The position numbers and the translations under genes were made by a program. The notes under the pieces are model-generated. The model searched no databases. It was given only the letters and a program-made list of their open reading frames with translations, and had not been told where the DNA came from. From Actinomycetota bacterium (GTDB taxonomy: Bacteria > Actinomycetota > JAHEXW01 > JAGVPG01), in the NCBI GenBank assembly GCA_020052375.1, contig JAGVPG010000021.1:17969-81968 (forward strand): DNA of 64,000 nt, in the 5' to 3' direction. Below, one piece after another: positions 1-64,000 of this stretch; position 1 is the first letter of the stretch, and every line of letters starts with the position of its first letter.

Positions 1-46
1 TTTCACCGGCCACACTGGCAAAAGTCTATAAGGACGTGAGATAGGT

Positions 47-1519
47 TTGCCTGAAGAGAATAGAGGTAAGAAAATAAGGGATTTTCTTAAGATACGCGAG
101 AACGGGAAAAGGATATTCATAGATCCTTCCAAGCCGGTGTGGTTTGCGGTGAACGATAAAGGCGCGGACATAGTAGAAGGTCTTTTAAGGGGAGCGGACT
201 ATCTTGAGGATGCCGAAGCGCTGGAATTCATCAAGCAATTGCATAGTCAGGAGCTAGTAGATAAAGCTGTACTTGATGTACAGAAATATTCAGGCAGGAG
301 TGGTCTCATCAAGCACGATATACTGGATGAACTATGGCTGCATGTGACAAACGTCTGCAACTTGACATGTAAACACTGTCTTGTAAGCGCTGTCATGAAG
401 AATGACGGATCTTATCGGGAGATGACGACTGAAGAGATCTACGTTCTGGTGGAAGAGGCCAGGTCGCTGGGAGCGCGCCGGTTTTATTTAAGCGGCGGCG
501 AGCCGTTTCTTCGAGAAGATATCTTCGATTTGATAGAAAGAGTGACGCAGAAAGATCAGTTGGTCATACTGACGAACGGAAGTCTGATAAAAAGAAACAG
601 AAAGTCGCTCGATGGATTAAGAAACAAGAACAGGATACTGTTTCAAGTCAGTCTTGAAGCCGATTGCGAAGAAATACATGACAACTTGAGAAGCAAGGGC
701 GGTTTTAAGGTAGCAATCGAGGGGATAAAGACTCTGATAGATATAGGTATGACGCCGGTCGCCGCGATGACTATCACGAAGATAAACATATCGCGCTTAT
801 GCGATGTAAACAGATTGCTGCAGGATCTGGGGGTACGTTTTCAACATCTACTGTGGCTTCATCAAAGGGGAAGAGCAGCGGGTAACCGGCAGCTCTCGAT
901 CGATCCTAAGGAGATCGCGATGAAGCTGGAAGAGTTACAAGACGTGTCTTCCGGGACGGGTGTCGCGGTGACCGTACAGAAAGCCGCATGTGCCCGGGTA
1001 AGCGGTAGACGCTCGATCAAGAACGATCTCTGCCATGCCGGGTGCGGGACGCTGGCGATAGGTCCGGACGGGGAAGCGTATCCTTGCGGCGCTCTGGTAG
1101 GTGAAGAAGCACTGAAATGTGGTTCTGTCGTCGACGAAGGATTAACCGCCATATGGAAAGACAGTAAGGTCTTGAAAGATATCAGGAACGCGAGTCTAAC
1201 AGATACACAAAAGTGTGCTTCGTGTAGTTACAGGTTCTATTGCGGTGGAGGTTGCATATCGTATAAGTATTTTAATAACGGCCATATATCAGGAATCGAC
1301 CCGTATTGCGATACCTATAAAGTATTATACGAAAACGCTCTTCTGAATACAGTGAGAGAGCGATGTAAAGACATCAAACCGGTAAAAGACCGGCCGGTGA
1401 TCTATGCCGCCTCTTGCCCTCCGGCGGAATTGCCGCCGGGGCAGCGCCTTGATGTGAGGAGTTTCCATTGCGCCTGCGTCCTGACGACCAATGATGAGTG
1501 CAAGAAAGACTGCAGCTAG
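47..1519 (+). CDS. radical SAM / SPASM-domain protein (peptide-maturase-like) with N-terminal PqqD/RRE-like region and Cys-rich C-terminal tail
   Basis: CNLTCKHC (CxxxCxxC) and SGGEPFL; C-terminal auxiliary-cluster Cys pattern CHAGCG..YPCG..CASCSYRFYCGGGC; TTG start after AAGGA. Confidence 0.8.
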   Translation: MPEENRGKKIRDFLKIRENGKRIFIDPSKPVWFAVNDKGADIVEGLLRGADYLEDAEALEFIKQLHSQELVDKAVLDVQKYSGRSGLIKHDILDELWLHVTNVCNLTCKHCLVSAVMKNDGSYREMTTEEIYVLVEEARSLGARRFYLSGGEPFLREDIFDLIERVTQKDQLVILTNGSLIKRNRKSLDGLRNKNRILFQVSLEADCEEIHDNLRSKGGFKVAIEGIKTLIDIGMTPVAAMTITKINISRLCDVNRLLQDLGVRFQHLLWLHQRGRAAGNRQLSIDPKEIAMKLEELQDVSSGTGVAVTVQKAACARVSGRRSIKNDLCHAGCGTLAIGPDGEAYPCGALVGEEALKCGSVVDEGLTAIWKDSKVLKDIRNASLTDTQKCASCSYRFYCGGGCISYKYFNNGHISGIDPYCDTYKVLYENALLNTVRERCKDIKPVKDRPVIYAASCPPAELPPGQRLDVRSFHCACVLTTNDECKKDCS

Positions 1520-2207
1520 ACCTGCAATAGTAATAATGAGCCGGATGCCGGTTACCGGCGAAGTCAAAACCCGGATGCAACCGCTTATAAGCCCCGAAAG
1601 GTCCGCCGATCTGCAACGCGCTTTGCTGCTAGACACTTTAGATATGGTCGGTTTCATTAAAAGGACAACGGCATTCCTCGCGTTCGCTCCTGCGGAAAGA
1701 AATGGTATATCTTGTCCACACAAGGTGCCAAGAGAACAAGTATTCCGGCAGATAGGCAGGGATCTCGGCGAAAGGATCCTTGAATCTTCAAAGACTGTGC
1801 TGAATAAGGGTTATTCACCTGTTGTCATAATAGGAAGCGACTGCCCGGTACTGCAACCCGAAACAATCGATGAAGCGATCCATTCACTAGACAGCGCCGA
1901 TGTGTGCATCGGGCCGGCACAAGACGGCGGATACTATCTTATAGGCATGAAAAGGACGATCTCTGATATCTTCTTGGATATCCCATGGGGCACCAGCGAA
2001 GTGTTTGATGCTACAACACAGAGAGCAGTGAGATCGGGTTTAAATGTGCATCTTCTGCAAAAACTTTTCGACATCGACACAAGGTCATCGCTAGAACAAC
2101 TTGCCCCCATCCTAAAGGATCCCGATAGATCAGGGATCCGGCACTTTCCGCAGCGTACTTATGACTGGATGTTGAAAGAGGGATTTTGTGGTGACAAGAA
2201 GTCATAG
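1491..2207 (+). CDS. DUF2064 / TIGR04282-like transferase-like protein
   Basis: AIVIMSRMPVTGEVKTRMQP, GSDCP, DGGYYLIG and PWGT motifs typical of DUF2064; overlaps the rSAM gene by 29 nt. Confidence 0.65.
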   Translation: MMSARKTAARPAIVIMSRMPVTGEVKTRMQPLISPERSADLQRALLLDTLDMVGFIKRTTAFLAFAPAERNGISCPHKVPREQVFRQIGRDLGERILESSKTVLNKGYSPVVIIGSDCPVLQPETIDEAIHSLDSADVCIGPAQDGGYYLIGMKRTISDIFLDIPWGTSEVFDATTQRAVRSGLNVHLLQKLFDIDTRSSLEQLAPILKDPDRSGIRHFPQRTYDWMLKEGFCGDKKS

Positions 2208-2261
2208 TAACGATATCATACAGAAGTAGTAGTCGAGTCTTTATCAAAAGGGGGTAAGACG

Positions 2262-2972
2262 ATGGGCAAGAGAACACCTTCTGGAGGTTCGGCAGCCTTC
2301 TGGGCAGTATTCGCCTGCATCATCACTTTTATTTTTACGGCACTGGTATTTACTGTAGGGGCTTATGCATGGGGGAACAGTCAGTGGAAAAAGAAAGCGG
2401 ACGTCGATAGCAAAAAGATAAAACTGCTTGAGAAGAAGATCAAACTCCTCGAAAAAGAGAACGGTGAATTGAAGCAGAGCACACAAAAACTTGAACAACA
2501 GGATGAATATGCAGGTTGGCAGACATATGAAAATAATAACTACGGGTATACGATGAAGTATCCGGCTGATTGGACAGTAGAACATAAGACGGAGGCGGAT
2601 GATGGAAGTCCGGCAGACTGGCTTCTGTTCAGCAGTCCCGACAAAACGTACTCTCTTTCTTTCGGGATCAGAAACAAAGGTGACACGATAGCGATAATGG
2701 GAAGGACCGGAACGGGAGCGGGGGATTTTGAAGCGCTGGGAACGGCTTTTATTGGATCGACAGAGGTACATGTGATGAAACTTGTATTTGAAGGAAAGGT
2801 AAAATTGATATCTTACGGCGGCGCAAGCGGGACTAAAACGGAGATCGACAGCCACGAAGTCACCGCCGAATTCAATAAGAAATACGAGGGCGATTACAAA
2901 GACTACAGTATCGATGATCCACCCGAGAAGCTCATAGCGGATAAAATCCTAAAATCCTTTCAACTGAAATAA
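2262..2972 (+). CDS. membrane-anchored hypothetical protein with coiled-coil segment
   Basis: RBS AAGGGGG; N-terminal TM helix AAFWAVFACIITFIFTALVF; KKIKLLEKKIKLLEKE repeat. Confidence 0.55.
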   Translation: MGKRTPSGGSAAFWAVFACIITFIFTALVFTVGAYAWGNSQWKKKADVDSKKIKLLEKKIKLLEKENGELKQSTQKLEQQDEYAGWQTYENNNYGYTMKYPADWTVEHKTEADDGSPADWLLFSSPDKTYSLSFGIRNKGDTIAIMGRTGTGAGDFEALGTAFIGSTEVHVMKLVFEGKVKLISYGGASGTKTEIDSHEVTAEFNKKYEGDYKDYSIDDPPEKLIADKILKSFQLK

Positions 2973-2977
2973 ACTTG

Positions 2978-4309
2978 ATGATGAAGCGGCGAAGTCGGCA
3001 CATCATTACCTTGACTTTATCGGTGATGATGCTGATGATCTTCTCGACTGCTTGTATATGCTGGTGCGCACCGATAGATACAATGGTCCACAATGGCAAC
3101 TGCGCCAGGATCATGTATAAATCACCTTCAAGCAAATCAAAGGTTCCACTACCCCCGGCCGTATCGATTGCTTTTGTTAAAGACGGCGACATATGGCGGA
3201 TAAAGGAAGATGGGTCGGAGAAGAAGCAACTTACAAAGACTGCCGACAATGAATCCTGCCTTTCATACTCGTATTCAAAAGGAAGACTATGGTATATAAA
3301 GACCAGCACATATATGTATGAATCAGTAGGCGTCGGCGATGTATGGAGTATCAAGATGGACGGTTCGGATCCCAAACAGATAACCAGAGGTATAAAGGCG
3401 CGTTTTGTAAGTGTCTCACCGGATGGTAAGAAGATCGCCGTCTCTGTAGTCAGGGAGCGGTCGGACATAGAATCGCTGCAGGGACAACCGATAGAGACTT
3501 CCGATATGTGGTTGATGGATGCCGAGACTACCGGGCAGACGGCCAGCTCGTCCCATATAGACTTGAGCGGAGATCTTAAGATGAGTCAAGTGGGTGGACG
3601 GGATGGGGCGACTTTTGCCGATTGGTCTTCTCAAAGCGACAAACTGGTGTTCACGTATAAACCGGATTCGAGCGCGTCAGTGGGGATATCTACAAAGGAA
3701 CTCTACATCGTCAATACTGATGGAAAAGACAGAAAGAAGATCGCGACCGGCGTCGACTATCCGAGCTTCTTACCAAACAGCGAATCGATCGCGGTCGCTT
3801 TCGGAGTACATTGGGATATCATGGGGCTTAAGATAATAGATTCGTCGGGAACGGATCAAAAGGAGATCGAGCCTATACCGACCACGATCCAAGTCAGCAT
3901 AGGCAAGCCGTTCGCTCTCTGGTACCAGATCGACCCGCAAGTGCTATATGTGGCATCGGTACAGGAGGGGGGCGGCGCTACGCCGGGAACAACGGTATAT
4001 CTGGCCGATACAAAAACAGGAGAAAAAAAGGCGCTTTGCTTCTCGCCGGACGTTACAGATCCGTTCAGTATTCCATCGGCAAGCGTGTACACACAGAGGA
4101 TCGTCCTTCAGCGGGGCATATCGGGCATGCAAGGCAGTAACAACGCGACAATATGGACGGTAAAACTGGACGGATCGGAACTTAAGCAGTTGACAGATGG
4201 TCCGGGCGATACGGAGCCAATACTGTTTGAGGAAAAACGGAAAGGCGGCACAACCGGCACGACAAACGCGAGAAATGTTTTTTGCCATAAGTTGGATATC
4301 CAGAAATAG
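2978..4309 (+). CDS. TolB-like / PD40 beta-propeller repeat protein, secreted
   Basis: Signal-like N-terminus; repeated DGSxKKQLT / DGSDPKQIT / DGKDRKKI / DGSELKQLTDG blades. Confidence 0.65.
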   Translation: MMKRRSRHIITLTLSVMMLMIFSTACICWCAPIDTMVHNGNCARIMYKSPSSKSKVPLPPAVSIAFVKDGDIWRIKEDGSEKKQLTKTADNESCLSYSYSKGRLWYIKTSTYMYESVGVGDVWSIKMDGSDPKQITRGIKARFVSVSPDGKKIAVSVVRERSDIESLQGQPIETSDMWLMDAETTGQTASSSHIDLSGDLKMSQVGGRDGATFADWSSQSDKLVFTYKPDSSASVGISTKELYIVNTDGKDRKKIATGVDYPSFLPNSESIAVAFGVHWDIMGLKIIDSSGTDQKEIEPIPTTIQVSIGKPFALWYQIDPQVLYVASVQEGGGATPGTTVYLADTKTGEKKALCFSPDVTDPFSIPSASVYTQRIVLQRGISGMQGSNNATIWTVKLDGSELKQLTDGPGDTEPILFEEKRKGGTTGTTNARNVFCHKLDIQK

Positions 4310-4336
4310 AATCAGAGAATAGGAGGCATGAGTTAA

Positions 4337-4735
4337 ATGACAAGAAAAAACATCTTCAACGTGCTTATGACTTGCATGGTCTTAGGTTCAATGATCCTTT
4401 TGGCTGGTTGCGCAAAAGGGACAACCGAGTATTCCGACAGCGGTATGACGATAAAAGCAAGTCCGGGTCAGGCTTTCAAGATCGTGCTTGATGCCAATCA
4501 TACGACGGGCTACGAATGGCAGATCTCGATCCCTCTTGACACAAAGATCGTCCAGTTCGACGGCACGGACTATAAAGCCGAGGACACAGGAAGGGTCGGT
4601 TCGGGAGGTAAGGAAGTCTGGACTTTCAAAGCAGCAGGTAAGGGTAAGACCAGGATATTCTTTGAGTATATTAGACCATGGGAAGAGGGCAAGAAACCCG
4701 TCGACACAAAGACCTTTAAAGTGGAAATCGACTAA
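4337..4735 (+). CDS. chagasin-family (I42) cysteine-peptidase inhibitor lipoprotein
   Basis: Lipobox LLAGC; all three chagasin loops present: NHTTGYEW, GSGG..WTFKA, RPW. Confidence 0.8.
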   Translation: MTRKNIFNVLMTCMVLGSMILLAGCAKGTTEYSDSGMTIKASPGQAFKIVLDANHTTGYEWQISIPLDTKIVQFDGTDYKAEDTGRVGSGGKEVWTFKAAGKGKTRIFFEYIRPWEEGKKPVDTKTFKVEID

Positions 4736-4833
4736 ATGTTCGCTTCTTTTGTTACATATTCAGAAAACTGATGTTATAATTAAAAGAACCCCGGTTTCAC
4801 GGTCCGACCTGTTGGATGTCACGGGAGTCTTAG

Positions 4834-5310
4834 ATGCTTGAAGATAGATTTGTCATAGATGCGTGTACTTTATTGAATTTTTACTGCCGTCTCGAACGCG
4901 AAGACTGTCTGCGTAAACTTTTTAGAAGCGGACTTAAAATAACAAGTAAGGTCAGAGACGAGGTACTTTCCTGCGCCGAAGGTCCGGGTAAGCTGAGGCT
5001 TCTCTCCGATATAGAAAGCGGTTTCTTAAAAGTCGAGTATATAGGCACTGAAGATATCGAGGATTTTGATATGCTCGAAGGCCCAAGGAATACACTCGAT
5101 CCGGGGGAGCTAAGCAGCGCAGCTCTTGCAATAGCCCGCAGATACATTTTTATTACGGATGACAGAAGGGCACAAGGCGATCTGCTTGGTACAGGGGTGA
5201 TCTGTCGTGACAGCAGGTGGATCATAAGGGAAGCGGCTAAGCGGCGTTGCATCACGACGGCTGATAAAAAGAGACTGCTAGATGCCCTGAAGCCCCGCGC
5301 GCTCACTTAA
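4834..5310 (+). CDS. PIN-like (DUF3368-type) nucleic-acid-binding protein
   Basis: FVIDACTLLNF, DPGELSSAALA and FITDDRRA acidic motifs; no partner antitoxin ORF seen. Confidence 0.5.
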   Translation: MLEDRFVIDACTLLNFYCRLEREDCLRKLFRSGLKITSKVRDEVLSCAEGPGKLRLLSDIESGFLKVEYIGTEDIEDFDMLEGPRNTLDPGELSSAALAIARRYIFITDDRRAQGDLLGTGVICRDSRWIIREAAKRRCITTADKKRLLDALKPRALT

Positions 5311-5321
5311 GATTTTTAAGA

Positions 5322-5870
5322 CTACCACTTGTTGAAATGTGTTATCTCCGCCAGTTGACGGCGTTTTTGTGATCCCAGCACCGTTTTAACGGACTTCTCG
5401 TAAAATCCCGCTTTATCAGCCGGGTATCCTAACGGCGTAAGGGCGACTATCTTCAAAGTGTCCGGTATGTCTAGGGCGGCCTTGAGTATCGGTTCGTCGA
5501 ATATGCCGACCCAGCAAGTCCCCAAACCCAGATCGGTGGCCGCAAGTACTAGATGTTCCATCGAGATGGCGACATCCACAGCATAATAAGGGATGTCGTA
5601 ACGATCGCCGCTTGCTTTCGGATCTCCGCAAGAGACAATGACCACAGGCGCGTCGCGCAACCAAAGATTTCGAACAAAACCACCGGAAGAAGCAAGGTCG
5701 CGTATCAGTTTCCTGTCGTCGATCACTATATAAGACCAGCACTGCCAGTTCTTCCATGACGGGGCAAGGCGCGCGGCATCTAGTACATGATCGAGCTTTT
5801 CTCTCTCGACACCTCGATCGGCGAACCTTCTAACGCTTTTTCTGATCTGTATGACTTCGGAAAGTTCCAT
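5322..5870 (-). CDS. nitroreductase family protein
   Basis: IRKSVRRF, LDAARLAPSWKNWQCW, and a C-terminal region with overall nitroreductase-like sequence. Confidence 0.8.
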   Translation of the reverse strand: MELSEVIQIRKSVRRFADRGVEREKLDHVLDAARLAPSWKNWQCWSYIVIDDRKLIRDLASSGGFVRNLWLRDAPVVIVSCGDPKASGDRYDIPYYAVDVAISMEHLVLAATDLGLGTCWVGIFDEPILKAALDIPDTLKIVALTPLGYPADKAGFYEKSVKTVLGSQKRRQLAEITHFNKW

Positions 5871-5885
5871 ACTGTAGATCCAATC

Positions 5886-6281
5886 CTAAAAACTAAAGGT
5901 TATCACTGTACCGCTTCCGGAAACCGTATATATAGTACCACTCCGGCTGCGGCAACTTAACGTGAATGTCGCATCCGACACATTAGATATATAGATGTCA
6001 TTGTCTGACTGAACCGCGCCATCCATAAAACTAACCCCACCGACAATGGGGTTCAATTCCGCGGCATTCATATTCGCATAGGTAGCGTTATGGTCGACAT
6101 AATAAGTCTGGGCGGCATTAAGCGCGTTGCGCAGGTTGGATCTGGCCTCCGCGTCATATCCACGGGCGCGGATGGCGACAAAGGAAGGGACGATGATGCC
6201 GATCAGAATGCCGATAATGAGAACGACCGTCATCATCTCAAGAAGAGTGAATCCTTGCTCACCCTCGTTCAGCAAAAGCAT
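5886..6281 (-). CDS. type IV pilin-like protein (prepilin N-terminal cleavage/methylation domain)
   Basis: G/FTLLEMMTVVLIIGILIGIIVPSF class III signal. Confidence 0.8.
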   Translation of the reverse strand: MLLLNEGEQGFTLLEMMTVVLIIGILIGIIVPSFVAIRARGYDAEARSNLRNALNAAQTYYVDHNATYANMNAAELNPIVGGVSFMDGAVQSDNDIYISNVSDATFTLSCRSRSGTIYTVSGSGTVITFSF

Positions 6282-6312
6282 CCCCCGACTCTTTTCCGGC
6301 AGCCCTTAAAGA

Positions 6313-7251
6313 TTGTCAAACAAAAGATATCACAATATGTATTATAATTTAACAGCTATGAGATATTTCAACATGAGCTTGAGGGATATCAGGGAAGACC
6401 TTGAAGGGAAGCCGAAGATAGTATTCGTCGTCCTCGGCGTTGTGATGGTGTGGATACTTCACACCATCGATTTCTATCTGGCCCCTGGCGTAGCGTTTTC
6501 TCTTCTGTATTGGATACCGGTGTCTATGGCCACTTGGTTCTCCGGATTATGGGGCGGGGTTATCGTTACATTCAGCAGCGCCATCGGTTGGCTGGTCCAT
6601 GATTATCTGACAGGCATGAACCTGAGTGATCCGGTAAGGACGATCTTTCTGGAACTCGGATTTTTATTGGTGGGCGCTTACATCCTGGCGAATCTGAAAA
6701 AATCTCTGGATGTAGAGAAGACCTTCGCAGTGACCGATGCGCTTACGAAAGTAGGAAACTGGCGCTGGTTTACCGACAGAGCTGACTATGAGATAAGGCG
6801 TTCGACCAGGTATAACCACGTTTTCAGTCTCCTGTACATGGATGTCGACAACTTTAAAGAGATCAATGACAATTACGGGCATGTAACCGGGAACGAACTA
6901 CTGGTGATGATAGGCATAACGATCAGGAATCACACGAGAAGTACGGACATCACCGCCCGTCTCGGAGGCGACGAGTTCGCGATACTTTTGCCAGAGGCGA
7001 ATGAGAAACAGGCAAAAGTAGTGGCTTTAAAACTAAAAGGTCTTCTGGATCAGGCAATGGAATCGACCGAGTGGCCGGTGACTTTCAGTTTCGGCGTAGT
7101 CACATTCGACCAGCCGCCTGCCAATGTGGACGACTTGATAAGATTTGCCGATGAGATGATGTATGAAGCAAAGGAAAAGGGGAAAGACCGGATGGAGACA
7201 CGTGTCTTTCAAGGATATGAAAGCGAAGTAGAACGGAGCGTGAGGAAGTGA
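6313..7251 (+). CDS. membrane-bound diguanylate cyclase (GGDEF domain, with RxxD I-site)
   Basis: N-terminal TM helices; RSTDITARLGGDEF; start codon uncertain (TTG 6313 or the ATGs at 6337-6373). Confidence 0.85.
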   Translation: MSNKRYHNMYYNLTAMRYFNMSLRDIREDLEGKPKIVFVVLGVVMVWILHTIDFYLAPGVAFSLLYWIPVSMATWFSGLWGGVIVTFSSAIGWLVHDYLTGMNLSDPVRTIFLELGFLLVGAYILANLKKSLDVEKTFAVTDALTKVGNWRWFTDRADYEIRRSTRYNHVFSLLYMDVDNFKEINDNYGHVTGNELLVMIGITIRNHTRSTDITARLGGDEFAILLPEANEKQAKVVALKLKGLLDQAMESTEWPVTFSFGVVTFDQPPANVDDLIRFADEMMYEAKEKGKDRMETRVFQGYESEVERSVRK

Positions 7252-7252
7252 C

Positions 7253-8002
7253 ATGGAAGTTTTGAAGCCGAAGGTATGGCAGATACTGATCGGGTCGTTT
7301 CTGGTGTTGCTGTCGGCGGCTCTTTATCTGCTGCACTTCCTGATATTCAGAGACCTAAACCATCTCGCTGTGTACGCCCTTAGTGAACTGGCGTTTCTGC
7401 CGCTTGAAGTCCTTTTTGTGACAATGATACTTCATGAATTGCTGAACGCGCGTGACAAGCGTAACCGGCTGTTAAAACTGAATATGCTGATAGGGTTGTT
7501 CTTCAGCGAGATCGGGACAAAACTGATGGTGATCTTCTCGGACGCGGATCCGGGACAGGATGAGATAAAGCGCCGCCTGATCATCAAGGAGGATTGGACT
7601 GACAGAGAGTTCAATAAGGTCTGCGCGGACTTAAAACAGCACGACTACACGATATCCGGAGACGTGCTCGACATGAGCCGTATAAAATCCGTTTTGTCGG
7701 CGGACAGAGACCTATTGCTCCGTCTCATGGAAAACCCCAGTGTACTGGAACATGAAGCATTCACTGAACTCTTAAGATCTGTTTTTCACTTAAGGGAAGA
7801 ACTGGGTTACAGGAAGGATATCGGCAGTCTTCCTGCCAAGGACGTGGAACACCTCATAGTGGATTGCGAGAGGGTCTATAAAAGGTTGGTCCCGGAGTGG
7901 GTGGACTATATGAAGTATCTAAAGAAGTTCCATCCATACTTTTTCCTGCTGGCTTTGCGGACGAATCCGTTCGACACCGACGCATCGGTCATCATATCTT
8001 AA
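7253..8002 (+). CDS. membrane hypothetical protein
   Basis: Starts 2 nt after the GGDEF gene stop; 2-3 TM helices then a soluble domain. Confidence 0.5.
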   Translation: MEVLKPKVWQILIGSFLVLLSAALYLLHFLIFRDLNHLAVYALSELAFLPLEVLFVTMILHELLNARDKRNRLLKLNMLIGLFFSEIGTKLMVIFSDADPGQDEIKRRLIIKEDWTDREFNKVCADLKQHDYTISGDVLDMSRIKSVLSADRDLLLRLMENPSVLEHEAFTELLRSVFHLREELGYRKDIGSLPAKDVEHLIVDCERVYKRLVPEWVDYMKYLKKFHPYFFLLALRTNPFDTDASVIIS

Positions 8003-8099
8003 AACATACATAAGAAATTCATAACCGGTTCATTTGCTCTTCACTCTGTTTTGGTGTAATAGGATTAACGCAACGCAGTTCATGAGAGCAAACATGCCG

Positions 8100-8131
8100 G
8101 AGCCGGTCTTTAAAAAGACCGGCTCTTTTTG
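8100..8131 (+). terminator. intrinsic terminator hairpin plus T-tract
   Basis: GAGCCGGTCTTT / AAAGACCGGCTC perfect stem followed by TTTTTGTTG. Confidence 0.75.
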
Positions 8132-8169
8132 TTGTGTTAATATAGGAAAAACTCTTTAAGGAGGCGTCT

Positions 8170-10725
8170 TTGACTGACGCTTTTGATATTTCCGCGGTAA
8201 AAGGTCTTAAAGACAAGGATGCAAAGGCGATCCTTGTCAAAGACGGATACAACGAACTGCCATCATCGAAACCGAGAAGCATATTGAACATCGCCTTCGA
8301 CGTCGTCCGCGAGCCGATGTTTCTGCTTCTCGTCGCGGCCGGCGCTATCTATCTCATCTTGGGTGATGTAAGAGAAGCCTTGATGCTGTTGAGCTTTGTC
8401 TTTGTCGTCATGGGCATCACCTTATACCAGGAAAGGAAGACCGAGCGCGTTTTAGAAGCCCTCCGGGATCTATCGAGTCCGCGGGCTTTGGTCATCCGTG
8501 ACGGCCGTCAAAAAAGGATTCCCGGAAGGGAAGTCGTCAACGGTGACATGCTTGTCCTTTCGGAGGGAGACCGCGTGCCGGCGGACAGCATCCTACTCGA
8601 TACGATGGGACTGCAAGTGGACGAGTCCCTATTGACCGGAGAGTCCATGCCTGTATCAAAGAAGACAGGGACTCTTGATGATTGTATGCTTCGGCCGGGC
8701 GGAGATAGCCTTCCTTGCCTGTATTCGGGCACTCTCATCGTCAAAGGGCAAGGGATAGCGGTAGTCAAGGCGATCGGGATAGATACGGAGATCGGTAAGA
8801 TAGGCAAGGAGCTTAAAAGGATCACTCCGGAACCCACTACGCTACAAGTCGAAACAGGCAAGATCGTCAAGAGGCTGGCGCTGCTGGGAATAACACTGTG
8901 CATCATTGTGATCATAGTTTATGGAATAACGCGGGACGACTGGTTGCAGGGATTCCTGGCCGGATTGACGCTCGCGATGGCTACATTGCCGGAGGAGTTT
9001 TCGGTGGTGCTGACCATATTTTTAGCTCTGGGCGCTTGGCGGATCTCCCGAAGCAATGTATTGACCAGGCGTATCCCAGCGATCGAGACACTCGGCGCGG
9101 CCACAGTCCTATGCGTCGATAAAACGGGAACGATAACTCAAAACCTCATGAGCGTAAAGACTCTGACAGTAGGCCGGGATGTCTTCGATCTGGACAAGGA
9201 GCAAAAAAGTATCCCTGAGAGTTTTCACGAGATCGTAGAGTTTGCCATTCTTGCAAGTCAAAGGGATCCGTTCGATCCGATGGAAAAAGCCATCAAGTCT
9301 TTGGGTGAGTCCCATCTCAATAACACGGAACACCTGCATAAGGACTGGAAACTGGTCAGGGAATATCCTTTATCCGAAGAACTCCTAGCTTTATCGCATG
9401 TTTGGAAGTCTCCTCATGGAAGTGATTATGTGATAGCCGCGAAAGGGGCGCCTGAAGCGATCGCGGATCTGTGTCATTTCTCTAATGATCGTATCCGGGA
9501 GCTCGAGTCGTCCATCGAGGGATTGGCGGATGAAGGCCTGCGAGTCATAGGTGTTGCGAAAGCTCACTTCAGCGAGCCGGAGTTTCCCGGAAAGCAGCAT
9601 GACTTTACGTTTGAGTTCCTGGGTCTTGTGGGCTTAAGCGATCCGGTAAAGCCTCTGGTTCATGAGGCGGTGAAGGAATGCAATAGCGCGGGCGTGCGTG
9701 TGATCATGATAACCGGTGATTATCCGGGGACCGCTCGCCGTATCGCCGAAGAGATAGGGCTGCCGTGGCAGGATAAGATAATCACGGGTGCCGAGCTGGA
9801 TATGATGACGGATGAAGAACTGCTCGAACGGATATCGGATGTCAGTATATTCGCCCGTGTCTTGCCGGAGCAGAAACTCCGGATCGTTGAGGCTTTGAAG
9901 CACAAGGATGAAGTCGTTGCGATGACCGGCGATGGAGTAAATGACGCACCCGCTTTAAGGTCGGCCCATATCGGGATTGCCATGGGTGGCAGGGGGACCG
10001 ACGTTGCCAGAGAAGCGGCGGATCTTGTCTTGCTGGATGATGATTTCTCTTCGATAGTGGCTGCGGTAAGGTTGGGCCGGCGCATATTCGATAATCTTAA
10101 GAAAGCCATGGCGTATATATTTGCCGTCCATGTACCGATCGCGGGTCTATCGCTTATACCCGTAATACTGGGGTGGCCGCTGGTGTTGATGCCCGTGCAT
10201 ATAGTCTTTTTAGAGTTGATAATCGATCCGGCTTGTTCCATCATCTTCGAAGCAGAACCGGAGGAAGAGAACGTGATGAGCAGGCCTCCGAGGAACCAAG
10301 CAGACCCCCTCTTCGGAGCGCGGACTGTGCTGCTAAGTCTTCTACAAGGAACAAGTGTTTTGATCATAGTCATGGCCATATTTTCCATAGCATACATGAG
10401 GGGGCAGGGTGTAGCAGATGCGCGCGCTTTGACCTTTGCATCGCTCATCGTAGCGAACTTAGGACTTATTCTGACGAACCGCTCATGGTCGAGGACGATA
10501 ATCGGCACAATAGGCACAAAGAACAACGCTTTGTGGTGGATAATCGGGGGCGCCGTGGTTTTTCTCGCGCTCACGATTTATACGCCGTTCCTGAGAGGTT
10601 TGTTTCATTTCACGACCTTGCACCCGGTAGATATACTCATATCGATAGCAGCCGGCGGGATCGGTATATTATGGTTTGAGATCTTGAAGGTGTTGAACCG
10701 GAAAAGGAAGGGGTCAAAGGGATGA
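8170..10725 (+). CDS. cation-transporting P-type ATPase (P2-type)
   Basis: DKTGTITQN, TGDYPGTA, MTGDGVNDAPAL, TM4 LPEEF; AAGGAGG 6 nt before the TTG start. Confidence 0.9.
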   Translation: MTDAFDISAVKGLKDKDAKAILVKDGYNELPSSKPRSILNIAFDVVREPMFLLLVAAGAIYLILGDVREALMLLSFVFVVMGITLYQERKTERVLEALRDLSSPRALVIRDGRQKRIPGREVVNGDMLVLSEGDRVPADSILLDTMGLQVDESLLTGESMPVSKKTGTLDDCMLRPGGDSLPCLYSGTLIVKGQGIAVVKAIGIDTEIGKIGKELKRITPEPTTLQVETGKIVKRLALLGITLCIIVIIVYGITRDDWLQGFLAGLTLAMATLPEEFSVVLTIFLALGAWRISRSNVLTRRIPAIETLGAATVLCVDKTGTITQNLMSVKTLTVGRDVFDLDKEQKSIPESFHEIVEFAILASQRDPFDPMEKAIKSLGESHLNNTEHLHKDWKLVREYPLSEELLALSHVWKSPHGSDYVIAAKGAPEAIADLCHFSNDRIRELESSIEGLADEGLRVIGVAKAHFSEPEFPGKQHDFTFEFLGLVGLSDPVKPLVHEAVKECNSAGVRVIMITGDYPGTARRIAEEIGLPWQDKIITGAELDMMTDEELLERISDVSIFARVLPEQKLRIVEALKHKDEVVAMTGDGVNDAPALRSAHIGIAMGGRGTDVAREAADLVLLDDDFSSIVAAVRLGRRIFDNLKKAMAYIFAVHVPIAGLSLIPVILGWPLVLMPVHIVFLELIIDPACSIIFEAEPEEENVMSRPPRNQADPLFGARTVLLSLLQGTSVLIIVMAIFSIAYMRGQGVADARALTFASLIVANLGLILTNRSWSRTIIGTIGTKNNALWWIIGGAVVFLALTIYTPFLRGLFHFTTLHPVDILISIAAGGIGILWFEILKVLNRKRKGSKG

Positions 10726-11366
10726 AAGTGCTGATAGTCTTCTATTCGATGCACGGACATATTTTAAAGATGGCTCATGCCGTAGCTGAAGGCGTGGATC
10801 AAGTCGATGGAGTAAGAGCGGAGCTCAGGCGTGTTCCAGAGACTATTCCCGAAGATGTTCTAAGAAAGGCCGGAGCGTGGGAGGCTCATCTGGAATGCTC
10901 AAGTATCGCCGAGTGTATGCTCGAGGATCTTGTTGAAGCTGATGCCGTTATATTCGGAACGCCGACGCGTTACGGCAATATGACCGGACAGATGCGGCTG
11001 TTCATGGATAAGACCGGCTCACTTTGGCTGAAGCAGGCATTGGCCGGAAAAGTCGGCGGCGTCTTTACAAGCGGTAACACACAGCACGGAGGGCAAGAAA
11101 GCACGATCTTGAGTTTCTATACGAATCTTTTACACCACGGGATGGTGATAGCCGGTCTCCCGTATCTGTTTAAGGGGCAGATGACGATGAAGGAGATCAG
11201 CGGTTGTTCGCCATATGGCGCGTCCTGCGTAGTCGGCCAGGATGATCCGAGGATGCCGGTCGAGAGTGAACTCGCCGGGGCGAGGTTCCAGGGGAGATAT
11301 GTAGCGCTGTTGACCAGGTCCTTAGCAAAAGATAGGGCAGGGATAGTGGAAGAACTGAAGGAATGA
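10722..11366 (+). CDS. wrbA: NAD(P)H:quinone oxidoreductase, WrbA type
   Basis: MKVLIVFYSMHGH, GTPTRYGNM, QHGGQEST; ATGA overlap with the ATPase stop. Confidence 0.85.
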   Translation: MKVLIVFYSMHGHILKMAHAVAEGVDQVDGVRAELRRVPETIPEDVLRKAGAWEAHLECSSIAECMLEDLVEADAVIFGTPTRYGNMTGQMRLFMDKTGSLWLKQALAGKVGGVFTSGNTQHGGQESTILSFYTNLLHHGMVIAGLPYLFKGQMTMKEISGCSPYGASCVVGQDDPRMPVESELAGARFQGRYVALLTRSLAKDRAGIVEELKE

Positions 11367-11396
11367 AGTGAGGAAGTGAGGAAGTGAGGAAGGAAG
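11365..11396 (+). repeat. 8-nt tandem array GAAGTGAG x3 plus GAAGGAAG
   Basis: Read directly; begins in the wrbA TGA and contains the GTG start of the next gene. Confidence 0.9.
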
Positions 11397-12520
11397 CGGC
11401 GAATCTTTTGTTCCGTTTATATATGGTCGTGGTGGCACTGTTACTTTTAAGTGTCCCGGGATCGTTCGTTTACTGGTATATGCAGCCGGATAAGCCGATA
11501 GATGCCGTATTGATAGACAAGACGGTGCCGACCAAGGAATACAGGGAACACAGATCTTTGATGTGGACTCTGGATAATCTGAAATATGTGAACAAGAAGA
11601 CCGGGATGCCATTCCGTTATGATAAAGACTACTTCGGATTTTTCCCGCTCAGCGGGATCAGATACAACATACGGGAATTGCCTGAACGCATCGGGCACCC
11701 CGATCTCATCTATATCGTTGATACCCTTGGTATCTATAAAAACGATCTAAACCTGCAGACCGTGACCGGTGAACGCTCCGATCTTCTTTATGGAGGAACA
11801 GAAGATCAAGAGGTCGAGACCATAAAAAGAGCGATGACGCAGACAAACATATTGATAGCCGAGTTCGACTCGATAGCAACACCGACAAGGCCGAGAACGA
11901 GCAAGGAGTTGGAGTCCTTGCTGGGCGTTGAATGGACCGGATGGACAGGCCGATACTTTGCGGATCTTAGGAGCTCGAATACTGAAGTGCCTCGATGGCT
12001 GATCACAGGTTATGAGCAACAAAGCGGGAAGAAGTGGTCGTATACAGGACAGGGCATAGCGTTCGTCCACGAAGACGGGACCGTTTTTATCATGACACAT
12101 GGAAGAGATATCGGAAACGGTCTGAACTCGGTGTATTTTAGGGGTGATACCGTGCGCAGGTTCGGTGTCCAGGATCGAGTCAGGTACTACTACTGGTTCG
12201 ATGTAGTTAAACCTAAGGGCGACGTTGAGATATTGGCCGATTACGAGCTCGATGTAACGGCACAAGGAAAAGCCTTGCTTAAGAAGCATGGTCTTAAGTC
12301 TACCTTTCCGGCGATAATCGCCAAAGATTCGCCTTATAATACCTATTATTTCGCGGGGGATTATGCGGACAACAAACCTGTGCCGAGCATATACAACTCG
12401 ACGATAGCGAAGCCCGTGTACTCTACTCTTTCAAGAGATGCAGATGGAAATACAGGATATTTCTACTGGAGGGTATACTATCCTTTGATGACAGGCATAC
12501 TGTCGGAGCTTCCTCGTTAA
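11384..12520 (+). CDS. membrane-anchored hypothetical protein
   Basis: 378-aa ORF; N-terminal TM helix LYMVVVALLLLSV; no motif recognised. Confidence 0.5.
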   Translation: MRKEAANLLFRLYMVVVALLLLSVPGSFVYWYMQPDKPIDAVLIDKTVPTKEYREHRSLMWTLDNLKYVNKKTGMPFRYDKDYFGFFPLSGIRYNIRELPERIGHPDLIYIVDTLGIYKNDLNLQTVTGERSDLLYGGTEDQEVETIKRAMTQTNILIAEFDSIATPTRPRTSKELESLLGVEWTGWTGRYFADLRSSNTEVPRWLITGYEQQSGKKWSYTGQGIAFVHEDGTVFIMTHGRDIGNGLNSVYFRGDTVRRFGVQDRVRYYYWFDVVKPKGDVEILADYELDVTAQGKALLKKHGLKSTFPAIIAKDSPYNTYYFAGDYADNKPVPSIYNSTIAKPVYSTLSRDADGNTGYFYWRVYYPLMTGILSELPR

Positions 12521-12521
12521 G

Positions 12522-14009
12522 ATGTCTTCTATGAAAAGAGGCAGACGGTTTATATCGACCGCGGTCTTTGGCCTGGCTGCAGGATTCATCCTCGGGGTAC
12601 TGACATTGTTTATTGTGAATGTGCCCCTGGAAGCGATGTTGAAACGAACCGGCACTTCGCAGACCATAGTCAATATCACCATGACTGTCGTTATCCTGAT
12701 ATGGGTGGCGACAACCGTAGCGATCACCGTATTTTTCTATAGTACGTGTTTTCGTAAAAAGGAGAGAATAAAGACCGCCGTTATCACGACGACAATAACC
12801 GGAATGATGGCGATCGTCTTGATGGTATTGTTGATTGTCTATCCCGTCGGTCGATGGTTCCCGGATCAGGAATCAGCCTCAACGGATAAGAGCCGGTTTA
12901 CCTTTGGATCGTATCCCGACACCGAAAGACTCGCAAAGCTTAAGGCGGACGGATATGAAGGGGTAATAGCGCTTCTAAGCCCGACGATACCATTTGAGAA
13001 TGTATTGATAGGGGAGGAGAAACAAGCAGTTGAAAAGGCGGGACTGAGGTTCTATTCCATACCCATGCTTCCCTGGATCACTGAAAACCGGGATTCCATA
13101 GAGCAGTTAAAAAAACTGGTCGGCAAGACGAAAGGTAAGTACTTTATCCATTGCTATCTCGGCAAACACCGGATAGATGTGGCAAAGAAGGTCGTCGAGG
13201 GTGAGCTTAAGGAAATAGCGTTGGAAGAAGCCCTGATATTCCCGGACCGGTTGGAAAGAGGGCTGCTCTATACATATGCGGATGGCGGCAAGATACTGGG
13301 TCCGTATCCGACGGATGAAGAATGGTTCAGCACCGTCCTGCGCGGAAGGGTCGAGGAAGTAGTATCCTTTCTTGACCCGGAGAACCCGGGTAATGTGGCA
13401 TTGATCGAAAAGGAAAAGAAGATATGCAGCGATATGGACATTGAGTTTACAAATATGCCGGTCAAGAATGAGCCGGGGATATGGACCGGGATGGCGGAGC
13501 TGACCGGATACGTGCAGTCGAACAGGCAAAAAGTCTATATCCACGGATTCAAAGACGACGAAAGGTTCCAGATGACAGACAGGTTCTTGCGCTTCGGTAC
13601 GACAGGTACAGTTCCAGCAATGGATGAAAAGCAAAGGGGAAGGGTGTATGGAGTCGAAGAAGGCGCCATGCCGAAAAGCATGGGCGACAGAAAGGCTTTC
13701 TATGTGACAAGGCACATAATCGTGGGCGCCAAGCCGAGCGAGAATGAAATGAACCGGCTCGCCGGACTGGGGGTCGCTACGATAATCCTGCTCGACGAGC
13801 CTAAGGCCATGAAGAGCTCTGAAAAAAGCAGGATCAAAAAGGCCTGCAGGGACAATGATATGGCTTTTAAAGAGATCGAATTCGATGAAGATTACGTAAG
13901 CGAAATAGCGGAGGAAGCTATAAAAGACGGCAATCCATGTTTCGTATTAACGCCGGAGGGAGCGCAGTTCCAGGTAGATCACGACCTGAATGCCGTCATC
14001 TTACATTAG
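12522..14009 (+). CDS. integral membrane protein with cytosolic Cys-based phosphatase-like (HCX5R) domain followed by degenerate repeats
   Basis: About 4 N-terminal TM helices; P-loop FIHCYLGKHR; later segment YIHGFKDDER lacks the Cys. Confidence 0.5.
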   Translation: MSSMKRGRRFISTAVFGLAAGFILGVLTLFIVNVPLEAMLKRTGTSQTIVNITMTVVILIWVATTVAITVFFYSTCFRKKERIKTAVITTTITGMMAIVLMVLLIVYPVGRWFPDQESASTDKSRFTFGSYPDTERLAKLKADGYEGVIALLSPTIPFENVLIGEEKQAVEKAGLRFYSIPMLPWITENRDSIEQLKKLVGKTKGKYFIHCYLGKHRIDVAKKVVEGELKEIALEEALIFPDRLERGLLYTYADGGKILGPYPTDEEWFSTVLRGRVEEVVSFLDPENPGNVALIEKEKKICSDMDIEFTNMPVKNEPGIWTGMAELTGYVQSNRQKVYIHGFKDDERFQMTDRFLRFGTTGTVPAMDEKQRGRVYGVEEGAMPKSMGDRKAFYVTRHIIVGAKPSENEMNRLAGLGVATIILLDEPKAMKSSEKSRIKKACRDNDMAFKEIEFDEDYVSEIAEEAIKDGNPCFVLTPEGAQFQVDHDLNAVILH

Positions 14010-14070
14010 GCCGCAGGAATCGTGATAGAATGGTCGTGGTCGATCGGCATAATGAGGATGGCGAGGTATA

Positions 14071-15015
14071 TTGGGAAAAAACGAAACGAGCAAGAAACCG
14101 TTGTACATCACAGGAACACTCCTCGTATTAGCGCTCATCGGAATAGTCGCATGGTACCAGGGGCCGTGGTCTAAAGTATACGATCGAACTAAGGGCTTGG
14201 TAAAGAAAAGCGAGGCCCATTACAGCAAGGCCGAATCAAAGACGCAAAAGCTTAGGGGCATGGATAAAACGATCAACGCGATCAGGCTTTCCGCTTCAAA
14301 GGAAGACCAGGACAAGATACAAAAAGACATAGTCGGATATAGAAAGAAGGTCGCAGAGGCCAAAGCCGAATTGCGTAAGTCCAGCGATTATCTTAAAGAA
14401 GCCGGGGCGGTCATCCTGCCGGGCTGGTATAGAGACTATGTCGACCTGCTAAGGAAAAGAAACGACGATCTTGAGATCTGCCTCGACGTCTTTGATGAAG
14501 AGTTCATGACTTTAAACAAAGAGATAGCCATAGCGCCCGGTCTCATCCAGGTCGTTGACGAAATGGCCCAGGTGTTTCAGAAGCTGGAGACCATCTATAT
14601 GGCGTATAAGGCGGACGATTTCACAAAGGCGTCCGAGGTCATCGATCAGGCGGAATCCGATATGAAGAAAGTACGGGATTCATTCGATACGACCACTGCG
14701 GATATCAAGAACGAGCAGCATGTCAAGAAGACCAAAGAGCTTCTTGAGGGCATCCAGGGATTCTTCAAGACCCTCCGCGACCTTGTCGCTGCGGCTACTT
14801 CAAAGGATACAAAAGCCAAGGACACAGCCGTAAAAAATGTACAGATGGACTCGGCTGTACTGGACGGTGAGACAAAGGCCTTAGGATTGAATACGGAGAC
14901 TGATGGATGGCTTATCAAGCAGCACGAACGGTATAAGGACAAGTCGGACCGTGCGTTCAGTCAGGCTCTAGCGAGTATTTCGCAAGCCGATAAAATCTTA
15001 AGAAAACATAAGTAG
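14071..15015 (+). CDS. membrane-anchored coiled-coil hypothetical protein
   Basis: TTG start; TM helix LYITGTLLVLALIGIVAW; Lys/Glu-rich helical remainder. Confidence 0.5.
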   Translation: MGKNETSKKPLYITGTLLVLALIGIVAWYQGPWSKVYDRTKGLVKKSEAHYSKAESKTQKLRGMDKTINAIRLSASKEDQDKIQKDIVGYRKKVAEAKAELRKSSDYLKEAGAVILPGWYRDYVDLLRKRNDDLEICLDVFDEEFMTLNKEIAIAPGLIQVVDEMAQVFQKLETIYMAYKADDFTKASEVIDQAESDMKKVRDSFDTTTADIKNEQHVKKTKELLEGIQGFFKTLRDLVAAATSKDTKAKDTAVKNVQMDSAVLDGETKALGLNTETDGWLIKQHERYKDKSDRAFSQALASISQADKILRKHK

Positions 15016-15033
15016 CCAACGGAGCCTTCTAAA

Positions 15034-15930
15034 ATGGGCAAGATATATGTAGGAACTGCCAGCTGGACAGACCCCACCTTGACTCAAAGCACGCTCTTTT
15101 ATCCCTCGAAAGCGATGTCGGCGGAGGAACGCCTAAGGTTCTACGCTTCTCATTTCAATGCGGTAGAGGTTGATTCCACATATTATGCTTTGCCGGCCGA
15201 GCGGATGGTCATGCTTCAGACGGAAAGGACACCGGCTGATTTCAAGTTGAGCTATAAGGCCTTCGGGGCGCTGACACGGCATCCGGTGGATGTGAGAAGA
15301 CTGCCCAAAGCGGTCAAGGCAGTGATGAGGCCATCGGTCATTGAAGAGGACCGGCTTGACTTCCGGGGGGTCGAGCCGGAAGTCCTCGATCTTATGTTCG
15401 ACATGTTCAGGAATGCTTTGAAGCCGGCGGATGAAGCGGGCAAGCTGGGAGCGGTCCTGTTCCAGTTTCCGCCATATTTTACGTATGACACGGAAAATAT
15501 GGATTACATAGTGAAATGCAAAGAGAAGCTTCCGGACTACGACCTTGCGATAGAATTCAGGCACTCGAGCTGGACGACAGGGCCCAATAGACAGGAGACG
15601 ATAGAATTCTTAAGAAGCAACGGTCTTATATATACGGTAGTGGATGAGCCGCAGTTTGAGAGCGGGTCCACAGCGCCTTTCATCCCGGTAACGACGGGCA
15701 ATGTCTCCTATGTCAGGTTCCATGGAAGGAACAAAGAGGCATGGTTCAAGAAGGGCATAACGACAGCAGAGAGGTTCGCCTACCTGTATTCGGAGGAAGA
15801 ACTGGGCGAACTGGGGGAAGAGATCCGCGTGCTTATAAAAGAGACGAATGCGACATATGTGCTTTTCAACAACTGTTTTCAAGACTACGGCGTACGGAAT
15901 GCCAAGATGATGAAAGCCATACTGAGTTAG
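15034..15930 (+). CDS. DUF72 family protein
   Basis: IYVGTASW, FYP, RLRFYASHFNAVEVDSTYYALP, TPADFKLSYK, TRH. Confidence 0.85.
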   Translation: MGKIYVGTASWTDPTLTQSTLFYPSKAMSAEERLRFYASHFNAVEVDSTYYALPAERMVMLQTERTPADFKLSYKAFGALTRHPVDVRRLPKAVKAVMRPSVIEEDRLDFRGVEPEVLDLMFDMFRNALKPADEAGKLGAVLFQFPPYFTYDTENMDYIVKCKEKLPDYDLAIEFRHSSWTTGPNRQETIEFLRSNGLIYTVVDEPQFESGSTAPFIPVTTGNVSYVRFHGRNKEAWFKKGITTAERFAYLYSEEELGELGEEIRVLIKETNATYVLFNNCFQDYGVRNAKMMKAILS

Positions 15931-15949
15931 CAAGAAGCAAGAAGCAACA
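15929..15949 (+). repeat. 7-nt tandem array AGCAAGA x2 plus AGCAACA
   Basis: Read directly; begins inside the DUF72 TAG stop. Confidence 0.85.
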
Positions 15950-15956
15950 CACTCCC

Positions 15957-15985
15957 TTGACTCCCATATCTCCTCGTGTTATCTT
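15957..15985 (+). promoter_or_regulatory. candidate sigma-70 promoter of the small-ORF/dinB operon
   Basis: TTGACT, 17-nt spacer, TATCTT. Confidence 0.35.
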
Positions 15986-15997
15986 TAATCATAAACA

Positions 15998-16012
15998 CGA
16001 ACATATGTTTGC
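15998..16012 (+). promoter_or_regulatory. candidate LexA operator (Cheo-box type)
   Basis: CGAACATATGTTTGC fits CGAAC-N4-GTTYC apart from the last base; same extended motif upstream of lexA. Confidence 0.55.
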
Positions 16013-16024
16013 ATTGGAGGCGTT

Positions 16025-16276
16025 ATGATCACAGAAATCAGCGAGCAAATCGAAGTGGACGCGGTCTTCAGCAACGGGCAACTTAACCCCGTCAGTTTCG
16101 TATGGAACAAGCGCCTGTACCGCGTCAAAAAGGTCCACGGGCGGTATCAGGACTTTGTCGGCCGCACGCAGCGTCTCCACTACGCGGTCGGCGCCGGTGC
16201 GGGAGAGGTGTTTGAGATCTCCTTCAACACGGAAGACATGACCTGGGAGCTTCTACGCATCCACAACAAGTCTTAA
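16025..16276 (+). CDS. small hypothetical protein co-transcribed with dinB
   Basis: GGAGG RBS; 83 aa; stop 6 nt before the dinB start; SOS box upstream. Confidence 0.55.
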   Translation: MITEISEQIEVDAVFSNGQLNPVSFVWNKRLYRVKKVHGRYQDFVGRTQRLHYAVGAGAGEVFEISFNTEDMTWELLRIHNKS

Positions 16277-16282
16277 ACAAAC

Positions 16283-17503
16283 ATGCCTATCCATATCGAC
16301 ATGGATGCCTTCTTCGCTTCGATAGAACAGCGGGACATCCCTTTATACAAAGGCAAGCCACTGATAGTCTGTCATACCGACGACGCCCTATCGATAAGAG
16401 GAATAGTCTCGACATCGTCCTATGAGGCCCGAGAATACGGTGTCAGATCTGCGATGTCGGTCCTGGAAGCAAAGCGCCTCTGCCCCGACGGCATCTATGT
16501 CAAGGGAAGTTATGATAAATACCTGCATAATGCCAAGACTATCCATGAGATCTGCCTGCGCTATTCCGACAAAGTCGAGATCTACTCGGTGGACGAGTTC
16601 TTTATCGACGCCAGAAACAGCAGCCGCCTGTTCGGCGGCGAAGTGGACATCGGCCTTCAGATCCAGAACAAGATCGCCGAAGAGATAGGCCTGCCTTGTT
16701 CCATCGGCATCGGGCCCAATAAACTGGTCGCCAAGATGGCGTCGGAGTTTAAAAAGCCCCGCGGTCTGACCGTCATCGAAGAGGCCGACCTGCCCGACGC
16801 CTTTGCGCCCTTGCCTGTCTATAAACTGGTCGGCGTGGGCAGGAAGATGAGAAGGCATCTTAATTCGATGGGCATATTCACCATCGGCGACCTTGCCGGA
16901 ACTCCGGAAGATGAGCTGAAGAGCCGTTTCGGCATAGTCGGGACCGCTCTGCGCCAGGCATCGCTCGGCATGAATTCCAGTACCGTCCACAGCTCTTTCA
17001 ATCTAAGAGAAAGCATAAAATCCTTCGGCCATAGCTCGGCTCTGGGAAAAGGACTCTCCGACTTAGACAGACTCACCAAGGTCTTGCTAGGGCTCACGGA
17101 AGGCGTCACAAGAAGGATGAGGAAAGAAGGCTATGCCGGCCGTACGGTAAACATAAGGCTGTCCATGGCCCGGCTTTTTACCGTCTGCCGCAGCAAAAGC
17201 ATGGCCGTTTCCTCCGACCTGACCGATGACGTCTATCCCATGGCAGTAAATCTTTTAAATAAGGAAAGCCAGCTTCTCGCCCGGTATCCCGTGACGACGA
17301 TCGGAGTCAGCGTAAGCAATCTGACCGACATGGAAAAAGGTCTTCAGCTATCCGTATTGGACCTGCTGGAAAACAGGGCGGGCAAGATAGCGTCGGTGAT
17401 GGATTCGATCAGGGGCAAGTTCGGCGAGCGGGCCGTCTTAAGAGCGTCTCTAAGCGACTGGGGACGGCGCTACCACAGCGTCCCCCGATTGGAGATCAAA
17501 TAG
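16283..17503 (+). CDS. dinB: DNA polymerase IV (Y-family)
   Basis: IHIDMDAFFASIEQRD, YSVDEFFID, little-finger region. Confidence 0.9.
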   Translation: MPIHIDMDAFFASIEQRDIPLYKGKPLIVCHTDDALSIRGIVSTSSYEAREYGVRSAMSVLEAKRLCPDGIYVKGSYDKYLHNAKTIHEICLRYSDKVEIYSVDEFFIDARNSSRLFGGEVDIGLQIQNKIAEEIGLPCSIGIGPNKLVAKMASEFKKPRGLTVIEEADLPDAFAPLPVYKLVGVGRKMRRHLNSMGIFTIGDLAGTPEDELKSRFGIVGTALRQASLGMNSSTVHSSFNLRESIKSFGHSSALGKGLSDLDRLTKVLLGLTEGVTRRMRKEGYAGRTVNIRLSMARLFTVCRSKSMAVSSDLTDDVYPMAVNLLNKESQLLARYPVTTIGVSVSNLTDMEKGLQLSVLDLLENRAGKIASVMDSIRGKFGERAVLRASLSDWGRRYHSVPRLEIK

Positions 17504-17761
17504 ACTCGGTCGATTTCCCTAAGTATAAAATCTTATAAACAAGTGAGTGCCAACGAGACTGCATAAAATGTTTCCTTCATGTGACCTCGCTTGTACTTTT
17601 TAGTCACATTCAGTAAAAGTTTATTCCGTCTCTTATGGCATAGAGTTTATTTAAAAGATCTCATACTTGTTCATCGAAAGAACGACGACACCATGCCCGC
17701 TCGATCTTAAGAGACGCTTTTCTCGCGGATCAACCAGCGGACTTTATTAGTATTTATCTCC

Positions 17762-17902
17762 ATTCGCTCACACGAAATATTTAATGTAGCCGCCGACCTT
17801 CAGGTCGGCCCACCCAAAACGTCGTTCCGAGCGTTAGCGAGGAATCCACGGAAACGTGCAGCTAAATGTCATCATTGTGAGCTCACCGCTAGGTGAGCGA
17901 AT
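17762..17902. repeat. structured non-coding element bounded by a 10-bp inverted repeat
   Basis: ATTCGCTCAC (17762-17771) / GTGAGCGAAT (17893-17902); encloses hairpin GCCGACC-TTCA-GGTCGGC (17792-17809), GAGCGTTAGCG (17829-17839) and hairpin GCTCACC-GCTA-GGTGAGC (17881-17898). Confidence 0.7.
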
Positions 17903-17993
17903 CAATCCAGCTTAACGAGAATGTAACTTAACTCCTCACTCCATACTCAATTCCTGTAAACTATTATCAATACTCATTTAAGAAGGAGGCTAT

Positions 17994-18986
17994 TTGCATA
18001 GCTTTAACTGGGTCGATATCGTCATAGTCATTGCTTTTTTTCTTTATATCTACTACAGGTACGACCGGGGAGTATTCTCGCATCTTTTTATTTTGACAGG
18101 CCTTCTTGTGATGCTGATGATCGCATTCCTGGCTTATCCCTTGCTGGCAGGTTTCATGATCGACCAGCGTGGAGTCTTCAGGAATATCGCCAACGCCGGC
18201 GCCTTCGTGGCGCTCTTTACCGGCGGCCAACTGGGGTACCTTGCTCTCCTAAGCCCTTATATCAAGGACCTTAGGGAAAAGAAGCTTAAAGGTTCTCTCA
18301 TGCTTAAGAAGTTCGATAAACCGTTGGGTGTTATACCTGCGGTTTTGGCTATGACTATCGTGACATCAGTCGTGTTGTCTGTCATTGTCGCCATCCCGGC
18401 CAGTGAGCGCTTCAAGATCGATATCACTCATTCGTTGATCGGAGGACAGTTGTTTGTTCTAAGCGTAAACGCCACAGGAAAAGTGGAGACGAAGATAGGA
18501 CGTCCGGCCGGCGACCGGCTTGTATTTGTCGTGCCTGTCGAGAAGCGGGTGGTGAAGAAGGAAGAGACGCTGCTTATGCCCAAGGTGACGTTTCACCTTG
18601 ATAACGTAGCGGGAGACGAACAGGAGATGCTTTATCTGGTCAACCTGGAACGCCAGAGAAGAGATCTTAAACCCCTTGTCATGGACAAGAAAATAAGGGA
18701 TGTCGCCAGATGGCATAGCAACGAGATGTGGAGCTTGCAGTACTTTGCTCATGATTCTCCTATATCCGGATCACCTTTTAAGAGGATGAAAAGCGCGGGA
18801 GTGGATTTTGGAGCGGCCGGAGAGAACATAGCTCTGGCGCCGGATGTATACATGGCGCACCAGGGATTCATGAACAGCCCGTCGCATAAAGAAAACATAT
18901 TGAATCCGGATTTCAGAAGGATAGGGATAGGCGTTGTGAGCGCAGGCGTTAACGGAGAGATGTTTACGCAGGACTTCGCCGATTAG
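17994..18986 (+). CDS. CvpA-like membrane domain fused to extracellular CAP/SCP (YkwD-like) domain
   Basis: AAGGAGG then TTG; 4 TM N-terminus; C-terminal HSNEM..YFAH..GENIA..HQGFMNSPSHKENIL. Confidence 0.7.
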   Translation: MHSFNWVDIVIVIAFFLYIYYRYDRGVFSHLFILTGLLVMLMIAFLAYPLLAGFMIDQRGVFRNIANAGAFVALFTGGQLGYLALLSPYIKDLREKKLKGSLMLKKFDKPLGVIPAVLAMTIVTSVVLSVIVAIPASERFKIDITHSLIGGQLFVLSVNATGKVETKIGRPAGDRLVFVVPVEKRVVKKEETLLMPKVTFHLDNVAGDEQEMLYLVNLERQRRDLKPLVMDKKIRDVARWHSNEMWSLQYFAHDSPISGSPFKRMKSAGVDFGAAGENIALAPDVYMAHQGFMNSPSHKENILNPDFRRIGIGVVSAGVNGEMFTQDFAD

Positions 18987-19780
18987 CGGCGGCGGAAGAG
19001 TAGGGAGAGCATGAAGAACGTCATCGACCAGATGACGATCGTCGGGCCGGAAGGCGTATCAAGATAGTATGAGGATATCAGGCCGCCGATAGAACTGATG
19101 ATCCCGACGACGACCGAGATCAAGAGCATCTGTTTGAAACTACCCGCGATATTCCTGGCGACCGAGGCGGGGATGATTATGAGCGAACTGACCAGGATTA
19201 CTCCGAATATGCGTATGCTGGCGGCGATCGCGGATGCGAGAAGGACCATGAAAAGGTAATCGTAAAGCCGCACCCGCTCCTGGCTTACCATAGCCAGATC
19301 CGGGTTGAACGACACGCCGAGCAGTTCCTCGAGAAAGATAAACAAAGCCGCCGCTACAAGGACGCATAATATCGCCGAGAATACGATATCTATCGTTCCG
19401 ACACCGAGGATATCTCCGAAAAGAAACTGGAATAGGTCGACACGAAGCCCCTTAAGAAACCCGATGATAAGAACACCGGCGGCGGTAGCGGAGGCGAATA
19501 AGACCCCAAGAAGGATGTCTTCAGTCAGCTCCGTCATCTCACGCAGTCTTTTTACCCACAGGGCGGCGGCGATGCAGAAGACGATGGCGGAAAAGAACGG
19601 GTTGATGCCAAGAAGAAGGCCCAGGGCTATCCCCGCGAGGGCGGAGTGAGAGATCGCGTCAGAGAAAAAAGTGAGGCGTCGCAGGATGACGAATGTGCCG
19701 AGGAGAGCGCCGACTCCGCTGATCATCACGCCGGATATCAAGGCTCTTTGCATAAACGAGTATGCCAGAAAATCAAACAA
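18983..19780 (-). CDS. metal (Zn/Mn) ABC transporter permease
   Basis: ZnuB/TroC-like FMQRAL..; probable TTG start 1 nt after the ATPase TAG with GAGGAG RBS (the ORF track gives ATG 19828). Confidence 0.85.
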   Translation of the reverse strand: MFDFLAYSFMQRALISGVMISGVGALLGTFVILRRLTFFSDAISHSALAGIALGLLLGINPFFSAIVFCIAAALWVKRLREMTELTEDILLGVLFASATAAGVLIIGFLKGLRVDLFQFLFGDILGVGTIDIVFSAILCVLVAAALFIFLEELLGVSFNPDLAMVSQERVRLYDYLFMVLLASAIAASIRIFGVILVSSLIIIPASVARNIAGSFKQMLLISVVVGIISSIGGLISSYYLDTPSGPTIVIWSMTFFMLSLLFRRR

Positions 19781-19781
19781 C

Positions 19782-20510
19782 CTAAGTCTCCTCGTGATCT
19801 TTATGATGATAAGGGGTGGCCATCTCAAGGAATACCTTGTTCATCACCTCGGCGGTCAATGCCACTTCGGGGACGCCGAAGCAGAGTTTGCGCTTATTTA
19901 AGCACAGGACCTTGTTCGAGGCCCTGTAAACGAAATCGATATCGTGAGAAACGAGGACGAGCGTCAACCCCCGCGTTTTATGCAGGTTGTCTATCAGATG
20001 GTATATGGTCTGCTCGCCGCCTATATCGACTCCGGCTGAAGGTTCGTCAAGATAAACGATATCAGGATCGCCTGCCAGACTGGCGGCGATAAGGACTCTT
20101 TGAAGTTGCCCGCCGGAAAGATCCCCGATCTTCTTCAGTCCGAGGTCGGCCACTCCGACCTCATCGAGCAGAGTCGATATCTTCTGTTTGCCTTCTTTTG
20201 AAGGAAAGATGATGCGGTCATGTGATTGCATGAGCATGAATTCTTCAACGGTCATCGGGAAATTGCGGTCGAATTCGAGTTTCTGCGGGGCGTAGCCTGT
20301 CTTAAGGCCCTTCTTAAAGACGATATCTCCTGAAGCCGGTTTCAGTATCCCGAGGAGAGTCTTGATAAGGACGGTCTTGCCGGCTCCATTGGGCCCGATG
20401 ACGGCGACGATATCTCCGCGCTCGATGGTAAAGCTTATATCGTCAAGGACCGTATGTTCCCCGAACGTGACGTAAAGGTTTTTGACTTCGACCAGGTTCA
20501 AAAGAGTCAC
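19782..20510 (-). CDS. metal ABC transporter ATP-binding protein
   Basis: GPNGAGKT, LSGGQLQR, LDEP; probable GTG start in a GTGA overlap with the SBP stop. Confidence 0.85.
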   Translation of the reverse strand: MTLLNLVEVKNLYVTFGEHTVLDDISFTIERGDIVAVIGPNGAGKTVLIKTLLGILKPASGDIVFKKGLKTGYAPQKLEFDRNFPMTVEEFMLMQSHDRIIFPSKEGKQKISTLLDEVGVADLGLKKIGDLSGGQLQRVLIAASLAGDPDIVYLDEPSAGVDIGGEQTIYHLIDNLHKTRGLTLVLVSHDIDFVYRASNKVLCLNKRKLCFGVPEVALTAEVMNKVFLEMATPYHHKDHEET

Positions 20511-21412
20511 TCCAGTGCTTCTTTCAGATGTCCCAGGTTTTTCCTCATAGTCTTTTCCCAATAATCCTCTTTTAGTTCACCCGTTTCAATAGGATCCAGT
20601 ACGAGCACCTTTATGCCGAGGTCGCGAGCCAGGGAATCGACGACTTTGGAAGAGAACTGGGGTTCCCTGAAGATGGCCTTGATCTTTTTTTCTTTGATGA
20701 TATTGGATATCTCGGCCAGGCTTCTAGGGTTAGGTTCTTTTCCCGGAGACGGCTCGATAACGGCGATCTGGTCGAGACCGTACCGGTCGCTGAGATAGAT
20801 GAAAGCGGAATGGAAAGAAACGAAGTCTTTTCTCGAAAAACCGGAGACGGTATGTTCGATCTCCGCGTCCAGTGCCTTGATCCTCTTTATATAGGCGGCG
20901 GCGTTTCTTTTATAGGCGTCTTTGTTTTTCGGGTCTTTCTTTATCAGACCGTCGCGGATGTTTTCGACTTGTTTTTCGGCTCTTACCGGGTCGAGCCAGA
21001 TATGGACGTCGACGGTACCCGAAGTCTTCAAGGCGTGAATGCCTTTACTTGTATCGATGATGGTCACATCCTGGTTGGCGGCGTTGTTAAGGAGGTTGTC
21101 CAACCACATCTCGGCGCCGAGCCCGCTTTTCACGACCACATCTGCGTCGGAGATCTTCTTGACATCCGAGGGTTTGAACTGATACTCGTGGACACCGACG
21201 CCGGGAGGAACAAGGTTGGTGACATCTGCTGCATCACCGGCGACGTTCTTGGTGAATATGTACATGACGAGGAATGTAGTAGTCACTTTGAGTTTCCCGG
21301 TAGGTTTGGATGATGTAGTCGTACAGCCGGGAAGGGCACAGAGAAGGATCAAAGCTGACACGACTATAGCGATGACGGAGATCGCGGCCGGTCTTGTATA
21401 AATCCTATTCAT
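20507..21412 (-). CDS. metal ABC transporter substrate-binding lipoprotein (ZnuA/TroA family)
   Basis: Lipobox LPGC; cluster 9 SBP-like sequence with HEYQFKP, HIWLDP. Confidence 0.85.
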   Translation of the reverse strand: MNRIYTRPAAISVIAIVVSALILLCALPGCTTTSSKPTGKLKVTTTFLVMYIFTKNVAGDAADVTNLVPPGVGVHEYQFKPSDVKKISDADVVVKSGLGAEMWLDNLLNNAANQDVTIIDTSKGIHALKTSGTVDVHIWLDPVRAEKQVENIRDGLIKKDPKNKDAYKRNAAAYIKRIKALDAEIEHTVSGFSRKDFVSFHSAFIYLSDRYGLDQIAVIEPSPGKEPNPRSLAEISNIIKEKKIKAIFREPQFSSKVVDSLARDLGIKVLVLDPIETGELKEDYWEKTMRKNLGHLKEALE

Positions 21413-21471
21413 ACGGTAATTCTACATAAAGGTAAAATTGCTGTCACGGAAAGTTTCAATTATACTTGCAA

Positions 21472-22911
21472 ATGAGCATGAATAAGCGTTTGAGCCCCAC
21501 ATATCTGATACTCGCGTATGCCATCGGAATGATATTGGTCATCGTGGGTTGTACAAGTGGTTCGTTCTCCGGAAAGAACCTCCGCAAGAAGCAGAAACTC
21601 GTCGGCCCTAAACTGTATCAGACCGATAGAGTCCTGGTCATAGCACCGCATCCCGATGATGAGACGATAGCGCCTGCCGGCCTGATACAGGAATGCCTCA
21701 AGAGGAAGATCCCGGTCAAAGTCGTGCTGATGAACAACGGTGATGGTTATAGACGATGCGCCATAATCAATTTCAAGACCCTGGAGCCGACAATAGAAGA
21801 TTACAAACGTCTGGGATATATCCGGCACCAGGAGAGCTTGAACGCGATGACATCCTTAGGATTGAGCGAGAAGGATGTGATCTATCTTTCTTATGCGGAC
21901 GGATCCACGAATTCATTGTTTGAAAAGAACTGGGATTATAGTGATCTGCACAAAGGGACAAACGGTGATACGCACGCTACATATCCTTTTGCCTACGAAC
22001 CGGACGCTCCATACTGCGGCGAAAACGTGGTGAAAGATCTACAGCAGATCTTTGATGACCTTAAGCCGAATGTCGTCATATATCCCGATCCTGAGGACGA
22101 CCACCATGATCACTGGGCGACGAGCGCTTTCGTGGAATATGTAGTGAGTAAGATCAAGTACGACGGCCGGCAATATACATATCTGGTCCATAAGGGATTC
22201 GACTGGCCGTTCCCGTGGTTATACTCACCGGAGAGCACTCTTGAACCGCCTCCGGAGCTGGTAGGGCTCGATGCGCGATGGTTGCGGTTCAAGATCACGA
22301 CGGACGAAGAACAGAAGAAGGAGACGGCCCTGGGCATGTATGAAAGCCAGAAACTGATGGCCGAACCCTTCCTTAAAGCGTTTGTGAGAACGAACGAGCT
22401 CTTCGCATGCTATCCGGATATCGTCTTACCTCCGGTAAAGAAGGAGCCCGATTTCTTCAAAGGAAGGATAATGCCCAGCGTAGCGTTCAGGGATCCCGCG
22501 AAGGATGCGCTCACCAGGGAACTGGAAGGTTTCGGCGATATCATAGAAGTCAGCTTCGCCTATGATAGAAAGAAGGTATGGATGGCTTTAGAAACAAGAA
22601 GAGGGATAGCGCCGGACATCGTCTATGGATACCATGTAAGGATCTTCAAAGGAGACGATATAAAGCGGATCGACGTAAACGCAAAAGAGAAGGTGGCAAG
22701 GATCGGGAAAGAGGCATCGAACAGCATTTTCATAGACAAACAGGTACCTATGAAGACGATGAACAACAGGATGGTGATAGAGCTGCCGTATTCGTATTTC
22801 GACAACGCCGATGTAGTCATGTTGAATGTGGACTCATTCAATTCGCAGGACGGCAACCATAGAAGGATAGACCGGACCGCCTGGAGACGACTCTATTTAG
22901 ATAACAGATAA
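21472..22911 (+). CDS. PIG-L/LmbE family deacetylase with extra C-terminal domain
   Basis: VLVIAPHPDDETI, HHDHWAT; N-terminal anchor or lipobox VGCTSG. Confidence 0.75.
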   Translation: MSMNKRLSPTYLILAYAIGMILVIVGCTSGSFSGKNLRKKQKLVGPKLYQTDRVLVIAPHPDDETIAPAGLIQECLKRKIPVKVVLMNNGDGYRRCAIINFKTLEPTIEDYKRLGYIRHQESLNAMTSLGLSEKDVIYLSYADGSTNSLFEKNWDYSDLHKGTNGDTHATYPFAYEPDAPYCGENVVKDLQQIFDDLKPNVVIYPDPEDDHHDHWATSAFVEYVVSKIKYDGRQYTYLVHKGFDWPFPWLYSPESTLEPPPELVGLDARWLRFKITTDEEQKKETALGMYESQKLMAEPFLKAFVRTNELFACYPDIVLPPVKKEPDFFKGRIMPSVAFRDPAKDALTRELEGFGDIIEVSFAYDRKKVWMALETRRGIAPDIVYGYHVRIFKGDDIKRIDVNAKEKVARIGKEASNSIFIDKQVPMKTMNNRMVIELPYSYFDNADVVMLNVDSFNSQDGNHRRIDRTAWRRLYLDNR

Positions 22912-22927
22912 CAGGGAACAGGGAACA
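22900..22927 (+). repeat. 7-nt tandem array GATAACA x2, GGGAACA x2
   Basis: Read directly; spans the TAA stop at 22909-22911. Confidence 0.9.
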
Positions 22928-22935
22928 GTAGATCT

Positions 22936-22962
22936 ATGTAGCAGCCGACCTTCAGGTCGGCT
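22936..22962 (+). repeat. copy of ATGTAGC-N-GCCGACC-TTCA-GGTCGGC hairpin element
   Basis: 25 of 26 nt identical to 17784-17809, same orientation. Confidence 0.85.
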
Positions 22963-23035
22963 TCCCTCAAGTATCGTCGCGAGTAATGAGCAGGTAACGT
23001 TCTTGCTGATATAATAAGCAATACAAAAGACAGAA

Positions 23036-23111
23036 CGGGCGGTGGCGCAGCTTGGTTTAGCGCACCGGACTGGGGGTCCGGAGGTCGCGGGTTCGAATCC
23101 CGCCCGCCCGA
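23036..23111 (+). tRNA. tRNA-Pro (anticodon GGG)
   Basis: Acceptor CGGGCGG/CCGCCCG, D-stem GCGC/GCGC, anticodon stem CCGGA/TCCGG with loop CTGGGGG, T-arm GCGGG-TTCGAAT-CCCGC; CCA encoded at 23112-23114. Confidence 0.92.
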
Positions 23112-23210
23112 CCATCCTTCGCGGTGAGACTCCGGCTTAAAAGCCTCCGTCTTTATACTTGCTACGGATGGCAGGCCATTCTTTGTTTAAGAAATGAGCG
23201 AAGGATGGTC
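23110..23210 (+). repeat. 13-bp inverted repeat that includes the tRNA 3' end
   Basis: GACCATCCTTCGC (23110-23122) / GCGAAGGATGGTC (23198-23210). Confidence 0.8.
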
Positions 23211-23270
23211 GCCCTTCGTAGCCGTTAAAGCCGGAGCGTTAGCGGAGGCTAGCGAGTGGCGTAGAAGGGC
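23211..23270 (+). repeat. hairpin-bounded partial copy of the GTAGCCG...GAGCGTTAGCG element
   Basis: GCCCTTC/GAAGGGC stem; GAGCGTTAGCG at 23234-23244 is identical to 17829-17839. Confidence 0.7.
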
Positions 23271-23508
23271 AAAACAAAACCAATAGACTCACACTACTCA
23301 CAAACCCTCACGTCAGCTCTCAATGGAGATAATTTTTAACAGCCTCGCTTAAGAGAAAAAGCAGCTTTCCCGCAAAACAATCCAAAACAGACTTAAATAG
23401 ACAGAACTGGACAGAAGCTGGATGTGATGTTTCTACAGGTCAATCGAGCTGTGCTACAATAAGTCGTAACAGGGCGAAACACTAAGATGCATACAGATAG
23501 GAATAGCT

Positions 23509-24357
23509 ATGGAGGTCTCAAGGCCGGGGCGACAGATAAACTACCGGGACATACGGCTCATGCTCTGGATATCTTTCATTGCGTTCACTCTTATATGTTT
23601 CAGCTTTTCCATGTTCGATGTGACGTTTAAGATAAAGGAATTCTTCAGGAACGTGGCTTATTACGGGGCCACGCTTCTTGCGTTAAGCGGGACGTTTCTT
23701 GCCGGGATGCGGTCGGAGAAGCAGCAAAGAAGACTATGGCTGACGCTCTCCGCGGCGATCCTCGTCTGGAGTCTCGGTGATTCGTATATCGGGTTCCAGC
23801 AGTTTTTTACAGGCCTAAAGGGGATAACAAGGCCTTCTGCAGCTGACGCTTTATACGTAGTGGCATATATCCTCTTTGTGACGGTGGCATATTTCTTTGC
23901 GCGCATATCCAAGACAAAGACACCGAGACGCAGAAAGATAGACATCCAGTATGTTCTGTGCTGGTCCGGTCTGTTTGTGGCCAGCGTCATCATAGCTTGG
24001 GGCATGATATTGAACCCGATCTACCAGTCGGTTGCCGGAGGTACCAGGATAGGCATACTGGAAGAGTTGTATCCGATCCTGGACATAGCGATTGTCGTCA
24101 GTTTATTAGGTAAATACTTCAAGGAGCCGTCAACATTCTGGGAGAAGTCGGAGGTCTACATAGTCATAGGTGTGACCACCTTTATGGTGGCGGATATCGT
24201 ATATCATTTTCTGGCCATAACGGGCGCCTACAGAGTCCAGAACCTGATGGCGAATGTCTTGTGCATCATATGGTTGATGGGAGATTACATAATATTCATG
24301 GGCGCCTTATATAAGATAGCCTGGGATAATTACAATAAAGCGCATTACACCGCTTGA
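23509..24357 (+). CDS. polytopic membrane hypothetical protein
   Basis: 282-aa ORF with about 7 hydrophobic helices. Confidence 0.5.
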   Translation: MEVSRPGRQINYRDIRLMLWISFIAFTLICFSFSMFDVTFKIKEFFRNVAYYGATLLALSGTFLAGMRSEKQQRRLWLTLSAAILVWSLGDSYIGFQQFFTGLKGITRPSAADALYVVAYILFVTVAYFFARISKTKTPRRRKIDIQYVLCWSGLFVASVIIAWGMILNPIYQSVAGGTRIGILEELYPILDIAIVVSLLGKYFKEPSTFWEKSEVYIVIGVTTFMVADIVYHFLAITGAYRVQNLMANVLCIIWLMGDYIIFMGALYKIAWDNYNKAHYTA

Positions 24358-24397
24358 GATATTTGATGGAGCGGGGCACTTGATATAACATGGACGT

Positions 24398-26710
24398 ATG
24401 TCCGAGTATCATTATGCCCATGTCGTAATAGATATCCCTGTACTTAAGATCGATCATCCCTTCGAGTACAAAATACCTCAAACAATGATGTCAAAGATAA
24501 AGATCGGATCGACGGTGTTATGTCCGTTCGGAACGGGACATCAGCTTGGTTATGTCGTCGACCTGGTAGACGAGCCGGAGTTCTTAAAAAAACACTCTTC
24601 ATTGCGAGACATGCTTGATGAACATCCTGTCTTCAATCCGGATATCGTAAAAACAGCCAGGTTTGTCGCGGACCGCTATCTTTCCACGATGGGAGAGGTC
24701 TTGCGGATGGCATTGCCGCCGGGAAGGGGCAGGAGGCTGAAGCGGACGGTCATCGAAAAGGATGGCGGGGGGAAAGAGGTCGAATACAGTTTAACTAAAC
24801 CTAAGGTAGACATTAAGCATGAAGTTTATGCCCGGCTTTCCATACCATACGATCAAGCTTTCCGCCAAGTATCCCATACTGGTCGTTCGATAAGGCAGGA
24901 AAGGACTATCGAGGCGCTAAAACAAGGTGAGATTCCGGTACATAAGCTCAGGTCATATACGGGAGCAGCGATGAGTACGCTCAAGACTCTCGAGAGTAAG
25001 AAGGTAATCGAATTGTACAAAGTCGAGACATACCGGGAACCGGATTTTCACTATCCTGAAGAACTGGCGCTGGACCTCGTCCTGACGAAAGAGCAAGCGT
25101 ATGCGGTCGATCGGATCACCGGATCAATAGACGACATAAGACCGGATGTGTTCTTGCTTCAGGGGGTGACAGGCAGCGGAAAGACAGAGGTGTATCTGAG
25201 GGCGATGGAACACGCTTTGAAGAAGGGAAAGTCGGCGATCGTGCTGGTGCCGGAGATAGCGCTTACTCCTCAAACGGTAAGCCGGTTCAGGGCAAGGTTC
25301 GGAGATCTTGTGGCCGTGCTGCATAGCGGTCTAGGAACGGGCGAGAGATACGACCAGTGGAGGCGGATATACGAAGGGCGATGCAAGGTGGTCGTAGGCG
25401 CGCGGTCCGCGTTATGGGCTCCCGTAAAGGACTGCGGCCTGATCGTCATAGATGAAGAACAGGAGCATACATATAAACAGGACCGCAATCCGAGGTATCA
25501 CGCAAGGGAAGCGGCGATAGCTCGGGCACGGGCTTCGAAAGCGGCATTGGTCCTGGGAAGCGCAACGCCTTCCGTCGAATCAAAGTACAAGGCGGAGAAA
25601 GGGATATACGAGCTTCTTAGACTTACTAAAAGAGTGGAAGAAAGGGCGATGCCTAGAATAGAGATCGTAGATATGAGGATCGAGGTCCAGGATGGGAACA
25701 AGAGCATATTCAGTAAACGGCTTGTTAGAGAGATAAAGAAGACTGTCGATACGTCGAACAAGGCGATAATATTCTTGAACAGGCGCGGCTACTCGAACTA
25801 CGTCATGTGCCAGGAGTGCGGGATGATATTCAGCTGCCCGAGGTGCGCTGTTTCATTGACGTACCATAGCGATACCAATACTATAAGATGTCACCACTGT
25901 GACCATTCGGAGCCGGCACCCGTGAACTGCACAGAGTGCAAAGGAAACAGGCTTGTATATTACGGAGTCGGCACGGAGAGAGTCGAGCGGGAACTAAGAA
26001 GCCTCTTTCCCGACACACCTGTGACGCGAATGGATACGGATACGACGGCGAGGCGTGACGCTCACCGCAAGATGCTGCTTGAGTTCCGGCGCAAACCGGC
26101 GGGGATACTTTTAGGAACCCAGATGATCGCCAAAGGTCTTGATTTTCCTGATGTCACATTGGTCGGCGTCGTAAGCGCGGACACCGCGTTGGCTCTTCCG
26201 GATTTCAGGGCATCGGAAAGGACTTTTCAACTGCTGATGCAGGTAGCGGGCAGAGCGGGACGCGGACTGCAGCCGGGATCGGTCATCGTGCAGACATATA
26301 ATCCCGACAACTACGCGATACAGGCATTGATAACGGGGGATTACGACCATTTCTACGAACAGGAGATAACGCTACGCGATGCGCTCCAATACCCGCCTTT
26401 TACCGATCTGATAAACATAGGCATATCGGCGCGAAACAGCGAAACATGCGAGAATGAGGCGGTGCGGATCGGCGATATGTTTGTCAAAGACAAGGCGGAA
26501 GGTAGACTCAAAGGAATACTGGAGATACTCGGGCCGGTTCCGGCTCCGATCCCAAGATTAAAAGGCAGATACAGATGGCATATACTGCTTAAAGTCACAG
26601 ATCTGGAAAAGGCAACGGCTTTCATCAAGGCGGATCTCGATGTCATCCTGCCAAGGAAGAAAAAAGATATAACGGTTGCGATAGATGTGGATCCGGTATC
26701 GCTGTTATGA
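24398..26710 (+). CDS. priA: primosomal replication-restart helicase PriA
   Basis: GVTGSGKTEVY, DEEQEHTYKQ, Cys-rich insert CQECG..CPRC..CHHC..CTEC. Confidence 0.9.
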   Translation: MSEYHYAHVVIDIPVLKIDHPFEYKIPQTMMSKIKIGSTVLCPFGTGHQLGYVVDLVDEPEFLKKHSSLRDMLDEHPVFNPDIVKTARFVADRYLSTMGEVLRMALPPGRGRRLKRTVIEKDGGGKEVEYSLTKPKVDIKHEVYARLSIPYDQAFRQVSHTGRSIRQERTIEALKQGEIPVHKLRSYTGAAMSTLKTLESKKVIELYKVETYREPDFHYPEELALDLVLTKEQAYAVDRITGSIDDIRPDVFLLQGVTGSGKTEVYLRAMEHALKKGKSAIVLVPEIALTPQTVSRFRARFGDLVAVLHSGLGTGERYDQWRRIYEGRCKVVVGARSALWAPVKDCGLIVIDEEQEHTYKQDRNPRYHAREAAIARARASKAALVLGSATPSVESKYKAEKGIYELLRLTKRVEERAMPRIEIVDMRIEVQDGNKSIFSKRLVREIKKTVDTSNKAIIFLNRRGYSNYVMCQECGMIFSCPRCAVSLTYHSDTNTIRCHHCDHSEPAPVNCTECKGNRLVYYGVGTERVERELRSLFPDTPVTRMDTDTTARRDAHRKMLLEFRRKPAGILLGTQMIAKGLDFPDVTLVGVVSADTALALPDFRASERTFQLLMQVAGRAGRGLQPGSVIVQTYNPDNYAIQALITGDYDHFYEQEITLRDALQYPPFTDLINIGISARNSETCENEAVRIGDMFVKDKAEGRLKGILEILGPVPAPIPRLKGRYRWHILLKVTDLEKATAFIKADLDVILPRKKKDITVAIDVDPVSLL

Positions 26711-26717
26711 TAAGAGC

Positions 26718-26745
26718 TGAAGGATGAAGGAGAGCGGAAGAGAAG
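26718..26745 (+). repeat. purine-rich 7-nt array TGAAGGA x2, GAGCGGA, AGAGAAG
   Basis: Read directly between the priA stop and the def start. Confidence 0.75.
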
Positions 26746-26749
26746 GGCA

Positions 26750-27229
26750 ATGTTTGAGATCGAGAAGATAGGGAATCCCGTTCTAAGGGAGCCGTCCAAA
26801 GAGGTATCGCTTGAAGATGTGTCTCTAAAGCAATTCGTTGAAGAGATGAAGGAGACTTTACACATCGTAAAAGGACTTGGTCTGGCGAGCAATCAGGTGG
26901 GTATCCTAAAAAGGGTATTTATTTATGACGTCGGAGACGGTCCCGAAGTGATGATAAACCCTGAAGTAGTCTGGGAAAGCGACGAAAAGGTCGAGGATAT
27001 CGAGGGATGCTTAAGCGTTCCCGGCATAGAAGTGACTATTGAACGAGCAGAGAAGATCAGAGTCGAGGGCTTTACCTTGAAAGGGAAGAAGAAGACCATC
27101 GAAGCCGAAGGTCTTCTTGCCAGAGTGATGCAGCATGAGATAGACCATCTGAACGGGACTCTTATCATCGATAGGGCGACGGACGAACAAAGACGCGAGG
27201 CCATGAAAAAGATGCTCGAAGGAGAATAA
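26750..27229 (+). CDS. def: peptide deformylase
   Basis: GLASNQVG, EGCLSVPG, HEIDHLNG. Confidence 0.92.
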   Translation: MFEIEKIGNPVLREPSKEVSLEDVSLKQFVEEMKETLHIVKGLGLASNQVGILKRVFIYDVGDGPEVMINPEVVWESDEKVEDIEGCLSVPGIEVTIERAEKIRVEGFTLKGKKKTIEAEGLLARVMQHEIDHLNGTLIIDRATDEQRREAMKKMLEGE

Positions 27230-27231
27230 AG

Positions 27232-28158
27232 ATGCGCGTTGTCTTTATGGGTACGTCCTCGTTCGCTGTTCCAGTCCTGGAAGCGATCATAAAAAGCCGG
27301 CACAAGATCAAGGCGGTAGTGACGAAGCCGGACCGGCCTGCCGGGCGAGGCCTATATACGATGGCGTCATCTGTGAAGGGCGCCGCTTTGGCACATGGCT
27401 TGAAGATATTACAGCCGGAAAGCCTTCAAGACGCCGAAGCGAAAAAAGCCGTACTTGAGGCCTCTCCGGAAATAGTCGTCGTCGTCGCCTATGGAAAGAT
27501 ACTCCCTTCATGGGTATTCGATGAAGTCCCGCTTGGAGCGATAAACGTGCACGGATCCCTGTTGCCGTCATACCGCGGAGCGGCGCCGATACAGAGAGTG
27601 ATCATCGACGGGCAACCGGAGACAGGAGTCACGATCATCCAGATGGATGAGGGCCTGGATACAGGAGACATCCTTGTGCAGTCGAAGATCGCTATTGGAG
27701 ATGAGGAGACCGCGGGCGAACTGGGAACAAGGATGGCCGGTGTAGGCGCGGTATTAGTGCTCGAATTGCTTGATAGGGCGGAAAAAGGAACGGTGTCGGG
27801 TAAAAGACAACCGGAAGAAGCTTCATACGCGGCCAAGATAGAAAAAGAAGCAGCCAGGATCGATTTCAATAAGAAACCGAAAGAGATACATGATCTGATC
27901 AGGGCATTGAATCCATACCCGGGAGCTTACGCGGTGGTGAACGGTAAAAGACTGAAAGTGTGGCGGGCGCGAGTAGTAGAAGCGGACAAGCAAGGCATCC
28001 CGGGGATGATCGCGGAGTTAGATGCGACAGGCATAGACGTGATGTGCGGGAAGGGTTCGTTGAGACTCCTTGAGGTGCAACCCGAGAACAAGAAATCCAT
28101 GACGGCGGCGGAGTTTGCTCACGGAAGCAGATTAGGAATAGGGGATATGATCGAATGA
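27232..28158 (+). CDS. fmt: methionyl-tRNA formyltransferase
   Basis: MRVVFMGT, NVHGSLLPSYRGAAPIQ; immediately downstream of def. Confidence 0.92.
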   Translation: MRVVFMGTSSFAVPVLEAIIKSRHKIKAVVTKPDRPAGRGLYTMASSVKGAALAHGLKILQPESLQDAEAKKAVLEASPEIVVVVAYGKILPSWVFDEVPLGAINVHGSLLPSYRGAAPIQRVIIDGQPETGVTIIQMDEGLDTGDILVQSKIAIGDEETAGELGTRMAGVGAVLVLELLDRAEKGTVSGKRQPEEASYAAKIEKEAARIDFNKKPKEIHDLIRALNPYPGAYAVVNGKRLKVWRARVVEADKQGIPGMIAELDATGIDVMCGKGSLRLLEVQPENKKSMTAAEFAHGSRLGIGDMIE

Positions 28159-28171
28159 GGAGTGACGAGTA

Positions 28172-28876
28172 GTGTTTTATCTGGATCCATTGTATCTGAT
28201 GATGATGGTGCCGGCTTTTATCTTGACGATCTTTGCTCAGATAAAAGTCAAACATGCTTTCAATAAATATTCTAAGGTACCGGTTAGCTCAAACTTGACC
28301 GGGGCTGAAGCCAGCCGGCGGCTTCTTGAATCTAACGGTCTGAATGACGTGCTTGTCGAAGAGACCGGCGGAAAGTTGAGCGATTACTACGATCCGCGCA
28401 CGAAAGTCTTGCGGTTGTCCCAACCGGTTTTCGAGGGGAGGACGCTTGCCTCGGTGGGAGTCGCGGCGCACGAAACAGGTCACGCTTTGCAGGACAAGAA
28501 CAAGTACTTTCCGATGAAGTTGAGAAGCGGACTGGTTCCGGTAGCGAACTTCGGTTCCAACTTCGCCATGCCTATGTTCTTTATCGGCATACTGATCGTC
28601 GGATGGCTGCGTTCACCGGTCGGATACCTGCTGATGAACCTGGGTATATTAATGTTCACCGTAGCGGTCGTTTTTCAATTGATAACGCTGCCTGTCGAGT
28701 TCAACGCATCGCGAAGAGCGATGGTCATGCTTCGGGAAAACGGTCTTATCACGGAGGAAGAATATCGCCCGACGAAGTCGGTATTGTCGGCGGCTGCGCT
28801 GACATATGTAGCGGCTGCCGCGACGGCGATCTTGACGCTTCTGTATCTGATATTAAGAAGCCAATCACGGGATTAA
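28172..28876 (+). CDS. membrane zinc metallopeptidase (YugP/Zn_peptidase_2 family)
   Basis: AAHETGHALQD; family-typical N-terminus and C-terminal TM helices. Confidence 0.8.
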   Translation: MFYLDPLYLMMMVPAFILTIFAQIKVKHAFNKYSKVPVSSNLTGAEASRRLLESNGLNDVLVEETGGKLSDYYDPRTKVLRLSQPVFEGRTLASVGVAAHETGHALQDKNKYFPMKLRSGLVPVANFGSNFAMPMFFIGILIVGWLRSPVGYLLMNLGILMFTVAVVFQLITLPVEFNASRRAMVMLRENGLITEEEYRPTKSVLSAAALTYVAAAATAILTLLYLILRSQSRD

Positions 28877-29548
28877 GCGGAGCTTATTGGCTAAGATGTG
28901 GGCCTGGCGCGAAGGCTCCGGCAAGCGGTATCGTGTGGCGCAGGCAAGGACCAATCTGATGCAGGAATCCAGGTCGGCCTTATTCCCGACGGATACAAAG
29001 ACAGGTGAAATCCCACGTCTGGTGCGAACAGCCGCACCGATTCTATTTCCTTCTTTGTCAAGGAGTCCGGAGAAGCTCCCGCGTTTGATATCCGGTATAT
29101 CATAAGATCCATAGAGGACGCTTTTTGCGCATCCTATCGTGGGCACATCGAGAAAAAGCCCGACATGGGTAGCGATCCCAAAACCCCTGGGGTGGGCTAT
29201 GCCGTGTCCGTCGATGATGACCGCGTCCGGGACGTTCTCGATGCGTTCGAATGCCTTAAGAAGCAAGGGCGTCTCGCGAAAAGAAAGAAGCCCGGGTACG
29301 TATGGAAATGACGCAGGCCCTGTCACACCGGCTGTCTCGATCACTTCAAGACCGGGAAAAGACATGACCACCACGGCGGCGTATAGCGTATCACCATGTA
29401 TTTCCATCGAAATATCCGCACCGGCTACTGTCTTGATCTCATTCAGATGCGGGCCTTCTACGGATACACGATTACCGGACAGAAGCCTCTGGAGAGCTAC
29501 TGCCTCTTTTGGAGTTGATTCCCATGAGTGCAGGTGTTTTATTTCCAT
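28865..29548 (-). CDS. nfi: endonuclease V
   Basis: VAGADIS, PYVPGLLSFRE, DGHGIAHPR. Confidence 0.88.
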   Translation of the reverse strand: MEIKHLHSWESTPKEAVALQRLLSGNRVSVEGPHLNEIKTVAGADISMEIHGDTLYAAVVVMSFPGLEVIETAGVTGPASFPYVPGLLSFRETPLLLKAFERIENVPDAVIIDGHGIAHPRGFGIATHVGLFLDVPTIGCAKSVLYGSYDIPDIKRGSFSGLLDKEGNRIGAAVRTRRGISPVFVSVGNKADLDSCIRLVLACATRYRLPEPSRQAHILANKLRLIP

Positions 29549-29599
29549 AAACGAAGACTAACATAGCTATGATAGTTTGTGCATACGATCTTCATCTGC

Positions 29600-29605
29600 T
29601 ATAAT
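29600..29605 (+). promoter_or_regulatory. candidate -10 box of the rib operon promoter
   Basis: TATAAT 15-20 nt before the riboswitch P1. Confidence 0.4.
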
Positions 29606-29619
29606 CTTAATAAATCAAA

Positions 29620-29775
29620 TATCGGCCTTCGGGGCAGGGTGAGATTCCCGACCGGCGGTAAAGTCTTTTTAACAAGACTTAAGCCCGCGAGCTTAGATCT
29701 TTAAGCAATAGATCAAAAGCAGATCCGGTGAGATGCCGGAGCCGACAGTAAAAGTCTGGATGGGAGAGGGCGGTT
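29620..29775 (+). promoter_or_regulatory. FMN riboswitch (RFN element)
   Basis: CTTCGGGGCAGGGTGAGATTCCCGACCGGCGGTAAAG, AGCCCGCGAGC, GATCCGGTGAGATGCCGGAGCCGACAGTAAAAGTCTGGATGGGAGAGG; upstream of ribD. Confidence 0.93.
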
Positions 29776-29845
29776 CTTAATCTGGCTTATATAAGCTCAA
29801 GGATCTGCTTTTTCCTTGGGCGTTTTTTATTTAGGGAAAAAGATG

Positions 29846-29866
29846 GAAGAGGGAAGATGGAAGATA
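29846..29866 (+). repeat. 7-nt array GGAAGAG, GGAAGAT x2 containing the ribD ATG
   Basis: Read directly; AGATGGAAGA occurs twice 14 nt apart, giving an out-of-frame upstream ATG at 29843. Confidence 0.8.
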
Positions 29867-30951
29867 GACAATTCATGGAAAGGGCACTGAAGCTAGCCGA
29901 GAAAGGCAGGGGGCGGACGAGCCCGAATCCACTGGTAGGATGCGTCATAGTAAGAGACGGTGAGATAGTGGGTGAAGGATACCACGAGCAAGCCGGTCTG
30001 CCGCATGCAGAGATAAACGCTCTTAAACAAGCCGGAGACAGGGCTGCCGGAGCGACGATGTATGTTTCTTTAGAACCATGCAACATCCACGGCAGGACAC
30101 CTCCGTGTACGGACACGATCATATCGGCTGGGATAAAGAAGGTCGTCGTAGCGACGGATGACTCGAATCCGAAAGTGGCCGGAAAAGGCATGGCGGTCTT
30201 GAAGAAAGCGGGTATCCAGGTGGAATGCGGGATATTCAAGGACCGGGCCAGGAAGTTGAACGAGTCATATAACAAGTATATGACCACCGGCTTGCCTTTT
30301 GTGACCTTAAAGGTGGCCATGAGCCTGGATGGCAAGATAGCTACAAAAACCGGTAGTTCCAGGTGGATAACCGGTGAAGAAGCAAGAGAAGTGGTCCATC
30401 GAATGAGGGCGGACAGCGACGCGGTGCTTACAGGCGCCGGTACTGTCAACGCGGACAATCCCAGTCTTACAGCCCGCCTTGATGAAGAGGGTATACGCCA
30501 ACCGGTGAGGGTGATACTCTCCGGCGACGGTTCGATCGACGAGAATTCATATGTGGTCACCTCCGCGAGGGATCTTCAGACTATCTTGTTTGCGACGGAA
30601 AAGATCACCCTTAGAAAAAAAGACAGGTTGGAAGCTCTCGGGATCGAAGTGGTGGTCATAAAGAGCGACAAAGCGTATGTATCATTGAGACGCGTACTGG
30701 CCGAGTTGGGGAAAAGACAGATCGTAAGCGTAATGGTCGAAGCCGGAACGGCACTTATAACGGCGTTCATAGAGTCCGGGGCGTATGACAAAACAGTCGT
30801 ATTTGTCGCACCCAAGGTGATAGGCGGGAAAGACGCGCCGACTTTCTTTGCGGGATCAGGGATAAGTGACATCAAAGACGCGTCGGATCTTAAGTTCTCT
30901 GACATCAAAAAGGTCGGCAAAGATGTGATGATAGAGGCATATAAGAAGTGA
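29857..30951 (+). CDS. ribD: bifunctional diaminohydroxyphosphoribosylaminopyrimidine deaminase / 5-amino-6-(5-phosphoribosylamino)uracil reductase
   Basis: GRTSPNPLVGCVIV, HAEINAL, LEPCNIHGRTPPC, reductase half. Confidence 0.92.
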   Translation: MEDRQFMERALKLAEKGRGRTSPNPLVGCVIVRDGEIVGEGYHEQAGLPHAEINALKQAGDRAAGATMYVSLEPCNIHGRTPPCTDTIISAGIKKVVVATDDSNPKVAGKGMAVLKKAGIQVECGIFKDRARKLNESYNKYMTTGLPFVTLKVAMSLDGKIATKTGSSRWITGEEAREVVHRMRADSDAVLTGAGTVNADNPSLTARLDEEGIRQPVRVILSGDGSIDENSYVVTSARDLQTILFATEKITLRKKDRLEALGIEVVVIKSDKAYVSLRRVLAELGKRQIVSVMVEAGTALITAFIESGAYDKTVVFVAPKVIGGKDAPTFFAGSGISDIKDASDLKFSDIKKVGKDVMIEAYKK

Positions 30952-31048
30952 GTTGTGAGTTGTGAGTAGTGAGTCGTACTTTTTTGAAGGGATATCCTCG
31001 GATTCCTTTTACCCAACTCACGACTCACTACTCACTACTTACTAGCAA
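30952..31048. repeat. inverted pair of 7-nt arrays forming a 16-bp-stem hairpin
   Basis: GTGAGTAGTGAGTCGT (30962-30977) / ACGACTCACTACTCAC (31020-31035), 42-nt loop. Confidence 0.9.
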
Positions 31049-31056
31049 CGGAGTGT

Positions 31057-31662
31057 ATGGTGTTTACGGGGATCATAGAAGAACTCGGAGAAGTCAAACA
31101 GATAAAGTTGGGAAGGGAGCCGGAGATCTACATAAAGGCAACCGAAGTCCTAGGCGACCTTAAGACCGGTGATTCCGTGGCTGTCAACGGTGTTTGCCTG
31201 ACCGCGAAAAGGATCACAAAGGACGGTTTTGAGGCGGATATGATGCCTGAGACGATTAAAAAAACAGGTCTAAAAGAACTGAGACGCGGGAGTAAAGTGA
31301 ACCTTGAACGTGCCATCAAAGCGGGCGATCGCTTCGGCGGTCATATGGTGAGCGGCCATGTCGACGATATCGGAAGGATAAAGCGGGTCACGCCCGAAAG
31401 CAATGCCAGGATCCTTCTCATCGAGGCGCCGAAAGATGTTATGGAGTTCATCGTCCCGAAAGGTTCGGTGGCAATCGATGGTATAAGCTTGACCGTCGTG
31501 GATGTCACAAGAACGGGTTTTTCGGTGTCGCTGATCCCGCATACCATGAATATGACGGGCCTTGGCGTTAAGAAAACCGGCTCTACGGTCAATATAGAGG
31601 TTGATATGATAGCGAGATATGTATCTAGCAAGAGGCAAGAAGCAAGAAGTAAGAGAGAGTAG
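31057..31662 (+). CDS. ribE: riboflavin synthase
   Basis: [15 protein letters not shown], two-barrel repeat GISLTV. Confidence 0.92.
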
Positions 31663-31682
31663 AGAGTGGAAAGTGGGGATGG
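31627..31682 (+). repeat. eight-unit degenerate 7-nt array (AGCAAGA family then GAGAGTR)
   Basis: Read directly; covers the ribE C-terminal tail, its stop and the ribBA start. Confidence 0.85.
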
Positions 31683-32947
31683 ATATGGGATTTGCGACGA
31701 TAGATGAGGTGCTCAAAGATATAAAGCAGGGCAAGATCGTGATCGTGATCGATGACGAAGACAGGGAGAACGAGGGAGATTTCGTCTGCGCGGCGGAAAT
31801 GGTGACACCGGAGATCATCAACTTCATGGCAAGACACGGACGCGGCCTGATCTGTATGCCTTGTGAGGGAAAGAGATTGAAAGAGCTCGGGATACCCGAA
31901 ATGGTAGCGGATAACACATCGGCTCACAACACCGCGTTCCATGTGTCGATAGGCGCCAAAGGAAAGATCACGACCGGCATATCAGCGAAAGACCGGGCCG
32001 TTACGATCCAGGCGGTCATAGATCCTAAGACAAGGCCGGAAGATATAAGCAGGCCCGGCCATGTTTTTCCTTTAGGGGCATCGGAAGGCGGTGTTCTCAA
32101 GAGAGCCGGCCATACGGAGGCGGCGGTGGATCTCGCTTCGATGTCAGGACTATATCCGGCCGGTGTGATATGCGAGATCATGAACGAAGACGGCACTATG
32201 GCACGTTTGCCGCAACTTAAAAAGGTGGCCCTGGCACACGGGTTGAAGATCGTCACGATCGCCGATCTTATCGAATACCGGCGGCGGACGGAGAAGTTCA
32301 TCGAGAGAGTAGCGGAGATCAACTTACCGACCAGATACGGCGACTTCCGCGCGTTCGCATATAACTGCATCCTTGACGGGAAAGCGCATCTGGCTATCGT
32401 CAAAGGAGATGTGGACGGAAAGGAAAACGTTCTCGTGAGGGTGCATTCTGAGTGCTTGACGGGCGATGTGTTCAAATCATTGCGGTGCGATTGCGGAGAC
32501 CAGTTCGACGAGGCGCTGCAGCGGATCGAGAAGGAAGGCCGGGGTGTGTTTCTATACATGTCACAGGAAGGCCGCGGGATAGGTCTGTTGAATAAGCTCA
32601 AGGCATATGAGCTTCAAGAGCGCGGGAAAGATACGGTCGAGGCCAATCTGGAACTTGGTTTCCCGGCCGACCTAAGGGACTATGGCGTCGGCGCACAGAT
32701 ACTGGTAGACCTCGGCCTGAGCTCGATCAGGCTTATGACGAATAATCCGAGAAAGATAGTCGGTATAGAGGGCTATGGCCTGAAGGTCGTGGAAAGAGTC
32801 CACTTGAAGGTGAAAGCCCATCAAGGCAATATCGAATACCTGAAGACCAAGAAACAGAAGTTGAATCACCTGATCCATGATGACGACCTTAAAGTGCATA
32901 AGACAAACGAGGAAAAAGAAAGGGAGGATTGCCATGAAGACGTATGA
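31679..32947 (+). CDS. ribBA: bifunctional 3,4-dihydroxy-2-butanone-4-phosphate synthase / GTP cyclohydrolase II
   Basis: [37 protein letters not shown]; start moved to ATG 31679 after the ribE stop. Confidence 0.9.
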
Positions 32948-33398
32948 AGGTAAGATGATCGCATCAGGCCTGAAGTTCGGTATAGTCGTCAGCCGGTTTA
33001 ACGACGCGATCAGCGAACGCCTATTGGACGGCGCGATAGATGCGCTGATGAGGCATGACGCGGACGACAAGAATATAGATGTCGTCTGGGTCCCCGGGTC
33101 TTTTGAGATACCCCAGGTGGCTAAGAAGTTGGTCGATACCGGCAAATACAATGCGGTCATCTGTCTGGGCGCTGTGATCCGCGGAGAGACGCCGCATTTC
33201 GATTTTGTAGCCGGAGAAGCGGCGAAAGGGATCGCCAAGTTGAGCCTGGAAAGCAAGGTGCCCGTGATATACGGGATCCTGACGACCGACACCATCGATC
33301 AAGCGGTCGAACGCGCGGGAATCAAGGCCGGAAACCGGGGGGAGAAAGCCGCTCTATCGGCTATCGAGATGGCTAATCTGCTCAAGGCAGTGAAGTAG
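32934..33398 (+). CDS. ribH: 6,7-dimethyl-8-ribityllumazine synthase
   Basis: [33 protein letters not shown]; AGGGAGG RBS before ATG 32934. Confidence 0.92.
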
Positions 33399-33403
33399 TA
33401 TAT

Positions 33404-34165
33404 ATGAGCACATCACTACCGAACATCATCGCTTGCATCGTTGTCTACAACGATATAAAACTATTGCCGGATTGTCTGAAGAGCCTGGAAAGAGCGGATA
33501 GGATAATCATCGTGGACGGAGCGTATAAAGAATATCCTCATGAAAAGCCTTATTCCACGGACGGAACGATAGAGTTGATAAAGAAGCTGGCGAGAAACGA
33601 TAAGAGGATCGATCTGATCGAGTGCAAGAAGGCGTGGAAGGACGAGATCGAAAAGCGTAATGCATGCTTTCAAGGCACGAAAGGCGATTGGTACCTCATC
33701 ATAGATTCTGATGAGGTACTCGGCGGTAAAACAGTAGAGCAGACCGGGATAACCCCTTTAAGGCAGTTTCTTGAGACATCTGATGCGGATTGTGTTGAAA
33801 TGCCTATCTATTCGCCATTCGAAGGCGGATACGATCGCGCTCCGCGTGTATTCAGACATCGCGACAACATAAGCTATAGATATACTCACTATCTGATATT
33901 CTACGGAGAAGAACTATGGAAGACGCACCCCATTGATGTATTTGATGGATCAACGCTCTGGCATATGCCGCATGTAAGATCTAAAGATAGGAAAGAAAAA
34001 ATGACAGAATATGGTAAGAAGCTGACGATATCGGAACTGGATACCCTGGAAGGGCTTATCAAACACGCAACAGATCATGAGTTGGACAAAGATTCCACGG
34101 ATCATCTAGACAAACTGCGAGTACGCCATAGAGATTGGATGGAAAAGCGGGGATGGCTGAGCTAA
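33404..34165 (+). CDS. family 2 glycosyltransferase-like protein
   Basis: IACIVVYND..LPDCLKSL, IIVDGAY, IDSDE. Confidence 0.6.
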   Translation: MSTSLPNIIACIVVYNDIKLLPDCLKSLERADRIIIVDGAYKEYPHEKPYSTDGTIELIKKLARNDKRIDLIECKKAWKDEIEKRNACFQGTKGDWYLIIDSDEVLGGKTVEQTGITPLRQFLETSDADCVEMPIYSPFEGGYDRAPRVFRHRDNISYRYTHYLIFYGEELWKTHPIDVFDGSTLWHMPHVRSKDRKEKMTEYGKKLTISELDTLEGLIKHATDHELDKDSTDHLDKLRVRHRDWMEKRGWLS

Positions 34166-34208
34166 AATAGGTAAGGTCTTATGTGATTTAAAACGAGAGG
34201 AGAGTAAG

Positions 34209-34493
34209 GTGTCCGGAAACGCATCCGACGAATCCATGATGGATCTAAGCGAGAAGACGGACGAGGAACTCCGCGTATTGCTGGATGCTCTTTGCCGGGA
34301 GGAAGAGCAGATATCGTATAAGAGGCGGATCTTACATGGTAAGATCGATATCTTGCGAGCGGAGCTCGTAGAACGCTTGAAAGACAAAAGAACGCGCGGT
34401 GAGAAGCTCTTTACCCGGAAAGATATCGATAGACTGGGCGAGATCCTGGCCGAGGAAGGCACCGGTGTGTCCAAGAAGGTCATCGAAGAATAG
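34209..34493 (+). CDS. small coiled-coil protein with a single RsiG-like E-x3-S-x2-R-x3-H-x3-D motif
   Basis: GAGGAG RBS then GTG; EEQISYKRRILHGKID at residues 32-47. Confidence 0.5.
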   Translation: MSGNASDESMMDLSEKTDEELRVLLDALCREEEQISYKRRILHGKIDILRAELVERLKDKRTRGEKLFTRKDIDRLGEILAEEGTGVSKKVIEE

Positions 34494-34515
34494 CTAGGAA
34501 GAAAGGACGCGCAAA

Positions 34516-35268
34516 GTGGCCTATATTCTTATAGTCCTGTTCATCGCGCTGGTCGCGCTTCTTATTAGTTACTACGAGTATTGGGGTATCGGTCCCCAGA
34601 AAGGCATAGTAAGAAGGATCCCCAAAAAGAAGGGGAAATATGTAGCGCTGACTTTTGACGATGGCCCCAGTAAGGAATATACCCCCGCAATACTCGAAAT
34701 ACTCAAATCACGCGATGTCAAAGCATCTTTCTTTGTCACCGGCAAAATGGTCGAGCGGTATCCGGATATTGTGAAACGGATGGCGGACGAAGGACATGAC
34801 ATCGGCAATCACACGTACGATCATTTCAATCTGATCCTATTAAGTAATAGCAGAGTCGAAGAACAGATCGAAAAGGGAGAAGATGCGATCAAGTCGATAA
34901 CCGGCATCAAACCGGCCCTTTTCAGACCGCCACGGTGTCTTATGAACAAGCGGATAAGAACGATGATCCTAACAAAAGGGTACCAGATAGTCTTATGGTC
35001 TGTCAGCGCGGCCGATTGGGGTCCGTTGAAAGCTCGCGGAATAGCATTCAGGGTGTGTCATTTTGTCAGGCCGGGACGCATAATACTTCTGCATGACGGT
35101 GGATCGCTGGTCGGAAGCGAAGGTGGAGACAGATCCGATACCGTAAATGCTCTGCCGGTCATCCTCGATCGGTTGATAGAGAAAGGCTACAAGATAGTGC
35201 CGGCATCGGAGTTGATCCGTTTAGCCGAAACCGCTGATGAGATCAGTTGCCTTGACCAAGCTTCTTAA
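34516..35268 (+). CDS. polysaccharide deacetylase (NodB homology domain), membrane anchored
   Basis: ALTFDDGP, GNHTYDH, LFRPP, LLHDG. Confidence 0.85.
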   Translation: MAYILIVLFIALVALLISYYEYWGIGPQKGIVRRIPKKKGKYVALTFDDGPSKEYTPAILEILKSRDVKASFFVTGKMVERYPDIVKRMADEGHDIGNHTYDHFNLILLSNSRVEEQIEKGEDAIKSITGIKPALFRPPRCLMNKRIRTMILTKGYQIVLWSVSAADWGPLKARGIAFRVCHFVRPGRIILLHDGGSLVGSEGGDRSDTVNALPVILDRLIEKGYKIVPASELIRLAETADEISCLDQAS

Positions 35269-35348
35269 GTATAATTAGGGCGCGCTACTAATCTAAACCT
35301 TTACTATAAGTTTGTTGATTGTATTGTCTATCTATACGGGAGGTGTTG

Positions 35349-35618
35349 ATGGCTGACGAACGCGGCCTGGCAAAAGTAGTCAAAAAGTTTCTGGACGAAG
35401 CGTCCATAGATGTATTGGAAGAGCGTGTGATCGCTTATATAGTCCGCGAGTTGCATAACGGGAGGAAGATCGCGGCGATACTTGACGACCCGTATGTAAG
35501 AAACAGGTTGAACGAAGACAAACTGAACGAGATACTAGAGAACAGCGAGATCCTGGAAGCGGTACAGCAGGAGCTGAACAAGGCTTTCAAAGACTGGGAT
35601 TTCAAGTTCCAGGAATAG
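35349..35618 (+). CDS. small hypothetical protein
   Basis: GGGAGG RBS 5 nt before ATG 35349; 89 aa, helical. Confidence 0.45.
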   Translation: MADERGLAKVVKKFLDEASIDVLEERVIAYIVRELHNGRKIAAILDDPYVRNRLNEDKLNEILENSEILEAVQQELNKAFKDWDFKFQE

Positions 35619-35648
35619 TGTATATTTCGATAAGAATGGAGGTTGCAT

Positions 35649-36131
35649 ATGACCAGATGTAAAGAGTGCAACTTCGACAACCCTGAAAACAACGATGCTT
35701 GCGAGAAATGCGGTACGCCGCTTGTCGAAACGAAAGTCTCGGATGATGATACGACGATCATTATTTCTCCATCTGAAGTAGAGATTGAGAAAAAAGAAGA
35801 AAAGACCATCATCACAATCGAGGAGATGAAAGAGGAACAACCGGCTCTCCTTGTGCTGAAAGGACCCAACAAGGGTGACAAGTTCATCTTAAAAAAGGAC
35901 GAGGTCACAATGGGGAGGCATCCGGAAAGCGACATATTCTTAAGTGACATCACAGTATCCCGCAATCACGCGAAGGTCGTACATAAGGAAGGCCGGTTCA
36001 CAATATTCGACAGTGGCAGTCTTAACGGGACATATCTCAACGGGAAACCTGTTGATGAAGCTTCATTATCGGATAAGGACGAGATCCAGATAGGCAAGTT
36101 CAAACTGATGTTTCTTGTCGCCAGAAAGTAG
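35649..36131 (+). CDS. zinc-ribbon plus FHA domain protein (GarA/OdhI-like architecture)
   Basis: CKECNF..CEKCG; FHA core MGRHPESDIFLSDITVSRNHAKV..SLNGTYLNG. Confidence 0.85.
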   Translation: MTRCKECNFDNPENNDACEKCGTPLVETKVSDDDTTIIISPSEVEIEKKEEKTIITIEEMKEEQPALLVLKGPNKGDKFILKKDEVTMGRHPESDIFLSDITVSRNHAKVVHKEGRFTIFDSGSLNGTYLNGKPVDEASLSDKDEIQIGKFKLMFLVARK

Positions 36132-36148
36132 CAGGGCAGGAGGAAGTC

Positions 36149-36877
36149 ATGGGATCAAAGGCGCTGAAAAAGGGGTATATGAGTATCGGAAAAGTGGTGG
36201 AGATCCTTGATAAGGAATTTCCGACACTATCGATCAGCAAGATCAGGTATCTTGAAGATGAGAAGTTGATCGACCCGAAAAGGACAAAAGGCGGGTACAG
36301 GCGTTTCACACAGGATGATGTGGACAGGCTGCGGATCATTTTAAAGCTGCAGAAAGACAGGTACCTGCCGCTCAGAGTCATTAAAGAAGAGCTGAAAAAG
36401 CTGAAAACAGGAAGGACTAAGACCGACGATCTGCTTGGTGATGTGAAGTCCGCGATGTCAGCAGCTGATGTGATCTCCGGTGACGGCAAGAGGATGACGC
36501 TCGATCAGGCACAAGAGGCCTCAGGATTGACTGGAAGGGAGATCCAGGAACTTGAGGCGTACGGTCTTGTGAAAGCGGAGGCGGGCGACAAGGGACCGAC
36601 ATATAGCCAAAGGAACGTACAGATAATGCATCTGGTCAAGACACTCGCAAAACACGGCATACAGGCCCGGCATCTCAAGATGTACGAGAGTTTCGCCGAG
36701 AGGGAATCCACACTTCTGGGGCAGATCGTAGCGCCTTATCTCAAACAAAAAAGCGAAGACGCCAAAGAGAAGGCTCTGCAGACGCTAGGGGACCTTACAG
36801 ACATTTCGGGCGAACTTAGGCAAGCGCTGCTGGATAAAAACCTGAAAGACTCACTCGACCTGACGACCAACCGATAG
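36149..36877 (+). CDS. MerR family transcriptional regulator
   Basis: MSIGKVVE..ISKIRYLEDEKLIDPKRTKGGYRRFTQDDVDRL. Confidence 0.8.
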   Translation: MGSKALKKGYMSIGKVVEILDKEFPTLSISKIRYLEDEKLIDPKRTKGGYRRFTQDDVDRLRIILKLQKDRYLPLRVIKEELKKLKTGRTKTDDLLGDVKSAMSAADVISGDGKRMTLDQAQEASGLTGREIQELEAYGLVKAEAGDKGPTYSQRNVQIMHLVKTLAKHGIQARHLKMYESFAERESTLLGQIVAPYLKQKSEDAKEKALQTLGDLTDISGELRQALLDKNLKDSLDLTTNR

Positions 36878-36895
36878 CCGAAGAGGGGCTTAACG

Positions 36896-37378
36896 ATGCC
36901 CGGGAGTGAAAGATTCGTCGCCGACCACATGTTGGGAAAGCTGGCGAGATGGCTGCGTCTGGCCGGGTTCGACACCTTGTATCTTAAACCCGCATCATAC
37001 TCAGACCTTATATGCGCAGCTAAAAAAGATGGAAGGACGATCGTTTCGCGGCATACAGGTCTTTTCAAGGTCAGAGAGATAACGGGAGGAGAAATAAAAG
37101 GGTTGTTATTGCGTGACGATGACATCGACGCGCAAATTAAACAGGTATTGACAGACCTAGATATAAGAATAAGTCCGGTTATAAGAAGATGTCCCGAAGA
37201 TAACCGGCAACTTGACGAGACGGTAAAAGAGCAGGCGAGACCATTCGTACCCCGTTATGTCTATCAGACACAGCAGACATTCGACAGATGCGCGGTGTGC
37301 AACAGGTTCTACTGGAGAGGCACGCATTACAGATCGATAAGCTTAAGACTCGCCGGTGTATTAAAGGAGGCCTCATGA
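36896..37378 (+). CDS. Mut7-C RNase (PIN-like plus zinc ribbon) domain protein
   Basis: MLGKLARWLRLAGFDTLY; CPEDN..CAVCNRFYWRGTH. Confidence 0.75.
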   Translation: MPGSERFVADHMLGKLARWLRLAGFDTLYLKPASYSDLICAAKKDGRTIVSRHTGLFKVREITGGEIKGLLLRDDDIDAQIKQVLTDLDIRISPVIRRCPEDNRQLDETVKEQARPFVPRYVYQTQQTFDRCAVCNRFYWRGTHYRSISLRLAGVLKEAS

Positions 37379-38760
37379 AGGCGTTTATAGTCCCGCATCC
37401 ACCGATCATGGTGCCCGAGATCGGACGATCACACCTGCAAGAGATAGAGAAGACCGTTATCGCGATGAAAGAACTGGGCGCCATGATGAAAGACGAGAAA
37501 CCGCAGAGTGTAATAGTGATATCGCCGCATAGCCCGGCTTTCGGCGATGCCTTTGCGGTCAAGACCATACCTCATCTCAAGGGCAGTTTTATGCAGTTCG
37601 GAGAGCCCGGAGTCGCCTTTGAATGGGAAACCGATATGGGTCTTGCGTCAGCAATTCTTGAAGCGTCAAAAGCCGCTGGTGTATCGACGGTGTCTCTGGA
37701 TGAGGACCTGGCTGAAAGGTTCGGGGTCGACGCGTCGATAGATCATGGCGTTCTAGCTCCTATGTATTACGTTTTTGCCGGGTATCAATGTCCGGTGGTC
37801 TCACTATCCATTTCGGGATTACCCCTAGTAGATCATTTTGCTTTCGGTATGACAATAAAAAAAGCGATCGACAAGACACAGAAGAAGGTCGTGTTCGTGG
37901 CAAGCGGGGATCTGTCGCATAGATTGACGAAGGAGGGTCCGGCAGGGTACAACCCCAAGGGTAAGGAATTCGACAGTCAGGTAGTAGAGTTGTTCAAAAA
38001 AGGAGACCTTGCGGGATTGATGAAGATCGATAAGGAGTTGATCGAGGATGCCGGCGAGTGCGGACTCCGGTCATACGTAGTCATGGCAGGTCTGATGGAC
38101 GGGGTCAAAGTGGAAGCGGAAGTGCTTTCTTATGAAGGCCCGTTCGGAGTGGGATACCCGGTCGGTATCATGACAGGGACCAAGGAGGCGCCTGGTAAAT
38201 GGGAAGGCATAGTCAAAGATATAGAGGATGAGAGGAAGAAAAGCATAGAGGAAGAATGCTTGCCTGTCCAAATAGCGAGACAAGCTGTCGAATCATTTGT
38301 AGGGGAAAGCAGACCGCCGTCCATACCGGAAGACCTTCCGGATTATCTGAAGAAGAAGGCCGGTGTGTTCGTATCGTTGAAGAGAGGTAATGTCCTAAGA
38401 GGGTGCATAGGGACGATCGAACCGGCGCAAGAGACGATAGCGGAAGAGATCGCCAGGAACGCTATCAGCGCGGCGACGCAAGATATGAGGTTCGAACCCG
38501 TTTCAGCGGAAGAACTGGCGGATATGTCATACTCCGTCGATATCTTAAGCGAATCGGAGTGCGTATCGGATACTGAATGCCTTGATCCCCGACAATATGG
38601 AGTCATCGTCGAAGCTGGCGGACGTAAAGGCCTACTCCTTCCCGACCTGGAGGGCGTCGATACAACGGACGATCAATTGGCTATCGCCAAAAGAAAAGCC
38701 GGTATCAAGGAAGACAAGCATTGCAGGATAAGCCGGTTCACAGTCACCAGATACCGTTAG
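37375..38760 (+). CDS. fusion of class III extradiol dioxygenase (LigB)-like domain and AMMECR1 domain
   Basis: MKAFIVPHPP N-terminus; C-terminal GVFVSLKR..LRGCIGT..YGVIVE..GLLLPDLEG; AAAGGAGG RBS and ATGA overlap with the upstream gene. Confidence 0.75.
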   Translation: MKAFIVPHPPIMVPEIGRSHLQEIEKTVIAMKELGAMMKDEKPQSVIVISPHSPAFGDAFAVKTIPHLKGSFMQFGEPGVAFEWETDMGLASAILEASKAAGVSTVSLDEDLAERFGVDASIDHGVLAPMYYVFAGYQCPVVSLSISGLPLVDHFAFGMTIKKAIDKTQKKVVFVASGDLSHRLTKEGPAGYNPKGKEFDSQVVELFKKGDLAGLMKIDKELIEDAGECGLRSYVVMAGLMDGVKVEAEVLSYEGPFGVGYPVGIMTGTKEAPGKWEGIVKDIEDERKKSIEEECLPVQIARQAVESFVGESRPPSIPEDLPDYLKKKAGVFVSLKRGNVLRGCIGTIEPAQETIAEEIARNAISAATQDMRFEPVSAEELADMSYSVDILSESECVSDTECLDPRQYGVIVEAGGRKGLLLPDLEGVDTTDDQLAIAKRKAGIKEDKHCRISRFTVTRYR

Positions 38761-39695
38761 TGATAGCGCTTGTCGGACCGACGGGCATCGGTAAGAGCGA
38801 GGTCGCATACTTACTGGCGAAGCGGCTTGACGGGGAGATAGTCTCCGCGGACTCGATGCAGATATACAAAGAGATAGACATAGGTACCGCGAAACCCTCG
38901 AAAAGCGACCGGAGTATGGTAAGACACCACATGCTTGACATCGTATCGCTAAAGGAAGAATACTCGGTCGCTCGTTTTCAAGAAGACTCAAGGCAGGCAA
39001 TAAGCGAAATACAAGGTTCCGGTAAGACACCGCTGGTAGTAGGCGGGTCCGGGCTATATATCCGGGCTATAGTCGATGACCTGGATTTTCCTCCATATAC
39101 AAAAAAGGCTCTCGAAATAAGAAAGCAGCTGGAAGAAGAGGCGGAAGCCAAGGGCGCAGCTCACTTATATGCCACATTGGAAGAGATAGATCCGGACACC
39201 GCCGCCGGGATCCATCCCAATGATATCAGGCGTGTGATACGAGCCATCGAGGTCAAGATGGTCTCTGGAAAGTGTTTTTCGGATTTTCCGAAGGCCTGGG
39301 TCAGCAGGGAATCCATATATGACCTGAAGATGCTCGGTTTAAGAACACAGCGTTCGACTCTTAATGAAATGATCGACTTAAGAGTCGACCGGATGATAGA
39401 TCAAGGGCTTATCGACGAGGTGAAAGATCTTGTAGACAAGGGTTTCATAAAAGAACTGAGGCGGAAGAGGGCGCTCGGGTATGTGGAGATACTCGACTAC
39501 CTGGAAGGGACCATACCGGTAGACGAAGCGGTCTCAAGGATAAAGGTAAAGACTCATCGCTTTGCCAAAAGGCAGATGACCTGGTTTAATGCAGACTCCA
39601 GGGTGGTATGGTTCGACAGAGGCAAAGAAGATGATGCAACGAAGTTGACGGATAGATTAGAATCATATTTAGAAGAGCTGAAGGATGAAGGATGA
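38721..39695 (+). CDS. miaA: tRNA dimethylallyltransferase
   Basis: VIALVGPTGIGKS, SADSMQIYKEIDIGTAKP, GGSGLY; TTG 38721 or GTG 38760 start. Confidence 0.9.
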   Translation: MQDKPVHSHQIPLVIALVGPTGIGKSEVAYLLAKRLDGEIVSADSMQIYKEIDIGTAKPSKSDRSMVRHHMLDIVSLKEEYSVARFQEDSRQAISEIQGSGKTPLVVGGSGLYIRAIVDDLDFPPYTKKALEIRKQLEEEAEAKGAAHLYATLEEIDPDTAAGIHPNDIRRVIRAIEVKMVSGKCFSDFPKAWVSRESIYDLKMLGLRTQRSTLNEMIDLRVDRMIDQGLIDEVKDLVDKGFIKELRRKRALGYVEILDYLEGTIPVDEAVSRIKVKTHRFAKRQMTWFNADSRVVWFDRGKEDDATKLTDRLESYLEELKDEG

Positions 39696-39708
39696 AGGCT
39701 GAAGGAGA
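39681..39708 (+). repeat. 7-nt array AAGGATG x2, AAGGCTG, AAGGAGA
   Basis: Read directly; spans the miaA TGA (39693-39695) and the dapF RBS. Confidence 0.9.
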
Positions 39709-39712
39709 TAGT

Positions 39713-40555
39713 GTGTGGGGATTTAAGGGGTTTGTGAAGGCGCAAGCGCTGGGGAATGATTTTATAATCGTCGATGGTCTCGAGAAAAAGGTAGACCTAA
39801 AGAAAGATGACATAGTAAAAGCATGCGACCGGCGCTACGGGATCGGAGCCGACGGCATCCTCGTGCTTGAGAAGTCCGCGAAGGCGGATCTCAAGATGCG
39901 GATATTCAACGCGGATGGTTCAGAGGCGCAGATGTGCGGCAACGGCGTAAGGTGCCTTGCCGTATATGCGGATCGCTACGGGTTGTGCAATAGATCTACT
40001 TTGCGGTTTGAGACGATCGCCGGTGACATAAACGTAAGACTGATAAAGAATGAGAGCGGGGGAGTTGAAGAGGTGCAGGTGGATATGGGTATCCCTGTTC
40101 TTGAACGCGCTAAGATCCCCATGAAAGGACCTAAGGGTGAAGTAACGGATGAACCGCTTACAGTAGGGCAGAAGAAACTGCTCGTCACATGTATATCGAT
40201 GGGGAATCCTCATTGTGTCGTATTTGTAAACAATGTGGAAGCTGCGCCGGTGGATAGACTGGGCCCGATGATCGAGAACCTACCGGTCTTTCCTGAAAGG
40301 ACGAACGTCGAGTTCGTGGAGGTAACCGGCCGTGATTTTCTGAAGATGAGGGTATGGGAAAGAGGAGCGGGGGAGACCTCCGCTTGCGGGACGGGAGCAG
40401 CCGCGTCTCTGGTGGCTGCGGCTAGATGCGGGCTTGCCGACAGAAAAGCGACAGTGAGCTTGAACGGAGGCTCTCTGATGATAGAATGGAAAAACAACGG
40501 TCACGTGCATATGACGGGGCCGGCGGAACTAGTCTTCGAGGGTCTGACGGTTTGA
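39713..40555 (+). CDS. dapF: diaminopimelate epimerase
   Basis: ALGNDFIIVDG, MCGNGVRC, MGNPHCVVF, SACGTGA; GTG 39713 after GAAGGAG (the ORF track gives 39692). Confidence 0.9.
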   Translation: MWGFKGFVKAQALGNDFIIVDGLEKKVDLKKDDIVKACDRRYGIGADGILVLEKSAKADLKMRIFNADGSEAQMCGNGVRCLAVYADRYGLCNRSTLRFETIAGDINVRLIKNESGGVEEVQVDMGIPVLERAKIPMKGPKGEVTDEPLTVGQKKLLVTCISMGNPHCVVFVNNVEAAPVDRLGPMIENLPVFPERTNVEFVEVTGRDFLKMRVWERGAGETSACGTGAAASLVAAARCGLADRKATVSLNGGSLMIEWKNNGHVHMTGPAELVFEGLTV

Positions 40556-40575
40556 GGTAAAGACGGAGGTTAAGA

Positions 40576-41064
40576 TTGCAGCATATCTGGGCACCATGGA
40601 GAGTCAAATATCTAGAAAGCGAGAAAGAAGGCGGTTGCATCTTCTGCGTTAAACCGCAAGCGGGCGAAGACGAAAAGAACTACATCGTCCATCGAGGAAC
40701 AAAATGTTTTGCCATATTGAATATTTATCCTTATAGTAACGGTCATCTTATGGTCAGCCCGTATCGTCACGTGGGGCGCATCGAGGGGCTGACGGATGAA
40801 GAACTGCTCGAGATGATGCAGATAGTAAGGAAAAGCGCTGTCATACTAAAAGAGCTGCTCGGTCCGGACGGATTCAATATGGGGATAAACGCCGGCGAAG
40901 CAGCCGGGGCGGGATTCGGCGACCACATACATATGCATGTGGTGCCCCGGTGGGCTCAGGATACGAACTTTATGCCGGTGATCGCGGATACGAGAGTCAT
41001 CTCGGAGAGTCTGGACTCGAATTACAAAAGGCTGGTGGAAAAGTGGAATTTGCAGAAAGGATAG
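40576..41064 (+). CDS. HIT family nucleotide hydrolase/transferase
   Basis: CIFC, NGHLMV, HIHMHVVPR. Confidence 0.85.
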   Translation: MQHIWAPWRVKYLESEKEGGCIFCVKPQAGEDEKNYIVHRGTKCFAILNIYPYSNGHLMVSPYRHVGRIEGLTDEELLEMMQIVRKSAVILKELLGPDGFNMGINAGEAAGAGFGDHIHMHVVPRWAQDTNFMPVIADTRVISESLDSNYKRLVEKWNLQKG

Positions 41065-42200
41065 AAAACCTTCCCCCTTATCTGTTCGCGGAGATAGACA
41101 AGAAGATAACTGCAAAGAAGAAGCAAGGAGTGGACGTAATATCCCTCGGAATGGGGGATCCTGTCGAACCGACACCGCAACATATAATAGACAGGTTATG
41201 TAAGGAAGCCAATGACCCGGCAACGCACCGGTATCCCTCCTATTACGGCATGCCGGCGTTCAGGAAGGAGATAGCTGCCTGGTATAAACGGCGTTTTGAT
41301 GTCGATCTGGATCCGGACACAGAGGTCCTTCCGTTGATCGGGTCGAAAGAAGGCATATCGCATATCTTTCTTAGCATCCTTGATAAAGGAGATATGGCTC
41401 TTATACCCGACCCTGGATACCCTGTCTATCAGACAGGCGTCATACTGGCGGACGGTGAGGTTAATTTCGTTTCGCTTCTTGAGAGGAATGAGTTCAATCC
41501 CGATTTTTCTATGATCGATCCCCACGCGTTGCGGCTGGCGAAGGTCATGTTCTTGAACTATCCGAACAATCCGACGGCAGCCGTAGCAAAGCCGAGTCTG
41601 TTCAGAGAGGCGGTCGAAACGGCATCGACATACAGTTTCATAATATGCCACGACTTTGCTTACTCGGAGATAACGTTCGACGGATACGGAGCTCCAAGCA
41701 TACTACAGACTCCGGGTGCCAAGGACGTTGCCGTCGAGTTCCATTCATTATCGAAGACATACAACATGACGGGATGGAGATGCGGCTGGGTGGCCGGAAA
41801 CGCCAGAGTGATCGAAGCGCTCGGGCGCGTTAAGACGAACATCGACTCCGGCATCTTCAACGCGATCCAATATGCGGGCATCGAGGCACTTACAGGCTCC
41901 CAGCAATGCGTGGAAGAGATGAGAGAGGTCTACAGGGTAAGGCGTAATCTGGTAGTAAACACGCTTAACAGGATAGGACTGGCGACACGGAAACCAAAAG
42001 GTACGGTATTCGTATGGGTCAAGGTACCTGACGGTTTCAAATCGGCTTCTTTCGCGAGCCATATCCTGGACAAGGCGGGTGTGGTCGTATCCCCCGGCAA
42101 CGCGTACGGACCATCGGGGGAAGGCTATATCAGGATATCATTGACTGTCAAAGACGACAGGCTGGCAGAGGCACTGGAGAGGATACAGGCAAATCTTTGA
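41043..42200 (+). CDS. dapL: LL-diaminopimelate aminotransferase-like class I aminotransferase
   Basis: IENLPPYLFAEIDKK, LGMGDP, NNPT, SLSKTYNMTGWRCG; probable GTG 41043 start. Confidence 0.7.
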   Translation: MEFAERIENLPPYLFAEIDKKITAKKKQGVDVISLGMGDPVEPTPQHIIDRLCKEANDPATHRYPSYYGMPAFRKEIAAWYKRRFDVDLDPDTEVLPLIGSKEGISHIFLSILDKGDMALIPDPGYPVYQTGVILADGEVNFVSLLERNEFNPDFSMIDPHALRLAKVMFLNYPNNPTAAVAKPSLFREAVETASTYSFIICHDFAYSEITFDGYGAPSILQTPGAKDVAVEFHSLSKTYNMTGWRCGWVAGNARVIEALGRVKTNIDSGIFNAIQYAGIEALTGSQQCVEEMREVYRVRRNLVVNTLNRIGLATRKPKGTVFVWVKVPDGFKSASFASHILDKAGVVVSPGNAYGPSGEGYIRISLTVKDDRLAEALERIQANL

Positions 42201-42802
42201 TGAAAGAACGTTTTATGGATTCGGGAATAGAACAGATCGAGAAGATCCCGTTCGGCACCCATATCTGTTTGTTCTTTAACGATAAAAAAGATATAACCGA
42301 TGTCGTCGTCCCGTTCATGGTAGAGGGGCTTAAGAACCACCAACTATGCATGTGGGTCGTCTATGAAACGGTCACAAAAAAAGAAGCTCTGGCAGCGTTA
42401 AGGGTCGCCATGCCCGATATAGATACCCGCTTGGAAATGGGCCAGTTCATACTTGTAAAAGGAGAGGAATGGGTGGCCAAACTGGCGGTTGAAGGCGGCT
42501 CGTTAACCCCGGATAGCATTATGGCTACATGGAAGGATATCATACGCAAGGCAAGGGAAGCGGGATTCGAAGGGCTAAGGGCGACAGGGAGCCTCACCTG
42601 GTTGCCGCGACAGTTCTGGGACGATCTAACTCAATGTGAGGACGAAGCGGACAAAGAGCTCAAACAGGAACCGGTCATCGCGCTTTGCCAGTACCATCTT
42701 CCGAAAGTAAAACCTGCGGAGCTTATAAAGATATCACGATCGCACGACTATACGCTGATAAAGAACGATGACAAATGGGAATGCATAGCCAGGACGCATT
42801 GA
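42200..42802 (+). CDS. MEDS-domain (DcmR-like sensory) protein
   Basis: THICLFFNDKKDITDVVVPFMVEGLKNHQLCMWV; TGATG overlap with dapL. Confidence 0.5.
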   Translation: MKERFMDSGIEQIEKIPFGTHICLFFNDKKDITDVVVPFMVEGLKNHQLCMWVVYETVTKKEALAALRVAMPDIDTRLEMGQFILVKGEEWVAKLAVEGGSLTPDSIMATWKDIIRKAREAGFEGLRATGSLTWLPRQFWDDLTQCEDEADKELKQEPVIALCQYHLPKVKPAELIKISRSHDYTLIKNDDKWECIARTH

Positions 42803-42813
42803 TCTTATAAAGG

Positions 42814-43560
42814 ATGCCGGCGCGCGACAAGTTGCATTGTCTTGCCCGCTCATTCATAATCTATATGATGAAAAGATCGACCAAGACCGCACTGATCATC
42901 ATCCCTATATTGATGCTTATATCATGCTGCATTATAAGCGGCATATCTTTCTACTTCTATCAGATCAAACAAGACATAGATAATAAATACAGGTCATATC
43001 CTTTAACTCTGAGCGCTTTTCAAACCGATGAAAGAAGCAGATTATTATCCGAATATAATGACCTAGAGGACCAGCGGTCGAGTGCGTGGTTTGAAGGGGA
43101 CAACGCGAAGATCATAGAGTTGAATGAAAAGGCAAAAACGATAGAGAAAAAGCTTGGCTATCTTGATTCAAAAACCTCTGGAGATCTAGATAATAAAAGA
43201 GATAAAGTCGATGCGTTCAGGCGATCTATTGAGAAACTACCAGGGGGTCTGGCTAGGAACATCCCGGGGATATCGGATGATAGGGCGATAGGCCTAAAAA
43301 TAGCGAATGCTTTTGTTGATGAGAACGATCTAGAAACAAAGCTCCTCGACATGCTGCAAAAGAGGACACTATTGCTGACTGACCTGGATCAGGCATACAA
43401 AGACTCGGCAAATGGAAAACTCGACATACCCGGCTTCAGCAAGGCGAGGAACAATGTCCTCGAAGAACTGGAAAAGATGACAAAACAAGAAGAGAAACAG
43501 GTCAAGCTGATAAGTCAAAAGTCGGAAGATATAAGAAGTCTGTGGGCTGAATATAAGTAA
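42814..43560 (+). CDS. membrane-anchored coiled-coil hypothetical protein
   Basis: TM helix ALIIIPILMLISCCIISGISFYF; start uncertain (42814 or 42865). Confidence 0.45.
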   Translation: MPARDKLHCLARSFIIYMMKRSTKTALIIIPILMLISCCIISGISFYFYQIKQDIDNKYRSYPLTLSAFQTDERSRLLSEYNDLEDQRSSAWFEGDNAKIIELNEKAKTIEKKLGYLDSKTSGDLDNKRDKVDAFRRSIEKLPGGLARNIPGISDDRAIGLKIANAFVDENDLETKLLDMLQKRTLLLTDLDQAYKDSANGKLDIPGFSKARNNVLEELEKMTKQEEKQVKLISQKSEDIRSLWAEYK

Positions 43561-43570
43561 AGGTCGGGGA

Positions 43571-44503
43571 TTGAAGCCGAAGCGCACAAGAAGACCCACT
43601 GATCAAGAAGGTTACGATAAAGCATACTGGTTTCTATTCGTATTCGCGATATTACTGATGATCGCGGGCGTTATGATCGAAGTATTTTATTACTACATCC
43701 CCAGAATGGAGCGCACAAAAGCAAGCGCTCACGAGTCCATCGAAAAGACGAAGAAAGACATCGAAGAAGCCGAAACCGCTCTTGAAGGACTTCCAGCAGA
43801 TGTAAGAAAGAGCGAAAAGAAAGAGATAGCCAAATCGATAGCCCTTTTAAACAATGCTCAGTCGATGTATGAGAGCGGAGGCATGTTCACGGCCGATATA
43901 TATCAAAAGGCACAAGGCCAGGCCGTCCTTGCTGACGCGGCTCCGGAACGCACCATAAAGAACGGGACGCTACTCGGTAATGTTTATAAAGAAGTCGTGA
44001 CGTCTACAGATACTCAGAAGATGCTTAACGCGGTCGCGGATTATTGTGATGACCTTGAGACCGCGTATCCGAAAGCGCAAGTACCGGGTGAGATCATAAA
44101 CAAGGCTTCAAAGGAGTTACTGACATCGGCGGATACTCATTTTAACAGACTTAAAAACATGGTCGATAATAACAAGGCATGGGAAAGCGATCTGACTCAG
44201 AACCAGAACACAAGCGTCGACCTGAAAACAAAGGATCCTGAAGAAACTGATTTCTTAGACAGGATGAGCACGGTCAGCCGGAAAACGCGTCAAAAAGACG
44301 ATCTGGTAAGGATATTTTATCTACTTTATAAGGCAAGCAGGGAAGGGGAGTTGTACGGGCGCGTGAAAGTAAAGCCTGACAGCTCGACGAATCTGCTTGA
44401 TTACTGGTCGAGCGATCTTAACAAGGTCAGAGAGCATAATGCAAGTATAAGCACTGATCTTAAAGAGGCCGAACGACTGCTAAAGTCTGTTAAAGGCGGT
44501 TGA
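43571..44503 (+). CDS. membrane-anchored hypothetical protein
   Basis: TTG start; TM helix YWFLFVFAILLMIAGVMIEVFYYYI. Confidence 0.45.
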   Translation: MKPKRTRRPTDQEGYDKAYWFLFVFAILLMIAGVMIEVFYYYIPRMERTKASAHESIEKTKKDIEEAETALEGLPADVRKSEKKEIAKSIALLNNAQSMYESGGMFTADIYQKAQGQAVLADAAPERTIKNGTLLGNVYKEVVTSTDTQKMLNAVADYCDDLETAYPKAQVPGEIINKASKELLTSADTHFNRLKNMVDNNKAWESDLTQNQNTSVDLKTKDPEETDFLDRMSTVSRKTRQKDDLVRIFYLLYKASREGELYGRVKVKPDSSTNLLDYWSSDLNKVREHNASISTDLKEAERLLKSVKGG

Positions 44504-44510
44504 AAGAAAT

Positions 44511-45035
44511 ATGCTTAGGACGAAGAAGCTTAGAAAGCTTAAGAAAAAAGCTAGGTCACAAGCGATGAAATACACCTTTATCGCTGGTGGCATCACAGCG
44601 ATCGGGGTCATTTTGATCGTTGCGATCGTGGCGTTTTGGCCGGCGGGATCCAGCGGTAACGCAGAAAGCCAAAAAAAGAAGACGAAGACGACAAAGACTG
44701 TGACAAAGAAACCGGCCAAGAAACCTGCTAAAAAGCCCGTGAAGGCACAAGAAAAAAAGATACCCCCGCCCCTTACAATAGACGAACCGCTCCCTGATAC
44801 GGATATTCCGCAGACCGCGACGACGATCAAAGGCAGCACCGCGCCGGGATGTACTCTTACGGTAAACGGGCAGAAATACGAGATCCAGCCCGACGGTGGT
44901 TTTGCGGTGAATGTGGAGCTTGTCCGGGGGATAAACACGTTCGACATGAAGTCCGTATCGCCTCAGGGATTGAGCAAGGAGAAAGAGGTCGTGATCAACT
45001 GCACCGTGACTTCATCAAAACAAAGGTCTCCCTAG
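44511..45035 (+). CDS. membrane-anchored protein with Lys-rich KKPA repeats and Ig-like C-terminal domain
   Basis: TM helix; KKPAKKPAKKPVK; TIKGSTAPGCTLTVNGQKYEIQPDGGF. Confidence 0.45.
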   Translation: MLRTKKLRKLKKKARSQAMKYTFIAGGITAIGVILIVAIVAFWPAGSSGNAESQKKKTKTTKTVTKKPAKKPAKKPVKAQEKKIPPPLTIDEPLPDTDIPQTATTIKGSTAPGCTLTVNGQKYEIQPDGGFAVNVELVRGINTFDMKSVSPQGLSKEKEVVINCTVTSSKQRSP

Positions 45036-46084
45036 CTTTTTAAGTACTCAAGCCACTTGCTCTCGAGGGTCGTAGAGTCCGGTATCTCACCGGCGTATAC
45101 GGATGACAGGGCTGCATCCAAAGCCTGACCGGCCTGCATGTTTTTCAATAGAGTCATAAACCTGTACATCCCGTACTGGTTGATAAGATAAGAGACGATG
45201 CTTGCGGATTCCGCGTAGTAGATCTGGATCTGCGTATCGGTGGCGTCTTCCTTAAGGCTCATCGACTTGACAGGTATGTGCCTGCCTTGCTGCAGATCGG
45301 TCTGGTATTCAGTCGATCGCCTGTTTACCTGGGAATCATCGAATTTGGCCTCTTCAAAAGAGGCGATACCCTCGTGGAGCCAGTTCGGGATCTTGTTGCC
45401 CGAATTAAAGAATTCAAAAACAATGGCGTGCGTCATCTCATGGGGGAGGGTGCTTGTCATCGTCGGTGAGCTGCGTTCGACATTGATGATTATGCTTTTA
45501 GTCTCGTAATCCGTGAGAGCGCCTGCTCTGGCCGTCTTTTCATTGCTTACATCGAGGTATTCTTTATCGTTAGCCGTAAGGATCAACAGGAACTTACCCC
45601 GGCGCATCTCATTCTTGGGGTCTATTAAAAGATCTGAACATATCTTTGCGAAATCCGGCTCGGCTTGCTGAAAAACCGAATCCCCGACTTTCGCGTCATG
45701 GTAATAGACGATAAAGTGGTCACTGCTGTTTTTCTTAAAGGAGCTAAGGGTGCTGCCGTAGGACTTGGCTTTATAAAGGGTTTGGTAGCTCATCAGGTCC
45801 CCGACGATGCCCCATTGAAGGTAGAAGATGTCTAAAAGAAGTGCCGACATGGCAAGTATGAGTATAAACATCAACCATTGCGGCACCCGCGGCTTCTTCT
45901 TACCGGAACCGGACCCCTGGTCGTAATCGTCACCGACAGGTATTTTAACAATACAATCCATGCAGTATCGATACCCGTTGCGTTCGGCAAGGCACTCATC
46001 GCAAAAGAACTGCCAGCAACCGGCGCACCGTCCGTATGCTGCTTTCTTGGGATGGTTCTTACAATTCTCGTTAAGAAATTCCAT
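45032..46084 (-). CDS. zinc-finger (B-box-like) - TM - MA-clan metallopeptidase-like protein
   Basis: CKNHP..CAGC..CDEC..CMDC; TM helix; HEMTHA with downstream HEGIASFEE. Confidence 0.55.
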   Translation of the reverse strand: MEFLNENCKNHPKKAAYGRCAGCWQFFCDECLAERNGYRYCMDCIVKIPVGDDYDQGSGSGKKKPRVPQWLMFILILAMSALLLDIFYLQWGIVGDLMSYQTLYKAKSYGSTLSSFKKNSSDHFIVYYHDAKVGDSVFQQAEPDFAKICSDLLIDPKNEMRRGKFLLILTANDKEYLDVSNEKTARAGALTDYETKSIIINVERSSPTMTSTLPHEMTHAIVFEFFNSGNKIPNWLHEGIASFEEAKFDDSQVNRRSTEYQTDLQQGRHIPVKSMSLKEDATDTQIQIYYAESASIVSYLINQYGMYRFMTLLKNMQAGQALDAALSSVYAGEIPDSTTLESKWLEYLKS

Positions 46085-46195
46085 ATGATTCTCCGTTTGC
46101 GCAGTATTGGTATATATATCGTTTTACAGAGCGCTACACATTAGCATTATCTAACAAGATTTTATCAGAGCGTCCATATAGTTTAAACTATTGGT

Positions 46196-47311
46196 ATGGC
46201 TAATATGCGTCAGAAAGCGATACTTGTCGGGTTAAGACTTCCATCTGATACCATGCACGATGTGGAAGAGTCACTCGACGAGCTCGCACAACTTGCCGAT
46301 ACCGCTGGTGCCGTCGTCGCCGATGTGGTAGTTCAGGAGCGGGAAGGCATCCATCCACGGACTTATATCGGGCCTGGCAAAGCGGAGCAGATAGGCGGTC
46401 TGGTAGGATCACTCGACATAGACCTTGTTATTCTGAATCATGATCTAAGCCCGTCCCAGCAACGGAACCTGGAAGACATCATCGGCAGGATGATAATAGA
46501 CAGAACAGGGCTGATCCTCGATATCTTCGCCCAACATGCTCATTCGAAGGAAGGATCCATCCAGGTCGAACTGGCTCAATGTACCTATAGACTGCCCGGA
46601 TTGAGGGGCAAAGGCATAGAGATGTCCAGGTTAGGTGGAGGTATAGGTACGAGAGGTCCGGGCGAAACAAAACTAGAGGTGGACAGGAGGAGGATACAGC
46701 AGCGGATACGCAGGTTGAAGAAAGAGCTTGTCCATATGGGGAAGGTCAGAGAGACACAAGCAAAAAGGCGCCGCAAGGCCTGCACCTTTGCTATCACGAT
46801 GGTCGGATACACGAATGCCGGAAAATCGACGCTCCTTAATCTGCTCACGCATGCCGGTGTGCTTGTCGAGGATCGGCTTTTTGTGACGCTTGATTCGACG
46901 ACCAGACAGCTGATGTTGCCTAATACTAAAAAGGTCGTCATATCGGATACGGTAGGTTTTATAAGGGAACTGCCACACCAGCTGGTGGCGGCGTTCAAGT
47001 CAACGCTGGAAGGGATCAGGGAGTCGGACCTGTTGCTGCACATAGTCGATCTGAGCGCGGAGAACTACCGTGAGAACATGCATGCCGTCTATGAAGTATT
47101 GAAGGAGATAGGCGCCGCGGAGAAGAACCATATAACAGTGTTTAATAAGACCGACGCGATAGGTAGCGACATCATAGAGAGAGCAAAAAAGGAGTATCCC
47201 GATTCCGTCTGCATGTCGGCTTTAAAAGGTGAAGGAGCAGACGTCCTGCTCGACGCCATTCAAGAGTATGTCGAAACCTGGACTTGCCGGTCTTTAGGGG
47301 ATACGCCTTAG
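46196..47311 (+). CDS. hflX: GTPase HflX
   Basis: HflX N-domain, GYTNAGKST, DTVGF, NKTD. Confidence 0.9.
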   Translation: MANMRQKAILVGLRLPSDTMHDVEESLDELAQLADTAGAVVADVVVQEREGIHPRTYIGPGKAEQIGGLVGSLDIDLVILNHDLSPSQQRNLEDIIGRMIIDRTGLILDIFAQHAHSKEGSIQVELAQCTYRLPGLRGKGIEMSRLGGGIGTRGPGETKLEVDRRRIQQRIRRLKKELVHMGKVRETQAKRRRKACTFAITMVGYTNAGKSTLLNLLTHAGVLVEDRLFVTLDSTTRQLMLPNTKKVVISDTVGFIRELPHQLVAAFKSTLEGIRESDLLLHIVDLSAENYRENMHAVYEVLKEIGAAEKNHITVFNKTDAIGSDIIERAKKEYPDSVCMSALKGEGADVLLDAIQEYVETWTCRSLGDTP

Positions 47312-47920
47312 AACGGCGACGACCTTTCCCAAAACCGCCGCTTCTTTTGTGATGATCGGCTGCATTTCCGGGTTCTCGGGTTGCAGCCGGATCTGCGAAC
47401 GTTCCTTATAAAACCTCTTGATAGTTGCCTCGTCTTCAATAAGGACCGCGGCGATCTGACCGTTTTCTACCTCAGTCTGTTTCCTGACGACCACGTAATC
47501 ATTATCCAAGATGCCCGCATTGATCATACTCGAACCCTTAACGCGGAGCATGAAGACGGATCTGTCGCCGACTATATCGACGGGAAGGGGCATATAATCG
47601 TCGATATTCTCCTCGGCAAGCAGGGGCTCGCCGGCTGCGATGCGGCCGACCAGGGGTATACTGACCATATTCTTATAGTCGGGGACAAGGCCACCCTGTT
47701 CGGTCTGCAGGACCTCGATCGCACGTGGCAAAGCCTGGCCGCGCTTTAAGTATCCTTTTCGTTCCAGGTTATTCAGATGGGCATGGACCGTTGAAGAAGA
47801 GGAGAGGCCGACTGCCTTACCGATCTCGCGGACGGAAGGAGGATAGCCGCGCTTTCGGACTTCGCTGAGGATATATCTTAATATCTCACGTTGCCTACGG
47901 GAAAGCTGTTCCTTTTCCAT
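47294..47920 (-). CDS. lexA: LexA repressor
   Basis: Winged-helix N-terminus, cleavage site AAGEP, VKGSSM, IKRF. Confidence 0.92.
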   Translation of the reverse strand: MEKEQLSRRQREILRYILSEVRKRGYPPSVREIGKAVGLSSSSTVHAHLNNLERKGYLKRGQALPRAIEVLQTEQGGLVPDYKNMVSIPLVGRIAAGEPLLAEENIDDYMPLPVDIVGDRSVFMLRVKGSSMINAGILDNDYVVVRKQTEVENGQIAAVLIEDEATIKRFYKERSQIRLQPENPEMQPIITKEAAVLGKVVAVLRRIP

Positions 47921-47965
47921 GGCGCCTCCTTTTTAAAAGGACTTAAAAGATGCTGTGTTGCAATG

Positions 47966-47994
47966 AATCTAGCATAAACATATGATAAATGCAA
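47966..47994 (-). promoter_or_regulatory. candidate lexA promoter
   Basis: On the minus strand: TTGCAT, 17-nt spacer, TAGATT; the -35 overlaps the operator. Confidence 0.4.
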
Positions 47995-48006
47995 ACACCA
48001 GTTCGC
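47991..48006 (-). promoter_or_regulatory. candidate LexA operator
   Basis: Minus strand reads GCGAACTGGTGTTTGC; shares CGAAC-N4-GTTTGCAT with the dinB operator. Confidence 0.55.
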
Positions 48007-48049
48007 TTCTCTTAAGAAACCCCTGGTAGAAAAATATTTCAATAGTTTC

Positions 48050-48078
48050 TTGACAGGCACAATATTTAGTGGTTGAAT
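48050..48078 (+). promoter_or_regulatory. candidate nrdR operon promoter
   Basis: TTGACA (48050-48055), 17-nt spacer, TTGAAT. Confidence 0.4.
48057..48072 (+). promoter_or_regulatory. NrdR box 1
   Basis: GCACAATATTTAGTGG, 13/16 match to acaCwAtATaTwGtgt. Confidence 0.6.
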
Positions 48079-48089
48079 GATATGAGTGT

Positions 48090-48105
48090 TCACAATATGT
48101 TGTGT
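48090..48105 (+). promoter_or_regulatory. NrdR box 2
   Basis: TCACAATATGTTGTGT, 14/16 match; 33 bp from box 1. Confidence 0.65.
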
Positions 48106-48128
48106 TATCAGGTAAAATGAGGTAGATC

Positions 48129-48605
48129 ATGAAATGTCCATATTGCGGTTATCTGGAAAGTAAAGTAATAGACTCGCGGCCGTCGGATTCGGGCGACCTT
48201 ATAAGGAGAAGACGCGAGTGCCTGAAATGCACCCAGCGTACGACGACTTACGAGAAGATCGAAGAGATACCGATCACCGTGATCAAAAAGAACAACCAGA
48301 GGGAACCGTTCGATAGGGGAAAGATAAGGGACGGACTCTTGAGGGCTACCGTGAAGAGGCAAGTCCCGACGGACACGCTCGAGCAAGTGATCACGGATAT
48401 AGAAACGGAACTAAGAAACCAGTTTAAAAACGAAGTCAATTCAAGGGCGATCGGAGATATGGTCCTGGAGAGACTTAGAGATATAGACAAAGTCGCATAC
48501 GTCCGTTTCGCGTCCGTTTATAGGGAGTTTCAAGATGTGGACGAATTCACGGACGAACTGGGGCGGCTACAGAAGGCTTTTTCAAGGGTGCATTCTACGA
48601 GCTAG
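48129..48605 (+). CDS. nrdR: transcriptional repressor NrdR
   Basis: MKCPYCG..SKVIDSR, zinc ribbon plus ATP-cone. Confidence 0.92.
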   Translation: MKCPYCGYLESKVIDSRPSDSGDLIRRRRECLKCTQRTTTYEKIEEIPITVIKKNNQREPFDRGKIRDGLLRATVKRQVPTDTLEQVITDIETELRNQFKNEVNSRAIGDMVLERLRDIDKVAYVRFASVYREFQDVDEFTDELGRLQKAFSRVHSTS

Positions 48606-48625
48606 GAAAAGGGAGGTTTTGAGGT

Positions 48626-50839
48626 ATGGGAGCGGCTGCAAGCGCGATCAACGTGATCAAAAACTCATCTCAAAAGGGTGACACCACCGATATAGCTTTG
48701 ATGGTGGCAACGGCTTCAAAAGACGAGATAAACACATGGGACAAAGATAAGATCGTAGATTCGTTGATCCTGGAGACAGGAGCCGAGCCATATCTGGCCG
48801 AGGAGATAGCGGACGCAGTCGAGCAGAGGATACTCGACAGCAATATAAAGAATGTGACGACAAGTTATATCCGGGAACTGATCGATATAGAGTTCCTGGA
48901 GAGAGACCTGCCACTGTTGCATAAAAAGCACTCTCACATCGGCCTGCCGATGTATGACGTCGAGCAGATCATATTCAACGCCAACAAGGAAAACAGCAAC
49001 ACGACGCATAATCCTGAATCCATAAACCTGACACTGGCCGAATCCATTCTTAAGGAGTTCGCGCTAAGGAAGGTGTTCAGCGAAGACATAGCACAAGCGC
49101 ATATGATAGGGGACATACATCTGCACGACCTCGGATTCATAATAAGGCCGTACTGCGGCGGCCATTCTCTTGAATATATCAAGAAGTACGGCCTATCATT
49201 GCCGAACATAACGAGCGTATCTAAACCCGCCAAGCATCCGGAGGTCCTGATCGGACATATGGTCAAGATGGCGTCCACATTGCAATCACACTATGCCGGC
49301 GCGGTCGGTTGGGAAGCGGTAAACATGTTTTTTGCTCCGTATCTCGTAGGATTGCCGTATGAACGGATAAGACAGCTGGCGCAGATGCTGATATTCGAGT
49401 TCAACCAGCTTGCCGGCAGCCGCGGTGCTCAGGTCACATTCACGGACTTCAATCTATACTATGGAGTTCCCAAGCATTTTGAGGACACACCGGCTATCGG
49501 GCCGGGCGGGAAGTATATGAAAAGGGTGGGGGATAAGATAATCCAGACGCCGTCGGCCGAGACCGGTTGTATGACGTATAAGGATTTCGAGAAAGAGTCG
49601 GATCTCTTCTTGAAAGCGCTGTTCGAGATCTATATGGAAGGCGATGTCACAGGTAAGACCTTCGTGTTTCCAAAGCCGCTACTTCATATAAACGACAAAT
49701 TCTTCAGAACTGAAGGGCACGACGAATTCCTGCAACTTGCTTGCGCGGTGGCTTCGAAGCAGGGGATAACATATTTCGTCTTCGACAGGGGAGATTCATG
49801 TACGATCAGCCAGTGCTGCAGATTGAAGCTGAAGCTCGGGGAGAAAGACCTGGAAGAGACGAAGACTCCCGAGAAGATGCGTTTTTCGGCTCTCCAGAAC
49901 GTGACGATCAATCTGCCGAGGATCGCGTATAAAGCGCGGGGTAACGACGAGATGTTGTTCATGGAGATAAAGAAATGTCTTGAACTGGTCATAAAGGCGC
50001 ACGCGCAGAAAAGGGATTTCGTCGAGAAGATCATAGAACTAAAAGAGAACGGCCCGCTTTACATGTTCAGCGCGACACAAGACGGAACGCCATATCTTAG
50101 GTTCGACCGGTTGACATACCTAGGCGGACTACTGGGCTTGAACGAGCTCGTCCAGGCGCATACCGGCGATCAGCTGCATGAATCGGATGCGGCGATCAAG
50201 TTCGGGATCAAGGTCGTGGCGTACATGAACCTCGAGTGCAAACGGCTAAGCGATGAATACGGGATAAGGCTTGTCCTTGAGGAGTCGCCGGCTGAATCGG
50301 CAGCTTACCGGCTGGCCAAGCTCGATATGAAATATTTCCCCGAAATAGCCAGCAAGGTGATAAAGGGCAGTCTGGATGAAAACAGCTACTACTATACTAA
50401 CTCCATCCACCTGGCGGCTGATGCGCCCGTGGATTATATCGACAGAGTAATAAAGCAAAGCAAGTTTCATCCGCTGATCGAGGCCGGAGCCATCATCCAT
50501 ATATGGTTAGGAGAGCACGAACCGGATCCGGCGTCGATCAAGAGTTTCGTAATAAAGACGTTCAACGAGACGCGGGCCGAGCAGATAGCCTTCTCGCCGG
50601 AGTTCACTGTTTGCGAAGACTGTAGAAGGACGACGAGGGGACTGAAGGAGACGTGCCCGCTTTGCGGTTCCGAGAACGTATACGGCATAACAAGGATCGT
50701 CGGGTATTACTCGAAGGTCCCGACATGGAACAAGGGTAAGTCAGCAGAGTTGAAAGACAGGACAAAGACCGATCTTGTAAGGGAGGTGGCTGATGAAGAT
50801 AAAACTGTTCTGGAAGGAAGGATGCCCGCGGTGTCCTGA
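48626..50839 (+). CDS. nrdD: anaerobic ribonucleoside-triphosphate reductase (class III)
   Basis: ATP-cone N-terminus; C-terminal CEDC..CPLCG zinc site and glycyl-radical motif TRIVGYYS. Confidence 0.9.
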   Translation: MGAAASAINVIKNSSQKGDTTDIALMVATASKDEINTWDKDKIVDSLILETGAEPYLAEEIADAVEQRILDSNIKNVTTSYIRELIDIEFLERDLPLLHKKHSHIGLPMYDVEQIIFNANKENSNTTHNPESINLTLAESILKEFALRKVFSEDIAQAHMIGDIHLHDLGFIIRPYCGGHSLEYIKKYGLSLPNITSVSKPAKHPEVLIGHMVKMASTLQSHYAGAVGWEAVNMFFAPYLVGLPYERIRQLAQMLIFEFNQLAGSRGAQVTFTDFNLYYGVPKHFEDTPAIGPGGKYMKRVGDKIIQTPSAETGCMTYKDFEKESDLFLKALFEIYMEGDVTGKTFVFPKPLLHINDKFFRTEGHDEFLQLACAVASKQGITYFVFDRGDSCTISQCCRLKLKLGEKDLEETKTPEKMRFSALQNVTINLPRIAYKARGNDEMLFMEIKKCLELVIKAHAQKRDFVEKIIELKENGPLYMFSATQDGTPYLRFDRLTYLGGLLGLNELVQAHTGDQLHESDAAIKFGIKVVAYMNLECKRLSDEYGIRLVLEESPAESAAYRLAKLDMKYFPEIASKVIKGSLDENSYYYTNSIHLAADAPVDYIDRVIKQSKFHPLIEAGAIIHIWLGEHEPDPASIKSFVIKTFNETRAEQIAFSPEFTVCEDCRRTTRGLKETCPLCGSENVYGITRIVGYYSKVPTWNKGKSAELKDRTKTDLVREVADEDKTVLEGRMPAVS

Positions 50840-51038
50840 GGCCAAAGCGGTACTTGCCGATGCTCCCAACGTCGAAGTCTACGACCTCGACGAGATGGAT
50901 GGACTGGGAGAAGGCGCTTACTACGGAGTCCTGGCGACACCGTCGATCATTATTTGCGACGACGGCGGGCGGGAGATCACATCATGGAGAGGAGAAGTGC
51001 CGAGCCGGCGGCAGCTGGCTGAATGGATCATCCATTAG
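50793..51038 (+). CDS. glutaredoxin/NrdH-like small redoxin
   Basis: MKIKLFWKEGCPRCP; GGAGGTGG RBS; overlaps the nrdD 3' end by 47 nt. Confidence 0.75.
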   Translation: MKIKLFWKEGCPRCPEAKAVLADAPNVEVYDLDEMDGLGEGAYYGVLATPSIIICDDGGREITSWRGEVPSRRQLAEWIIH

Positions 51039-51044
51039 GGAGAT

Positions 51045-51770
51045 ATGAGTTTACTAGACCTGGATCTACGTTTAGGCGAGACCGTAAAAGGTTTCCATAA
51101 GACTACAATGCTGGACTGGGAAGGGAAGATAGCGTCGAGCATCTTCATCGGCGGGTGCAACTTCCGTTGCGCGTTCTGCCATAATCCTGAACTGGTCATG
51201 AGGCATAAAGATATACCTCCGATCGGCTGGACCGAGATCGCCGGCCATCTCGAGGATAGACGCGGCTGGATCGACGGCGTTGTGATCGGGGGCGGGGAGC
51301 CGACGTTGAGTTCGGAGATCGAAGACCTGTCGAGGGAGATAAAGCGGCTCGGATTCCCCGTTAAACTGGACACGAACGGTTCCGAACCGGCCGTTTTGAA
51401 AAGATTGATAGATAACGGACTTATAGACCACATCGCTATGGATGTAAAGACTGTTTTTGAAAAGTATCCGCATGTAACGCAGAGCAACATAGATCCGGGC
51501 GTCATCATGAAGAGCGTCGACCTCGTGGCAGCGTCCGGACTGGACCATGAGTTCAGGACCACCGCTTATCCTCCGGCGGCGGGAAAGGAAGACCTTATCG
51601 GCATAGCGCGGCATATAGGCAGCCGCGGGGGTATGGATTATGTCATACAGCAGTTCAGGCCGGAGATCGTATTAAACGAAGACGCCTTGAGCCACAAACC
51701 GCATAGCCATGACTTCTTGGTGTCCGTCGTGGAGACCTGCTCCGATCATATTCCTACCCGAATAAGGTAG
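51045..51770 (+). CDS. nrdG: anaerobic RNR activating radical SAM enzyme
   Basis: GGCNFRCAFCHNPE, GGGEPT. Confidence 0.85.
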   Translation: MSLLDLDLRLGETVKGFHKTTMLDWEGKIASSIFIGGCNFRCAFCHNPELVMRHKDIPPIGWTEIAGHLEDRRGWIDGVVIGGGEPTLSSEIEDLSREIKRLGFPVKLDTNGSEPAVLKRLIDNGLIDHIAMDVKTVFEKYPHVTQSNIDPGVIMKSVDLVAASGLDHEFRTTAYPPAAGKEDLIGIARHIGSRGGMDYVIQQFRPEIVLNEDALSHKPHSHDFLVSVVETCSDHIPTRIR

Positions 51771-51773
51771 CGC

Positions 51774-52838
51774 ATGGATGAAGACAAAGAGAAAAAAGAT
51801 CTAAAAGACGAGCTTTTTAAGACTAAAGAAGAGCTGGACAAGCTGTACAGGGATCTTGGCAGGATATACGACATCGTAAACACCATCCACTCGACCCTAA
51901 GGCTTTCAGAGCTGGCAAGCATAAGCAAGACCATAATCGAGCAGACATTAGGGCTGGACACCTACAGTCTTATCGTCTACGACAGTGTGACCAAGCAGTT
52001 CGTCGTGGTCGAGACCAGCAACCTCAGCAAGGATATCGAAGAAAAGGCCTTACAAAGCGTCCGTGATTTTGCCGACGAATGGCACAGAAAGCATAAAGCG
52101 TCAGTAGAACCGGAAAAAACAAAGATCACATCGGACGCCGGAGATTCAATAACGCGCATTCCGATCGCAGTGTATAAGCGGACAGTAGGGGCTCTTTTCA
52201 TCTCGGATGAGATCCTGGACAAAGTGAACCATGAAGGCAACGAGATACTGACTCTGATCACCAACCAGCTTACTGTCGCCATGGAGAACTCCATCCTTTA
52301 TGAGATAACCAGGAAACTTTCGATAACGGACGATAAGACGGGCATATACAACCTGAGGTATCTTAAGCAACGCCTGGCCCTGGAATTAAGGCGGGCGCAT
52401 AGATATGAAAGACCGTTGAGTTTCTTGATGATCGATATCGATGACTTCAAAAGATATAACGATACTTATGGGCATATTGCGGGCGATGTGGTTATCAAAG
52501 AGATAGCCGATGTAATAAAAGGACTGTGCAGGCAGATCGATATGGTGGCGCGATACGGTGGAGAGGAGTTCTGCGTTATGCTGCCGGAGACGGACGGAGC
52601 AGGCGCGGAGATGGTGGCAAAACGCCTGATCGATCTGGTAGCGGAGTATGAATTCAAGGGAAAGGCGGAAGATGACGTCGAGAGGTTGTCTGTATCGGTC
52701 GGGGTAGCCTCTTATCCCGAGCACGCGGATTCCGCTTCACAACTCATAGAGCTATCTGACCAGGCATTATTGATAGCAAAGAAGAACGGGAAGAACCAGT
52801 TTCAAGTCGTTACAAAAGGGAAGGGAAGTGTGAATTGA
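51774..52838 (+). CDS. GAF-like sensor diguanylate cyclase (GGEEF, with RxxD I-site)
   Basis: RQIDMVARYGGEEF, DIDDFKRYNDTYGH. Confidence 0.8.
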   Translation: MDEDKEKKDLKDELFKTKEELDKLYRDLGRIYDIVNTIHSTLRLSELASISKTIIEQTLGLDTYSLIVYDSVTKQFVVVETSNLSKDIEEKALQSVRDFADEWHRKHKASVEPEKTKITSDAGDSITRIPIAVYKRTVGALFISDEILDKVNHEGNEILTLITNQLTVAMENSILYEITRKLSITDDKTGIYNLRYLKQRLALELRRAHRYERPLSFLMIDIDDFKRYNDTYGHIAGDVVIKEIADVIKGLCRQIDMVARYGGEEFCVMLPETDGAGAEMVAKRLIDLVAEYEFKGKAEDDVERLSVSVGVASYPEHADSASQLIELSDQALLIAKKNGKNQFQVVTKGKGSVN

Positions 52839-53278
52839 GCATCAAGATCATGATAAGGCGTTTAGATAAAGGATTGCCGGTCCCGGTCTACGCCCACGAC
52901 GGAGATGCCGGCTGCGACCTTTTAAGCGCCGTAGACGTCGTCATACAGCCCGGAGAACGCGTTTTAGTGCCTACAGGCATAGCCGTGTCTATACCGAGGG
53001 GGCATGGCGGTTTCGTACAGCCACGGAGCGGCCTGGCGATAAAACACGGCATAAGCCTTGTAAACACCCCGGGACTGATAGACAGCGCCTATAGGGGCGA
53101 GATAAAGATAATAATGATAAATACGGACCGTACGGAACCTTTTCATGTCAAACGCGGGGACAAGATCGCCCAGTTTGTCATCCAACAAGTGGAAGAAGCG
53201 GAGTTTGAAGAGGTGGAAGAGCTGGACGCGACTATCAGAGGCGATGGAGGCTTCGGAAGTACGGGAATAAGAGCATAA
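52835..53278 (+). CDS. dut: dUTP diphosphatase
   Basis: AGCDL, PRSGLA, GLIDSAYRGE, RGDGGFGSTG. Confidence 0.92.
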   Translation: MSIKIMIRRLDKGLPVPVYAHDGDAGCDLLSAVDVVIQPGERVLVPTGIAVSIPRGHGGFVQPRSGLAIKHGISLVNTPGLIDSAYRGEIKIIMINTDRTEPFHVKRGDKIAQFVIQQVEEAEFEEVEELDATIRGDGGFGSTGIRA

Positions 53279-53282
53279 GTAA

Positions 53283-53371
53283 AGAGGCGAGATGAACTTC
53301 CTACATGGAACAAAAGAAAAGAGGACAGTTACTCTCGTTACAAACCTCTTTTCTTATCTCATCTCGCCTCT
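53283..53371. repeat. long two-tier inverted repeat (hairpin)
   Basis: AGAGGCGAGATGA (53283-53295) / TCATCTCGCCTCT (53359-53371); inner AAGAAAAGAGG (53314-53324) / CCTCTTTTCTT (53345-53355). Confidence 0.85.
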
Positions 53372-53532
53372 AATATCTACGTTAAACCTCATATCTTATA
53401 AAGTCAATGGGTGGGAAGAAGAAAATAAAAAACCTTTAAAATGCCACGTTAGCGTTATGTCTACTTCTATTCCCGACTTCGTATAATATATGTTATGTAA
53501 ACTACTTATGTATATCACTTAAACTTCTCTTA

Positions 53533-53572
53533 CTACTTCACTACTTCTCTGTTTCCCTACTTCCCTATTACG
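53533..53572 (-). repeat. 8-nt tandem array (plus strand CTACTTCA, CTACTTCT, CTGTTTCC, CTACTTCC, CTATTACG)
   Basis: Read directly; lies immediately 3' of the archaemetzincin stop. Confidence 0.8.
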
Positions 53573-54085
53573 TTACTTCTCTTCCAACAGCATCCTATGG
53601 TCGTCACAGAATGTAATGGGCTTAGCATCCGTCTCTTCGGCGTTCTCGGAGAACCGCATGACGCAGTCATGCCTGTCGCAGTGAAGCAGTCCAAAGGTAT
53701 GTCCGATCTCATGGACGGCTTCTTTTCTGACGCGCTCTATAAAGTTAAGCATATCGCCGGTTCTTAGACGGTAAAGAGAGATGACGGCGTACACCCCGTT
53801 GACCTGGGCCTGTCCGAAGATATAATTGCGTCCTCGGACGTAAAGGTCGTCATTTGTAACAGAAAGGACCTTCCTGCCCTCCCCTACCTCAAGACGCGTT
53901 ATACGTCTAAGGATCGTAGGGGCGCTGAACTGGTTACGGCGGGCGCTGAAGGCATGTAAGGGCATGTCAAGAGGTGATAAGACTTCGATGTCACAGTGAA
54001 ATGAAGATGTGAGCACGTCTTCAAGAGAACGGATGATCATCGGATCGATCTCTCCGAAGGGCTGTATCGAGATCACGTCTGGCAT
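53573..54085 (-). CDS. archaemetzincin-like (M54) zinc metalloprotease
   Basis: HEIGHTFGLLHCDRHDCVM..FCDDH, i.e. HExxHxxGx3Cx4CxM with the final CxxC reading CDDH. Confidence 0.8.
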   Translation of the reverse strand: MPDVISIQPFGEIDPMIIRSLEDVLTSSFHCDIEVLSPLDMPLHAFSARRNQFSAPTILRRITRLEVGEGRKVLSVTNDDLYVRGRNYIFGQAQVNGVYAVISLYRLRTGDMLNFIERVRKEAVHEIGHTFGLLHCDRHDCVMRFSENAEETDAKPITFCDDHRMLLEEK

Positions 54086-54105
54086 AGAGGGCTCTTATGA
54101 GGGGT

Positions 54106-55098
54106 TCATACCAGGTTCTGCAGTTTATCGAGTTGGTCCCTGGTGCCGATGACGACCAGCTTATCTCCGCCATGGATCTTCGTACTTTTGCTTAAGTTGG
54201 TCTCGAACCTGCCGGAAGAGCGTTGGATCGACAGTATATAGGCACCACTAAGCTTTCTGACCTCGGACTCTTTTATGGTCTTGCCGGCTACTCCGGAATC
54301 ATGGCCGATCTTTATCTCCTGCAACTGGAATTCAAGCTCTTCGCCATGCATCACAGTATCAAGGAAGTCACTTACGACGGGCTTCAATATCATGGAAGCG
54401 ATCCTCCTGCCGCCGAGGCTGTAGGGGCTGACTACACGGTCGGCGCCGGCGCGCTTCAATTTTGACTCGCTTCCCTCCAGATTTGCTCTGGCGATGATAA
54501 AAAGATTCGGATTAAGACCGCGGGCCGATAAGGTCACATAGACGTTATCCTCGTCCCCGTCGACTACGGAGACCAATCCCTTGGCTCTCTCTATCCCGGC
54601 GTCTTTCAGGACATTGTCATCCGACGCGTTACCCTGTATATACAGTACTTCCTCCGTGTCCAGATACTTCTTGACGTCAGGGTTGCTGTCCAGTACGACA
54701 AAAGGAGCGCCGGTGCGCTTGAACTCGCGCGCGATCTGCTCCCCTACCCTGCCGAAGCCGCATATTATATAGTGGTCTTTTAGTGCCGATATCTTTCTTT
54801 TCATCATCTGTCCTCCTAGAATGTCACTAAAATAGCCTTCGACCATGAATTCGACGATGCTTCCTAGAGTATACGCTGAAGCGCTCACACCGCCGACGAT
54901 TATGAACAGTGTAAATACCTTTCCGGAACCGGAAAGCGGATGGACTTCTCGAAAACCGACGGTGGTTATGGTTATGATCGTCATGTAAAGCGAATCAAGC
55001 GGCGCCCAGCCTTCGATCAGCGTATAACCTATGGTACCGGTTATGATGACGGTAAAGAGAAGCCCTACGGCGATCCTGAGGTGTCTTAATAAGCTCAA
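54106..55098 (-). CDS. two-TM potassium-channel-like protein with RCK (TrkA-N/TrkA-C) domains
   Basis: Pore TITTVGFRE; Rossmann IICGFGRVG; TTG start after AGAGGAG. Confidence 0.8.
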   Translation of the reverse strand: MSLLRHLRIAVGLLFTVIITGTIGYTLIEGWAPLDSLYMTIITITTVGFREVHPLSGSGKVFTLFIIVGGVSASAYTLGSIVEFMVEGYFSDILGGQMMKRKISALKDHYIICGFGRVGEQIAREFKRTGAPFVVLDSNPDVKKYLDTEEVLYIQGNASDDNVLKDAGIERAKGLVSVVDGDEDNVYVTLSARGLNPNLFIIARANLEGSESKLKRAGADRVVSPYSLGGRRIASMILKPVVSDFLDTVMHGEELEFQLQEIKIGHDSGVAGKTIKESEVRKLSGAYILSIQRSSGRFETNLSKSTKIHGGDKLVVIGTRDQLDKLQNLV

Positions 55099-55118
55099 GT
55101 CACTCCTCTTTTCTCAAA

Positions 55119-55847
55119 TCACTTAAGCCCAAGGACCTTATGTATCTGCGGCATCACGTACACATCCTTGAGTCTGGCGCATGCCAGATGATAAAGATCC
55201 AATATTGTATCTGAACTGGGACTTGCGGTAATTCTACCATACGGAGTCACCGGCTGGATATAGAAAGGGATACCCGGATCGACGGACTCTACCAATTCTG
55301 CGGTTTTCCTGAACTCGTTTCGATCCGAGTCTTCGCGTATGACCACCTTCACGTAAACGCGTTTTATGTAGGATATCTTCAGGAACTCAAGGTTCTTATC
55401 CAATGATGTTCCGTCTTTTCCAGCGTCTTTTGGAAGCTTGATATCCATGCTGATAAAGTCCACATACGGGATGACCTTTTCAAGCTCGCCGGGTAGCGTT
55501 CCATTCGTTTCCAATAGTATGGGCAGGCAAAAAGCGTTTTCTCTCCGGTTTGTCATAAGCAGGTCACGGATGAAGTCCGCCTGGAGCAACGGCTCACCGC
55601 CGGTCAGGCAAAGCATCCTGCCGGGACAATCGTCATTGCCGGCCAGCTCCTTGATAAGTGAATCGACGGTATAGACTCTGCCGCCGTTTCTATCACGTGA
55701 AGCGGGCGTATCGCAATATGTGCAGGCAAGGTTGCATCCGGAGAAACGGACGAATCTATGCATCTGCCCGGCAAAAAGGCCTTCGCCCTGTATGCTTGAG
55801 AAGATCTCCGATATTCCGGCTTTTAAGAGTCGCCTGGATTCATTCAA
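55119..55847 (-). CDS. queE: 7-carboxy-7-deazaguanine synthase (radical SAM)
   Basis: EIFSSIQGEGLFAG, SGCNLACTYCDT, LTGGEPL. Confidence 0.85.
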   Translation of the reverse strand: MNESRRLLKAGISEIFSSIQGEGLFAGQMHRFVRFSGCNLACTYCDTPASRDRNGGRVYTVDSLIKELAGNDDCPGRMLCLTGGEPLLQADFIRDLLMTNRRENAFCLPILLETNGTLPGELEKVIPYVDFISMDIKLPKDAGKDGTSLDKNLEFLKISYIKRVYVKVVIREDSDRNEFRKTAELVESVDPGIPFYIQPVTPYGRITASPSSDTILDLYHLACARLKDVYVMPQIHKVLGLK

Positions 55848-56421
55848 TGGGCCTGACCTTGTGACATGCTTTTTGAATATCAGCTGATTCTTTTTTAAAA
55901 CGCTCGAGTACTATCTCACCCAGGTGGACGGGATCTATGTTCAGCTCCATAAGGCCTGAGGCCTTGACAGGAGCTCCTTCCGGATCTACGTTCACGGCTG
56001 CATGCAGCATCACGGATGCCGGAGAACATGTCGCGATCGAGACCGTCAGCTTCCCTTCCTTTAAAGACCGTAAATACAGGTCGTCACCTTCCCTGGCGAT
56101 GCGCAAGCGGTTCTTACCCGCATCACCCGAGTCTTCTATCGACTCCTTGATGATGCATATCAAAAGCCTCTGAAGTAGAACGCCTGTCATAAGATCCATG
56201 TCAAAGAACTCACCGATGAAGTGAAGCATGGACTTTGCCCGGATGAAAGAGCCTGCATCGCGGTCGTCCAGATCGACCAGGTCTTCATTTCGAACATGCG
56301 CGGGGCCTAGAAAGGCGACAAGGTTGTCGTCATCAAGCCCGTATTCATCATATGACCAGCGGGAACGCAGTTGCGTACCGTCATAAGTGACCTGCTTATC
56401 GGTAACGAACATGGTCTCCAT
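55840..56421 (-). CDS. conserved hypothetical protein embedded in the que operon (possibly DUF366-like)
   Basis: ATG 56421 in a TGATG overlap with the queC stop; 8-nt overlap with the queE start; family call is from memory only. Confidence 0.45.
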   Translation of the reverse strand: METMFVTDKQVTYDGTQLRSRWSYDEYGLDDDNLVAFLGPAHVRNEDLVDLDDRDAGSFIRAKSMLHFIGEFFDMDLMTGVLLQRLLICIIKESIEDSGDAGKNRLRIAREGDDLYLRSLKEGKLTVSIATCSPASVMLHAAVNVDPEGAPVKASGLMELNIDPVHLGEIVLERFKKESADIQKACHKVRPIE

Positions 56422-57110
56422 CAGATCGCGATCCTCAAAGAAGGTACGAGTTCCGGATATGTTTCTTGAAATGCCCGCTTCAAACGGCTGCAGGGTTCGC
56501 AAGCGCCGCACATAAGATCGCCGCCTTCATAGCAGGACCAGATAAGTCCAAGCGGGACAGCAAGCTCGACAGCTTTCTTAGCGATTTCGGTCTTCGCCAT
56601 ATCGATCGTATATCCGGTCAGCGTTACAGCGTTTAGAGTCGAGTATCTGAACATGCCGGTAGCCGCTTCCGTAAAGGCCCTTGTGTTGTCCGGAAAGGTC
56701 AAGCCCTCTTCTGCGTTAAAACCTCCCACCACCAGTCCTGCCCCCTTCATCTCGGCAAAGCTCGCAGATATATTTACGAATACACCGTTTCTATTGGGCA
56801 CCCAGACAGATGCGGCGGATGCCGAGGTCTTAACGGTATCGTCCAGATCCTTTATGTCCAGCTTAGGTATAGTTTTTGAGGTGTCTGACAAGGCGGAATC
56901 CGAGTCATTGAACCATGGCAGGTCGATCGTCTTGTGGGCGGTCTTATAGTGCGAGGCGAGTTCTTTGGAAGAGTTTATCTCGCGCGAAGCGGACCGCTGG
57001 CCGTAGTCGAATGTCAAAGCTAAAACGACATCTGTCTTATCTGCGGCAATAGCCAGATTGACCGCGGAATCGAGCCCTCCCGACAGCATGACGATACTTT
57101 TTTCTTTGAT
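56421..57110 (-). CDS. queC: 7-cyano-7-deazaguanine synthase
   Basis: LSGGLDS PP-loop, C-terminal CGACEPC; 5' end extended to ATC 57110 (the ORF track gives ATG 57089). Confidence 0.85.
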   Translation of the reverse strand: MKEKSIVMLSGGLDSAVNLAIAADKTDVVLALTFDYGQRSASREINSSKELASHYKTAHKTIDLPWFNDSDSALSDTSKTIPKLDIKDLDDTVKTSASAASVWVPNRNGVFVNISASFAEMKGAGLVVGGFNAEEGLTFPDNTRAFTEAATGMFRYSTLNAVTLTGYTIDMAKTEIAKKAVELAVPLGLIWSCYEGGDLMCGACEPCSRLKRAFQETYPELVPSLRIAI

Positions 57111-57117
57111 CTTAGAC

Positions 57118-57501
57118 TCACTCCTTGAAATATGAGATACACGCAGTCGATGATTCCCAGATGCTTACTTTCTTAACGTCGATCCCGGACTCCAGATTAG
57201 CTTTGGACAAAGCTTTCTGCAGTTCATGGTATAGGTATTTAGCCAGGTTCTCGGCTGTCGGAGTGATCTTGTCAAAAGGCGGCACCTCGTTCAAGTGGTG
57301 ATGATCGAACCGGTCGACCAGGGTCCGGGTCTTTGCCTTCAGCTCCTTGAAATCGTATACCAGCCCCACTTTGTCCAGTCTCTCCCCTTCGATGACGACG
57401 TCGACCTTGAAGCTATGGCCGTGAAGACGCGCGCATTCGCCGGGATAACCGGTCAAGCTGTGGGCAGCGTCGAAATGCGTCTCGATCTTCAATTCATACA
57501 T
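57118..57501 (-). CDS. queD: 6-carboxy-5,6,7,8-tetrahydropterin synthase
   Basis: FDAAHSL, CARLHGHSFKV, HHHLNE. Confidence 0.9.
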   Translation of the reverse strand: MYELKIETHFDAAHSLTGYPGECARLHGHSFKVDVVIEGERLDKVGLVYDFKELKAKTRTLVDRFDHHHLNEVPPFDKITPTAENLAKYLYHELQKALSKANLESGIDVKKVSIWESSTACISYFKE

Positions 57502-57503
57502 AT

Positions 57504-58511
57504 TTAGACTCCCCTCTTCCCCTTATCCCTTAAAGTCTCTAAGAAAGCTTCCATTCTGACCTTCGTCCGGCTGTCCAGGCGACCGGGCTTGTCTCCCTCT
57601 ATCCTCAGTACCGGTAGGTCTAAAGTCCCTCTGACAACAGGGTCTTCAAGCTGATGAAAACAGAAACTCTGGACGTAGTGGACGATCCCGTCCACCCTTC
57701 TCTTCCCGACCTCTTCTTTTATACGCTTCAACCTAGTCAAGATGCCGTAGGGGTATGTGTATTCCAGATACTGAGCGACAAGGCCGTCGGCCTCATAGGG
57801 CATGCTGAACTGGTGCTGGACTTCATTATACACCACGCGCGCGCCCTGTTCTTCAAGAAAGTCATAGATATCGCTGAAGATGGGCGGGACTCCCATATAG
57901 GCAAGACGTATCTCAGGAGGGGATGCTGTCCTTGATCCTATCCTGTCAAGCATATCGGACAACATCGTCTCGAACTTCTCGGGCTCTCCGTTAAGATCGC
58001 TTGAAGCGACGAGCCATTGATGGTTCTCATATCCGGTCGCTTTATCTTCCTGCCACGTCAGACGGTCGAGCTCCGCCAGTTTAGCCCGGATGGTCTTAAA
58101 TTGTAAGCGCATATCCTCTGCTTTTTCAATGTCGGTATCCAGACGGCTGCAGAATCGCCTGATCTCGCGATTCAGATCTTCGACATCCCTGTTCAAAGGG
58201 TAAGAGAATGTGATAACAGGGACGCCTTCATAGATGAAATTCTCGATCAAAGCGTAATTGTTGGCGCAGTCACCCTGTGTCATGCCGATAACGGCGGAAA
58301 GGCCGTCCATTTCATGCACGATGGAGTAGATACCCTTTATCCAGGCGCAGTAATTACGGGGAATACCTTTTGACTCGGCCGATTCGGCTAAACGAAAGGG
58401 ATCATCGGATGATATGAACAGGTTGTTAAGGTCGATCGGGACGTAACCGGCGCCATAGACGACTTCACAGGGCACCGTCGAGGTTATGCCGATTTTTCCC
58501 TTGCTCTTCAT
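57504..58511 (-). CDS. 2-hydroxyacyl-CoA dehydratase (HGD-D/BcrB-like) family protein
   Basis: GITSTVPCEV, NYCAWIKG, QGDCANN, YVQSFCFHQ; 335 aa; no activator ATPase nearby. Confidence 0.65.
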   Translation of the reverse strand: MKSKGKIGITSTVPCEVVYGAGYVPIDLNNLFISSDDPFRLAESAESKGIPRNYCAWIKGIYSIVHEMDGLSAVIGMTQGDCANNYALIENFIYEGVPVITFSYPLNRDVEDLNREIRRFCSRLDTDIEKAEDMRLQFKTIRAKLAELDRLTWQEDKATGYENHQWLVASSDLNGEPEKFETMLSDMLDRIGSRTASPPEIRLAYMGVPPIFSDIYDFLEEQGARVVYNEVQHQFSMPYEADGLVAQYLEYTYPYGILTRLKRIKEEVGKRRVDGIVHYVQSFCFHQLEDPVVRGTLDLPVLRIEGDKPGRLDSRTKVRMEAFLETLRDKGKRGV

Positions 58512-58526
58512 GGGTGATCGAGGACC

Positions 58527-58997
58527 TTATGCTTCGAAGTCTTCAGGGTTTATTTCTTCAAGAAAATCTCTGAATCTATCGACCTCTTCCTCGATCGTCT
58601 CAAGGACTATGCTGGCTTCGTCCAGGATCTTTTCTTCCGTGTAGACGGGGGTGTCGCACCTTACAGCCAGAGCGATCGCGTCGGAAGGCCTGGAGCTTAT
58701 CTGATGCGCTTTCTTATCGTTCAATGTGATCGTAGCGTAGAAAGTGCCGTCCACGAGATCGTCTATGACGACTTTTTCAGGCGTCACTTTCAACTCATCC
58801 AGCATGTTCTTAAGCAGGTCGTGAGTCATAGGCCTAGCCGTTTCCACCTGCTGCAGATGAAGAGCGATGGCTATCGCCTCTGAGACGCCTATCCATATGG
58901 GCAAGATCCTTTCGCCATCCTTCTCCCTGAGAAGCACGATAGGTTGGTTTGTTGGTAGTTCTATGCGTACACCGACGATCTCCATTAGTATCATCAC
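58527..58997 (-). CDS. bifunctional nuclease (BFN/DUF151) family protein
   Basis: MEIVGVRIELPTNQPIVLLRE, ILPIWIGVSEAIAIA, RPMTHDL. Confidence 0.8.
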   Translation of the reverse strand: MMILMEIVGVRIELPTNQPIVLLREKDGERILPIWIGVSEAIAIALHLQQVETARPMTHDLLKNMLDELKVTPEKVVIDDLVDGTFYATITLNDKKAHQISSRPSDAIALAVRCDTPVYTEEKILDEASIVLETIEEEVDRFRDFLEEINPEDFEA

Positions 58998-59019
58998 AGG
59001 TCACCTTGTTTATATTCTA

Positions 59020-59661
59020 TCACACGTCGGGCTGTCGATATACCTGCATAACGGCTATGACTTCGCTGTCCGTCGTCTGGTCGAACCTCTCGTAAAACTG
59101 GCCGACCGCATAGAAGATCGAGGGGGCGTGCGCGACTACGATATCATCGGCTTTATTCTTAAGTCTTTGTAACGTATCAGGGGGTCCTACGGGGACGGCA
59201 AGGACCAGATGAGCCGGTTGAAGTTTCTTTACGAACTCAAGCGCGGCTTCCGTAGTGGCGCCGGTGGCTACACCGTCATCGACCACGATCGCCGTCTTTC
59301 CTTTTACTACGAGAGGCCCCAGACCTTCGCGGTAGACAGCGGTACGGCGTTCTATCTCCTTGATTTCGTTCTCTATAGTCATTTCAAGGTATTCGTCAGA
59401 AACGGCAAGGTGGGTGATCAGGTTTTTATCGAGGACCTGGATCCCACCCGGAGCGATCGCTCCGAGGGCCAGTTCCGGATTGCCGGGAGCTCCGATCTTT
59501 CTGGGAACGACCAGATCAAGTGGTGCGCCAAGCGCTCTTGCTACCTCGTGAGCAACGATAACACCGCCGCGCGGTATGCCGATGACGACTACGTCGCTAC
59601 CCTTATAGGAAATAAGCAGTTCCGCTAGGTAACGGCCTGCGTCGCGTCTGTCTCTAAACAT
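59020..59661 (-). CDS. phosphoribosyltransferase family protein
   Basis: MFRDRRDAGRYLAELL, IPRGGV, AIVVDDGVATGAT. Confidence 0.75.
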   Translation of the reverse strand: MFRDRRDAGRYLAELLISYKGSDVVVIGIPRGGVIVAHEVARALGAPLDLVVPRKIGAPGNPELALGAIAPGGIQVLDKNLITHLAVSDEYLEMTIENEIKEIERRTAVYREGLGPLVVKGKTAIVVDDGVATGATTEAALEFVKKLQPAHLVLAVPVGPPDTLQRLKNKADDIVVAHAPSIFYAVGQFYERFDQTTDSEVIAVMQVYRQPDV

Positions 59662-60956
59662 AGTTCTCCTTTAAGAGAATAGGGAGACGCCGCGGTTACT
59701 TTTATATCGACGAACCTGTCAATAAGAGATCTGTCGCCTTTGAAATTGACTACTTTGTTGGTCCGGGTCCGCCCTGCCATGAAGTCATTATCGCGACGGC
59801 TTCTACCTTCGACCAGCAACTCGACGGTGTTGCCGACAAGTTCGCCGTTCTTTTCATTGCATATCTCATTCTGTCTTTCAACCAGCAGGTCGAAACGATC
59901 GTGTTTTACGATAGCCGGTACATCATCTTTAAGGGTAGCCGATCTTGTTCCCGGACGCGGCGAATATATGAACAAAAAAGCCTGGTCAAAACGGACACTA
60001 TCGACTATATCCATAGTCATTTCGAAATCCTCATCGGTCTCTCCGGGAAACCCGACGATTATGTCAGTGGAAACGGCTGAACCGGGCACTCTATCCCTGA
60101 TGCGTTCAATCAGCTCAATATATTGCGATCTCGTATAACCGCGGTTCATCGCGCTAAGCATAGTGTCTGAACCGGACTGGAACGGTAGATGCAGATACTC
60201 GCAGATATGTTTTCCACCGGCGATGGCATCAAGCATCTCATCCTCGAGATCTTTTGGATGGGATGTGACGAATCTTATCCTATCCAGGCCTTCAACGTCG
60301 TCGAGTTTCTGTAGAAGGTCGACGAACAGGCCTTTTTTCCCGAGATCGCTGCCGTAAGTGTTCACGTTCTGCCCAAGCAGGGTGACTTCTTTAACACCAT
60401 CAGACACGAGGTCGTTCACCTCATGGATTATATCGGGAAGCTGGCGGCTGACCTCTACGCCTCTTACATGCGGCACTATACAGTAGGAACAGTAATTGCT
60501 ACAGCCCCTGATTATGGGCACCCATGCACGGGCTCTATGACGCCGCAGCGTAGGTAATCCTTCCGGGATGCGACGGTGGCCGTCGATGTCGCATAGGGCT
60601 TTACCGTGTTCGATGGCCTCGTCTATCAGCGCGGGCAGGTTCTGAAAATTCCTCGTGCCGAAGACTACGTCGATATATGGAAATGACTTAAGAAGCTTTG
60701 ATCCGGCTCGTTCGGCTACACAACCGCCGACTGCGATCAAGCGATCGCCCGATCGCCTCCAGTTCTTAAGTGACCTGATGTTGCCGTATAGACGCTCCTC
60801 AGCGCGAGCTCGAACGCTGCACGTATTGAAGATGACGATATCAGCCGTTGAAACGGAAGCGACCGGTTCGTGACCGGCGCTTGTCATGAGGCCGCTTATC
60901 ATCTCCGAGTCGGCCTTGTTCATCTGGCAACCGAATGTCCTGATGTAGTAACGCAT
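59625..60956 (-). CDS. miaB: tRNA (N6-isopentenyl adenosine-37-C2)-methylthiotransferase
   Basis: YIRTFGCQMNKADSE, RGCSNYCSYC, TRAM C-terminus. Confidence 0.85.
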   Translation of the reverse strand: MRYYIRTFGCQMNKADSEMISGLMTSAGHEPVASVSTADIVIFNTCSVRARAEERLYGNIRSLKNWRRSGDRLIAVGGCVAERAGSKLLKSFPYIDVVFGTRNFQNLPALIDEAIEHGKALCDIDGHRRIPEGLPTLRRHRARAWVPIIRGCSNYCSYCIVPHVRGVEVSRQLPDIIHEVNDLVSDGVKEVTLLGQNVNTYGSDLGKKGLFVDLLQKLDDVEGLDRIRFVTSHPKDLEDEMLDAIAGGKHICEYLHLPFQSGSDTMLSAMNRGYTRSQYIELIERIRDRVPGSAVSTDIIVGFPGETDEDFEMTMDIVDSVRFDQAFLFIYSPRPGTRSATLKDDVPAIVKHDRFDLLVERQNEICNEKNGELVGNTVELLVEGRSRRDNDFMAGRTRTNKVVNFKGDRSLIDRFVDIKVTAASPYSLKGELCLETDATQAVT

Positions 60957-60979
60957 GTGTCTATTTTAGCATAGGAAAG

Positions 60980-61007
60980 ATCGTGAATCGTGCAACGTGA
61001 ATTGTGA
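60980..61007. repeat. 7-nt tandem array ATCGTGA, ATCGTGC, AACGTGA, ATTGTGA
   Basis: Read directly between the PHP stop and the miaB start. Confidence 0.9.
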
Positions 61008-61020
61008 AAGAGAAAGCTAT

Positions 61021-61860
61021 TTAGCGGTGAGTGGCCAGTGATTTTAAAGGCTCGAGTATCGTGTCGGGGACGTCGACGTGGCCGATCAGGAAGCGGCCGG
61101 GCGTATGCGGACCGTGATCGTCCGAACCGCCGGTCACTATCAAGCCATATTCATCGGCGATACGAAGGTATTTCTCCGTGGAAGCTTTATTGTTATCGTA
61201 GCAGTAGGCTTCGATCCCCTGGATCCCGTTTTCCACCAGTTCGGGGATGTGATCGTCGGCGTTGCTGATGGAGGGATGAGCGAGAACCGGTATTCCTCCG
61301 GTCCTTAAAATCGCGGATATCACGTCGTGGCTGGAGTAATTGTACTTCTGGACATAACAGGGTTTGTCGCGGCCGAGATACGTATCGAACACATCTTTAA
61401 TATTTCGAGCATACCCCTTACTGACGATCACCTTGGCTATGTGGGATCTGATCAAAACACCACCCTTTGAAACATCCAAGACCTCATCAAGAGTGATATG
61501 TACGCCGATGTTGTTGAGTCTCTTGATCATCTCTTTTGCTCGTACAAGACGCAATGACTTGAGCTCATCGAGATAGTCGACATACCAGGCGTTCTTGTAG
61601 TCTATGAAATAACCGAGTATATGTATATCGGTGCCTCCGGCATCGGTCCCCATCTCTATGCCCGGGATCAATTCGATCCCTGTTTGCGAGGCAGTCTCAA
61701 AAGCTTCATCGATCCCGCTGACCGTATCGTGGTCCGTAACGGCGATAGTCTTGAGGCCTATCTCTTTGGCATAGTAAACAAGCTCGGACGGGCTGAACGT
61801 CCCGTCCGAGCTTGTTGTGTGCAGATGAAGATCGACAGTCGACTTACTTCGCGTATTCAA
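61021..61860 (-). CDS. PHP-domain phosphoesterase (TrpH/YciV-like)
   Basis: [30 protein letters not shown]. Confidence 0.8.
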
Positions 61861-63382
61861 CCGACCGCGTCTCCCTGATAACCGTGACTTTTATCTGGCC
61901 CGGGTATTCAAGCTCATCCTCGATCTGTTTAGCGACAGTCCTGGCCAGTTCCTGGGATTGAGCATCATTGATGGATTCGGGTTTGACCATTACTCTGATC
62001 TCGCGTCCCGCTTGCATGGCAAAAGATTTCTCGACGCCATCGAACCCTTCAGCGATCGATTCGAGCTTTTCAAGCCGTTTAACATAGCTCTCGAGTGTTT
62101 CTCTACGCGCGCCTGGCCTAGATGCGGAAACGGCGTCAGCGGCGGCTACGAGCACGGCCTCGACTGTTTCCGGCTCGACCTCGCCATGATGCGCGGCTAT
62201 GGCATGACAGACTTCAGAAGACTCCTTAAAGCGCCTTGCCATCTCGGCGCCTATCGTTCCGTGCGGGCCTTCGACCTCATGCGTTATCGCTTTACCGATA
62301 TCGTGAAGCAGTCCCGCCCTTTGAGCAAGTGTTATATCCGCGCCAAGCTCGCTGGCCATAATACCTGCGAGGTGCGAGACTTCGATGGAATGGCGAAGAA
62401 CGTTTTGCCCGTAACTCGTCCTGTAACGCAGGCGGCCGATCGCCCTGACAAGCTCGGGGTGAAGGCCGTGGACGTCCGCTTCAAGAGCGGCTCCTTCGCC
62501 TTCCTCCCTGATCTTTTGGTCTACCTCCGCACTGGATTTGTTGTACATCTCTTCGATCCTGGCCGGATGTATGCGTCCGTCGGCTATTAGTTTCTCAAGC
62601 GTGAGGCGGGCTATCTCACGGCGAACTGGATCGAAGCTGGACAGAGTCACAGCCTCGGGAGTATCGTCGATAATGAGATTGACCCCGGTCATTGTCTCGA
62701 ATGCCCGGATATTACGCCCTTCCCGGCCGATGACTCTTCCCTTAAGTTCATCACTAGGAAGAGGCACAGTCGATATCGTAGTCTCCGCCGTATGGTCTGA
62801 TGCTACTCTCTGTATAGCCAGCGAGACGATGTTCCGGGCACGGCGCTCACCCTCTTCTTTGGCCTCAGCCTCTATCGATTGGATGATCTGCGCGGCCTTA
62901 GATCTTGTTTCTTCCTCCGCTTTCTTAAGCAATTGCTGTTTGGCTTCTTCGTTGGACATCCCCGCGATCTTTTCGAGGAGCGTTTTTTGTTCCACATAGA
63001 CCTCTTCCAGCTCTTGCTTGCGCTTGGTGATGTCAGCATCTCGTGATGTAACGGACTGCTCTTTACGCTCGAGGTTCTGCACCCTTGAATCGAGGTTCTC
63101 CTCTCTTTCAAGGATCTTGTTTTCACGCCGGTCGATCTCCGACTGGCGTTTGCGTATGTCCTGCTCGGACTGGGTGCGCATGTTGTAGATCTCGTCTTTT
63201 ACTTCGAGTATCGCTTCCTTCTTCTTTGTCTCGGCCTCGCGTTGGGCGTTCGCCAGTATTCTTGTAGCGGATTCATGCGCCTTTTCAACTCTCGTTTCGG
63301 CCATATACTTCCGAGCTACAAATCCACCGGCTACCCCGACACCAAGACCGACTACCGTTAAAATAACTGTCAGTACGATTAT
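61844..63382 (-). CDS. rny: ribonuclease Y
   Basis: KH domain [14 protein letters not shown] domain LLHDIGK; 5' end extended beyond ATG 63304 to include the membrane helix (non-canonical start, see findings). Confidence 0.85.
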
Positions 63383-63400
63383 GGTAATTACCCCCTTCTC

Positions 63401-63442
63401 TAAAATAAAAGAGCCGAGCTTAACATCAATGATAAGCTCGGC
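63401..63442 (-). terminator. intrinsic-terminator-like hairpin plus U-tract abutting the rny RBS
   Basis: Minus strand: GCCGAGCTTA-10 nt-TAAGCTCGGC then TCTTTTATTTTA. Confidence 0.7.
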
Positions 63443-63681
63443 AAATCATACTTTGCTTACTTTAGATATACGAATGTGAACGTCGATAAAAGAGCAGGCT
63501 GATCTATGTACGCGCTTGTCCGGCGCTTCCTGTATGCTGATCTTTAAGTACCCGTTTACCTGCTTTTTTGAACATATTTGACTTTCTGTTTATCTAAACG
63601 CTCTCGAGTATTAAAAAATAATCTATAGTCAAGCAAAGCACGTTTGCCTTAACTCAATTCTACCTTTTAGAAAAACAAGCG

Positions 63682-64000
63682 TCAAGGATTCGATATCCGC
63701 TCTATGGCTTCACGGATGGCACTGTCTTCGAAACCCTTGTTCTTCAGATAGGAATAAATCCTTCTATTGACAGTCTCCGGAGCGAGATCCTTAAGCTGGT
63801 TGATGCGCCTAGAAGCAGCGTTGAGAGCCCGAAGTTTTTCCATTTCCGGATCGTAGAACTGATCGAGCTTGGAGTTGATAAGCTGGGGATCGATGCCTTT
63901 TTTAAGAAGCTCCACTCTTATACGGATGCGTCCGAGGCTCTTTAAGTCGGCTCTTTGAAGTATCCAACTTTCTACCAGGCATTCGTCATCAAGCAGACCG
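63682..64000 (-). CDS. recX: recombination regulator RecX (5' end beyond the window)
   Basis: C-terminal repeats LKKGID..; the frame stays open to the window edge (GLLDDECLVESW..). Confidence 0.75.
   Translation of the reverse strand, partial: GLLDDECLVESWILQRADLKSLGRIRIRVELLKKGIDPQLINSKLDQFYDPEMEKLRALNAASRRINQLKDLAPETVNRRIYSYLKNKGFEDSAIREAIERISNP

Follow-up and report, generated by a model that had tools for sequence, protein, structure and literature searches.

Short tandem arrays of 7- and 8-nt units at gene junctions of an uncultured actinomycetotal bacterium and their probable origin as slippage-prone simple-sequence repeats

The window, the whole stretch of 64,000 nucleotides that was analysed, comes from an uncultured bacterium; its RibBA has its nearest match, at 70%, in Candidatus Solincola (Geothermincolia), and about 95% of the window is taken up by ORFs. 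An earlier note had listed twelve intervals in which degenerate tandem arrays with a period of 7 or 8 nt lie on stop codons and gene junctions. Ten of the twelve are real tandem arrays and were recovered by TRF at 11365, 15929, 22899/22910, 29840, 30948, 31016, 31627, 39679, 53532 and 60980, whereas TRF (minimum score 30) and lag-p local-score scans returned nothing at 14018 or 26718. The 14018 interval is no simple-sequence repeat (SSR) and is identical in four genomes except for one SNP, while the 26718 interval holds two copies of its unit only. In addition, the phase given for the array at 29846 was one base off, and the period of the array at 31017 is 7 rather than 8. The features are as follows.

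11349..11396, plus strand: octamer array, GAAGTGAG x3, flanked on either side by degenerate units
15929..15949, plus strand: heptamer array, AGCAAGA x2.7, beginning in the TAG of a DUF72 gene
22899..22928, plus strand: heptamer arrays, GATAACA x2 followed by GGGAACA x2, spanning the TAA of a PIG-L family gene
26718..26745, plus strand: weak candidate in the priA-def gap, TGAAGGA x2 only, followed by a purine-rich stretch
29840..29868, plus strand: heptamer array in the ribD 5' leader, AAGATGG/AAGAGGG, 3.7 copies
30948..30977, plus strand: heptamer array, GTGAGTN x4, beginning in the ribD TGA; 5' hairpin arm
30971..31024, no strand assigned: hairpin core between ribD and ribE (loop and inner ends of the arms), inverted relative to L161 and L162
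31016..31044, plus strand: heptamer array, ACTCACN x4, its units reverse-complementary to those at 30948; 3' hairpin arm
31627..31682, plus strand: heptamer array, AGCAAGA-type x4 then GAGAGTR-type
39679..39708, plus strand: heptamer array, TGAAGGA x4
53532..53582, minus strand: octamer/16-mer array, reading GGGAAGTA GGGAAACA GAGAAGTA GTGAAGTA on the minus strand
60980..61008, minus strand: degenerate heptamer array, ATCGTGA-type x4 as read on the plus strand

The octamer array at 11349..11396 spans the final codons and TGA of a wrbA-like flavoprotein gene, which matches Pfam FMN_red, and takes in the downstream gene's SD region and called GTG start (at 11365, TRF score 56 with 100% matches, scan score 21-26); TGA is present in each of the three frames. 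The 15929 array scores 38 in TRF with 100% matches and 12 in the scan. The arrays at 22899..22928 (TRF scores 32 and 38, scan score 17-19), at which a gene matching Pfam PIG-L ends, precede a hairpin and tRNA-Pro. The array at 39679..39708 (TRF score 49, scan score 17-18) lies between genes matching Pfam IPPT and DAP_epimerase; it codes for the last codons of MiaA and the TGA, and provides AAGGAG 5 nt ahead of the in-frame dapF GTG (39713). The 53532..53582 array, found within a convergent gap immediately 3' of the stop of an M54 peptidase gene (Pfam Peptidase_M54), has TRF scores of 37 at period 8 and 51 at period 16 and a scan score of 16. Finally, the 60980..61008 array (TRF score 37, 77% matches; soft scan score 12) is located between the stop of a PHP-domain gene and the start of miaB, both genes being on the minus strand and matching Pfam PHP and UPF0004/Radical_SAM/TRAM, respectively.

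The ribD-ribE-ribBA genes carry four arrays. The ribD leader array (TRF score 45, scan score 13-16) lies downstream of the terminator of an FMN riboswitch and holds an SD-like GAGG together with the ribD ATG. It is the same in the related contig L161, while L162 has another heptamer array in its place, (AACAGTG/AACGGTG) x5, and L163 a period-9 GTGAA array at the equivalent position. In the ribD-ribE spacer the arrays at 30948 (TRF score 47, scan score 17-19) and 31016 (TRF score 44, scan score 16-18), the latter stopping 12 nt ahead of the ribE ATG, form an inverted pair predicted to fold into a hairpin of about 30 bp (30940-31060: -49.1 kcal/mol, z = -6.4). L161 keeps this hairpin with different unit variants (predicted fold -45.2 kcal/mol, z = -5.6), and its 3' arm is longer than that of L162 by one unit. 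The 54-nt core of the hairpin matches L161 and L162 at 52 of 54 positions when reverse-complemented, the local score being 12 in the forward direction and 50 for the reverse complement. The array at 31627..31682 (TRF score 42, scan score 15-24) codes for the tail of RibE and its TAG and ends 2 nt ahead of the conserved ribBA ATG (31685); homology of the long ribBA ORF to RibBA begins at residue ~25. The Pfam Lum_binding match in RibE stops at residue 183 of 201, which agrees with the claim that this tail is no conserved part of the enzyme. At the ribE-ribBA junction the 98%-identical L164 carries a 74-nt octamer array, (GGGAAGTA/GGGAAATA)n, an 85%-identical relative has yet another heptamer, and in the 69%-identical L163, where ribD and ribE overlap and ribE and ribBA are separated by 8 nt, neither junction has an array.

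The short intergenic repeats of 7 or 8 bases are real and occur well above chance. A strict-threshold scan of the window returned seven period-7 arrays and one period-8 array and, over periods 4-15, none at any other period, against ~0.0 per period in 40 blockwise dinucleotide shuffles; TRF gave eight period-7 rows with a score of at least 37 where 0.03 were expected from shuffles. Within 53 junction segments, each a gap ±30 nt and together 6.5 kb, there are six period-7 and two period-8 arrays against 0.013 and 0.04 expected, and none of 300 local shuffles of these segments ever produced more than one array. The period-7 arrays at 31628 and 39679 sit on the overlapping ends of adjacent ORFs, and thus all eight period-7 arrays are junctional. 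The 57.5 kb of coding interior contain no array, those found being confined to junctions or ORF tails; the earlier note had likewise noticed none in conserved coding cores. About nine junctions have supported arrays, rather than about eleven as proposed. At least seven different units occur within the 64 kb and any one of them is common to at most two sites; that every site has a unit of its own is only partly correct, the exceptions being AGCAAGA (15929 and 31627) and TGAAGGA (26718 and 39679). The arrays are also recovered in independent assemblies (ENA, JGI, Logan) and are therefore no assembly artefact. A predominance of period 7 is also seen in unrelated bacteria (160 control loci), with 65 arrays against at most 21 at any other period in 1.3 Mb and 29 against at most 13 in a second set of 0.81 Mb.

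Alignment of ~33 kb with four contigs from related strains (96-98% identity) shows that the arrays gain and lose whole units between close strains, and almost all indels in these alignments fall within arrays. L164 has exactly one TGAAGGA unit (7 nt) fewer than the window at 39700, which is the sole indel outside the ribE-ribBA junction in 11 kb at 98.1% identity, and the gene calls give MiaA 324 aa and DapF 287 aa in both. L166 (97.7%) and L167 (96.2%) have one added 8-nt unit, AAAGTGAG, at 11364, the sole indel across 8.2 kb of L166. At neither site is the length of the called flanking ORFs changed. In the strain alignments about 15% of array positions are substituted, compared with 2.3% of coding positions and 3.9% of the remaining intergenic ones.

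It is proposed, with a probability of roughly three in four, that the arrays are hypermutable SSRs that are remade by slippage and tolerated only where a change of unit is harmless. The arrays would arise, and be reshaped continually, through slipped-strand mispairing while DNA is replicated or repaired, and an occasional strand-switch event could yield an inverted copy. A unit of about 7 nt may be favoured by its match to the length of duplex held by the polymerase, a published idea that would apply here as well. Because gaining or losing a 7- or 8-nt unit changes the reading frame, arrays would be expected to persist only where such a change does no harm. The suggestion of local duplication at slippage hot spots is supported by the exact one-unit differences between strains, whereas the positional grammar offered beside it is not needed. 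The arrays seem parked on stops and starts because a genome of about 95% ORF leaves only short gaps and dispensable tails, and since repeats with a period not divisible by three can be tolerated only there, the surviving arrays abut a stop or a start. The consequences seen are variable C-terminal tails (RibE has 190-201 aa among relatives), with ORF lengths otherwise constant, and a stop-to-start spacing that varies at miaA-dapF and between wrbA and its downstream gene. Slippage leaves unexplained the persistence of a GTGAA-type ribD leader array from L162 to L163, in which the period changes from 7 to 9. It equally leaves unexplained a stretch shared between the window at 53549 and the non-orthologous ribE-ribBA array of L162 and L164: the 17-mer GGGAAGTAGGGAAACAG of the 53532 array (53549-53565, minus strand) is part of that array, and over the 25 nt of GGGAAGTAGGGAAACAG(G/A)GAAGTAG 24 positions are identical.

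The composition of the units invites a different explanation, namely that the arrays are selected cis-acting elements of the mRNA, purine-rich unstructured spacers that tune translational coupling at operon junctions. As 7 and 8 leave remainders of 1 and 2 on division by three, three or more copies show stop, SD or start signals in all three frames; the junction would survive slippage, and the stop-to-start distance, and hence coupling, would be tuned between strains. The sense strand of eight arrays has a purine content of 80-90% against 54-56% in the background, and no array has the opposite bias except the forced hairpin arm and 60980. Four arrays (11349, 30948, 39679, 53532) have stops in all three frames and three more in two, and in six of ten the next start codon lies inside the array or no more than 12 nt beyond its end. 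The organism uses canonical GGAGG-type SDs, and several arrays supply GAGG, GGAG or AAGGA motifs. The preserved ORF lengths at 39700 and 11364 also fit this explanation, as does the finding that TAACTGA repeats elsewhere lie mostly just 5' of start codons (MacGregor 2015; PMC4679880). However, no start codon lies close to the arrays at 15929, 22899 and 53532, no SD is present in AGCAAGA, GATAACA or ACTCACN, and 15929 and 31016 contain no stop. Moreover, orthologous junctions do not conserve the unit sequence, and the 69%-identical relative does without arrays at ribD/ribE and ribE-ribBA. Purine and stop content could also merely mirror the seeding sequence: under slippage, arrays would be seeded from stop, Shine-Dalgarno and Lys-Glu-Arg codon sequence, and only versions in which both a stop and an SD persist would be retained. 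Selection for coupling is considered a rather unlikely alternative. The strand asymmetry in purines is in itself not predicted by pure neutral slippage, and what seems particular to this lineage is purine richness on the mRNA strand, together with units that include stops, SD motifs and starts. The tunable spacers of the earlier note describe the observed effect correctly, in that spacing changes while ORF lengths stay constant and several arrays supply GGAG, GAGG or AAGGA; tunable spacing that is selected for is no more than a possible function of the arrays.

It is improbable that, instead of arising independently at each site, the arrays derive as copies or remnants from a small family of dispersed (mobile or recombining) repeats, or that ectopic recombination or template switching spread them between loci. 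The 17/17 and then 24/25 identity at 53549, the two units that each recur at two junctions and the inverted pair at ribD-ribE would be in keeping with such an origin, as would the positions of several breaks: the L161 contig passes from the ribE-ribBA array into unrelated sequence, the L164 contig begins within that array, and L167 lacks the 15929 array and has a synteny break at precisely that point. Nevertheless, the units differ among most arrays, terminal inverted repeats, target-site duplications and conserved flanks are absent, and the strains differ by whole-unit steps within arrays, as slippage predicts. Some sharing of 7-mers is expected from an almost two-letter purine alphabet. Rfam finds only the FMN riboswitch and tRNA-Pro in the window, with no match in its arrays, in those of L161, L162 or L164, or in the L161 tail. 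The least probable explanation is that a DNA- or RNA-binding regulator uses the arrays as binding platforms, recognising repeated motifs of 7-8 nt. A GTGAG/GTGAA/GAAGT core does recur in the ribD leaders of L162 and L163 as well as in 11365, 30948 and 53532, and the annotation of Geobacter counts four-heptamer elements as putative regulatory sites (PMC2700814). Yet the arrays vary in copy number and have no one consensus, the genes beside them have no common functional theme, and the ribD leader unit changes from GGAAGAT to AACAGTG among relatives that retain the riboswitch and ribD. Since even orthologous junctions differ in their unit sequences, the binding platforms proposed earlier are unsupported.

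In host-adapted pathogens, phase-variable contingency loci consist of SSRs that lie in promoters or within 5' coding regions. They share with the window arrays a slippage-type change of unit number between close relatives, but their units are 1-5 nt long, whereas those of the window are 7-8 nt and lie beside housekeeping genes. A contingency locus is rejected, as the observed unit changes, judged by ORF lengths only, switch no ORF on or off. Small hairpin-loop inversions are best known from chloroplast non-coding DNA. Like these and REP/BIME-type hairpins, the ribD-ribE spacer has a long stable stem and a flipped inner segment; unlike REP/BIME elements, its arms are made of heptamer arrays and it is present in a single copy with no dispersed family. 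CRISPR and other interspaced repeats (at least 20 nt, with unique spacers) are ruled out, the units being contiguous and 7-8 nt long.

TAACTGA direct repeats occur in marine Beggiatoaceae, cyanobacteria and Bacteroidetes in 2-6 copies, mostly a few nucleotides 5' of start codons and with stops within the units, and a post-transcriptional role has been proposed for them (MacGregor 2015; PMC4679880); the STRR heptamers of cyanobacteria are described from Calothrix PCC 7601 (as cited in PMC4692102). Such arrays resemble those of the window in their 2-6 copies near starts and their stop-containing units. However, TAACTGA is a single unit conserved across phyla, whereas the window units are local and variable, and it occurs in none of the window arrays listed. 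The GGGAATC repeats of Xanthomonas and the GGGGA(C/T)T repeats of Nostoc are likewise intergenic heptamer arrays, most often of about 4 units, which keep the same gene neighbours across related species while varying widely in length and sequence, and some form inverted pairs capable of stem-loops (Rehm et al. 2015; PMC4692102). They differ in having one dominant G-tract unit genome-wide, the window having many units, most without G-tracts. The window arrays have at most two G3 tracts and thus lack the G-quadruplex pattern of at least four G3+ tracts with loops of 1-7 nt; the L164 octamer array alone, with at least six G3 tracts and 5-nt loops, fits such a pattern. A single-unit dispersed heptamer family of the STRR, TAACTGA, GGGAATC or Geobacter GGACCGG kind is rejected on the number of different units and the few sites of each.

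The predominance of heptamers in bacterial intergenic DNA, a widespread phenomenon that went unrecognised in the earlier note, has been published (Mrazek 2007, as cited in PMC4679880; Rehm 2015, PMC4692102; Mori 2018, PMC6344855). The class of heptamer microsatellites and the slippage hypothesis are also described in PMC2700814 and PMC6749651, and the preference for heptamers is still without explanation in the literature (PMC6344855). This lineage is absent from the cited work. Like the LSSR5-11 class, the window arrays consist of head-to-tail units of 7 nt, less often 8 nt, that are iterated beyond chance, with period 7 the commonest; they are non-coding in location, have site-specific units and vary in length between related genomes by whole units (39700, 11364 and the 3' arm of L161 versus L162). 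They differ in being short (3-8 units), in having a strong purine bias on the mRNA strand and, as the genome is very compact, in overlapping stops and starts. The arrays belong to this known heptamer-dominated class of long SSRs of bacterial intergenic DNA and are therefore a local case of it rather than a new kind of signal.

Ten of the twelve intervals quoted as tandem arrays in the earlier note are real. Tandem Repeats Finder (TRF) recovers arrays, named here by their start positions, at 11365, 15929, 22899/22910, 29840, 30948, 31016, 31627, 39679, 53532 and 60980, and reports nothing at 14018 or 26718. The sequences quoted are found where they were placed, with small slips of phase and period: the array at 29846 is shifted by one base, and that at 31017 has a period of 7, not 8. 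A lag-p local-score scan of periods 4 to 15 (match +1, mismatch -2, score ≥12) detects, in its strict form, eight arrays in the window, seven with period 7 and one with period 8, and none at any other of these periods, and 40 blockwise dinucleotide-preserving shuffles yield about 0.0 arrays per period. Likewise, eight period-7 TRF rows scoring at least 37 are observed versus 0.03 in 40 shuffles. Softer lag scoring also picks up 53532 and 60980 and still misses 14018 and 26718. The site at 14018 is detected by no tool and is invariant in four genomes, and is therefore ordinary spacer sequence; 26718 is unsupported as an array beyond two copies. The preference for period 7, with period 8 in second place, is striking. 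Three kinds of shuffle control rule out chance or low complexity as the origin of the arrays, and the presence of arrays in ENA, JGI and Logan assemblies rules out an assembly artefact. The observation is largely confirmed and statistically very strong.

The longest-ORF map accounts for approximately 95% of the window; the 53 gaps that remain total 3.35 kb. Pfam agrees with the gene names assigned from the sequence for the WrbA-like FMN reductase, DUF72, PIG-L, PriA, Def, RibE, MiaA, DapF, M54 peptidase, MiaB and PHP. Junction segments, defined as the gaps plus 30 nt on each side (6.5 kb), contain six period-7 and two period-8 arrays, where 300 local shuffles predict 0.013 and 0.04. The remaining two period-7 arrays (31628 and 39679) lie at overlaps of the ORFs of neighbouring genes, so that all eight (8/8) are at junctions, and the 57.5 kb of coding interior contains zero period-7 arrays. 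The earlier note had named a lack of positional enrichment and absence from independent assemblies as results that would speak against it; both were examined and neither came out against the finding. Its "positional grammar" is dispensable, as coding constraint in a compact genome accounts for the placement. Gene callers set starts and stops inside the arrays, and therefore protein ends at such junctions are untrustworthy (the RibE tail, the long RibBA ORF, DapF and the gene after wrbA). The only period-7/8 match in the coding interior is a period-8 near-repeat within the miaB coding region at 60733-60757, GCGATCAA GCGATCGC CCGATCGCC, which is built on the palindrome GCGATCGC. Over the whole window the plus strand carries a purine excess (positive GC and AT skew) up to ~54 kb that flips its sign after ~56 kb, a switch that coincides with the change of gene orientation from plus to minus.

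A RibBA search of genome and metagenome contig collections returned nothing closer than 70% identity. The best match in those collections belongs to Candidatus Solincola sediminis (Geothermincolia, Actinomycetota), and 160 loci from these searches were kept as controls only. Closer relatives were obtained by protein searches followed by exact-protein look-ups; look-ups with the RibE, RibD (P0121), Def and M54 peptidase of the window gave no matches. The strain comparisons cover sites other than 22899, 26718, 53532 and 60980.

Contigs from relatives compared with the window
L164, ENA: 98.1% nucleotide identity over 11 kb
L166, JGI: 97.7% nucleotide identity over 8.2 kb
L167, ENA: 96.2% nucleotide identity over 13.4 kb
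L168, Logan: 97.2% nucleotide identity
L161, ENA: 94% nucleotide identity
L162, Logan: 85% nucleotide identity
L163 and L165, Logan: 65-69% protein identity

At 39700 in the miaA-dapF array, L164 has exactly one TGAAGGA unit fewer than the window and, the ribE-ribBA junction aside, this is its sole indel in 11 kb. The octamer array at the wrbA junction, with the repeating unit GAAGTGAG, carries one additional octamer (AAAGTGAG) at 11364 in L166 and L167, which is the sole indel in L166. The 3' arm of the ribD-ribE hairpin differs by one heptamer between L161 and L162. At the ribE-ribBA junction the exchange is complete: the window has AGCAAGA-type heptamers, whereas in L164, at 98% identity, it is occupied by 74 nt of octamers, (GGGAAGTA/GGGAAATA)n. 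L162 has a shorter version of this octamer array, and the arrays of this junction can be aligned across strains at their 3' ends only. The ribD leader contains GGAAGAT-type units in the window and L161, (AACAGTG/AACGGTG) x5 in L162 and a period-9 GTGAA array in the distant L163; a GTGAA-type array in this leader persists across distant relatives. The two remaining rib junctions of L163 are array-free, with ribD and ribE overlapping and a ribE-ribBA gap of 8 nt. The array at 15929 is missing in L167, whose synteny with the window ends precisely at the stop of the DUF72 gene. In the strain alignments arrays diverge by ~15%, coding sequence by 2.3% and the remaining spacers by 3.9%, the last figure being inflated by the inverted hairpin core. 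Taken together, the comparisons bear the signature of slipped-strand turnover, in which one variant would expand while others are lost, and they support the earlier suggestion of local duplication at slippage hot spots. The window is a clean, strain-resolved example of such arrays in a compact genome, with the arrays as the sole indel hot spots and changes in whole units. Arrays are exchangeable at one junction within 2% divergence and are positioned on the stop, Shine-Dalgarno and start signals of essential operons (rib, miaA-dapF).

The octamer array of L164 (12-85) has at least six GGG tracts with 5-nt loops on the mRNA strand, a G-quadruplex-type pattern like that of the Xanthomonas GGGAATC repeats. 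On the 3' side of the 15929 array the window encodes a DUF6504 protein and a Y-family (IMS, ImuB/DinB-like) polymerase (16025-17503, plus strand). In L167 (13400-13648) the final 23 nt of the contig match window positions 17487-17465 in reverse and, given this match and the synteny break, the cassette seems to be inverted or rearranged in that strain.

Between ribD and ribE two arrays form an inverted pair. One, of GTGAGTN units, starts within the ribD stop codon; the other, of ACTCACN units, stops 12 nt short of ribE. They pair into a stem of ~30 bp with a predicted folding energy of -49.1 kcal/mol (z = -6.4; 0/200 shuffles fold as well). The hairpin is conserved in L161 with unit variants that differ from those of the window. 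In L161 (1266-1320) and L162 (1598-1652) the 54-nt core (30971-31024 in the window) is present as its reverse complement, matching at 52/54 positions. This is a small inversion whose breakpoints fall within the inverted arms of heptamers, most simply explained by recombination or template switching between the arms. A simple terminator consensus scan does not flag this hairpin, and that flipping of the core switches a terminator on and off is pure speculation. Upstream of ribD lies an FMN riboswitch (Rfam RF00050, 116.5 bits; 29621-29775, plus strand), with a terminator-like run, GGGCGTTTTTTATTT, on its 3' side; the 29840 heptamer array comes immediately after this run.

The arrays contribute to the ends and signals of the genes that they separate. 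The RibE tail is array-encoded and lies past residue 183, where the Lum_binding domain ends; the protein has 201 aa in the window, 193 in L161, 196 in L162 and 190 in L163, and in each close relative its stop is supplied by the array. In the long RibBA ORF, homology starts near residue 25, and the conserved ATG is at 31685, just 3' of the array. The final codons of miaA and its TGA come from the miaA-dapF array, which also contributes an AAGGAG placed 5 nt ahead of an in-frame GTG (39713). Loss of one unit in L164 alters only the stop-to-start spacing, and if an ATG within the array is the true dapF start, the ATG of another unit comes into frame in L164; the genes are called at 324 and 287 aa in both strains. 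Likewise, the two ORFs at wrbA remain 214 and 378 aa long with the extra unit. The arrays at 11349 (the wrbA-junction octamers), 30948, 39679 and 53532 offer a stop codon in every frame, as any period indivisible by three will do once there are three copies.

On the mRNA strand, purines make up 80-90% of eight arrays versus 56% of coding sequence and 54% of other co-directional spacers; the G/T-rich arm of the hairpin, the arm forced to complement it, and 60980 are exceptions. The Shine-Dalgarno sequences of the organism are of the canonical GGAGG type; several arrays provide GAGG, GGAG or AAGGA for the next gene, and in 6/10 the next start is inside the array or at most 12 nt from its end. 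The purine asymmetry is not predicted by strand-neutral slippage, and fits both the seeding of arrays from stop, Shine-Dalgarno and Lys-Glu-Arg codon sequence and selection at the RNA level, which are indistinguishable here. The earlier proposal of tunable spacers for translational coupling matches the observed effect on stop-to-start spacing and is unproven as a function; that of a binding platform finds no support. A stronger version, that the arrays are self-buffering, tunable operon junctions beyond tolerated slippage products, is considered improbable. Each 7- or 8-nt unit would hold a stop, a purine core resembling a Shine-Dalgarno sequence and sometimes a start codon and, as neither 7 nor 8 is divisible by three, three copies would present these signals in every frame. 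Frequent gain and loss of units would then shift the stop-to-start spacing, and hence downstream-gene coupling, as well as the protein tails, while never breaking the operon. If true, this would amount to heritable, reversible fine-tuning of housekeeping operons and give a functional reason for the favoured prime period 7 in bacterial intergenic DNA. The window arrays make direct reporter testing of the idea possible.

Slippage within a junction does not readily extend to one case of shared sequence. The 17-mer GGGAAGTAGGGAAACAG (53549-53565, minus strand), located 3' of the M54 gene, is identical in the ribE-ribBA arrays of L162 (~2250-2275) and L164 (~35-60), and the longer stretch GGGAAGTAGGGAAACAG(G/A)GAAGTAG matches at 24/25 nt; the junctions concerned are non-orthologous and belong to different strains. 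Such sharing seems unlikely to have arisen independently, a hint that array sequence is occasionally copied between loci. In the ENA sample ERZ27256953, L161 (1940-2108) runs ~30 nt into the ribE-ribBA array and continues as unrelated sequence after GAAGTAGCG, and L164 (1-98) begins inside the same array; the contig ends may reflect rearrangement, insertion, or strain or population heterogeneity. The L161 tail matches neither the window nor any Rfam family, which speaks against a group II intron or other RNA.

Several further elements lie in the spacers. A REP-like hairpin, GCAGCCGACCTTCAGGTCGGC, occurs at 22941-22961 and 17789-17809 (0 and 1 mismatch; chance expectation none) and directly 3' of miaA in L165 (~5340-5367; 65% MiaA protein identity). 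A tRNA-Pro(GGG) is followed by 394 ORF-free nt, the whole stretch spanning 23036-23508, and the ACTCAC motifs at 23287-23312, 3' of the tRNA, resemble the units of the 31016 array. The 64-aa ORF at 53292-53486 is of low complexity, has no Pfam match and looks spurious, and therefore the gap between the convergent dUTPase and M54 genes (53279-53572) is probably ~290 nt of non-coding DNA, which contains a period-13 repeat (53493-53521) besides the octamer array.

The predominance of period 7 extends to unrelated bacteria among the controls, with 65 period-7 arrays vs at most 21 of any other period in 1.3 Mb, and 29 vs at most 13 in 0.81 Mb. The controls with this peak include Nitrospirota, Bacteroidales, Geobacter, an alphaproteobacterial MAG and Methylomirabilota, and many of their arrays are inverted pairs. 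According to the summaries of Mrazek 2007 in PMC4679880 and PMC4692102, this predominance in bacteria has already been published. No later paper explaining heptamer repeats was found in the literature. The G-rich heptamers of Xanthomonas and Nostoc form inverted pairs and vary in length between species (PMC4692102), TAACTGA repeats lie just upstream of start codons (PMC4679880), Geobacter contains four-heptamer elements (PMC2700814) and Chloroflexus contains (GATAGRA)n (PMC6749651). The window arrays do not fit single-unit dispersed families, contingency loci, G-quadruplex repeats, CRISPR or any Rfam family. They share the defining features of the published heptamer SSR class, and are a new lineage example of this known, still unexplained class.

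Follow-up and report, generated by a model that had tools for sequence, protein, structure and literature searches.

A queuosine precursor operon in an Actinomycetota bacterium with a candidate non-orthologous replacement for QueF

Five adjacent genes of an Actinomycetota bacterium can be read as an operon of housekeeping function that makes the queuosine precursor. The first of them encodes a protein of the HGD-D family, which is a candidate for a non-orthologous, ATP-driven [4Fe-4S] enzyme that reduces preQ0 in place of QueF. This reading is given a probability of about 0.6, because the gene is present in every genome examined that has QueC and no QueF, and in no genome that has QueF. Phyletic complementarity and gene clustering point to the conversion of preQ0 to preQ1, with the substrate suggested on genomic grounds. 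If the reading is true, the protein would be a new enzyme for a step for which the QueF family is the sole known nitrile-to-amine reductase according to a review of November 2026 (PMC13740343). No published description of an HGD-D-like replacement for QueF was found in the literature.

The genes lie in a window of 64,000 nt, which is the whole stretch of DNA that was analysed (forward-strand positions 17,969 to 81,968 of contig JAGVPG010000021.1, assembly GCA_020052375.1). The source is placed by GTDB in Bacteria; Actinomycetota; JAHEXW01; JAGVPG01, and its genome is small (1.64 Mb) and 95% complete. All five genes are on the minus strand and are transcribed in the order HGD-D-like gene, queD, queC, DUF366 gene, queE (Table 1).

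Table 1. Genes of the block and the neighbouring phosphoribosyltransferase-family gene, with positions in the window
Feature	Position	Strand	Properties
HGD-D-like protein	57504..58511	-	335 aa, single subunit; PF06050 1.4e-32
queD, 6-carboxytetrahydropterin synthase	57118..57501	-	127 aa; PF01242 (PTPS/QueD) 5e-40
queC, 7-cyano-7-deazaguanine synthase	56421..57110	-	PF06508 1.8e-46; TIGR00364
DUF366 protein	55840..56421	-	193 aa; PF04017 3.3e-53
queE, 7-carboxy-7-deazaguanine synthase, radical SAM	55119..55847	-	242 aa, TTG start; PF04055 1e-15
Type I phosphoribosyltransferase (PRTase)-family gene	59020-59661	-	PF00156 3.5e-18

A first-pass annotation, made from the sequence, had described this block as joined by overlaps or gaps of no more than 8 nt, and its open reading frames and junctions proved to be as described. 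The HGD-D-like gene is separated from queD by 2 nt, the stop of queC overlaps the start of the DUF366 gene as TGATG, and the DUF366 gene overlaps queE by 8 nt. The same annotation had suggested DUF366 (PF04017) and HGD-D (PF06050) for the two extra proteins, and a Pfam search returned both. It had also taken these genes for unexplained companions of queCDE and proposed a test of co-occurrence across genomes. The test was strongly positive, and the two companions are genuine, conserved and uncharacterised.

The remaining members are familiar enzymes. QueD and QueC score above the cut-offs of their NCBIfam equivalogs (TIGR03367, 107.7 bits against 89.25; TIGR00364, 156 bits against 150). QueE matches Fer4_12 in addition to the radical SAM family and has the CX3CX2C motif; its top NCBIfam matches are QueE models, with scores under their cut-offs, and its position in the block is identical in all related clusters. 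The first canonical start of queC is the ATG at 57089. The genome-level Pfam match begins at position 57101, and the in-frame codons upstream of the ATG read I-K-E-K-S-I-V. Because the conserved N-terminus thus begins upstream of this ATG, the true start is probably the ATC at 57110-57108.

The gene arrangement is not a matter of chance. In all 25 genomes of the source's phylum that carry the HGD-D-like gene, it is part of the que cluster and the same block recurs (two of these genomes lack DUF366), and the block and the linkage are also found in Armatimonadota. The canonical preQ1 operon, queCDEF of Bacillus subtilis, likewise joins queC, queD and queE to the gene that serves the final soluble step. 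In the window, the HGD-D-like gene takes the place of queF, and DUF366 stands between queC and queE. A preQ1 riboswitch was not found in the 64 kb.

FolE, QueD, QueE and QueC convert GTP to preQ0, which QueF reduces to preQ1. After insertion by Tgt, QueA and QueH take preQ1-tRNA to Q-tRNA. The statement that the window holds no tgt, queF, queA or queG/H is correct. A search of the whole genome, which the first-pass annotation had advised, located tgt and queA on another contig and did not find queF. Tgt is of the bacterial position-34 type (TIGR00430 equivalog, 478 bits) and QueA is an equivalog match of 490 bits; queH (3.8e-60) lies on the same other contig, directly upstream of queA. The gene folE is present outside the five-gene block, and QueG is absent from the genome. 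The QueF profile PF14489 gave no match in the 95%-complete genome, nor did E. coli QueF in a tblastn search of it. The pathway of the source is therefore complete except for QueF.

The relation between the two genes was surveyed in 492 genomes of two phyla, 251 from the phylum of the source and 241 from the phylum of Dendrosporobacter and Carboxydothermus. A strong QueC match occurs in 116 genomes, 50 of which have QueF and 66 the HGD-D-like ortholog; no genome has the two genes together, and no genome lacks both. This holds within each phylum, with 24 genomes carrying only the HGD-D-like gene and 25 only QueF among 49 in the first (Fisher 1.6e-14), 42 and 25 among 67 in the second (Fisher 6e-19), and no overall overlap between the two genes in the second phylum (0 of 53 against 54, P = 2e-7), values that all ignore shared ancestry. 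In the source's phylum the trait is fixed at the family level, and the independent switches are therefore far fewer than the genomes.

The HGD-D-like gene is absent from all 90 genomes with QueF. It is present in 12 of the 376 genomes without a strong QueC match, which might be explained by salvage of preQ0, as for the 40 genomes that have QueF and no QueC. All 25 carriers in the source's phylum have QueA. Two genomes of that phylum with weak QueC-like matches, G067 (1e-23) and G186 (2e-11), have neither QueF nor the HGD-D-like gene. A cultured example is Carboxydothermus hydrogenoformans, which has queD-queC-DUF366-queE-folE, tgt-queA, queH and the HGD-D-like gene with an activator, and from which QueF is absent.

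The 335-aa protein is a member of the HGD-D superfamily. Its match to PF06050 (114 bits, cut-off 28.4) covers profile positions 2-342 of 342 and is its only Pfam match. The first-pass annotation had pointed to conserved cysteines at NYCAW, GDCAN and SFCFH; these are C55, C82 and C284, which are invariant in three alignments of 25, 17 and 44 orthologs and are the sole invariant cysteines in the first and last of these. They are putative ligands of a [4Fe-4S] cluster. From the structure model (pLDDT 93.9), the protein is predicted to fold like the ATP-driven low-potential Fe-S enzymes HadBC, DCCP and benzoyl-CoA reductase. The nearest folds found by Foldseek are HadB/C (3O3M), DCCP (6ENO) and BzdNO/MbdON, and the top 20 are all members of the HGD-D family.

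Several known systems share this architecture. HadBC and HgdAB, with their activators HadI and HgdC, have the same Pfam domain and fold (3O3M, TMq 0.76-0.78) and likewise have three cysteines available to bind a [4Fe-4S] cluster in which one Fe site stays open; in many genomes a gene for a BcrAD_BadFG activator adjoins the HGD-D-like gene. They differ in being alpha/beta heterodimers, whereas the HGD-D-like protein is a single subunit of 325-335 aa with 15-18% identity to them. The dehydratases also perform a redox-neutral dehydration, in contrast to the net four-electron reduction proposed here. A 2-hydroxyacyl-CoA dehydratase proper was rejected on the grounds that there is a single gene, no alpha/beta pair and no acyl-CoA gene context. 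The source genome has one HGD-D-like match at E<=1e-8, the gene is single everywhere, and no CoA-transferase or acyl-CoA genes recur near it.

Class I benzoyl-CoA reductases (BzdNO, MbdON; 8S02, 9G87; TMq 0.75-0.80) are members of this superfamily and rely on the same activator principle, in which stoichiometric, ATP-coupled electron injection drives a difficult reduction. Unlike the HGD-D-like protein, they are heterotetramers that act on aromatic CoA thioesters, and identity is about 16%. The nearest solved relative is DCCP with DCCP-R of C. hydrogenoformans (6ENO, 7YYL; sequence E 3e-6, fold TMq 0.78). DCCP is encoded by one type of gene and depends on ATP to reduce small unsaturated molecules; it is known to reduce acetylene and to bind cyanide (PMC7317905). 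The HGD-D-like protein is about 90 residues shorter, and C. hydrogenoformans has separate genes for both. Assignment as a double-cubane cluster protein (NF040772) was rejected, because the score of 43.7 bits falls short of the cut-off of 350 and three cysteines are invariant, not six.

QueF itself (EC 1.7.1.13; PF14489) catalyzes the reaction that is proposed for the HGD-D-like protein, at the same position in the pathway, and its distribution follows the same logic: it accompanies QueC or occurs where preQ0 is presumably salvaged. It differs as a T-fold, NADPH-dependent enzyme with a Cys thioimidate, whereas the HGD-D-like protein would use an Fe-S cluster and an ATPase activator, and there is no relationship between them in either sequence or fold. 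Homology to QueF was rejected, with PF06050 the only family matched. The proposed likeness is one of functional analogy, not of family membership.

The HGD-D-like enzyme and its activator might instead take part in an unrelated reaction with a housekeeping role in strict anaerobes. Their mutual exclusion with QueF would in that case stem from lineage and lifestyle, and preQ1 would come from salvage or from another, as yet undescribed reductase. Such a reaction would fit the neighbourhoods outside the source's phylum, where 78 of the 80 best loci have no que gene near the HGD-D-like gene. The gene and its activator are found there in the murI...rph-rdgB region, between murI and rph, and an MBL-fold gene is often present as well. 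It would also fit the 12 carriers without QueC, and the survey counts ignore kinship. It is nevertheless judged unlikely, since none of the 66 genomes with QueC and without QueF lacks the gene, which is otherwise confined to the few genomes counted above and to none with QueF. In addition, the gene lies within que operons in three phyla, some of them without DUF366, and these genomes carry QueA, which needs preQ1-tRNA. Two Bacillota genomes (G367, G380) have the gene beside canonical queC/D/E; in Bacillota it is generally elsewhere in the genome, and the complementarity with QueF still holds. To our knowledge, no bacterium uses QueC-made preQ0 without reducing it.

As a replacement for QueF, the HGD-D-like protein would probably be a homodimer, with C55, C82 and C284 as the ligands of a single [4Fe-4S] cluster in which one Fe stays open. 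An ATPase of the BcrAD/BadFG type would feed it low-potential electrons from ferredoxin or flavodoxin, with consumption of ATP. Four steps, each adding one electron and one proton, would then turn the nitrile of preQ0 into the aminomethyl group of preQ1. We know of no precedent for a four-electron reduction in the HGD-D family, whose chemistry is mainly one-electron ketyl chemistry.

An earlier remark that no activator ATPase is in sight is true of the 64-kb window, and clusters of the window's own order lack one, but it does not hold beyond. In 8 genomes of the source's phylum, a dedicated BcrAD_BadFG ATPase is encoded between the HGD-D-like gene and queD; in 54 of the 80 best loci of other phyla, such an ATPase is encoded directly downstream of the HGD-D-like gene. 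The source genome has two such genes elsewhere that may supply the activator, an orphan at C12:8506-9258 and a copy on contig C7 that is paired with other genes. The orphan has 30-41% identity to dedicated activators and is no nearer to them than to other paralogs.

The substrate would be the free base preQ0 or, less likely, preQ0 already inserted into tRNA by Tgt. The genomic data fit both forms alike. In archaea, 7-deazaguanine is tailored on the tRNA, and preQ0 can serve as a substrate of bacterial Tgt in vitro. Reduction on tRNA is nonetheless quite improbable: the 12 carriers without QueC parallel the genomes with QueF and without QueC, which fits a salvaged free base, and the enzyme is a compact single domain with no recognisable RNA-binding module.

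The first-pass annotation had further proposed that the cluster makes something other than, or besides, the tRNA precursor, perhaps a toyocamycin-like nucleoside, with the upstream PRTase-family gene supplying one step. That gene is in the same apparent transcription unit, and two cluster genes have no assigned role. The idea of another deazapurine is not supported and has very little probability. A nuclease-domain gene intervenes between the PRTase gene and the cluster. The PRTase gene adjoins the cluster only in the window's own order (L001, L033, L035, L039, L044), where it belongs to a miaB-PRT-(BFN) synteny. The clusters of other families and phyla lack it; its adjacency is order-level synteny only. 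A toyocamycin-type cluster was rejected, with no PRTase and tailoring genes conserved alongside queCDE. No genes for further tailoring, for export or for resistance are repeatedly found near the cluster. The small genome has a complete Tgt/QueA/QueH branch, and the HGD-D-like gene is complementary to QueF.

A last alternative, that DUF366 substitutes for QueF or that the HGD-D-like enzyme stands in for the epoxyqueuosine reductase QueG/QueH, could appeal to the absence of DUF366 from the QueF-containing families of the source's phylum (overlap 0 of 23) and to the lack of QueG in the source genome, but it is largely refuted: DUF366 occurs in the same genome as QueF in two cases (G327 and a genome of Latescibacterota), is missing from five genomes without QueF (G004, G197, G251, G367, G380), is found in archaea that need preQ0 alone, and has a ligase fold with no conserved Cys or redox motif, while QueH is encoded next to queA in the source genome and in C. 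hydrogenoformans.

DUF366 most likely acts at or before preQ0. This weakly supported reading is suggested because it travels with a distinct QueC subtype in bacteria, because it occurs together with QueF in two genomes (G252, G327), and because it is present in archaea. The QueCs linked to it have 42-51% identity to that of the window, and canonical QueCs 24-35%. A control search found it in methanogens, and it occurs in archaea that need only preQ0. A role as a QueF substitute was rejected on its occurrence together with QueF and in methanogens, and on its being missing from several genomes with the HGD-D-like gene. No paper mentioning the family was found, and we know of no substrate for any DUF366 protein.

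Membership of the family is clear from a full-length PF04017 match and from the fold of PH0223 (PDB 2DDZ; 3.5e-28, 34% identity, Foldseek TM 0.9). After 2DDZ, the Foldseek matches of the structure model (pLDDT 93.7) include many BPL/LplA structures (probability 1.0, E 5e-7 to 4e-5, TMq 0.5-0.64). The model thus indicates a minimal domain with a biotin/lipoate-protein-ligase-like fold. By sequence profile the protein does not belong to BPL_LplA_LipB, which gave no Pfam match at E<=0.01 and left DUF366 as the sole one, and the profile-to-PDB match to Aquifex BPL is marginal (E 0.026). In this marginal alignment, the BPL/LplA motifs KWPND, KK-x-SG and GINVN appear to be kept as R110-G112-D113-D114, K124..S128 and N144. 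R110, G112, D113, D114, K124 and N144 are invariant, and K124 is presumably the catalytic Lys, by comparison with BirA K183. Unlike these ligases, DUF366 lacks an acceptor-protein domain and shows no trace of the GRGRxGR loop at the N-terminus. A tentative candidate role is that DUF366 binds or adenylates the carboxylate of 7-carboxy-7-deazaguanine (CDG) for its QueC.

Tgt and QueA, for which the window itself has no genes, are encoded elsewhere in its genome; QueF is not. The first-pass annotation had noted the lack of all three, and that observation stands for the whole genome only for queF. The assembly (1.64 Mb in 35 contigs, 95%-complete, with the window at C6:17969-81968) carries on contig C1 genes for QueA (equivalog, 490 bits) and for a Tgt of the bacterial, position-34 type (TIGR00430, 478 bits). 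The epoxyqueuosine reductase QueH is found immediately upstream of queA (CC[AGS]PC motif search, then Pfam, 3.8e-60), and FolE is on contig C3. QueG had no match in the genome by tblastn, and QueF had none with the Pfam profile or by tblastn with E. coli QueF. Because Tgt, QueA, QueH, FolE and queD, queE and queC are present and QueF is absent, the genome covers the route from GTP to Q-tRNA with a single gap, the conversion of preQ0 to preQ1.

The best-supported explanation, with a probability of roughly 0.6, is that the HGD-D-like protein of the que operon, together with a BcrAD/BadFG-type activator, acts as a non-orthologous QueF. The operon consists of five tightly packed minus-strand genes at 55119-58511, whose ORFs and junctions are as first described. 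The Pfam families guessed earlier for its two odd members (PF06050 and PF04017) were recovered in a profile search (see table), and an NCBIfam search gave nothing specific for either the HGD-D-like or the DUF366 protein.

Genes of the que operon in the window and of the corresponding system in Carboxydothermus hydrogenoformans
Feature	Position	Strand	Remarks
HGD-D-like gene	57504-58511	minus	335 aa; first gene; Pfam HGD-D 1.4e-32
queD	57118-57501	minus	2-nt gap after HGD-D-like gene; Pfam PTPS/QueD; NCBIfam equivalog
queC	ORF from ATG 57089 to 56421	minus	Pfam QueC; NCBIfam equivalog
DUF366 gene	55840-56421	minus	Start is the A of the queC TGA; Pfam DUF366 3.3e-53
queE	55119-55847	minus	TTG start; 8-nt overlap with DUF366 gene; Pfam Radical_SAM
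C. hydrogenoformans HGD-D-like and activator pair	272.9-274.6 kb
C. hydrogenoformans queD-queC-DUF366-queE-folE	840.4-843.3 kb
C. hydrogenoformans tgt and queA	1.354-1.356 Mb
C. hydrogenoformans queH	1.359 Mb

The upstream neighbours on the minus strand are genes for a protein with a bifunctional-nuclease domain and for a PRTase-family protein, and miaB, the start of the PRTase gene overlapping the end of miaB by 37 nt. Downstream of the operon are an RCK K+ channel gene and an archaemetzincin gene. These flanks (53573-55098 and 58527-60956) are syntenic with the cluster only inside the window's own order (loci L001, L033, L035, L039 and L044). The que operon appears to be a portion of a long minus-strand unit, and promoter and terminator scans over 53-64 kb gave background levels. 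Rfam at gathering thresholds gave no match at the operon, neither a preQ1 riboswitch nor any different element; its only matches in the whole 64-kb window are an FMN riboswitch (29621-29775, 116 bits) and one tRNA gene (23036-23111).

Evidence for the proposed replacement of QueF is provided by phyletic distribution. Among 251 genomes drawn evenly from the window's own phylum, QueA was found in 172, QueC in 51 (49 of them strong, E<=1e-39), QueF in 42 (36 above cut-off), DUF366 in 23 and an HGD-D-like ortholog (43-50% identity) in 25, all of which have QueA. Of the strong-QueC genomes, 24 carry the HGD-D-like gene without QueF and 25 carry QueF without the HGD-D-like gene; no genome has both or lacks both (Fisher 1.6e-14). 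Since two QueC+ genomes that lack both DUF366 and QueF, G197 and G004, carry the HGD-D-like gene, this gene matches the absence of QueF more closely than DUF366. A second survey covered 241 genomes of the phylum to which Dendrosporobacter is assigned (here Bacillota). The ortholog occurred in 53 and QueF in 54, with an overlap of zero (P = 2e-7), and the 67 QueC+ genomes comprised 42 with the HGD-D-like gene and 25 with QueF, none with both and none with neither (Fisher 6e-19). In this co-occurrence check, which the first-pass annotation had named, the HGD-D-like gene is complementary to QueF without exception in 116 QueC+ genomes of two phyla.

All 25 own-phylum genomes with the HGD-D-like gene have it inside a que cluster. 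The usual orders are HGD-D-like, queD, queC, DUF366, queE, or HGD-D-like, queD, DUF366, queE with queC elsewhere. Two clusters are without DUF366: HGD-D-like, queD, queE in G197, and HGD-D-like, activator, queD, queC, queE in G004. Outside the phylum the family is large, with more than 4300 proteins at E<1e-20 and more than 560 species genomes matched. Proteins of about 50% identity occur in Pelotomaculum, Carboxydothermus, Sporomusa, Desulforudis, Geobacteraceae, Latescibacterota, Armatimonadota and Planctomycetota. At the best 80 species loci outside the phylum the activator is immediately downstream in 54, and que genes are alongside only at an Armatimonadota locus. In Bacillota the pair mostly has murI on one side and rph-rdgB on the other, often with an MBL-fold gene next after the pair, and in two genomes of the second survey (G367 and G380) the pair immediately adjoins canonical queC/D/E. 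As que genes are rarely neighbours outside the window's phylum, the physical linkage is lineage-specific, which makes the phyletic test in the second phylum an independent one.

The main rival explanation takes the complementarity with QueF for a lineage effect and gives the HGD-D-like enzyme some other function. The trait is fixed inside families, so the independent events are far fewer than the count of genomes. However, this explanation is weakened by the lack of any exception among the 116 QueC+ genomes and by the embedding of the gene in que operons in three phyla. The proposal of the first-pass annotation that the cluster makes a different deazapurine product with the help of the PRTase is not sustained, as the PRTase gene adjoins only in the window's order and belongs to the miaB synteny.

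A further caveat to the own-phylum survey comes from two genomes, G067 (1e-23) and G186 (2e-11), that have weak QueC-family matches and lack QueF, DUF366 and the HGD-D-like gene; such matches could represent paralogs of QueC that serve a different function.

BcrAD_BadFG proteins are the ATPases that activate HGD-D enzymes. In eight own-phylum genomes a gene of 253-266 aa separates the HGD-D-like gene from the que genes; all four that were profile-scanned belong to this family (PF01869, 1.7e-24 to 6.5e-36), and the remaining four were assigned by similarity to them. No activator was found in the que clusters of the window's own order. The window's genome has two BcrAD_BadFG ATPases, on contigs C12 and C7. 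The former, an orphan of 250 aa (C12:8506-9258), adjoins fdhE and a formate dehydrogenase operon and, as no HGD-D partner gene lies beside it, may be the activator of the que-cluster enzyme.

The C12 ATPase gene ends the fdhE/formate-dehydrogenase operon (C12:8506-14719), in which the catalytic subunit is broken at an in-frame stop that may be selenocysteine. On C7 there is a second archerase-type system (C7:45399-48431), a 390-aa ATPase followed by two DUF2229/HGD-D-tail proteins, adjoining clpC-like and restriction-type genes. Selenocysteine was also considered for the HGD-D-like orthologs and rejected: comparison of ORF coordinates showed the flags of one internal TGA to be the terminal stop within the alignment.

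Only three cysteines (C55, C82 and C284) are invariant in the HGD-D-like orthologs. This is the pattern of [4Fe-4S] dehydratase subunits, unlike the six-cysteine pattern of the double-cubane protein, whose NCBIfam model (cut-off 350) gave a score of 43.7 bits. The predicted structure is confident (pLDDT 93.9) and resembles HadB/C, DCCP and subunits of benzoyl-CoA and 3-methylbenzoyl-CoA reductases (TMq 0.75-0.80, 15-23% identity). In HadB/C, DCCP and benzoyl-CoA-type reductases, low-potential electrons are supplied by an ATP-hydrolysing ASKHA partner. By analogy, the HGD-D-like protein would reduce the preQ0 nitrile on the same principle, acting on either the free base or tRNA-bound preQ0. Such an enzyme would belong to the superfamily of HGD-D, benzoyl-CoA reductase and DCCP, and would be unrelated to QueF in evolution. 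DCCP is described as reducing acetylene, with inhibition by cyanide, and has no assigned physiological substrate (PMC7317905). The idea that the HGD-D-like enzyme stands in for QueG/QueH was rejected, QueH itself being present.

The distribution of DUF366 points to preQ0 synthesis and not to preQ0 reduction. Its gene always adjoins queC or sits between queD and queE, and the QueC linked to it is 42-51% identical to that of the window (24-35% for canonical QueC). A Latescibacterota genome and one surveyed genome (G327) have both DUF366 and QueF, and DUF366 was rejected as a QueF substitute on this ground. DUF366 is also present in methanogens, used as a control, which require preQ0 only. The order queD-queC-DUF366-queE was found in 19 Bacillota genomes. 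A role as a GTP cyclohydrolase substitute was ruled out, FolE being present in the window's genome and beside the C. hydrogenoformans cluster. At the second-phylum loci L144-L183, QueC of the 42-51% type is always followed by DUF366 and the canonical type is never found with it; Pfam QueC scores are consistently lower for the linked type.

DUF366 is homologous to PH0223 (PDB 2DDZ, E 3.5e-28), which is also the best match, at TM 0.9, to its predicted structure (pLDDT 93.7). After 2DDZ, the closest folds are those of the catalytic domains of biotin and lipoate protein ligases, with dozens of matches (E 5e-7 to 4e-5, probability 1.0). The family profile matches Aquifex biotin protein ligase marginally (E 0.026), in an alignment that places KWPND, KK-x-SG and GINVN on the invariant DUF366 residues R110/G112/D113/D114, K124/S128 and N144. 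The ortholog alignment contains no conserved cysteine. DUF366 is regarded as an accessory of a QueC subtype, and the mechanism proposed for it must be called doubtful. As a minimal domain of the biotin/lipoate-ligase type, it might adenylate and so activate 7-carboxy-7-deazaguanine, the carboxylic acid of the pathway and thus the obvious candidate ligand, for the distinct QueC subtype in many bacteria and archaea.

Queuosine biosynthesis is at present taken as fully solved. A November 2026 review counts QueF as the sole family known so far to reduce a nitrile to an amine (PMC13740343), and comparative-genomic surveys of queuosine metabolism classify genomes by QueF only (PMC11130926, PMC6593275). 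In the freely accessible literature that was searched, no paper was found that places DUF366 (PF04017, COG2454) in a que context or links queuosine to HGD-D, DCCP or activase/archerase enzymes. The chances are about even for the joint proposal of an unrelated second nitrile reductase, a single-subunit [4Fe-4S] enzyme with an ATP-hydrolysing activator converting preQ0 to preQ1, and of DUF366 as a fifth preQ0 enzyme. QueF would then be replaced in a large share of anaerobes, including Bacillota (Carboxydothermus, Pelotomaculum, Sporomusa, Desulforudis), the window's phylum, Geobacteraceae, Armatimonadota and Latescibacterota.

If true, this would close a pathway hole in hundreds of anaerobic species and change microbiome calls of queuosine-precursor makers and scavengers, in which QueC+/QueF- genomes are now scored incomplete. 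Within the ATP-driven Fe-S archerases, an orphan branch would gain its first physiological substrate, biocatalytic nitrile reduction a new scaffold, and preQ0 and archaeosine synthesis an unrecognised component in DUF366. The prediction is directly testable because the cultured C. hydrogenoformans (Z-2901, CP000141.1; genome G304 of the survey) has the whole arrangement (see table). QueF was not found there by a whole-genome search or by a second search of the first 2.0 of 2.4 Mb.

Directly 3' of the HGD-D-like/activator pair, Bacillota and Desulfobacterota encode on the same strand an MBL-fold protein of about 250 aa (L059:8743-9471 and 31 of the 80 loci L064-L143). This protein is a possible third component, absent from the window's cluster. 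It is not counted in the system here because own-phylum clusters contain no homolog and the window's genome only a weak one (contig C8, 26% identity). Other MBL-fold genes flank que clusters in one own-phylum family and in a Geothermincolia MAG.

The start of queC in the window deserves a comment. Upstream of ATG 57089 the in-frame codons read I-K-E-K-S-I-V, the conserved first strand before SGGLDS (57087-57126 region, minus strand), and the Pfam QueC match from the genome-level search starts at 57101, also upstream of that ATG. Judged from the sequence, the true start is probably a non-canonical ATC at 57110-57108.
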